The notes beneath the pieces were generated by a model. That model did no database searches and was not told the DNA's origin. It was given only the letters and a program-made list of their open reading frames with translations. Both the position numbers and the translations under genes were made by a program. From assembly GCA_023231475.1 (NCBI GenBank), contig JALJEE010001474.1, forward strand, positions 1-53,333: 53,333 nucleotides of DNA. The letters run 5' to 3'. Origin of the DNA: Seison nebaliae (Eukaryota). Below, in pieces: positions 1-53,333 of this stretch; position 1 is the stretch's first letter; each line of letters begins with the position of its first letter.

Positions 1-500
1 CCTAATTCTTCAATAAACTTTAAAATATTATCAAAGGATATAATGAAAAGAATAATGAAAAAAACACAAAAAAAATTTAAAAAATTGTAAGAAATATAAC
101 CTGGAATCTATAATATCCTCTTTGTTACCTACCATTTTTGCTAAAATATTACGATTTTCAACAAGCAATTAATCATGTTATACTGAACCGATTTTAATAC
201 TTTTTTGTTTAAATCATATCTACTTACTCTAGAGAACCCAAAAATATCATCAAAATTCAAATTTATAACTGCTAACCATCAAGTGCAGTGGCTTAAAGTT
301 ATCAAAAAGAGAGAGAAAAATTTTCCAAAAATTAAGTTTACTTTTTTTGAAAATTCTATATCTAATACGAATCCATTTTGACTTATTTATAGCACATTCG
401 AAGGAGCATGAATTGCTCTTTCTTAAATTATTAAATTTTTTGAGGTTAAGAAAAAAATTCATTGAAAAAATGACAATAAAAATTTTTTTTAAATTTTTGT

Positions 501-536
501 GGGGAATTTTCCAATGGGGGAATCTTCCTAGAATCC
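501..536. repeat. Possible terminus of a non-autonomous DNA transposon/MITE
   Basis: GGGGAATTTTCCAATGGGGGAATCTTCCTAGAATCC contains two copies of a GGGGAAT-y-TTCC motif and resembles invertebrate MITE ends. No partner end found in the window. Confidence 0.3.
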
Positions 537-1059
537 TGTTATACCTGTTCTTCACGTAACCGCGACACTGATGAAAACGAAAGATGAAGTATTATTCGAT
601 TGTGTGTGAAAAAACCGAATATTTCGATGTCAATGATCGTTGAATGAGAGTGAGGATATGGGGGAAGAATCCCGATGACGAGAAGTTGTCAATGACGCGG
701 AAAATGCGTCGACAATATGTAATGGGAAATGGAAGAAATACGGTGACCGAGAAAGTCAGATTTCGATTGATTCTCCTGAAACACCCTATGAGGTGATGGA
801 TGATGTTGTTGTATGTTCGGTCCATTCTGAGGAATGAGTTGTTGGAGACGAAAAGTAGTGAGTCCAGTCCGTATAATGGAAGAACGAGTGAGGAGAAAAC
901 ATGCAAACGAATAGCCATTGGAAGATATTTCGATCGTGTTGAGAAGGAGGCTCGAACGAATTTGTTCCGAATATGATGCGAATTCCGAATTATTTATTTA
1001 GTTTATTAAGAGAGATGTTAGGAGTTTTCTCTCTCCTTCAAAATCAGAACAAGGTAACA
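537..1059. mobile_element. Possible solo LTR or short inverted-repeat element
   Basis: Begins TGTTATACCTGTTCT and ends AGAACAAGGTAACA (reverse complement TGTTACCTTGTTCT), giving TGTTA...TAACA termini. The interior is visibly more GC/CpG-rich than the flanks. No target-site duplication seen. Confidence 0.3.
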
Positions 1060-1243
1060 ATTTTATAGTTTTTCCCTCTCTAATAAGATTTCCCATTTGC
1101 ACCTTAGAGATCTGAGTTTATAATAGTACGGTAAATTAATTAATGTTACTAATATGGTTAATCATGTTATTAAATCAAGTAATTAAAAAATTTATTAATA
1201 AAAATAATGAATATTTCGATGAATAATTGAATAATTTGATAAA

Positions 1244-2342
1244 TTAATAATTTTTTCGGTGAAATCGAATACCTGCGAACTTTAACCAATTTCCTAAGTT
1301 TGAAATAATTTCGTCCATCGGTTCGATCTCAAATTCTGGAATACTTTTGATAGAATCTAAAAGAATTAAATAAAAGTTATTCCTTAAAAAAAAATTCTAA
1401 CCAATAAAATTAAGAAAAATTCTTGTTTTCGTAAAATCTATATTGCCATTCTTCCCCGATATATTCATTAGACGACCAAATTTATCGGTAAATAATTCTT
1501 TCATTATATTATTGATTGTAACTTTCAAACATCCTTTTTTTCGGAAAGATATCATATATTTTGTCTATAATAAGCAGGAGTTAATTAGAGAAATATTAAA
1601 AAAGAACTCTAACAATGTTGGCGGAAAAATCTGCATCGTCCTCCAATCGATAATTGATTTTTTCAAATTCTTCTATTTTATTTATTGGAAAGTTTTTTCG
1701 TGTTGATGAGAAAGAAGAGTTAATCCCTGTGGTCATCATAAGTAAGTTTTCAATCCGCTCCAATTTCTTAGACATATTATTGAATTGATTTCGGAATTGA
1801 TTGCGTAAAGTTATTAACGGTGCATCCATAGTGTCGTTGATACGTCGACGTTTTAGATTATAATTGAATCCTATTGACCTCGGTGTTTTCATAGGTTCTT
1901 CTAAATTCTCATTTTCTATCTCCGATGTTGCGATTTCGTAGTCCATGTTTTCAATTACAGAATTGGTAATTTCGATAGGCGACTTCCACGTTTCTGAGTC
2001 TGGTGGTTCAATTGCTCTTTCTGGGATAATTTGAATGGAATTAGTAATGGAATTGATTCGATACTTAAGAAATAATTTTTTCAATTTATATGATGGTTCT
2101 GTCAATTCTTCTGTGTTCAATTGATCATTTGTGAAATTCTCTTTTAATAAGCATCTTTTTTGATTACTTTGAATTTCATCGTCTGTAATTGAGTCATTAA
2201 AATTTTTATCAAAATCTTCTATAATTTCTTCATTCAGACTATCTTCGTTATATTGTTCATTATTATCTTTACCATATTTCCAAGCAAGGTATGATGCCTC
2301 ACTATCAATTATCAATTTACGATTAGATCTTTTCCGACTCAT
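1244..2342 (-). CDS. DUF4806-like protein, 334 aa, 3 exons (2342-1614, 1564-1402, 1356-1244)
   Basis: Two GTT..AG introns (1565-1613, 1357-1401) extend ORF 1596..2363 in frame to ...FPINKIEEFEKINYRL...IMKELFTDKFGRLMNISGKNGNIDFTKTRIF...LGNWLKFAGIR. This is the coiled-coil + FP(I/L) + W-L-x-x-A pattern I associate with DUF4806 proteins. An alternative in-frame GTT donor lies at 1607. Confidence 0.6.
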
Positions 2343-2797
2343 TATTTTAATAAGTTTTAACAATTCTATTAAGAAACAAAAAAATTTTAAATATTAATAA
2401 CTTTTGTCTTATACTATTATATATTGTATCTATTAAAAAATAATAATTAATATAAAAAAGAGGTTTTTACATTTCGTTAACCAACTTCTCATATTTAGAT
2501 TTCTGGAAAATTTGCTCCACAAAAATATCTTGTATATATCATTTATTTGTTTTCTCTTTATGTAACGACAAATCAATTTTTTTGAGAAAAGAGCTAAAAT
2601 ATTACTTCTATGTATAATTTTGCGTTGTCATTATGGTTACTTTTCCAAAAAATAAACGTTACTGTAACTTCTTGTTTTTAAAGTACTATAACGTTACAAT
2701 CAGAATTTTTGTATGTTAGGGGAGGAACGACAAAAAAACTTAAATTATTTCCAGATATGTAATATCGATAAATATCGATATCTTTTATATCATATAA

Positions 2798-4052
2798 CAC
2801 TGTACCACAAAGAAAAAGTAATGCAAAAATGAAATCTGTTTCTAGATCGGAATTTTCCGTAGATTACAAATATACTAACCAATTTTCTTGGGAGGTCGCA
2901 GTTTTTTCAGAAAAACCAATTTTCTAATTTTTTTTTATATTAGGTTCAACCACTAATATTCAACCTATTTCATTTATTTTTTATGGAGATTATAGGAAAT
3001 TAAAAGTAGTTTAGGTAGTCGTAAATGAAAGATCATCTGAGTTTATAATAATGCTCCATATTTTCAATTGGAAGTGAAGAAAGTCAAAAAATTGGAAAAT
3101 TGGGATTGTTTTAAAGTTTAAACAGTTAAAATAAAATTTTTTAAAGACTGATTCATGATTTGGAAGGCACTGTTTGAAAGGCTGTAAAATTCTCTTCAAG
3201 ATGGCTTATAACTTTGATATATAAAAGTGCAAAATATTCCTTTTCTGCATGAAAATAAGAAATATATCTAATTTAATTTTTTCCAATTTTTTAAATTATT
3301 TTTTAAAGATGGAAAAATTTACGTAAAATAGCTAGAAGGAAAAAAATAGTGCAAAAAATAAAACTGTTCAGTGAAAATATTATAAGTATAAAAATGTTCT
3401 AGTAGTGCTGCTGCTTCTTCTATGTTTTTGGGTGCTTTCCCTTACAATAGACCATATATAGTCACTCAACATATTCTGATAATCTTTCTGAAAATATCTT
3501 GTTTCCATTATTTTGATGTCTTGGTGAAAACTTTCTCCATGTTCTTCGGAAACACTACACAAATTATTTGTAAAGAAATCTTTATGGTTGTACAAATAGT
3601 GCATTTTGATGGACTACCCTTTGATTTTACAACCAATTTTATGGAATTCTTCAATCATATCTTTGCATTCATTTCCACCCATATCTGTTCTTCTACTGAG
3701 GAACTTACATATTTAGTTTTATTATTTGTTAGTTAATACAGCTGTTAACTTATCCCATACATCTCTTTCCGGTAATGTCATTGTTTCCAAAAATTTTTTA
3801 TTGTCTCTCAGTTTATTAATTAGGGGACCTGTCAGAATATCATTTCTTACTTTTTGGTAAGATAATTTCGGAAAAAAAATTTTCAAAACGGTAAAACATT
3901 TACTTTTCTCCTAATGTTTTGATGAATTGTTTGGCTAATCCCAATTCGATGTGTAGCGTCGGAAGAATTATATCGGTAATATCAATGAGGGGTTCATTTT
4001 GAAAATTGAATTTTCCAATTTCAAAAGTTGTTCTTGTTTCCCAGATTACGTT
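2798..4052 (-). mobile_element. Decayed Chapaev3-like (CMC) DNA transposon, 3' part
   Basis: CACTG terminus at 2798 preceded by TAA (TWA-type target site), with the transposase remnant at 3380-4052. The other end was not found. Confidence 0.55.
3380..4052 (-). pseudogene. Transposase pseudogene, Chapaev3-like
   Basis: Minus-strand fragments in different frames: EPLIDITDIILPTLHIELGLAKQFIKTL*, CFTVLKIFFPKLSYQKVRNDILTGPLINKL..., and KMHYLYNHKDFFTNNLCSVSEEHGESFHQDIKIMETRY...MLSDYIWSI. They match the remembered family motifs LPPLHIKLGLMKQFVKAL, GPQIR and EHGERFHQDI, and carry frameshifts and stops. Confidence 0.8.
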
Positions 4053-4330
4053 GTACTGTGTCGTCTATCCCCTTGTATTATATCGTTTCGATGGTGGCTA
4101 ATGATTTCTTTTGTCGTCATATTGGATTCTTCCGAGGTTTTTCAATCTAAATATAACTGGATCCCATCTTAAAGTAGAAAATTAGCTATAGTTCCATAAT
4201 AATATGCATAATCAATAAATATAACGCCCATATGAAAATATAATGGTCGTATTTAAGAAATGGTAGTGATAATTTTAACATTTTTAATCCACAATTTTGG
4301 ATAAATTAACATACTTGGTAAAAAAATCTG

Positions 4331-4486
4331 GGTGACGTAATCACCGTTTTTAAGAACAAATGGTGACGAAATCACCGTTTTTAAGAACAAAAGGTGACGA
4401 AATCACCGTTAGAAAAGTCGACGAAATGTCCGAATTTGGAAAAACAAGGCAAGCAAATCGAAGGGTGACGAAATCACCGCGTACCC
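4331..4486. repeat. 31-bp tandem repeat with palindromic core, probably a transposon subterminal array
   Basis: GGTGACGWAATCACC at 4331, 4362 and 4393 (period 31, spacer GTTTTTAAGAACAAA), a fourth copy at 4464, a variant GACGAAATGTCC at 4420, and a CGTACCC end. Confidence 0.8.
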
Positions 4487-4698
4487 TACTAATGAAGGGG
4501 AAGAATGTATAAAGAAGAACAACAAAGCGTATGTAAAAGAACGGGATTTCCTATACATACATGTCATTAGAATTTGTTTTTCTTTTCTTTTGTCTCTACC
4601 GAACACTTCCTAATACATTAGAGAGAGCCAGAGGACAACCAGAATGCCCAGGTCGATTATCGGGTACAATTATCGATAGATTATCAGGAGAGTAATTA

Positions 4699-4982
4699 TC
4701 TCCTTGATAATCCGGGATATCGACGATATTGATATGTCTGTAATATGCATTATTTGACGATAGTCTTTACCGTTAGCATGAAGATTCTTCACAGTTCGAT
4801 GCATTTCATAGCTAATTTTCTTACCCTTCATTCTTGATAACATTCTGTGTTAAATTTAAAATGCTGCTAACTAGCAGATTGTCTTCAAATTGTTAAATGT
4901 TTCATCTTTTTTGTCCAATAAAACTATAAATTTTGGCTTTTTACATTGAAAATGATAGTTTCAACTTTTTTGTCCAGTAGTG
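4699..4982 (-). mobile_element. 5' fragment of a Tc1-like transposon (left end plus transposase HTH)
   Basis: The minus strand starts TA|CACTACTGGACAAAAAAGTTGAAAC at 4982 and carries an inner direct repeat TGGACAAAAAAGATGAAAC (4899-4917). ATG 4831 gives MKGKKISYEMHRTVKNLHANGKDYRQIMHITDISISSISRIIKE, a Tc1-type N-terminal helix-turn-helix. No DDE domain or right TIR. Confidence 0.7.
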
Positions 4983-5457
4983 TATGTATGTATTTCAAAA
5001 TCGAACATATTTCATGACATGTTGATAATTTATGTGGCATTTACTTTAGGATTTCGATTATAGATTAATATAAAGCGCTTTTAACTACTCTTATCCAGTC
5101 ATTCAATTGTTGAAAGATTGAAAATCTTCTTTTATTCTCGTATCTCCGACTCGATTCTCTACCATCTCCATAGAAACAATCTCAATAAAAACATCGATCC
5201 ACAACAATAGCTAAACATAACTAAATGACTAAATGCTACATTAAATCTTGGTGAAAAAGAGAAATTGGAAGTTTGAAAAATTTTGAACAATAAGCACCAT
5301 TGTCCATTTGCCATATTTAACTTGTATTATATGATGTTAAGTATATGGTGGTAATATCTCGGGCAAAATTAATAAATCTGTTAAATCTATAAATTTCAAA
5401 AATATTTTTGTAGCACTGTCAGAGTTTTTACCATATCAAAATTTTGGGTGAATTGAG

Positions 5458-6317
5458 ATGTATTATTTGGATAAGAATAAATTGAGCAAAGTTGTTGATA
5501 AAAGATTAAAAGGAAAAAGGTTAAGAGAAGCAGATGATAAGGTTTGTCCTACTGAATCTTCTGTGTCTTTTGTTCAATTTCATTTCAGAGAAACTTATTT
5601 TTTTATCGATATGGTTCATACGTGATTGGTGGAACGACACTTCTCACTTCTCTTGTCATCAGACATGTTCATGCGAGATTGTTCATGGGAAAAGATTCAT
5701 TGATTCGGATAGCTCACTTTGGTTCAGTTGTCTTACTTCCCTCACTGGTCTCATATGAACTACATGAAAAATTAGTGAAGAAGAAATTATTGGAAGAATC
5801 ATTATTTTTGGTATCAGTCGATAAGTGGAAGATCGATAAATCGTTGATTCCCAATCTCTGTTCGACGTGTTATTCAATCAGATCGAATGTTTGTCAATTA
5901 ATGTCTTCAATTCTCCAACCATACATAATTTCAACTTTTCTGGTTATTTCATTTCCTCTCAACAATGAAATGAGATTAGATAATCAATCGCTCATTCAAA
6001 TCGTACGACAACGTTTGGGAATGGCATTTCTTCTCAATTCACAGAATTGTCGAGAATATTTATTCCGCAAATTGAGATTGAAAGATTATGATAATATGTG
6101 GAGTGTTCGTAAAATGAAGAGTTTATTAACAAAGAATGAATTAGATTTGTTGAAAATGTTAATGAAAGGAAGAAATAATAAATTGACGAGTGTTTCCACC
6201 ATCGTTTATTGTGGAATAATCATCTCTCTTCTAGTGAGTTCGATTGTGGTGAATGAAGAATTCAATTCGATTTTATCTCTTCTTCCCAAACAACAAATAA
6301 AAGAAAACGAAATATAA
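5458..6317 (+). CDS. TMEM126: TMEM126-family mitochondrial membrane protein, 270 aa, 2 exons (5458-5541, 5589-6317)
   Basis: Intron 5542-5588 (GTTTGT..CAG) joins an ATG exon in frame. RNLFFYRYGSYVIGG, several hydrophobic helices and CSTCYSIRS resemble TMEM126 RNLLENGSVYVG and CETCTITRS. Confidence 0.7.
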
Positions 6318-6363
6318 AATAAAAATTACTTTCATTATATCAATTGTCGATAGAGATTTATAA

Positions 6364-7455
6364 TTACAAATTTATTTTCCACTTTTCTACATAAGCCTCT
6401 CGAATTCTCGTCCTTTCTTCTTGTTCCTGAACTGATAACGATGAAAATGATGATGATGATAAAAAAGGAAAAATAAAACTTTTGTTATGATGGAAAGCAC
6501 ATTGTTGTCCACGGGGACAGAAGTTGTTCTCATGATCATGACACAATGTCGATTTGTAGACATCGGGATGAAATTGTTGTTCATGTCGAGTGTGTGCATA
6601 TTTACAATTGTCTTCTTTCGGACAAATCGTCGGATTCGACCAAACGTTATTCACTCGAACTTTACTACACGGTGTAGAAGAGTAGAAGAATTCGAACGGA
6701 TTCCTTCGACGATCATTCCGTTGATGATAATCGGAACAAGCAAATCCTTGTCGACATAAATGTGCAGATTTTGTGCAATCTTTCGTCTTGTAGAAACAAA
6801 CGATATGCATGGCATCATTCCATAAATTATTTTCATTCTGATATTTCTCATTGAGATATTGATAAATTATATATTGATCAAATTCCGCCATTTGCATTAA
6901 CATATCGATATGACGATAATTAACATCAGATGTTTTCAAATCTTTTATAAGTTCGAGAAGACGTTGAGAGACATTGAATGGAGCATGACATCGTCGACTG
7001 ATATCCAACTCATTTCCTGTCAACGTATCACAAGATGACGTGCTCTTCTCCATCTGAGACGATGAACAACGGAGAGATGAAAGAGAATGAGCATAAGAAC
7101 AATATTCTCCATAATTCGAACATGTTCCATCACTCAACGTTTCATAAGGACAAATAATAGTCTTGTAATTGAATGGATGAAATAAACGTTCACTGTCACC
7201 GAAATTCCGATGTAAATGATTACATTTATCTCCATTGAAACATTTGCCACTCTGCTCGTCATAATTCTCACAATAATATTTCGACGAATATAACAATTTT
7301 CCAACAACGCAAGGACGACGTCGGTGATTATCAAAATGATAATCAAAACATTTGTATGGTCGATGATTCATACAACGATGTTCGGAGAACTTCGAACATT
7401 GTTGAGTTCGGAATTGTTCAATTATCTTTTGAGAATCGTCAATCCTTTCATTCAT
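6364..7455 (-). CDS. UNK: Unkempt-family CCCH zinc-finger protein, zinc fingers only (363 aa, or 347 aa if 6432-6479 is spliced)
   Basis: FRTQQCSKFSEHRCMNHRPYKCFDYHFDNHRRRP, YKTKDC...LCRQGFACSDYHQRNDRRRNP and CKYAHTRHEQQFHPDVYKSTLC..CPRGQQCAFHH form the six-CCCH Unkempt array. Confidence 0.9.
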   Translation of the reverse strand: MNERIDDSQKIIEQFRTQQCSKFSEHRCMNHRPYKCFDYHFDNHRRRPCVVGKLLYSSKYYCENYDEQSGKCFNGDKCNHLHRNFGDSERLFHPFNYKTIICPYETLSDGTCSNYGEYCSYAHSLSSLRCSSSQMEKSTSSCDTLTGNELDISRRCHAPFNVSQRLLELIKDLKTSDVNYRHIDMLMQMAEFDQYIIYQYLNEKYQNENNLWNDAMHIVCFYKTKDCTKSAHLCRQGFACSDYHQRNDRRRNPFEFFYSSTPCSKVRVNNVWSNPTICPKEDNCKYAHTRHEQQFHPDVYKSTLCHDHENNFCPRGQQCAFHHNKSFIFPFLSSSSFSSLSVQEQEERTRIREAYVEKWKINL

Positions 7456-7618
7456 TCTCTTCCGATTGTTGTTTTCTTTTTTGAAACTTTATTTTGTTTA
7501 GCTTCCTTTTTAATTTGTGGTATCATTTAAAATATTAATTCATTTGACTAATTTCTTTTATAATGATAAGCTAAAATAGGAGGAAAAGGTTTTGTCGTTA
7601 AATCTTTTTGGGAAGAAA
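7456..7618. promoter_or_regulatory. Probable bidirectional promoter (UNK / ionotropic receptor)
   Basis: Only 163 nt separate the two divergent start codons. Inferred from geometry. Confidence 0.4.
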
Positions 7619-10473
7619 ATGAATATTATCATTTTCTGGATGATTATTCTTATTCAACAATTCTTGTATCCATGTTCTGGTGAGAGTAATAACGTAACAG
7701 AAATAAATTATGAATCATTAGAAATTCGAATTGAAAGTTCTCAAGTAATTCTCAGTTTTAATCAATATCAATTAATTAAAGATATTCATTGGAAGGCGTT
7801 CAAACTGATCAGTAAAGAACATACATCAAATATTTATGGGAAACAATTCAGTTAAATTAATTAATATTAGTCTGTTAGTTACTTTTTGAGGAATGTAGGT
7901 AAAGTAGTGAGAGAACTAAATAAATTCGAGTGGACGAATAAAGGAATCAGTATTCCATATGAAAGTAGTAATAAGAAGCATGCGACTATTTATCCAGTTC
8001 ACATTTGTTGTTTTGGATATAATGAAGATAAATTGAGAAAGTTATATAAAAATTTATTCAGTTTCCAAAGAAGAGAAACACTTCATCATATATTCGACGA
8101 GATCCATCAAATATCGAAGGGAACTGGTACACTTTCATATCAATTGGAATTGTGCCAATATACTGAACATGAAGTAGTGCAACATATTGAAGAGGAAGTG
8201 AAATATCGATTAAATCCCAGTTATCATAATCTCATTATTCGGATGGAAGTTTTTACAAAATATGAAGATGATCATTTCTCCTTATTAGCCATACGAGGTT
8301 CATATATAATATATATGAACTGAAATTGAAAAAATTAATTTCGTGAATTTTCCAGATTTTATCGATATGAGTTGGAGATTGACAGCCGGATACGGTTCGA
8401 TTCAATGGTCGATATTCGTTCTTTATAAACAATCAATTCTTCGAATTAAACAAGAAGTGAATCATCATTTCCAATATGATATCCAATGGTTGGGTAGTAG
8501 ACGGACCTTTTGTCATACCTTCTCAACAGAGAAACCATTCTTTATCGATGTCAATGGAATGGACAGATCCTTCTGCAACTATAATATGAGTTTTGTAACA
8601 GAAAAACAGATAGTCGATCCTGATATTCAACCATTAACCGTATTGACGTTTCTCGATATGGTTATGACGGAAAGTGGCGAATCGAAACTCAGTTCACATC
8701 ATCAAGCAGATTTTTTGGAAGACATTTATAGAAAAGTTACGTTTCTAATGGAGATTCCATAAGAAATACTTTATTTCGTTTTTAGTATCTTAGGAGAATG
8801 TTCTCAAAATCCAAACGAGATAATTCTCATAGTGAGAATTCAATGATTATGTCTTGGCATAAAGCCACCATACGTGTCTTGACACATGAAGTTTTCATCT
8901 AAATTTTTTTCTTTCTCTTTTCAGTTCGTTAGATACCTCCATTTAGCATCGAACAAAATTTAGGGAATGATATGTCAGCTTATTATGGGTATTATTTCGA
9001 AGCACTTGATATGGTCATGGCACAAATGGATTTATCGTATGAAGTAAGAAAAATCGTCGCAATTGGTGACGATATCGAACAATCATTACAAAATCAAATT
9101 AATATCGACGTTCTACATTTAATAAATTATGTTTTAATTCGAATAATTATTATATTTCATTAGGCGACCGATATCGTTGCTGCACCATTTCATCGACCGT
9201 CATATGCTGAGAAAGATATTAATTATAGTGTTCCCATCTTCTCTTATGGGAGTATTAGATATCTTTCCAAAAGCATCCAATACTTGCCACTCTGGCAAAA
9301 TATCATAGAAAGTTTCTTCCATTTTCTCTATATGAATTCTTCTAAATATTCTCATAAAAGTAATTGACATTCCTCTATTTTTAACGATATTTGTCGTTCT
9401 AATTCTATTGGTATGCCTTTACATCTTCCTCGAATATCAATCACCTTTCGGATTATTGAATCAAACAACGAAATTCTCTCAGAACCGTCTAAACTTTTCC
9501 ATTCTCCGTCGTGTTTTTAGTGATGTCTTCTTCCGATTTACAACGTTTATTGTTGGAGGAAGTAATACATTGCGACATACGATCGGCTACTCCTCCTTAG
9601 TACTTATGACAACTGTTTGGATATTCTTTTATATACTCATCATTTTAGCGATTGCCAAAATCATTGTGAATACGGTGAAACAACATTTACAAACATATTT
9701 GTTTGTACAATGGTCTGGATCGACTACAGGACGTCAGAATGATATTGTCATAATAAGTTTCTATTAATAACATATCAAATAATTTATATTTATATTGTAT
9801 AGATGGGAGTTATGCAGATAGGAACAAACGATCTGTAAGACTTATGAATGAAGCATTAATTAGTAGATGGAAGTCTTTACTTTTACAACCAGAATATTTA
9901 AGGCAAAAATTCACAGCCTATAATTATCCATTCTTTAATGATCTAAATGAAGGATTACGTCATGCTAGTTCATTAGAAGATGGAATACAAAAGGTTTTAG
10001 AGGAGGACGCAATATTGAAACATGAGGAGTATATTATGAGATATCATATCTTTAAACATGGCCTTCAGTGTAAGACAAAGATATACGGTCAACCGACAGG
10101 TAATCCATATTATGTCTTCATTATTAACCCGAAAACGCCATTTATTACAAAAATTTTAAGAGTGTTAAAATTCTCCTTTAAATTCTTCTTTGAATCAATT
10201 TCTAATAAATTTTTAAGTATCGAAGTAATGTATCATAATCAGGAATTCGAACGGTTAACCATGAAATGGTTTCCACCGTATGTTCGTGATAATAAATGTG
10301 AGTGGATGAACGAGTTGTATTCTCGCACGAAAATCCGTTTAGTATCCATTCAAATTATCTTTATCTCACTCGTCGTCGTGGTCGTTTTCATGATCATTAT
10401 CTGGCTAATTCAAATTTTACTGTATCGAGTGACATATCGAAATCGAATACAAAGTATCTCGTTAGTACATTAA
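7619..10473 (+). CDS. Divergent ionotropic (iGluR/IR-family) receptor, 817 aa, 9 exons (7619-7850, 7899-8297, 8356-8735, 8786-8890, 8933-9109, 9164-9311, 9361-9756, 9803-10163, 10218-10473)
   Basis: Signal-peptide-like N-terminus; S1-like IRVLTHE|IPPF...GYYFEALDMV and DIVAAPF...INYSVPIF; M1, re-entrant and M3 hydrophobic segments; S2-like YVFIINPKTPF...FERLTMKWF; then M4. Exons sum to 2454 nt in frame. The first acceptor is the least certain junction. Confidence 0.75.
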
Positions 10474-10650
10474 TTTAATTGGGAAGTAAATAAGAAATGT
10501 TGGAAATTTTTCAAAAAAAAAAAAGATCCAGATATAAAACTGCCATGGAACAAGCTGATCGAATGTTTGAAGTTCTCAGACCCACTAAATTGACTTATAT
10601 CCCTTGAATAACTAAATTTCATTTGTCAATAAATTTTCATTTCATTTAAT

Positions 10651-13600
10651 TTAATCTTCATCAGTTGAAATATATTGATCGGTGTATCGGTGTTGTGATT
10701 TGGAAGAATCGCGGAGATAATAATCTTTATGAGATTGATTTTTTTTATTTTTATTTTTTCTTTTCTGTTCTTTCTTCTTCTCTTTAAATAATCTCCGTTG
10801 ACTTCGAGTAATTCGAGCTGTTGGTCCACCACTCGATGAATCAGAAGAATTATTGCGACGTCTGTCATCATCCTCCGACGAGGAAGTAGATGAAGAAGAA
10901 GATGTGGAAGAAGTTGATGATGATGATGTCGATGATGATAATTGATGTCGTTTCTTCGAATCCTTCTTCTGTTTATTGTGTCGATTCTTCTGATTAGTAT
11001 TTTTATTCTTTGATAATTTAGATAATTTCTTTGAACGACGATCTGTCAATGATTTAGATGAAGATGATGAGGCAGATGAAGAAGATGATGATGACGATGA
11101 AGAGGAAGAAGAAGATGCACGATCAATTGTATCTTCATCGAAACTCGGTTTCTTCGGAGTATTTTTCTTCATTTTCAATTTTTTCGATGGATTCTCATTA
11201 AAATGTAATTTTTTCCTTTTCTTCGCCTTATCATCTTGTTCGTTACTCGTCTCACAGATTTTTGGTTGAGTTTGAAACTTCTTTTTCACCATATGACTTG
11301 GTCGTTCATTTCCGTTCGATGATTCGTCCGAATGAGAACTATCATCTAAAACTTTCGGTTTATTCATTTCATTCGAATCCATTTTAGCTGATGATGTTAT
11401 TAATGATGATGATGATGATTGTAATTCAGCTTTTTGAGACGGTGGCGATAATGGTGATGTTCGGATTGATGGTAATTCATTATGGATTGTCGATTGATTG
11501 AAACGATCGAAATGATCGAAATATTTATCAAAATTAAATTCAAAACGTTTAAAATTAGAATTCCTTTTTTTAACTTTATTCAAATGTTGTTGTTGTTGGT
11601 GGTGGTGATGGTGATGATGATGTTGTTGATGTTGTGTAGTATTGTTGGTGAGAGAGATGTTGTAGAAATTTCGGATGAAATCTGACGAAATCTTCTTGAG
11701 ACTTTCATCAAAATGTCTCATTTGGAAATGTTCCATTTTCTTCTCATGTCCATCGAATGAATTGAATATAAGTAGAAGATATAATCGTTTATGTTGATCT
11801 TTCCAAGCGATGGATGTGGTGGATTGTCGAAGAGGTGGTGGTCGTTTCTTCACATTTAACGAATTCGTCGAATTCCCTCCAGACGACATAGAAGAAGACG
11901 TCATTGTTGACGATTGTTTCATTTCTAATTTTTCATAAAGATCTTCCACATCACTATCTTCCAATTCAGGAATAACTTCATCTTTCATTTGTCGATATCG
12001 ATGATGACGTTCCTCTATCAAATTCATGGCGGCGAGAAACAATTCGATGTAGAAATCATTTTTTCTTATTTGAATCGATTCCGGTTCGAGCGACGCATAA
12101 TATGCACAACTCAACCAAGTCAATTCATCGAATTCATTCGACTCTTCAAACGATTTATTATTCGAACATCTTAATGACGATCGATCAGAAGTTGTTTGTG
12201 CATAATGATATTGAAATTGGGACGAATCACTAATCGATGATGCTGGTGATAATAATGAAATTTGTTTTCTATTCAATAAATAATTCTGTTTAATTTTCTC
12301 TTTTACTTCATTGATTTGATGTCGAATATCAGTTAAACGAATTTCCATATCTGTTTCATCAACTCCACCAGCCATTTTCACATGTTCAATAATCGGCATG
12401 AGAATCTTATAATGTAAAGGTGATTGACTGACATTAATGAGATCGTTAAGACTTCGTCGAATGAAAGCATAAGTCATCTTATCATCATTCTGTTCTACTA
12501 ATTTGTCGATATATCGTTCGATAATGGACGATCGTAATAATGTTTCACGAAGGAAAGAAAGAAGATGAGAGATGGAAGGAATGTTGAGTTGAATGAGTGA
12601 TTTGTCTGAAAGAAATTTAAAGAATTTCTTCAAAAATTTCACATAATCTCTCGGTTGTCTTCGATTTTCTACGGTTTTGAGTTGTTGAAAGAAATGTGGA
12701 GTAAGAATGAACGGTTGCTCCATCATACACGACGAATATGAGAGAATCGTTTCTTGGAGATATGATTCAAAATTATTTCCGAAATGTTCTTCATTCACTT
12801 CACAGAATGTACAGAAAAGCATTGAAGATGGAAAATAATTGGACATTTGACATGTGTCCATAGCGAATTTTAATGGGAGAATGACCGTCAAGAATTGTTG
12901 ACGAAGTGATTCCGATAAATTCTCACAAATTTCTTTCATCAAATCCGAATTCTTCCATTCCTTCTCTTTCTGAATGAAGTGGAGACGATGAAGGAATCGA
13001 GTGAATATTGTCAGATTATGATCAGATTGTTTCTCATTCGATTGTTTTGTTTGTGGATTATAGAAATAATCGACGATTCTCATCGAATGGAAATCTTTAA
13101 TAAAATTAATTTGATTGAACATGAGAACGGTGGAGAGGAAAGAAAGACGATTATAAAATAAGAGATTTGGTAGCCAACTCTTTCTCGTCTTTGGTGAATT
13201 GGATGAATTATTTTGATTATTCTGATGTTGTCTCAAACGACGACTAGTGTGACCACTTGATTTATTATCCTTCATGGAATTATTTCCTGTTGATTGATGA
13301 GGATCATGAATTGATGTAATAGTTGAACGAGAGAAGAGATGTTGGAAGAAGAAGAAAGAGAAAAGAAACGAAGCGACTTCATTTGGTCGATGAATTTTAA
13401 TTTTGATGAGGAAATCCATGAGAATTTCTTGAATTGAATTCATAACATCTGTCTGATTAGTAGTTTGTTTTGAAGATTGATCTTGTTCACAAAATTTTAT
13501 TTTCACTCCATCAATCATCAATAATAAATTCAATAATTCCTCCATTATCTCATCTTCATATTTCCCATTTTTCTTATTGAGAGTAAAATCGAATTTGAAC

Positions 13601-16600
13601 CGTTCAACAACATCATCGAATTGTGCATTTTGACAATTGATCAACATCAACAAGAAATGTAAAGATGGTGAATTAATTTGTTGATTTTTATTATTCTCAC
13701 AATTATTATCATCACTTGTCGTCGGTATTATAGGTGATGATGGAATTATATAGAAATGATGAAGGAAAGATAAAAGAAGATGAGTGAGACAACGTGACAT
13801 TGGAAGGAGATGAGATGTCTCAATATCAGTTGAATTAATGGAACATTTCAATGTGTAATCGATCACTCCAAATAATTGAGTCAACTGATTTAATGATGAT
13901 ACGAATAATTCTGGTGTGAGAATACTAAATTTATCTAATGAATAATTAGACAATTTTTTCAAATCTAAACGATTCGAACAATTATCGAGATCTTCTACAT
14001 TTCTCGTCGATTTCATTTCCTCACATAAATATTTTAGAAGGAAATTCGCATAGAAATCTCTTCCAATCGAAAATTTATTTTTGGATTTCTCTTCGTTCAA
14101 TCCATATTTCTCCTCACCACGTTGATGAATGGATATGTGGAAAATTCTCCATAATAATTCCTGTTGGGCGTGAGACCACATTCCTGAACAGACAAGAAGA
14201 TTCGTGACAACTTGACGAACATAAATGAAATAGTTTAACAAAAGAAAATACGTCGGAATCATTTTATCTTCTTCATCCTTTGGTTGATGAGTGAGTTGTT
14301 CCATTCCTCTTTCTTTATCATTCGATAAGATAAATAATCGATGAACATAATGAATGAATTGACCGACTAATTTATCATAATTAAATTGTGAAAACTCGAA
14401 ATTGGTGAGAGAGGCAACTGATAGAAATCGTGAAGATTTCATCAATTTCTTAAGAAATCTTCTCAATCCAATCCACAATTCTTCATCATTATCATTCTTG
14501 ATAGATTCGTAGAGTATTCGATTATTCGTTTGAAGATGATGTCGATAAACGGAATATGAAATGATGAAATTCAACGTCTTCCTACCTTTCATCTCTTCCA
14601 AACACCAAACACGACATTGTCGATTATGTAAACGTTCGAGTAAAGAGGAAAATGAAACGGATTGTTTACAAATCCTCAAACAATGATACCAGAGAATTGG
14701 ATGATCATTCAACGTTATTGTGTGACGAATACTTGATAGAAATGATTTTGATATGTAGAGAAAAGATTTTTCTTCTTCTTTTTTCGAATAGAATCGTTTC
14801 AATGTTTCATTGAATATCATTCTCTCATGATTGTTAGAAGAGAACAATTGGAGAATATCATCAACATCTAATCGTTCTTCAACAAAATATGATAATTGTT
14901 CATACAAATTGAGATTGATGGGAGTATTGTGAAGAGCTTGTGAGAAGAGAAGGAATGGAATACATTCAAATATCACATCCGAATCACTTATAGAAGCTAA
15001 TGATAAATCATTAATTAGAGAGAATAATAATCGTTCACTCTTTTTCGATTCATGATTGAAAATGAATGAAAGACAATTCTCAATTTTCATGTGTGTCGAT
15101 TTATTGTCATTAAAAAAATCATCATTCGAACACTTTCCTTTTTTTGAACGAATATCAACTCCTAATTCTTCATCAACATCAATTCTCCCATTTAAAATTC
15201 TCTTCTCATCATCATCATAAGCATCATCATCATCGTCAGAGAATTGATGATATTTCTGATCATTATCGAAACGTAAATCTAATTTGTTATATTGAATAAT
15301 TGATGATGAATCTCTATAAATGGAACAGATATCATGATAAATGTTGATACCACAAGATAGAAGTGATGTTAATAAATTCTCTTGACGTTTCGATAGTTGT
15401 CGATTGCCCAACATCCATTTCCTTCTTAACTTTGAAGATAAATTCCTTGTCAAATTGACAATGAAGAAAAGAAGAATATATCCAAATTTTTCATGACGCT
15501 TCGCTATCTTTCCGAACATGACGAGCAACAATCGATGAAAACCGGAAAAATATTTCTGTTGATCACTCTCCTTATCCCAAGTCTCAGCGACTCGTTCTCT
15601 CAAAAAAGAGAGAGGAGAATTTTCAAATAAAATGGAAAATATATCATTAAAATTGTTGTTGATACAACTCAAATAAGTCAGTTCGAATTGGAAACGAAGG
15701 AAGAAAACGAGAGAGAAATGTTCGAATTCTTTTCCATTCCGATAATTGTTCATTTGAAGTGATTGACGAATTGGAACATAATTTCTTTCAAACCATTTCA
15801 ATTGAGTTGATAAACACCAGCGATAATATGCGGAGAATGGTTGAAGATTCAATTCGGGATAAATTAAGACAGTTAACAAATCGACGAGTAATTTTAATTG
15901 ATTCTTATTAATCCGATGAATGGAGAGAACTTTCTCTTGCATGAATTGAGGATCAAAAATACTTGACAATTTCCTCCAAATTTCTTCTTGAATGTTCACT
16001 TCAAATTTCTCTTTTTTCTCACTTTTCTTCTCTAATGCATATGACATATTCTGATGATGTTTATTAACGAGATCGATCAGATATAAAACATTCTCTTTCA
16101 ATTCTCCTTCTACATTAATCGATTTTGAAAATTCATTTCGAATCCGATGAAAGAAATCACCAGTATTCACATCAATCTCATATTGTTCTAGACGAAGTAA
16201 CGACGAAAGATAATTCAATTCATTCCTAATTCTCAAGGAATAATCAACTTTGTAGAAGAATGTGGATAACAATTGAAAAACTGGAGATTTTCTTTCACTT
16301 ATCGTCCGTTTCCTCTTTACATGTACTGGAGGCGTTTGAGATGATGTTAATGATTGTTTGTCTATTCTCAATTTTATATCAGTTGAACTTTTTATATTTT
16401 CCATAATTTTCGTTTGATCTTCTGTCGATTTTAACGATTTTTTTATCGTTCCTTCAAACACTGTTTCCAACGATTTATGACTAGATGCTTTCCTATTCTT
16501 TTTCTCCTCCAATTTATTCGTTTTCGTCAATACATGCATTCGATTTAATACTGATATTGTATTATCGAGATCACTACCAATTTCCATTGTCGATGTTGTT

Positions 16601-19600
16601 TTCATTTTCTTATTCTTTCCATTTGGTAATTCTAAAGTTATTAATCTTTTTGATTCATTCATCAATTTCCCACTACCTCCATTCAACGACGTTATCGTTA
16701 ATGTTGTTGTCGTTGATTTGGTTTGATCGTTGTTGGTTGTTGATATTGATCGTTTGAATTCTTTTGATGTATCCACTTTTTTCCGATCATGTTTCGTCTC
16801 TTTTTCTTTCACACAAACGTCAATGTTCGATGAAGAACTAGTAACTTTAGAAGAAGAAATTGCAGATGATGAATTTGATTGTTGTGGTTTATGTGATGAG
16901 ATTTTCACATCAGATAAATTCGTTGCTGATGTTGACATAATCACTATTGATGACGTGGTTATTGATGGAATTGTTATTGATGTTGTTGCTGTTGTTGTAA
17001 ATTTGACAGGTTCTTCGACGGAATTCGATTTATCGATCGGTTTAGGAAGAATATATTTCGTAATATAAATCATTAATTCTCGTGCAAGATTGATGGGTTC
17101 AGAGGAGGATGACGAATTGAAATTCTTCTTTACCACATCAATTTGACAATTGAAAAGTTGAGTATATGATTGTTTCAACATCAACATTGACCAATATTCT
17201 CTTGATTTGATATATCGATTCTCTTCATAAACTTTGAATACTTCACAAATATTATCGAAGAATAAACGACGCATCGGTGGATATAAATATTTGGAAATGT
17301 TTACCAAATACTCCAACAATCGAAGTCCGAACATGAAATTATATCGATTAATTATCAGATATTTAATGAGACATCTTTCTGGCAATTCTGAACAAATATG
17401 TTGAAACATGTCGATTGTTTTATATTTCTCTAACGTTTGTTCGACATATTGATTCATCGGATATTCTGTTGTGAGTATTGAGACATAATTCACATCTACC
17501 CATTCACTTAACCAAAGACAATTGAATAATTTCCATTGGAGAGTGAAAGATTGTTCGGAGGAATGGAGTGAAAAATTGATTAATTGAATGAGTGGTTCAA
17601 CAGCGAGTGTTGAATCATATGTCAACATATCCATGACTAAAGCATAAAGACAACGATTCCTTTCCACCGAACTGAAAACAAGAAATGAGAATGATTGCAT
17701 ATGTTCTTTCATCAATAACATATATTGTTCACGTTGATTAATATCAATATTAAGACTATTATGTTGTGGTAAGATAGGCAACGAATGATTTAAGAGATGA
17801 GCAACCATTCTCCATCGAGGACAATAATCCACCGAACTTCTCACCGGAAGTGAACAACAACACATAAATCGAACCATATCTGCTCGTTGAGTCTCCATTA
17901 ACCAATGATTGAGATGACAAGCGACAATTTGAAGGAATGATTCATTATTCGATTTTTTAGTTATATCTTTTGGTAATTCGTCATAATTCTCAAATTCGAT
18001 TTCTGAAGTGAATCGATTGAAAAAAGAGAATGGTCTCAAACTATTCTGATAATTAGTGATAGTGGCTTGAGAACCTAATCGTCGATTAACATAGATTAAT
18101 GGTGATTGTCGATCATCTTCTCTCATATTCAATCCTTGAATTTCATAAACGTTCAAATGTTTATCATATAACCAATTCAAATAAATGGAAAAACATTCGT
18201 CTCTTGTTTGTTGTGTGAGAAAGATTAATCGATCTCCCAAATCCGATTCGATTAACCAATGAAGAATTTTCGTATTCGATTTTTTCTTCATTAAAGCATC
18301 GAATAAAATTGATAATATTATTTTTGATAAATCATTCTTATTCTTCTCCTTATGATTCTCGTAACTGAGATAACATGATTCAAGTATAAATTGATCTGCG
18401 TCTCTCTCCATATCATTCTTCCTTAAACTCTGTTGAATTTCATTCGAATTTCTTGATAATTGTGAATCGATTCTCGCTGGATCATAAAGAAGATCATGCC
18501 AAAATAAACTGAGATCATAATGTAAACGGAAAACATCCGTTAATAATCGAACTAGATCCTTCCCAATCTCATAACATTCGTTCCATCGTTTTCTCAATAA
18601 TTTCGCACATAATTTCCCCTCGAAATCGATCAATTCAATTATCTCAAAATTGTTCAAAGATGTTTTCGTGAAGGACGAGAATGAATGAAAGAATTGATCA
18701 TTTATTAATGTTGTCGATGAGAGTTGATGAGCAACTTCACAATTATCAGAATTCTCATCTTTCTTCTTGACAGGAAATTGTTTAATGAAATCAGAAGGAA
18801 ATGTCTTTCTTCTCAATTCCTCCCAATTTCCACCATTCTCCAAATAAATGATATAATGATCATAAATTAATCGAAGAAATTTCGCTACAACTAATTGAAT
18901 TAATTGTCCGAACGGATATAACCATTTCTCACAATTATTATAAAGCACCGCAACTAATGATCGACAAATGAATAAATTGTCGGGACTTCCATCAGAAATT
19001 CGAACACGAAAAACAAATTCGAAACAAAGAGCGTCACATCGATAAACTTGAGAATAAATAAAACGATTGAGGAGATAGAGGAGTTGATGTTTCGTGAATT
19101 GTGTCAAATTCCAGTAATGAACACGGACGAATTCCGTCAATTTGTTCATTGTTAATTTCCAAATATCTTCAATTTGTTTATTCGTCGAAATATTCACTGC
19201 CGACATGAACTCTTCAAATAATTGTTCGCTCGACGTTCGAATTTCATTTCCATATTCTTGTTTCGGTGTTCCATCCATTCTTAATCTCATGACGAATTTC
19301 CTCGTTCTCAACACTTGATCGATCTCATAAAAATCCGATTTTTGAATTTTCTTTTGTAATGATTTCATTTGTCGACTATATTCCTGAGGAGATTCGCATG
19401 TTCGAAATCGTCCGTCTAAAGAATAACCGCTTAGAAATCCATAAAGTATTCCACCTAACAAATGACACAATCGTTCACCATCATTCTTGACGAATTCCAC
19501 ATATTTCGTATGATAATTACCGGATGAATTATTTTTCCATAGATCACCCACCACCACATGGTAAGCTTCAGCCATCTTCCGGATCGTATCAGGAATTGGT

Positions 19601-19656
19601 TGAATGGATGGAATGATGGAGATAACGGGAGAGAATTCTGGTGTATTCTTCTGCAT
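10651..19656 (-). CDS. INTS3: Integrator complex subunit 3 (SOSS-A) homolog, about 3001 aa, one uninterrupted ORF
   Basis: Ordered INTS3-like blocks: KFLRLIYDH, LLRKRWNECYEIGKDLVRLL, FWHDLLYDP, RADMVRFMC, PRWRMVAHLL, ALVMDMLTY, FGYILLFFI, WSHAQQELLWRIF, followed by a Ser/Lys-rich tail. First ATG is at 19656; the ORF track starts at a GTG. Confidence 0.8.
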   Translation of the reverse strand: MQKNTPEFSPVISIIPSIQPIPDTIRKMAEAYHVVVGDLWKNNSSGNYHTKYVEFVKNDGERLCHLLGGILYGFLSGYSLDGRFRTCESPQEYSRQMKSLQKKIQKSDFYEIDQVLRTRKFVMRLRMDGTPKQEYGNEIRTSSEQLFEEFMSAVNISTNKQIEDIWKLTMNKLTEFVRVHYWNLTQFTKHQLLYLLNRFIYSQVYRCDALCFEFVFRVRISDGSPDNLFICRSLVAVLYNNCEKWLYPFGQLIQLVVAKFLRLIYDHYIIYLENGGNWEELRRKTFPSDFIKQFPVKKKDENSDNCEVAHQLSSTTLINDQFFHSFSSFTKTSLNNFEIIELIDFEGKLCAKLLRKRWNECYEIGKDLVRLLTDVFRLHYDLSLFWHDLLYDPARIDSQLSRNSNEIQQSLRKNDMERDADQFILESCYLSYENHKEKNKNDLSKIILSILFDALMKKKSNTKILHWLIESDLGDRLIFLTQQTRDECFSIYLNWLYDKHLNVYEIQGLNMREDDRQSPLIYVNRRLGSQATITNYQNSLRPFSFFNRFTSEIEFENYDELPKDITKKSNNESFLQIVACHLNHWLMETQRADMVRFMCCCSLPVRSSVDYCPRWRMVAHLLNHSLPILPQHNSLNIDINQREQYMLLMKEHMQSFSFLVFSSVERNRCLYALVMDMLTYDSTLAVEPLIQLINFSLHSSEQSFTLQWKLFNCLWLSEWVDVNYVSILTTEYPMNQYVEQTLEKYKTIDMFQHICSELPERCLIKYLIINRYNFMFGLRLLEYLVNISKYLYPPMRRLFFDNICEVFKVYEENRYIKSREYWSMLMLKQSYTQLFNCQIDVVKKNFNSSSSSEPINLARELMIYITKYILPKPIDKSNSVEEPVKFTTTATTSITIPSITTSSIVIMSTSATNLSDVKISSHKPQQSNSSSAISSSKVTSSSSNIDVCVKEKETKHDRKKVDTSKEFKRSISTTNNDQTKSTTTTLTITSLNGGSGKLMNESKRLITLELPNGKNKKMKTTSTMEIGSDLDNTISVLNRMHVLTKTNKLEEKKNRKASSHKSLETVFEGTIKKSLKSTEDQTKIMENIKSSTDIKLRIDKQSLTSSQTPPVHVKRKRTISERKSPVFQLLSTFFYKVDYSLRIRNELNYLSSLLRLEQYEIDVNTGDFFHRIRNEFSKSINVEGELKENVLYLIDLVNKHHQNMSYALEKKSEKKEKFEVNIQEEIWRKLSSIFDPQFMQEKVLSIHRINKNQLKLLVDLLTVLIYPELNLQPFSAYYRWCLSTQLKWFERNYVPIRQSLQMNNYRNGKEFEHFSLVFFLRFQFELTYLSCINNNFNDIFSILFENSPLSFLRERVAETWDKESDQQKYFSGFHRLLLVMFGKIAKRHEKFGYILLFFIVNLTRNLSSKLRRKWMLGNRQLSKRQENLLTSLLSCGINIYHDICSIYRDSSSIIQYNKLDLRFDNDQKYHQFSDDDDDAYDDDEKRILNGRIDVDEELGVDIRSKKGKCSNDDFFNDNKSTHMKIENCLSFIFNHESKKSERLLFSLINDLSLASISDSDVIFECIPFLLFSQALHNTPINLNLYEQLSYFVEERLDVDDILQLFSSNNHERMIFNETLKRFYSKKEEEKSFLYISKSFLSSIRHTITLNDHPILWYHCLRICKQSVSFSSLLERLHNRQCRVWCLEEMKGRKTLNFIISYSVYRHHLQTNNRILYESIKNDNDEELWIGLRRFLKKLMKSSRFLSVASLTNFEFSQFNYDKLVGQFIHYVHRLFILSNDKERGMEQLTHQPKDEEDKMIPTYFLLLNYFIYVRQVVTNLLVCSGMWSHAQQELLWRIFHISIHQRGEEKYGLNEEKSKNKFSIGRDFYANFLLKYLCEEMKSTRNVEDLDNCSNRLDLKKLSNYSLDKFSILTPELFVSSLNQLTQLFGVIDYTLKCSINSTDIETSHLLPMSRCLTHLLLSFLHHFYIIPSSPIIPTTSDDNNCENNKNQQINSPSLHFLLMLINCQNAQFDDVVERFKFDFTLNKKNGKYEDEIMEELLNLLLMIDGVKIKFCEQDQSSKQTTNQTDVMNSIQEILMDFLIKIKIHRPNEVASFLFSFFFFQHLFSRSTITSIHDPHQSTGNNSMKDNKSSGHTSRRLRQHQNNQNNSSNSPKTRKSWLPNLLFYNRLSFLSTVLMFNQINFIKDFHSMRIVDYFYNPQTKQSNEKQSDHNLTIFTRFLHRLHFIQKEKEWKNSDLMKEICENLSESLRQQFLTVILPLKFAMDTCQMSNYFPSSMLFCTFCEVNEEHFGNNFESYLQETILSYSSCMMEQPFILTPHFFQQLKTVENRRQPRDYVKFLKKFFKFLSDKSLIQLNIPSISHLLSFLRETLLRSSIIERYIDKLVEQNDDKMTYAFIRRSLNDLINVSQSPLHYKILMPIIEHVKMAGGVDETDMEIRLTDIRHQINEVKEKIKQNYLLNRKQISLLSPASSISDSSQFQYHYAQTTSDRSSLRCSNNKSFEESNEFDELTWLSCAYYASLEPESIQIRKNDFYIELFLAAMNLIEERHHRYRQMKDEVIPELEDSDVEDLYEKLEMKQSSTMTSSSMSSGGNSTNSLNVKKRPPPLRQSTTSIAWKDQHKRLYLLLIFNSFDGHEKKMEHFQMRHFDESLKKISSDFIRNFYNISLTNNTTQHQQHHHHHHHHQQQQHLNKVKKRNSNFKRFEFNFDKYFDHFDRFNQSTIHNELPSIRTSPLSPPSQKAELQSSSSSLITSSAKMDSNEMNKPKVLDDSSHSDESSNGNERPSHMVKKKFQTQPKICETSNEQDDKAKKRKKLHFNENPSKKLKMKKNTPKKPSFDEDTIDRASSSSSSSSSSSSSSASSSSSKSLTDRRSKKLSKLSKNKNTNQKNRHNKQKKDSKKRHQLSSSTSSSSTSSTSSSSSTSSSEDDDRRRNNSSDSSSGGPTARITRSQRRLFKEKKKEQKRKNKNKKNQSHKDYYLRDSSKSQHRYTDQYISTDED

Positions 19657-20114
19657 TTCCACTAATCAAATGACTTAATCTTATTTCTTGTGAAAAATCT
19701 TCTTGGACATTCAGAAAAAATATTTTCAGATTTTTCTTTGAGAAAACATTTAATTTTATAAATATTTCCAATTCACTTAAGCTTTTCTTTTGTAACCATA
19801 ATCAGTTATATTGATATCTATTCAACTAAAATAATCCCAACAAATTAAGTCAATTTCAAAAACACCAAACTGAACCCTTATGACCACTAAATAAGAACGA
19901 AATATAAAAATTATTATAAAACTCTAAATAAAATTTATAATTTTTAGATTTGGAATAATTATAATAAGGAAAATAATTTTTTTGTAATTTTCGTCTAAAT
20001 TGTATGTGTTAAAAAGAAGTATAAGAAGAAATTCTTTAAATGAAAAACAAATTCATCCTTATGCGAAATTATTTCATTTTTCTTTTCATTTGAATCAGTT
20101 CTGAGAAATTCCAG

Positions 20115-21590
20115 ATGTCTCAAATTCATTCATTTATTATTATACTTATATATCAATTCACTCTCCATTTGCATAATTGTGAGAATAAAGTGGAAAAGTT
20201 GAGGAATCAATTTGAAAAGAATAAACAGGATATTCTAATGGTAAACAATCGAAAACCGAATGATTTCCCAAGACGACATGTACCGACACCTCCGTTGAAA
20301 AAAACTTCATCATCTCTAGTGAAGAATCGAATAGAGACACCATTAGCTGCAATAAACCAACCGCGCTCTTTACCTACCACTGAGCGGAAAATAAGAAAAT
20401 CGAAGATTGATATATCTGATCCGATGCCTGGAACTTGGTCGCCACGAAAGGTACATATCTCTAAGGAGGACATATCAGAACCAATGCCTTCCGGCTGGGC
20501 TGATGGTCCTCCTAATCCATATTCTGGAGATCTTGATTCATCAAATGTTGATTGGTTGAAATTACAACCAGTCGATGTTTCACAATATGAATCATTGATG
20601 AAACCAACAAAACCGTCGCCACCACTAGTTCCTAAACGTCCTAGTAATATGATAAAATGTAAAACGCCGGAAATGGAGAATACGATTAACGAAGCGATCA
20701 GAGGTTCTGTTGAATCGACAATAAAACCAGCGATTCCCATTCGAGACTTTGTTAAATTTAAGGAAACTTTCGAACAACCTAATAATGAGTGTAATTACAG
20801 GAATGATCCATTTCCCAATAATAAATTGGAATATTCGAAGAATGGAGACGACTGGTTGGAAAGCATTCGAGTGAAACATGTAGAAAGGGAAAAGATTATG
20901 AAGAAGAATAAAGATAGTTTAGTTAAAATGAAATTAGAGAATTTGGGCAATTCCTGGGTACACAATTGGGACGGATATTTTAGGGCTTCTAATAATCATG
21001 TTAATACCAAAATTTACTTTATTCTCGTTGGAGATCATATCGCTAGAGATTTATCTTTGAAAGGACATAAAGAAGGATATGAAATTGGACGGAAGTTAAA
21101 ACGAATGGTGAGACAGATTAATTATATTTTCACCGGCAGTTCAAAACATTTCAGTCAAATGGCTGGAGCTATAGCTTTAGGATTAGCTGACAGAGTTGAC
21201 TACAATGATGAAGCAGGTCGTAAATATATACAATACAAAGCAGAGAGGGCTGAAATCGATCATCTGTTCTTAAATTCTAATCCAAAATTCAGTGTTTATT
21301 TAGAAACGAAAAGATTATACAATGAATCTCCGAATGAACAAATGATAAATAGTAAATCAATAAATTCTTACGAAGAATTCTTTCAGAGGTACTTCCTCCG
21401 ACCAGACAATCCACAAACCTATTTAATTATTAGTGACTTGAAAACTATCCGATATCTCATTTTACGAAGTCTACAATTACACATGCATAGTTATCATAGT
21501 TATGAACAACTGAGATTGGCAGAAGGTAGTATATCGTCCATTGAGATTATGGGTAATGGGAAAATTAGATTAGATTCTCTTAACTTATAA
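20115..21590 (+). CDS. PGAM5-like histidine-phosphatase-fold protein, probably catalytically dead and secreted, 491 aa, intronless
   Basis: WVHNWD (cf. PGAM5 WDxNWD), KIYFILVG where PGAM5 has IFLIRH, EEFFQRYFLR, IRYLILRSLQ and LAEGSISSIEIMGNGKIRL. Hydrophobic N-terminus and Pro-rich linker. Confidence 0.7.
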   Translation: MSQIHSFIIILIYQFTLHLHNCENKVEKLRNQFEKNKQDILMVNNRKPNDFPRRHVPTPPLKKTSSSLVKNRIETPLAAINQPRSLPTTERKIRKSKIDISDPMPGTWSPRKVHISKEDISEPMPSGWADGPPNPYSGDLDSSNVDWLKLQPVDVSQYESLMKPTKPSPPLVPKRPSNMIKCKTPEMENTINEAIRGSVESTIKPAIPIRDFVKFKETFEQPNNECNYRNDPFPNNKLEYSKNGDDWLESIRVKHVEREKIMKKNKDSLVKMKLENLGNSWVHNWDGYFRASNNHVNTKIYFILVGDHIARDLSLKGHKEGYEIGRKLKRMVRQINYIFTGSSKHFSQMAGAIALGLADRVDYNDEAGRKYIQYKAERAEIDHLFLNSNPKFSVYLETKRLYNESPNEQMINSKSINSYEEFFQRYFLRPDNPQTYLIISDLKTIRYLILRSLQLHMHSYHSYEQLRLAEGSISSIEIMGNGKIRLDSLNL

Positions 21591-21922
21591 CATTTAATCA
21601 AAATATCGACTCACTTCCTGATAGAAAGATCTTTATAATTTCTATAAATATTTAATTTTTGAAACACATCCATTTTAACAAACTGACTCACAAAGTTAGT
21701 ATTATTAATTTATAATATATATATATAATAATATATTATTATTGTCAGTGTTATAGAGAATTTTGTATTTAATCATATCAGTACATTAAAAAGGTGATGT
21801 GCTAGACAGGAACTTAAATTATTTAAAATAGTTTTCACAATTTAATCATTATGAAAAAATTTGGAAATCGAAGTTATAATGATGATGATAATAATTGGGA
21901 AAAATAAAGAAATTTTTATGCA

Positions 21923-33200: not shown

Positions 33201-33450
33201 GAATATAAATGGAAAATTACCTATTATTCCAACAAAGATGAAAAGTTTACAAGAAAAAATAGAAAGATGGTTTTTTTTGGTTTGGCAAGAATAAAGAATT
33301 CGCTAGATTGAATTTTCAAGAGAAATGTTTCTCCCTTAAAAAAAAAGATGTCGACACAATAAGTGGAGTGTGAAGGTGGTGGAGTGAATGTATTGCATTT
33401 TTAAATATTGAATTTTATGGGACGGACTATTTCCACATTTCCTATGAACA

Positions 33451-35799
33451 TTATATTCCATTCTTCTTCAACATCCGATCATCATAATCATGGAATTTGG
33501 ATGGCATTATGGATTTCCAACTAAATTTCTTTCTATCAATCGTTTGTTGCATCCAACTCTCTTTCAACAATTGAACGACATTTAATCGAAGATGAGGTTC
33601 GGGACGCAACATCAAAAATAATAATCGTTTCAAATCCACTGATGGTTCTCGAGCATCTTTCGGATATTTCAATCGAGCATTCACCACTTCTTTAGCGGAC
33701 GCAAATGGATTCTGTCCGAATATCAACGTATATAACGTCACACCAAGAGACCAGATATCTAATTTAGTTCCGTCATATCTAAATTGAAAAATAATAAAAT
33801 TATTGAATGGAAAAATAGAAAAAATTTAACTTTCTTCCTTGAAGTACTTCAGGTGAACAATATTCCGCTGTTCCACAAAACGAATGGAAACAACAATGGA
33901 AATCGATTCGGGAATGTTTCGTCAGATTTTCAGGGAATGTTGGATGTTGTCGAGTTTGCATCGATATTCCTGATGGAGGAGGAATAAATGAAGCCGAACC
34001 AAAATCGATGAGTTTCACTTGGAAATTACGATTGACGATAATATTCTCATCTTTAATATCTCGATGAACGATATTCACTTTCAAATGCATATACAACAAC
34101 GCCATGGCTAATTGATGGAATATGTAAGCGGCTAATGATTCTGTAATTTTTGGTCCTCGCTCAATAAATTCAAAAAGATCCATTCCATCTCCATGTCGAA
34201 CCATAACGATATCATAACCTTCTTTCGTTTCAATCAAATCAATCATTTTTACAATATTTTCGTTATGAAGTCGACGAAGTACTGCAATTTCTAATGGTTC
34301 TTTTGTCGCACGGAAATCGATAGTGGCGTAATAATTATCTGAATCGACTTCATGAAACATTTTCTTATTGAAATGTTTTTTCCGTTCATTGATGACTTGA
34401 TGGACGGATTCCTTCTCTTCTTTATTCGCATATTGAGATTGACGATAATCGAACCATCCTTGAGTTGCTACACGTTTTCTAGCGAATGATTTGATGATAT
34501 AAATCTGATTATCAGAAATAGATGTTCGTTTCGCCATATACACTTCCCCAAATGCTCCTTTTCCGATGCGTCGTAATTTCTTATAATTATTTTGTTTGGG
34601 AGGTAATTTCTGTCCCGTCTCCACTGTCAACTCATACGATGATGGATATACTAATTTGGGGAATTTTGGATGGTTATCTTTTTCTGGTTTCGTTTCGAAG
34701 ATGATTTCATTCTCCTCATCTTTATTCTGTTCGGTGACTGGTACACTGACAGCAGAAGAAGGAGAAAGTATATTATCTTCATCGTCATCATCAGAATTAA
34801 TGTAAAATTTTGCAGTATTCTCACCATCGACTACTGGTGATGATTTAGATGAATTTTTAGGATCATAATTCGGAGAGAATTTGATGGTATTAGTAGACAT
34901 AACAGGAGATGTTTGAATATTCAATTTATCCATCTCTTCAATTGGTGTGGTGGAAGTGACAGCAACTGATGTTATCATTTTGGATGGACTTGCTGAATAT
35001 ATTTTATCGTCGATTGATGATTTGACAATTATTTCCGTTTGTTCTTCGATGGGAGAAGTGTTTTGTAAAATTGGTATTGTTCCCATAATCATTTTCTCTT
35101 TGGCAACTTGAAGATATTTCTGATGTTGTTCTGATGTTCCATCATCGAGTTGATTCATCAACAATGTCGCATCACCTGGATGAACATCGTTTACATCAAC
35201 TGCACTATCAACTTCTGAATTTGGTGTAAAAGCCGGAGTGTGAAGTAATTGACTACCATCACGAATTACTTCGGTTGTTTCATCTGATGACAATTGTTTA
35301 TCATTCGATATAGGAATAATATTAGGAGAAATTTTCGATTTAACTACTGTTTCTGATGGCATAGAATTGGGAGAAATGATTTTGACAGGTGAATTCTTGA
35401 ATTTTGAGGACGGTTGAGTGGGAGATGATGATGTATTGATATTCAATTCATCAATCTCCTTCACCACATACAACGATGGAGAATGTTGAATTGGTTGATC
35501 GGAATCTTTAATATTCTTCTGTTTCTTTTGTTGTTGATCGAGAGAATTATCATCATTCAATAAACTTGAATCATCATATAATGCACTATCGTTACTACGT
35601 AATATTTCTTTCGCTTCAATGATCGTACCATTGTGTGGTGATGGAGTTGGAGTTGAATTTTTATTTGATGAACTGAAAGAATTGATCCATTCGTTCGACC
35701 AATTATCAATCGCTTTCAAAATATGAAAAGTGGTGGAATTAAGATCAATCAATAAATTATCTTCATCATCTTCTTCCTCAATCTTCGAATCCTTAAATG

Positions 35800-35835
<36 letters not shown>

Positions 35836-38674
35836 GATGATGATGATAAGTTTTTGTTAATTTATCTATACGTTTTTTCTTTTTCTTCAATTTCTGATTT
35901 TCATGAAGACCATTTGTCATCCCATTGTCGTCATGACCACTGTCATGATTATTCTGATTGTGTTGATGGAAGACGTGCATCATATAAGTGCTAAAAGAAG
36001 CCATATCTTCATGATTATTGAATAAATCACGAAAATGAAATGATTGTTGTGATGTCAATTGACCATTCTTAAGGAACAAGCCCTTCTTCACATCATCATC
36101 ATCAACAACATCATCATCATCATCATCATCGTCTTCTATTTCGTCTTTCTCTTTTCTCACCGATCCACTCTCAGATGGAGGTGTTTTGTCGAGTGTTGTG
36201 GGAGTGCGACAGATAGTATTCTTACTGCTAATCGGAGTCTGATTATCTAATTCGAAATGATGTCCATAATGTTGACGTTCTTCGTCATTCGAATTCAACA
36301 ATTTAATGTTGGAAGATAATTGAGAATCCAAAATATTATCATCAACTTCCTCGTAGTCGTTGATGACTAACATACCTCCCTTCACTAAATGATCCAATAC
36401 GACACCTAATAGATGCATTCGAACTGTACTTTTCTGTCTTTCAATCTCTTGAGATCTCATCGATGATAATGAAACGAAAGAATCAGGATGATTCTTCTTG
36501 TTTAAACTCTTCTGTTTTAATTCCTCCAAATTAACATTCGACTCTGCATATTTTCTCTCATTCGTCTCTTGAAGACGTTTGTAGGGAAGTGGTTGTTGTT
36601 GTGGTTGTTGTTGTTGATGATGAGAATGAGAATTCTTCTGAACATTATGTGAAGTGGTTTGTGGATTTCGATGTAACGGTTTCTTCATCAACTGAGAGAG
36701 ATTCCTTAATAATCCATGACCATTCTTATGGAGAATGGAAGTGGAAGAAGAAGACGATTGAATCTTCGAATGTTTAAATTGAGAATAATCTGAATTAATT
36801 GAAATCTCATGAAGATTTCCATGGTGTTCATAATTTTTCGTTTTTCCATTATTCTTCTTCATTTTCTGATCATCCTTCAATGGTTTCTTCTCATCACCAA
36901 TTCCATTTTCATCAACTTTGATGAATTGAGATAACGTCTTCTTTATTGCCACTTTCAAATCGTCGATATTCTCCATCGAATTCGATGCATGAGGAAATGC
37001 GGTGACACTTTCACATTTTTGGGAGAATGTCGAAATGTTGTTGGATTTCTCACTTTTCGATTCAACTTTTGTGATTTGTTGTTGATGGGATGAATTGGTC
37101 ATCATTAAATTGTCATGTACACTACTCGATGTCGCCGTCAATTCCATTGGATGAGTTGTGGATGTAGTGGTGGATGTTGTGTTAGTTGTGATGGTAGTAG
37201 AATTGAAAGAATCATTCGACGAATCTAAATGATAATTTCCTACCATTGAATTAGATGTATTAAAATTCGGTTTTGTCGTCGCTATATAATGAGTCGATAA
37301 GGCGGTTGTTGTTGTCGAATTATTTGATGGTAAATTGTCAGAGGCTGAAGACATTGATAAGACTGATGTGGTCGCCGGAATGAAATGGAAATTTTCGAAG
37401 AATTTTTGTTTTGCCTCTTTACTTCGAAACTTAAATTCCAAATGATGATTATGATGATAATTATGATTTGAACATGATATCACTGACGATTTTCCCTGAT
37501 GTCGTAAATGATTATTATCGAAATGAGCTAACGACGAACGTTTCACATCATCAATTTTGAGAGATTTATTCGATTTATTATGAGATATGTTCGGCAAATG
37601 TGGATGATGTTGATGATGATACGAAACAATTTTATTGATCATTGATGTTATTCCACCATGATGATTATTTGTTTGATTCGTCATCATCTTATTGTGATGA
37701 TCGTCTAATGTCTTTGAATTCACTTCAACAGATTGATGATGTTGTTGTTGGTGTTGGTGTTGTTTAAGTGATTGATTATTTGAATTCGATCCAATTGACT
37801 TCTCCAAATGTTGTTGTTGTTGTTGTTGTTGTTGTTGTGGTGGTGGTAATGGATTGTGAGTGGTTTGATTATTACTGTTATTATTCTGATGATGATTACA
37901 TGGATGTTGTGATTGTGGTCCATGCTGTTGTTGTTGATGATGATGATTATGATGATTATGATGATTGTGGTGATCATTATGATGAAAGAGTCGTTGAAAT
38001 CCATTAAATCCTCGAACAAATTTAATGATTCCATGTCGATTATGATGATGATATGGATGATCGTCGATATGAGCGTCAGCTTCATGAAAATCATCAGAAT
38101 CATAAGCAATCAAAGATTTACTATTTCTTGTCATTAATCCAGATGCGACGGACGAATTCGTCGAAGATTGTTTATTCTTCATATCTTTCTCGTTCGAATT
38201 CTTCTTCGAATTGAATTTATTTTTAAATTGATTTTGCTGTTTAATCGGTTTCAATATTTTTGAATCGTTCGATTTAGATGAAGACGATGGAGGAGCATTA
38301 CCATTCTGTGTGGTGGACGAACATTGATGAATTGATGATTTATCGAAAAGATTCGTCGTCGTAACAATTCCAACTGACGATTGGCGATCTTTTTCATTCG
38401 AAGTGATCTTCTTTTGTGATGGTACACCATTTCGTATGACGTCATCAGACTCGTATGACATCGTATCACACTTCTCTTTGTCAAAGAAGCGATCATCTCT
38501 ACGATTGGGTAGTGATAAGACGTCGATTTTTCTCTCAATCATCGTTCTGACCAATTGTGTTGTTGTCATTGTGGGAGTTGAGGAATCATTAATTTCTTCT
38601 TGATTCTCCTCTACTTCGTCTTCAAAAAGGAAAAAAAATCAAACCAAATTAGTCATAGATAGGGAACTTGTCAT
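33451..38674 (-). CDS. PASK: PASK-like Ser/Thr kinase with a long low-complexity N-terminus, about 1707 aa, exons 38674-38668, 38619-33831, 33778-33451
   Basis: IGKGAFGEV, VMVRHGDGMDLFEFIE, LAAYIFHQL, HRDIKDENII, KLIDFGSA, FCGTAEYCSPEVLQG and DIWSLGVTLYTLIFGQNPF match the PASK kinase domain. Intron 33779-33830 restores subdomain IX. The 7-nt first exon and intron 38620-38667 are inferred. Confidence 0.85.
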
Positions 38675-41600
38675 TCAAATAAATATATTTAATTCAATCA
38701 ATTTATCATCAATTTTTTTATCCTCAGATCATAAACGCACATTTACACTCTCTACACGCACATTCGTATACACACATTGCCCACGACTGTGCACTACATA
38801 CAAACGAAAAGTAAATAAGGAGATTGTCGTTCTTAATTTGTATATATCTGTATCTTATTTGACGATCTCTTTCCTTCTTTCTCATTCCTATCGAAAAAAG
38901 AAGACAAAAGGAGACCAATCACGAATGTAGTTCCTAACAAGGAAAGCGAAATTATTTTACCCATCACATGTACGGCCAATGTTCCTCTTAGTAAATATCA
39001 GAACATTTACACTATTCACTCTCGACAAATAGTGTCGATAATCAGTTAACGGATGACAGCTACGACAGTAACTATTTGTCGAAGGATAAAAGCATCGACT
39101 CGATACCCAATCTCCCCACCTCCTCTATCTCTATCTGTTAGAAGTCACAGATTCGTTTGGGAAACACCTGTCAAAACTGAGAGAAATCAGAAGGCCAAAT
39201 TTATTTAACACATTAAATTGAAGAAGAAATTTTAAATTGTGTATCGGTTTAAAAAATCTAAACATTTATCTACATCAACAACATTCACCACCCACAATTA
39301 CCAATACCATGTTGGCTTGATGTCTGACCATAATGATATATAACTACCATTCATTCACTCTCTTTGGAGAACCAGGGAAAATTGATTGGGACTCCAATAA
39401 AAATATCAAGCAATTTAAACATAAAAATAAATGTTTCTGATATAAAAAAATAAAAAAAAAACAATAATCTCCGATCAAATAATTGATCAATTGATTTTGA
39501 AAATAATTGGGGAGATTAACGAGAAAAAAAAATTCTTCTCCATATCCGACCATTTCTTGGTTACATAATCGACAGACTACATTCGTCCGAGCTTTCAAAT
39601 AATCCAGAAAACCATGATTAATGAAAGAATTTTCTAATAATTTTTCACATTCATCTTGTCCAACATTATAAATATTTCATTTAAATAGCTCACCAAAAAA
39701 TTTTGAAATAACATTTCTCTTCTAAATGGTGATAAGGAAAGGAAGGAATGGTGAGAGGTGCGACAAATAGCTGATGAGAATGCTCCATGAAGACTAGACA
39801 AGACAGACTTGTAGATATCGGATATATTTCAATGAATTCGAATGGAATGGACACCACTTCTAATGATATTAATGATTTCACTTAATGAATAGGAAGTACA
39901 TGAATGATTGAAGGTTATTTAAACATAACATTGACAAAATCATAATAATTGGCATAATGTCTACACGAATAGGAGAAATAGTTAAATAGAAAAAAATTCT
40001 TGTTAGAGAAAATATTTCGAACTCACAAAGAAGAAAAGAAGAATCGAGAAATAAAAAAAAGAAGAAAGTAATTTAACTTTATATTTTATTAAGATCGGAT
40101 CACTTATTAAATATGCGACAAATGGCAAGATAATGATGCGTTCGTTCATCATTTCATTTACATAGTTTCCGTATAGTACTTCCAAACCACCTATCATTTT
40201 CAGCTAAAGGTTGAGATAATGTAATCTTATAACAAGTGATTTTGTCAAGTATCTCGGTCAGCATGCTATGTCAAGAAATGACTACCAACTACTTCATATT
40301 TCCCTTGTCTGATTTGGGAAAGAAGGGAATTCTAAGTCATTTTATACAGTCTCCTCTCCATGATGGACAATGTCAGTTATATTACAATCATCATATATTA
40401 CGTAACTCTCCTCTTATTTTGGCAAGAAAGTTAAAATTCTTCTTGCCACTCATGACTCCATGACATGACAAACATAAGGAAAAATTTATTTAACTATTCA
40501 AAAAGTATTTGAATAAATTTTAATTGAAGGATGTTCCGTCTAATACAAATCATTTAATCACGACTATACGATCCATCCATCATTTGTTCAATGAGCCAAT
40601 CTTTCTCTCATTTCCTTTCTCCTCTTAGGAATCATAAACAATTAAATTTCTACTTTTAAAATAAATTAAAAAGTAGTGTAATGAAATGAATTTCTTTGCC
40701 AACTCCACATATAAGTACTCGAGAAGATGCTAGACATCAAGTTGAAACGCCAACGCCAATGAAGTTTTTTCACATGAAGCTTCAACAAAACTGATGTGCA
40801 AGAAATTGTGAAGAAATCGCTAAAATTGAATGGAATGGAGGCGTTTTTCATATAATGATCTTTTAAAAACTAATAAAAACAAACTAATTCTCTTTAAAGA
40901 ATTCATATTATGACTATATAAATAATTCACTTGCAGAAGAATTAGTAAGGATTTTTCTATTTATATTCATCATCTAAACATAGTTATATCATGTTTACTC
41001 ATCACGCATCTTCATCGACAACTACTCGTAACAGATGCGAGAAGTCTAATCATCTAAATAACCTCCAACTCATCACGAATACGACATTGAACGTTATACG
41101 TATAAGGTGAAATGCAAAGGAGAATGCAACCTTATTTATTTGCAGAAGTAACACATTTCCTCCTCAAATCAGTTCAACAAAGTTCTGGTTAAACAGAAGT
41201 CATCATTAAAAAACAAGGAACTTAAAAAAATAGAATCAATCTTCCCACCCACTACCAAACACCTTGTTACTTTTAAAGAAAAAAGATTCACACCTACACA
41301 TAATATAAATATATTACATATAATCATTATTATTTCATCGTAAACGACAACAAAGTCAATGTTATTGTTATCGTGCCGCTATACGTAAATAAGATTTCAG
41401 GGGAAATTTATAGTAGAAACGAATATGTGAGAAATGAACACAAGGTTGTTTACTATTCTGAAAAATGAAACTCTGAAAAAAACAACTTTTTCCCTGAAGA
41501 ATTTGTTGTTCAAAGAAGTCGTCTAGACTCACTTTCCGATGAGTAAAATTTAAAAAATTTACGAAACACACAAATATCACGTCTTTTTTTTCTTTCAAAA

Positions 41601-41796
41601 ATCATCCACACTTTCTTTTCTTTTCTCTGTTTTTTTTTTCGAATAAAAGTAGAATTATTGAGATAACTAAAAAAAATTTACATAAGGTCAAAATGAGAAG
41701 TTCTAATGGAAATGATAATTACTCATTCAATAAAATGGAAACTGGAAAGAAAAATCCATCTTCGTTTTTAGAATTGGAATGAAGAAGAATTGTCTA

Positions 41797-42201
41797 CTAA
41801 CTCTCTGTAAGATTACGACGAGTGATTCCTTCTTCAGTACCATGCGTTTCCCTCTTACGCTTCGCATCACTACCATTGGTAATGGAAGGACGAATGATGT
41901 TGAAGCTTGTGCTTAAAATTTCATAAAGTTTCTGAATTTCCAAATCTTTCAAATCTTTCGGCTTCTGAGAGGAGAGAATATGAGACAGTTCATATTCATA
42001 CCAAAAGTTCAATGATCTGATCGATATGATTTGTACGAATCCCATTAACATTTTCGAATTGATGAGATTTCTCGGTAAACGACATTGTCGAATTGCATAG
42101 ATTTCATTAAAAAAGTGACGAAGGAATATGATTGCCGTCCTATGATCCATCGACACATGATTTCTTAACGAAATTTCTTTATTGTTCTGAAAGATATTCA
42201 T
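41797..42201 (-). CDS. Hypothetical 134-aa ORF; possible alternative first coding exon of PASK
   Basis: An ATG-initiated 134-codon ORF in AT-rich DNA, with a phase-1 GTTAGT donor at 41801 just before its stop. That phase fits the PASK acceptor at 38620. No homology recognised. Confidence 0.3.
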   Translation of the reverse strand: MNIFQNNKEISLRNHVSMDHRTAIIFLRHFFNEIYAIRQCRLPRNLINSKMLMGFVQIISIRSLNFWYEYELSHILSSQKPKDLKDLEIQKLYEILSTSFNIIRPSITNGSDAKRKRETHGTEEGITRRNLTES

Positions 42202-45200
42202 TTAACAGTTTATTGGAATTTTCAAATTCAGTTGTTTTTTTTAAGAAACATATTAATTAGATTAGAGATGAATAAATTGAATTATTAACGTTCTTGTGTA
42301 ATTGAATGATTGCCATTTTAGATAAACGTACAAATTATCCACGGAGACGAGTAGTTATCCAAGTGAGAATAGAACAGACAAGCTAATAGAACAATGTGAT
42401 CAGTTGAAATTAAAAAATTTCATAAGTGAAGAACTGAAAAGAGATTTCTAATGTAATCAAACAAAAAAAAATAATTATATTATCTCTCGAAAATGCATTT
42501 ATATCGATGATATAGTGTGACGGGAGAATGAGATGAATTCAAATGTTCATATTGAAGAGAAGGGAAAAGAAGCAAAAAAAAATTATTCGTCTAGACAATT
42601 TTTAACGGTGATCGTGCGCGCTCTCAAGATCATGCTTTAAAAATAAACTCTTATTCTTTAAGATGAAAAGAATATGGGGAAATTTTATTATTCGCTTCAT
42701 CGACCTTCCTTCAACACCATTATGTTTAACTCTCCACTCCAATTTACCAGTTCATTCAATATCGTGTATCATGTGAAAGGAAAAGTGTTTTCTTAAAGCA
42801 TATCAGTTTCCCATAATTAAAAATTCTTTCTTTCTCATGTGTGAGGTGTGTTTTCATTCTTTCAACTAATTTTCTCCATATTCTTTTTCATCCATCCGAT
42901 AAATATTCTCACAGAATTGCGTAATCAAGTTATGCAATTCGCAACATATTATGAATGAATGAAACTTCCTCTACAATCAATATCTGCATAACAACAATAT
43001 ATATAATAATGACGAGAATCATGTTGTTTGAATACGTGAATGAAGACGAACAAATAAAAAAGTCTATTCACAAATTATTAGGACGGATTCTATTGAGAGA
43101 ATTGTATATGTTACCTTGGTATGTGATTCGTATTAATAAGTAGTACTGTTTGGCGAGAGTGAGGGAGTTGGTGGGAGGAAAAAGAAATTTAAGAACGAGA
43201 AGTGGTAGAATGAGTCGAATGACTAAATAAGAAATACAGAGAGAGAATTCCAAATTTATTATTTCGTGATTGTTCTCCCAATACTTTTTCTCCAATTACT
43301 GTCTTATTCCTCAATTTCTGGTTTGAACCAACGTGAAATAGGTCAACCAAATTGGAAATAAGAACGACGACGTTATACCGACGAAATGAGAATTTTCTGT
43401 CTCAAATGATTTTAAAGGAATTCGTTATCTCCAAATTATTATTTCCCTTCATCTCCCCCACTTTCACTTATCGATTTGAAGAATGATTTCTTTCGATAAG
43501 TACGGTACATCGTTCGATAGTGAAATTCATCTATCCTCCGCCGAACTGAAGAGGAAACTAAAGCAGCTCTTGTGAGTATGTTCTCTCCCCGTATGTCTAC
43601 GAAATCTTTTCGATGAGTCGTGAAAGATAACATGAAGTAGTTGTAGTTTCAGTAGAAGAAGATTGAAGATGGTGAAAGCGAACTCTAGAGAAGCGATTAA
43701 CCGATTTCTTCGAATGATTTTCATTATACAATATCGGTCCTTCTCTTCCTCCACCAAATCATGATCGTTAAATACATAAATATTTCTATGGAAAGGAAAG
43801 ATGGAGGGAGTCCCCTCTATCACATTAACTTACTAATTCATTCTCTTAACAGAAAAAATAATGAAATGACTTGAACAGAATATAATGAATGAGAGATACA
43901 GATGAAAAAAGAAGAAAAACCACAAACCGAACATCTCTTTACTGAACTAATAATAGTTTGTAGTACATATCATCTTTCTACAACTCTCCTCGATACACCT
44001 CTTACTTCGTACATGTACCACGAACGCGATGGTGAATCGACATGTTGAATGGGCTCTGTTTATTCGTCAGAGAGTATAAGAAGATGTAACAATGAATTTC
44101 ATTCATTCATTCATCCATCATCCTCCACCTCCTCTACCCCCAAATTTAACATGAAAAGAGAATATAAATTCTTTTCCATTCAGAGAAATTATGAGAACGG
44201 ATGGAAAGGGCAAACCGAGTTTCAGAAAAATCGACAGAACGCAATCATCATTTCCTTTAAAAATTGCATTCGCTACCTAAGCAAATATAAAGGTGGCATG
44301 TCGAAGGTTTAGTTGATTAACTATCGAGAATCACCCCCTTCTTATGTCAACGAAACGAGGCGGCGAGATTGTAACACAGGATATTCCCATCGATTCATAA
44401 CGACTGTTTATCGTTTATTGGTCCATCGTACAAATATCCTTCCTTGTATTTATAGATATCGACTTATTATTAATAATTTCTCATCTATTAGTACTTATCA
44501 CGAAAATCGTTGCAACATAATGATGAAACAAATACGAATAAATAAAAACATTTTCTTCGACAAATATGAAATTTTCAATTTTTTGTCAAGTAAGATGTTT
44601 CGATGCAATAATTCATCGTTGAAAGATGATGTTTACTAAAATTTTTTGATGGGTTTCCTCTTCAATTTCGTAAAATACGTTGAAACTTACTCTAAACTCT
44701 TAAAGAGTAAATGAGATAAGTTTAGATGAGTCATCATACATGAGTTATCTTACATTGTTCCCATGACACACAACTCAAACTTGGTAATTGTTTGGTAATT
44801 GGAGGTCAATTTTGTTTGCTAAAGAACAGTTCACATTAGTCGAATTTGCGCAATTCAACAAATGTTTCTTTATAGTTTTGTTACACCTTCCTCTCTTTAG
44901 CGATGAGAAGTTACTGAAAAATAGAAAGATTGTTGAACGAAAACTCTCTTTTTTCCCTATCAATTATTAATATATCATCTGATGCAACAGATGGAAATAA
45001 AAAGTTATTTAAAATTAAATAGAAAGTGAATAGAAGAAACGAATTTTTTGTGAAATTATCAGGAAATTCCTCTTTCCGATGAAGTGTCTATTTTTTCTAT
45101 ATACCAAAAGAAAATTCTTCCTTAAGCTATATTATGCAATTTTATGTAGATATGTTATGTTGTTCTCATATTGTGGAAGAGGCATTATGTGTTATTTCTT

Positions 45201-46254
45201 TTTTCTTTTTGCCATCTCTCTTTTGTTTTCCTTATTTTCACATTCTTTTTGCCTTACCGGTTTTCTTTTTCGATAACATAACGGAAGAAATATGATACGT
45301 ATCGTACATCGAGTGAAACATTTATTTTCATTCAGCTGATTCCATTTATGATTCATTTGTTTTATTGGATTATAATTTACTTCCTTCACTTTTTGACCTA
45401 GCGTGACGGATGTTCTGACCGTGATATTACAAATGACTTTCCTTCGAAATAATTATCATTATATTTATAATTCTTCAGTTCTGTTTATTTCAGATGACTT
45501 GTCAAGCTTCGTCCCAAACTTTGTGTTTTCTATGGAAGAATGATTTTTATTTTTTCAATTCATTTTTATTCGTTCATCAAAATAAAAATATTAATGAATT
45601 GTCGAAAATTCTATACGAGCAACACAAATTGAACCACTTAGGAAAAGGTCATTTAACAAAAGTACTACCAATAATTCTCCAGTCATTTATACTTTTTTTA
45701 CTTAATTTAATATCTAACCTGAAGCATTCAAAGCACTAATTCAAATAATAAACGAATCATAATGGAACACACAGATTATAAACTGATAACTAACTATATA
45801 AAGGTTTTGCTGTAATTAACTTGACTTTCCCAGGGGGATATATTGAAGGTATCGTAAAAGAAGTGCTATTACTAAAATGTGAAAGAATTCTAATAAATTG
45901 TTTTGGATACAACTTGTTATGATATAGGAAATTGAACGTTAAATATTAATTTCATTTGTCCCTCTAAAGAAGTTTTGATTATTTCCCAATTCGAAAATAT
46001 ATATTGGTCATGTACCGCGAGAGAAAATTCGGAATTTTTGTAAAAAATATTATTAAAAATTAATATATTAAAATAAAATGGAATAATTAAACAAGAATTA
46101 ATCTATTGGAGATGGATTGGAGATAAACTAAATCGGATTGAAAAAAAGGAAATACGTTAAAATTTAAAGAATTTAACAACAACAGTCATTGAAGTACGTT
46201 TGCCACATTTAGTCAATCATATTTGATAAAAGAAATTGACAAAACTTTTCTAAT

Positions 46255-48711
46255 ATGACTGGTCACAAGAAAGCCGTTAACGCTCATTCATCGACGGCGA
46301 ATCGAAATAGTGAGATGGTAACTCACAATTTACCAGGTTTAATTAATCATAATAATCAAATAGTCGAATTTAATTCTGTCAGTTCTTAAATTTTTGATGA
46401 ATGCTCAGATGCAACATGGATTGCTCCATAAAGATTTTGAGCGTTATCGTCGTTACTGCAACCGACGATTGTTGAGAATAAGGAAATCAATCCATCAAAT
46501 CAATTCGAAAGGAAGAAAATTTCAGAAAGCTACATTGCCGATCAGTGGACATTCAATTAACGATGAACGATATCTTCAAATTCCTTTAATTTGTGCCGAT
46601 CGAGCATGGGCTTATGCTCAACAATTGTTAAGTGAACAAGACAAGAATAAGAGAAGTCGCCATCATTTTATGAGACGGATGCGGAAAGCCATCTACTATT
46701 GTGACATGATGGAGAAGTTGATGAGTAGTGGTAAATCAAATGAGAACATTCATGATTCCGACACTTCCAACGATCAAGATATGTCGACTAATGACCCTAC
46801 TGAGAATGATATCGATGAGTCAATGTCTGACAATTCGACGGAAATGGTAGAAGAAGATGATGATGATGATGATGATGAAATTCCTGAAATTACTAAAAGA
46901 GAAATCAAAAAAATTCAATTTGGAGATCGATATTCAGCTCGAACTAAATTGGAGATTCGTGCCTATTCTTTATGGATGCATGCATTCTATGCATTCTATC
47001 GTGAGGATTGGGCAAAATCAAAAAATCATTTTCACAATTCATTGTTTATTTCATTGTCATATCTTGTTCATCAACGTTTGTTCATTTCAGAATTATCTAT
47101 CAGAATTTAAGAGAATCTTTCGTACATGTCGATAATGAACGAGAGTTATACGATCAAAAATTGAAAGATATTCGAATTTACATGAGATATTGTCAATATA
47201 AAGAGACTGGTGATCAGGAATCCATCGACGTATTAAAAGAACAGAAAAGTGAAGAATTGAGTCAACAGAATGCATTGGCTAATGAGACTATGGTCGTTAT
47301 CAATCAGTTGTTGGTGGAAGCGAAAGAAGATCAAAAGAAAACGACAGATCAATTCAATTGGTTCAGTATCATATTGATGATTTCGAACGAGAAACAACGT
47401 CAATGGCTCAGACAACGGAATATGTTGGAAGAAGATCTTCAATTGAATGTCGAAGATGATTCTCGTCAATATCTGAATTTAATAGATAAACATTTAGTTT
47501 CGTTAACGGAAATCTCACAATATATTCGTGATGATTTGAGAAAAGAGAAAGTTTTTGAGAAATATTTAGACATTTATCATTCATTTAATCATTTTTAGAT
47601 GTCGGATCAAATGGAAGATTTATATCGTTTATCTCCAAACGAAATGAAACCAAAATTATTATTCTTACTTTGTCTCATGCAAAATCGTCTCATTCTGCAA
47701 AGTAGAAAGAATATTTTTCTTATTCGAAATTATGAAGAAGAAAATAAAGAAATTTTATCAGTCAGTTTGTCGTTTCTATTTCATTATCTATTTTAATTAA
47801 TCTTATTAGAAATTGGTAAATTGAAATATAAATCCCAAATATTTGTGAATCTTTTCGATAAGATTATTCAGGGTAGTATGGAATTATTGAAAGTGAATAA
47901 TTCGAATGAAGATATCCAATTCTTCAGTCAAATGATGGAAATTCGTCTGAATCTTTCACGTATTCGAAGAATTTATTATATCGCACTCTTTTACTTTTAT
48001 GGTGATAATTTCGAACGTTGTCTTTCACTAGTGGAATATGGTTCGAATAAACTGGAGAAATTTGTAAAGTTGAATTCGATTGAAAATCTCCTTCCAATTG
48101 TGAAGAAATATTTGGAAATATCTGTCGACTTAAAATTCCATTTTCTCACTTTCATTCGATGTGAATTGGATGAAATTCTTCAAGCGAATACTTCTGTTCG
48201 TCAGATTCGTTTGGATTTCCAACATCTTACTGCAATGGTACGAACTTCTAAATTCACTCAACGAACAACGAAGTTGTTAGAGATGTCTGCTAATCGAGAA
48301 CAATTCGATAATGAATTTACGAAGAAATATTTCGAAGAGAAATCAAATAAAGTTTTCTTTATTATTTTACAATGAAATTGTTTCACTAAATGAAATTTAA
48401 TTCTTATAAAGGAATTGGAACATCGTATGAATGTTTGGTGCGATTGTTCTACATTCAAAAATCTTAATCAGATGTCTGTTACGGTTAATCAAATAATGAA
48501 TGATGATAAATTAAAAATCGAGGAATTATTACCGAACATTCTCGACGTGAATTTGGAGATGGAACCGTTGCCCGCACTTCCAACATTCTACGACTTAGCA
48601 CAAGGTCACATTGAAATGCCGAATCTTCAAGATAAAATCAAATCGAAAGATACTTCTTATGCGAGTAATGTCGGCGATTTGGTCAAACGTTTCCTTTGGT
48701 TTGGCAAATGA
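46255..48711 (+). CDS. SRP68: Signal recognition particle subunit SRP68, 736 aa, 6 exons (46255-46336, 46383-47043, 47091-47550, 47599-47764, 47810-48351, 48412-48711)
   Basis: AQMQHGLLHKDFERYRRYCNRRLLRIRK, RYLQIPLICADRAWAYAQQL, ARTKLEIRAY, MRYCQY, EPLPALPTFYDLA and a terminal FLWFGK. Exons sum to 2211 nt in frame. Confidence 0.95.
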
Positions 48712-49290
48712 TTAATTCATATTAAATTATTAAAAATATTTATTTTCTCTCAATAAAATTATTCATTCTATCTGAATTATATTACGTATCATATGTTATA
48801 TATTATACAATATATAATCATTTATTTTTACTAAAAAACCAAATTTTGTTAAGTAATATTAGAGTAAAGTATTAGAGGTATTCCTAAAAATTAGTAGGTA
48901 AGAGAATAATAAACAAATTTTAAATAATATCAAAATTGTTTTTGTTTTCAAATAATTCCTAACGTGATTTTACATAAGATAATTCAACAAATAAATTTGG
49001 ACTTTGGGATTATTAATTAAAAATTAAGTTAAAGTTTTTCCCTTCATTTATCAATTGCCCTACAGTATAAGTAAAAGAAGTATAATAAAAAAAAATTGTA
49101 TGAAGTTGTTTTTATGTATGGATGATATTGTGGAAGACCAATATAATATATATATATATAAATATATAATAATGAATGGTATCTTTAGAAATAGTTACCA
49201 CCGTAATTCGATTGTAACTACATTATTTTCTATGAATTTGTCAAAAATAAAAGAAGTTTGTTTTTAGAAAACATTTAAGGAGAAAAGAGT

Positions 49291-51041
49291 TTAATAAGAT
49301 GTATCTTTTTGAGTTTGAGGTTCCAACATGTTTACTTTCTCTAAAACAACAGATTTGTCTCTTTTTTGTCGGTTTGAGTAAATGATGAATGAAATGCAAA
49401 CGTATGCCATAATAACGAAGAGCATGATAATTGTGGTAAAAGGAAATAGTTGTTGTTGTTTTTCTTCATCAAAAAATGGGAATTTAATGATAGGTTTTAA
49501 TGCAAACACTTCAATTCCTGCTAGTGTCCGTAACAGTATACCCATACAAAGACTGATGACATAAGAAATTTTGTGCGTATATTTAAAATATATGACGATG
49601 ATTAATTGAGGAAAGATTGAAATGTAGACGACATCGGCTGCTAATATCCAGAGTGAGTAGATCGATTGCACTAAATATGCCAAGATTGTAGCAATGATTG
49701 CTGCAACAAATGTGCTTATGCGAGTGACTATTGTGAGTTCTCTGGTGGAACACTGATGATTCAGATCAAATTTAGAATATTCATAAGAACAATAACATTT
49801 TTTCGTATGATTATATTCCAAACATTATAAGAGAACATGGAAGCAGAAGAAAGAATTGCTGAATCTGCACTAGACATAACCGCTGCTGTTATTGCCCCTA
49901 GACCACACCAACCAACTGCTTTAGGTGTTAAAGTTTTTAATGTGATAGATAATATATCAGTTGGTAAGATTTCAATTTCCGTCCTATTTCCATAAATCAT
50001 TTGCCAATCTATAAAGAATGAGATAAAGGAAAGAAATGTAAATTATATTCACAAAATATTCCGAGTAACCGACATTTCGAGCAACCATGCCTATCGTCAA
50101 TGATGGTATTCCCATGGTGGTGCAGAAGACAGCCGCAGCAAAAGATAATGGTATAATTCTAGAGAAATTTTTGATGGCTAAAATACGTTGGAAATACGAC
50201 TACATTGTAATTAATGAAAAATAATGAAACTAATTAATAAAAACTTGCCAAGGTATTCCACCTAATATGAGTAATAAGAATTGATCAACATATCTACCAA
50301 TATCTTTTGGTTCTATTTTACCCCAATAAATTTCAAAAGATGCCGTCGTATTATTTGATGACAGTCTATTATTAACAGCTGGATGATTGATCATAAACGG
50401 TATGGCTAATACTAAACCAAAAAGAATGCATAGAAGTTGTAAAACATCCGTATATGCTACAGCGAATAGACCACCGAAAAATGTGTAAATTACAACTAAG
50501 GAAGCCGATCCGATTATACAAAAGAGTAAAGATATTCCAGATATCGTATGTAATGTATGTCCTAAAACTGCGAGAATTGCCGAACACCAAAATATCTCAC
50601 CACATATCGCTGGCAACAAAACTAGAGCTCCCAATTTTTTCCCATATGCTATTTGGAAGGGATCAATCATTGTCGTATATTTGCTGTCTCTCATTCTTTT
50701 CGCAAATAAATATCCCCCAATTACTAACGACATCGGATAGGAGATGATGGCTTGTACCCATAATAATCCATAACTATATGCAGCTTCAGCAATACCATTT
50801 ACATATCCACCACCAACCCATGTAGCTATGAAGGACAATAAACTGTGAATATTCAGCAGTACAAATTCCAACCTGTCATTGTAAAAATACTCACAATTAT
50901 GCCCAACTCTCGATTAGCTAACATAAGATCTTTTTGTTTTTTATGCCGTTGTTTGTACCAGCTGATGATACAGCCGAAAACCATTATACCCACCATAAAA
51001 ATGATGACCACCGACAATCCGATAATGACATCAATATCCAT
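49291..51041 (-). CDS. SLC5A7: High-affinity choline transporter (sodium:solute symporter), 517 aa, 5 exons (51041-50873, 50825-50245, 50199-50070, 50008-49797, 49752-49291)
   Basis: FTMTATWVGGGYVNG, YTTMIDPFQ, VAYTDVLQL, GGIPWQSYFQR, AAVMSSADSAILS and YISIFPQL. Exons sum to 1554 nt in frame. Confidence 0.93.
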
Positions 51042-51682
51042 TTTCTATTCCGATTCAAATTGGTTGTAGGAATATAATTATTTTTCTTTTAATCTCTCAC
51101 AAAGTGATAAGTCTCCCGAGGAGAAGGATGAGGAAATATTTGTTTACTTATTTTCTCGTAAGTTTATTTTTTTTGAAGTAGAGTGAAGTTTATTATATCG
51201 TCAAAATTGATAAGAGATTATGGATATATTCATATTTGCTTTAAAGTTTAGTGGGAAGCTCAAATACATGTCGACTCATTACATCTTCAACAACACATTC
51301 TTATCATATGTGACTCGTTTACTAATTCCCAATAAAAATATGATTAAATAATAAAAAATAAACTTTCTAATTGACGAAAAGATTGTTACGATAAAATATT
51401 CCAAACTTTATCAATCGACATCTTTCTCGATGGGGCACATAATTACCTCTCACTCTTTGACGATATTTCCTCCCATTCGATATTGTTTGACATATCTCTC
51501 TCAATTCATCCTTCATAACAAAACACATTTTATTATTAACGATAATATTTGTGATAACAGATTATTCAATTTTTCTCGTAAAGATGAGATAAAAATAAGA
51601 TTTTTTAAAAACTGCTTCGCGAGAGAAGAAAATATTTCAAATAAATTAATTAAATTAAATGTAGAATATTAGATAATTCAAT

Positions 51683-52138
51683 TTAAGGTGTATTCATTCG
51701 TTTCCTACTTAATCCGTCCATGTTGTTTTTCAGTAGAATTGTATAGGCCTTAGCGGAAGAAAGTGAGTGAAAGGAGAGAAATTTATAATAATGATATGGA
51801 ACCATAGTAAATCGATTGAGATCTTTCGACATGACAACGGTGGAGATTCTTTTTTTCGCCATTTTCGCTCTTAATAGACATCGATTCTCATTCGAAGATG
51901 TCGTTGGTTGTTTTCCATCTTTGCTAATTGGCGTTTTCCTTCCATCGTCTAATGGATAAAATTTATCAGCAAATAAAAGTTCGCTAAATCTAACATTGCT
52001 TCATTGTCAAATAAACGGAATGTTCTTTCTTTGATTGTTTAAATAAATTCATCAACTCTAAGAGAAACTATTTAAAATTAACAAGAATGAAGATCTCTAA
52101 ACATTTCCACCAACCTGCTCATTATTCATTAAAGTCAT
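51683..52138 (-). CDS. SRP14: Signal recognition particle subunit SRP14, 102 aa, 4 exons (52138-52115, 52067-51995, 51948-51803, 51748-51683); not in the ORF track
   Basis: Spliced translation MTLMNNEQFLLELMNLFKQSKKEHSVYLTMKQYDGRKTPISKDGKQPTTSSNENRCLLRAKMAKKRISTVVMSKDLNRFTMAYTILLKNNMDGLSRKRMNTP contains the SRP14 motifs EQFL, SVY..K.YDGR, CLLRA, KISTVV and NMDGL. Confidence 0.95.
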
Positions 52139-52226
52139 GATTTCAGTAAATGTGTCGCGATTGGCACTGATATTATTTTTCTTATTTTTTTTGAAGCTTA
52201 AAATTCATTTTGACATATATTATTAT

Positions 52227-52262
52227 ATATGCAACATATGCAACATATGCAACATATGCAAC
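52227..52262. repeat. (ATATGCAAC)4 perfect tandem repeat
   Basis: Four exact 9-nt copies about 90 nt upstream of the SRP14 ATG. Confidence 0.9.
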
Positions 52263-52459
52263 AAGATATTATAATAATTATTTCTCTAAATTGTTCTAAA
52301 AATACCTGGATTATATAAAAACTTATATTTATTTACAAAATAGACATATTTTAGAAATATTTATTTAATTGTTGGAAGTTCTAGGACAAAAATGAAAAAG
52401 TTGATTCATCAATTTGACATGTGAATCATAAAAACAATCCGATTTAACAGATAAAATTT

Positions 52460-52532
52460 TGGAGATGCCGGGTATCGATCCCGGTACCTCTTACATGCTA
52501 AGCAAGCGCTCTACCATTTGAGCTACATCCCC
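52460..52532 (-). tRNA. tRNA-Ala-AGC: tRNA-Ala (anticodon AGC)
   Basis: GGGGATGTAGCTCAAATGGTAGAGCGCTTGCTTAGCATGTAAGAGGTACCGGGATCGATACCCGGCATCTCCA folds as a cloverleaf with the G3:U70 alanine identity pair, the eukaryotic Ala-type ATCGAT T-loop, and a T4 run just downstream. Confidence 0.97.
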
Positions 52533-52938
52533 ATGAGAGTTTGCCCCATAAACACGATAAAATACAAATTCAATCACAAATTAAGAAATTTTGGTTAAGA
52601 AAATACAAGATTTAAAGTTAACCATAAATCATTAAACAACTTAACACCTTGTCTAAAACAAGTGGTTTAATGCTCCAATGTTGTTGGAAGATTTTGAACA
52701 AAAAATTATTGAAGATTTCAAGGAATTTTTTCAATCTTCCATTTTTAACTCTTCCCTATCACTTCGGACTAGAGTGACAGTAAAAACTTTGACTAAGATA
52801 ACCTATAAATTTTATTAAAAATAGTGGATAGTAATGAGTAACTGGTATTTCTTTGGAACATAAAATTTATCGTTATATTAATCAAATTGATATATCATTC
52901 CGAATCTTTTGGAATAAGTGATATCTTCATATGCTCAC

Positions 52939-53075
52939 TAGTGATGGGGATACGAAGTGCGAAGGGAAATTAATTTCTTCGTCCCCCTTTTAATAAATGA
53001 AAAATTCCAAACATCTTCCCTTCGCGAGCTATACATACTCCCACTTCGCGAAGGGAAACGAAGTGAAGGAAAGAA
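52939..53075. mobile_element. Possible left end of a hAT-like non-autonomous element
   Basis: Starts TAGTGATGGG and is followed by GC-richer direct and inverted copies of CGAAG(GG/TG), including the near-palindrome CCCACTTCGCGAAGGG. The right end was not identified. Confidence 0.35.
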
Positions 53076-53333
53076 AAGGAGAAAAAAAGGGACGGCGAAG
53101 CAACATTTTTTTGAAAGTCCTTTTCCTACTTTAACGGATAGAATAGTACTGGGACAATATATTCGTTGAAAAATTATGATAGGGAGAAAAATATATTTTT
53201 TTAGGAATAAAAATTTTTATAGATACAAAAAAATCCGATCAATAATCCACATTCATTCACTGTTGAAGTTGATCTGTTCGATCAGTATTTTTCCTCAATT
53301 ATGTTTGATAATCGTATTTCGTGCAATGATACT

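Follow-up and report, generated by a model that had tools for sequence, protein, structure and literature searches.

All 38 introns called in the window, by which we mean the whole stretch of 53,333 nucleotides of DNA analysed here from Seison nebaliae, a small marine relative of the rotifers, begin with GTT on the coding strand. The introns are distributed over 11 genes on both strands (table 1) and were inferred from DNA, reading frames and protein homology, without RNA junctions. When all 38 coordinates were re-read in the window, they agreed with the sequence-only reading that had first listed them: all 38 donors have T at +3 and none has a purine there (GTR), every intron is 42-61 nt long and closes as GT..AG, and removal of the introns leaves no internal stop in any of the 11 gene models. 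The 95% lower bound on the share of GTT is 0.92 for all 38 introns and 0.87 for the 21 introns placed without recourse to +3. At the level of sequence, the pattern is thus confirmed as real and well beyond chance within the window, and a near-obligatory +3 U is supported there. A GTT rule extending genome-wide in the Seison nebaliae lineage is likely, and so is the notion that intron starts in this species are read by a changed rule in the splicing machinery. The likeliest cause would be a U1 snRNA with A at position 6, a reading to which we assign a probability of roughly one in two.

Table 1. Genes of the window, with the donors (first intron position) called in each.
Feature	Positions	Strand	Introns	Donors	Remarks
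Gene without family name	1244..2342	-	2	1613 or 1607 (both GTT), 1401	both introns needed for frame
TMEM126-like gene	5458..6317	+	1	5542	47 nt; weak Pfam match
Unkempt-like gene	6364..7455	-	1 possible	6479	48 nt; in frame, skippable
817-aa membrane protein gene	7619..10473	+	8	7851, 8298, 8736, 8891, 9110, 9312, 9757, 10164	
Gene without family name	25944..26877	+	2	26008, 26660	
PIN4	29971..30371	+	1	30169	44 nt; exons meet exactly at residues 52/53 of PDB homologue
CD36/LIMP-2 family gene	30443..32329	+	9	30712, 30912, 31165, 31303, 31401, 31517, 31683, 31801, 32037	all GTT
PASK-like kinase	33451..38674	-	2	38667, 33830	at 33830 exons meet exactly at 3dls residues 204/205
SRP68	46255..48711	+	5	46337, 47044, 47551, 47765, 48352	
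SLC5A7	49291..51041	-	4	50872, 50244, 50069, 49796	
SRP14	51683..52129	-	3	52114, 51994, 51802	latter two fixed on PDB homologues
tRNA-Ala(AGC)	52459-52533	-			

The 817-aa membrane protein has a signal-like start and hydrophobic segments and gave no family match in a Pfam search; by eye, it resembles a divergent ionotropic receptor. The exon of the PASK-like gene at 33831-38619 (minus strand) comprises about 1600 codons rich in His/Gln runs and, compared with the kinase domain of 3dls, contains an insert that falls between residues 180 and 185. On the minus strand at 10651-19656, one uninterrupted frame of about 3000 aa, presumably far longer than the usual INTS3, carries an INTS3 N-terminal domain and is intronless amid intron-rich neighbours. 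Two convergent intronless genes (20115-21590, plus strand; 21923-23179, minus strand) have similar C-termini, and the second shows a weak histidine-phosphatase match with an RHG motif that seems altered by eye. Just 5' of the ATG at 23702 there is a 49-nt AT-rich GTAG..TAAG stretch (23639-23687, plus strand), which, on appearance alone, might be an intron of the 5' UTR that does not begin with GTT. No snRNA genes were found in the window.

Deposited protein models P0001, P0121 and P0122 give 19 of 19 called donors in SLC5A7, PIN4, CD36 and SRP68, but they come from a trained predictor and are not independent evidence; junctions were therefore ranked without a donor model. Profiles were built from non-self homologues (83 of 119 for SLC5A7, 88 of 149 for SRP68 and 50 of 119 for the CD36 family), and for one intron at a time, the others being held fixed, every open-frame GT..AG pair within 45 nt was ranked with the HMM, the candidate lists being confined to GT/GC..AG pairs. 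The called GTT came first in 18 of 18 introns (9/9 in SLC5A7 and SRP68 together, 9/9 in CD36), a non-GTT rival being present for ten of them; with free ends, most of the 18 had their best placement on the called pair or next to it. Four further junctions (PIN4 30169, PASK 33830, SRP14 51802 and SRP14 51994) abut exactly on PDB homologues. Together with 17 of the 18 profile-ranked introns, one near tie having been left out, they make up the 21 introns placed without +3. The sequence-only reading, which counted more than 20 junctions as fixed by frame and protein motifs, slightly overstated the number fixed by frame.

As to the deposited proteins themselves, SNEBB_008982 (P0001), labelled Seison nebaliae by NCBI, is identical to the SLC5A7 exon of the window, and P0121, with the same label, matches the PIN4/CD36 region. 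P0121 fuses PIN4 with the CD36-family gene (window 29971-32329) through a spurious 290-nt intron at 30291; PIN4 is complete with an end of its own (stop at 30371). This spurious intron likewise begins with GTT.

The three profile genes apart, 20 introns remain, among them the four PDB-fixed ones; a composition score that ignored positions +1 to +6 chose GTT in 19 of these and the donor as called in 17. A crude and noisy ab initio parse blind to +3 proposed 50 introns, 33 of them GTT, and recovered 20 of the 38 called donors. Its 17 non-GTT proposals comprise four antisense to real genes, six in already open frames, four that bypass natural stops and three that rival called donors; none of the 17 is needed to keep a frame.

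About six of the 38 calls are uncertain. In SRP68, a GTA rival at 46318 is nearly tied with the called GTT at 46337 (345.3 vs 346.1 bits), and 48352 is the sole open pair, fixed by frame only and ranked 1058 of 1448 once the ends are left free. On composition, a GTG rival at 26005 scores better than 26008, a GTC at 8876 is nearly tied with 8891, and the weakly placed donor of SRP14 at 52114 is not settled. The stretches at 6479 and 10164 are in frame and stop-free, with no homology support, and may not be introns; 10164 can be skipped altogether, and the assertion that at 10162/10164 the frame survives with GTT alone was wrong.

Four SLC5A7 loci of other animals, obtained from a metagenome scan, served as controls for the same homology ranking, and 13 of their gaps were examined (those of locus L002 in part). 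The donors were 11 GTA, one GTC and one GTG, so that GTT accounts for 0 of 13 vs 18 of 18 in the window (Fisher p=5e-9). Locus L001, with 33% GC and GTA at 3/3 donors, is probably from a rotifer relative, its best protein match being Brachionus. Three SLC5A7 introns of the window (50244, 50069 and 49796) have their place and phase in common with L001 or L002 (after GIPWQ, in the D of DW and after RKN), and the donors of L001/L002 at these positions are GTG or GTA; the introns are therefore old, with the third base converted. The comparison supports the view that, where intron positions are shared, +3 U is a derived state with respect to other animals, and what had been described as an obligatory +3 U is better put as near-obligatory in the window and derived at these positions. 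The shared positions and phases also bear on the idea that introners, insertions of recent date derived from transposons, gave rise to the introns and by coincidence begin with GTT. Their uniform length and start would suit such an origin, but similarity among the 38 is no higher than among shuffled sequences (top score 30; shuffled maxima mean 31), and, given the three positions common to other animals, we find the idea hardly credible.

A more prosaic explanation would be that the pattern is local or overstated, owing to reader selection, predictor bias or T-rich introns, in a genome that has mixed donors. The junctions do come from one window and from DNA alone, some six of them have rivals or are possibly no introns, and the recovery by the crude parse was low. 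T follows GT in 1875 of 4579 GT dinucleotides window-wide and in 23 of 40 inside the 38 introns, whose composition is 77% AT and 7% G. The chance for 21 GTT introns placed without +3 nevertheless ranges from 2e-7 (at the T share of introns) to 9e-6 (if the base rate is set as generously as possible). A makes up 32% of intron interiors, yet is found at +3 in 0 of 38. Since, moreover, no non-GTT proposal of the parse is needed for frame and the equally AT-rich L001 has GTA donors, we consider this explanation quite improbable.

The sequencing runs over the window behave as DNA, with introns covered in runs X1, X2 and X4 without spliced joints, which says nothing on expression. Low-depth contigs about 86-89% identical lie beneath the main ones at 46394-46674, 47217-47476 and 31585-31804 (runs X1, X2 and X5) and represent a second diverged lineage or haplotype. 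Two low-depth divergent contigs over CD36 reach 9 and 4 bases into the introns at 31683 and 31801. Among the rows listed of a published transcript-to-genome table (PMC8351084, file 2), no match was found to the exon/intron length signatures of SLC5A7, SRP68, CD36 and SRP14. The same rows contain 36 distinct short gaps with a median of 49 nt, 81% of them within 42-61 nt, in agreement with the intron lengths of the window; the table records 32 of the 36 as deletions and not as introns, a share for which there is no control set. These deletion-style gaps are a weak hint of a poor fit to the ordinary donor model. The behaviour of aligners at ill-fitting donors underlies this reading.

Outside +3, a few donor positions are weakly enriched. 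The sequence-only reading had noted G at +5 in only 10 of 38 donors; the count stands, but it exceeds the 6.7% of G in intron interiors (p=0.0002), and -1 G (13/38) and -2 A (23/38) show weak enrichment as well. Its description of +4 and +6 as variable is borne out, both being at background without enrichment of +4U/+6U; there are 21 different hexamers in the 38 introns, GTTTGT occurs in two donors, and +3 C is absent. The letters on the exon side agree with the canonical U1 register (44 vs 26.4 expected, p=0.0002) and also with pairing to the U5 loop (p=0.008), and at the positions of the U6 ACAGA box donor letters are at chance. At the acceptor, -3 is T in 22, C in 10 and A in 6 introns, and the pyrimidine tract is little above the T-rich background: the 3' splice signal is likewise low in information. 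YTRAY is present in 22 of 38 introns at scattered distances (no null was computed), no branch-point position being prominent. The inferred introns are most likely short U2-type GT..AG introns. U12-type introns carry the donor motif RTATCCTT, and this class was rejected for the present introns, whose donors, all GTT and variable from +4 on, are unlike it.

The same letters speak to whether a canonical U1 might pair one base out of step, in a shifted or bulged register in which U+3 would face A7 of U1; such registers are known in human donors (PMC4856993, accessible text). The combined bulge score is indeed above shuffles (p=0.006), but it stems from the exon side, which is common to the canonical register. 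The intron letters of the shifted or bulged register (+6 G, +7 U) do not exceed chance (76 vs 73.9, p=0.41), and neither do the shifted exon letters (-2 C, -1 A; p=0.46); +6 G occurs in only 2 of 38 donors, whereas +5 G is enriched. We therefore regard out-of-step pairing as improbable.

Animals show hardly any variation in the 5' end of U1 or in the GTR donor. Pairing to the canonical U1 end is stronger for 33 GTA/GTG decoys close by (-3.0 kcal/mol) than for the true donors (-2.5 kcal/mol); if +3 faces an A, the order flips (decoys -2.5 vs true donors -3.3 kcal/mol), partly by construction. When true donors are set against 88 nearby GT decoys, 34 of them GTT, separation is equally poor with either U1 end (AUC 0.62), and length and composition must carry much of the splice information. 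Under the preferred reading, position 6 of U1, where the usual pseudouridine would take A or G and so give GTR, would face donor +3 with an A that takes only U. A two-letter rule would thereby give way to a one-letter rule that is about as strict, with no shift of the register. G+1, U+2 and U+3 would pair with the changed U1 as a continuous helix, ancestral introns would have been converted as U1 changed, and the remaining splice information would come from intron definition, that is, from tight length and the AT-rich, G-poor composition. In favour of A at U1 position 6 are the 18/18 motif-blind rankings and the four PDB-fixed junctions with GTT, set against none in the controls, together with the exon-side fit to the canonical register, the reversed pairing energies and the precedent of Entamoeba; the absence of +3 C and of +4U/+6U enrichment counts against reading by an ordinary U6 box. 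Against it stand the equal AUC for both U1 ends, the exon signal that fits the U5 loop too, the restriction to DNA of a single window and the fact that changed donors often arise without a change of U1, though such cases mainly concern +4.

The main alternative, possible if less likely, is that U1 is canonical and that +3 U is set by a protein (U1C, LUC7, PRP8 or SNRNP27K) or a changed U6 box, the U-pseudouridine contact being tolerated at the U1 step. According to the portions of the literature at hand, donor shifts without snRNA change are commoner, and in yeasts they track METTL16/SNRNP27K (PMC10581693); U-pseudouridine contacts function in human donors, as shown at +4 (PMC4856993); and non-canonical splicing in tunicates is tied to U2AF and m6A changes (PMC13326754). 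Moreover, +4 and +6 are without signal in the window, so the U6-side reading would have changed too. However, the published protein links concern +4, not +3, the published case of +3U, that of Entamoeba, has a changed U1 (bioRxiv 10.1101/2022.06.08.495308, accessible part), and a tolerant protein would, we infer, more simply relax +3 than fix one base. We give about an even chance to a GUU three-letter donor rule that is genome-wide in an animal lineage, with U1 position 6 (or a new +3 reader) changed and ancestral introns kept and converted.

If true, donor/U1 co-evolution would be seen here for the first time in an animal, and for the first time anywhere with +3 as the sole fixed position. 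Old introns moved from a purine to U at +3 would constitute a natural experiment on what reads this position and on how thousands of sites could shift in step with a trans-acting reader, in a genome that retains its introns and for which selective loss of introns explains little. No report of GTT-dominated donors in this or any other animal was found in the literature searched, most subscription journals and bioRxiv supplements lying outside its scope. The words 'GTT', 'splicing' and 'snRNA' are absent from the main text and supplement 1 of the Seison nebaliae genome paper, parts which contain no splice-site analysis. GTR is treated as the donor norm from yeasts to mammals in the text available of PMC9869432, and, as far as the accessible descriptions go, miniprot penalises GTT donors by 8 points relative to GTR and minimap2 favours GTR, so that genomes with GTT donors are prone to junction errors.

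The closest known case is Entamoeba, in which, according to the accessible part of the report by Roy & Bowser (bioRxiv 10.1101/2022.06.08.495308), 97-98.5% of donors are GUUUGN (88-90% GUUUGU), with U1 ACAAAC and an ordinary U6. A near-invariant +3 U in GT..AG introns is common to both systems, but in Entamoeba, an amoeba with few introns, the hexamer is strict and the branch points are constrained, whereas the window comes from an animal and has only +3 fixed, with 21 hexamers and +4/+6 free. Changed donors without U1 change are described for yeasts, Giardia, Thecamonas and Micromonas (accessible parts of bioRxiv 10.1101/2022.06.08.495308 and PMC10581693). In Saccharomycotina, +4 A/U switches are linked to METTL16 and SNRNP27K, with U1 and U6 invariant (eLife, PMC10581693, in the portion available); these resemble the present case as a lineage-wide change of a donor position, and differ in that the position is +4. 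The human donors with shifted or bulged U1 pairing, as described in the available text of PMC4856993, share U at +3, but they form a minority class in which the downstream motif is displaced, and no such displacement is seen in the window. The tunicate Fritillaria borealis is an animal whose splice signals have changed throughout the genome, as is likely for Seison nebaliae, yet in the accessible account (PMC13326754) 95% of its introns escape GT/AG, whereas the introns of the window keep GT..AG and add a third base to the rule.
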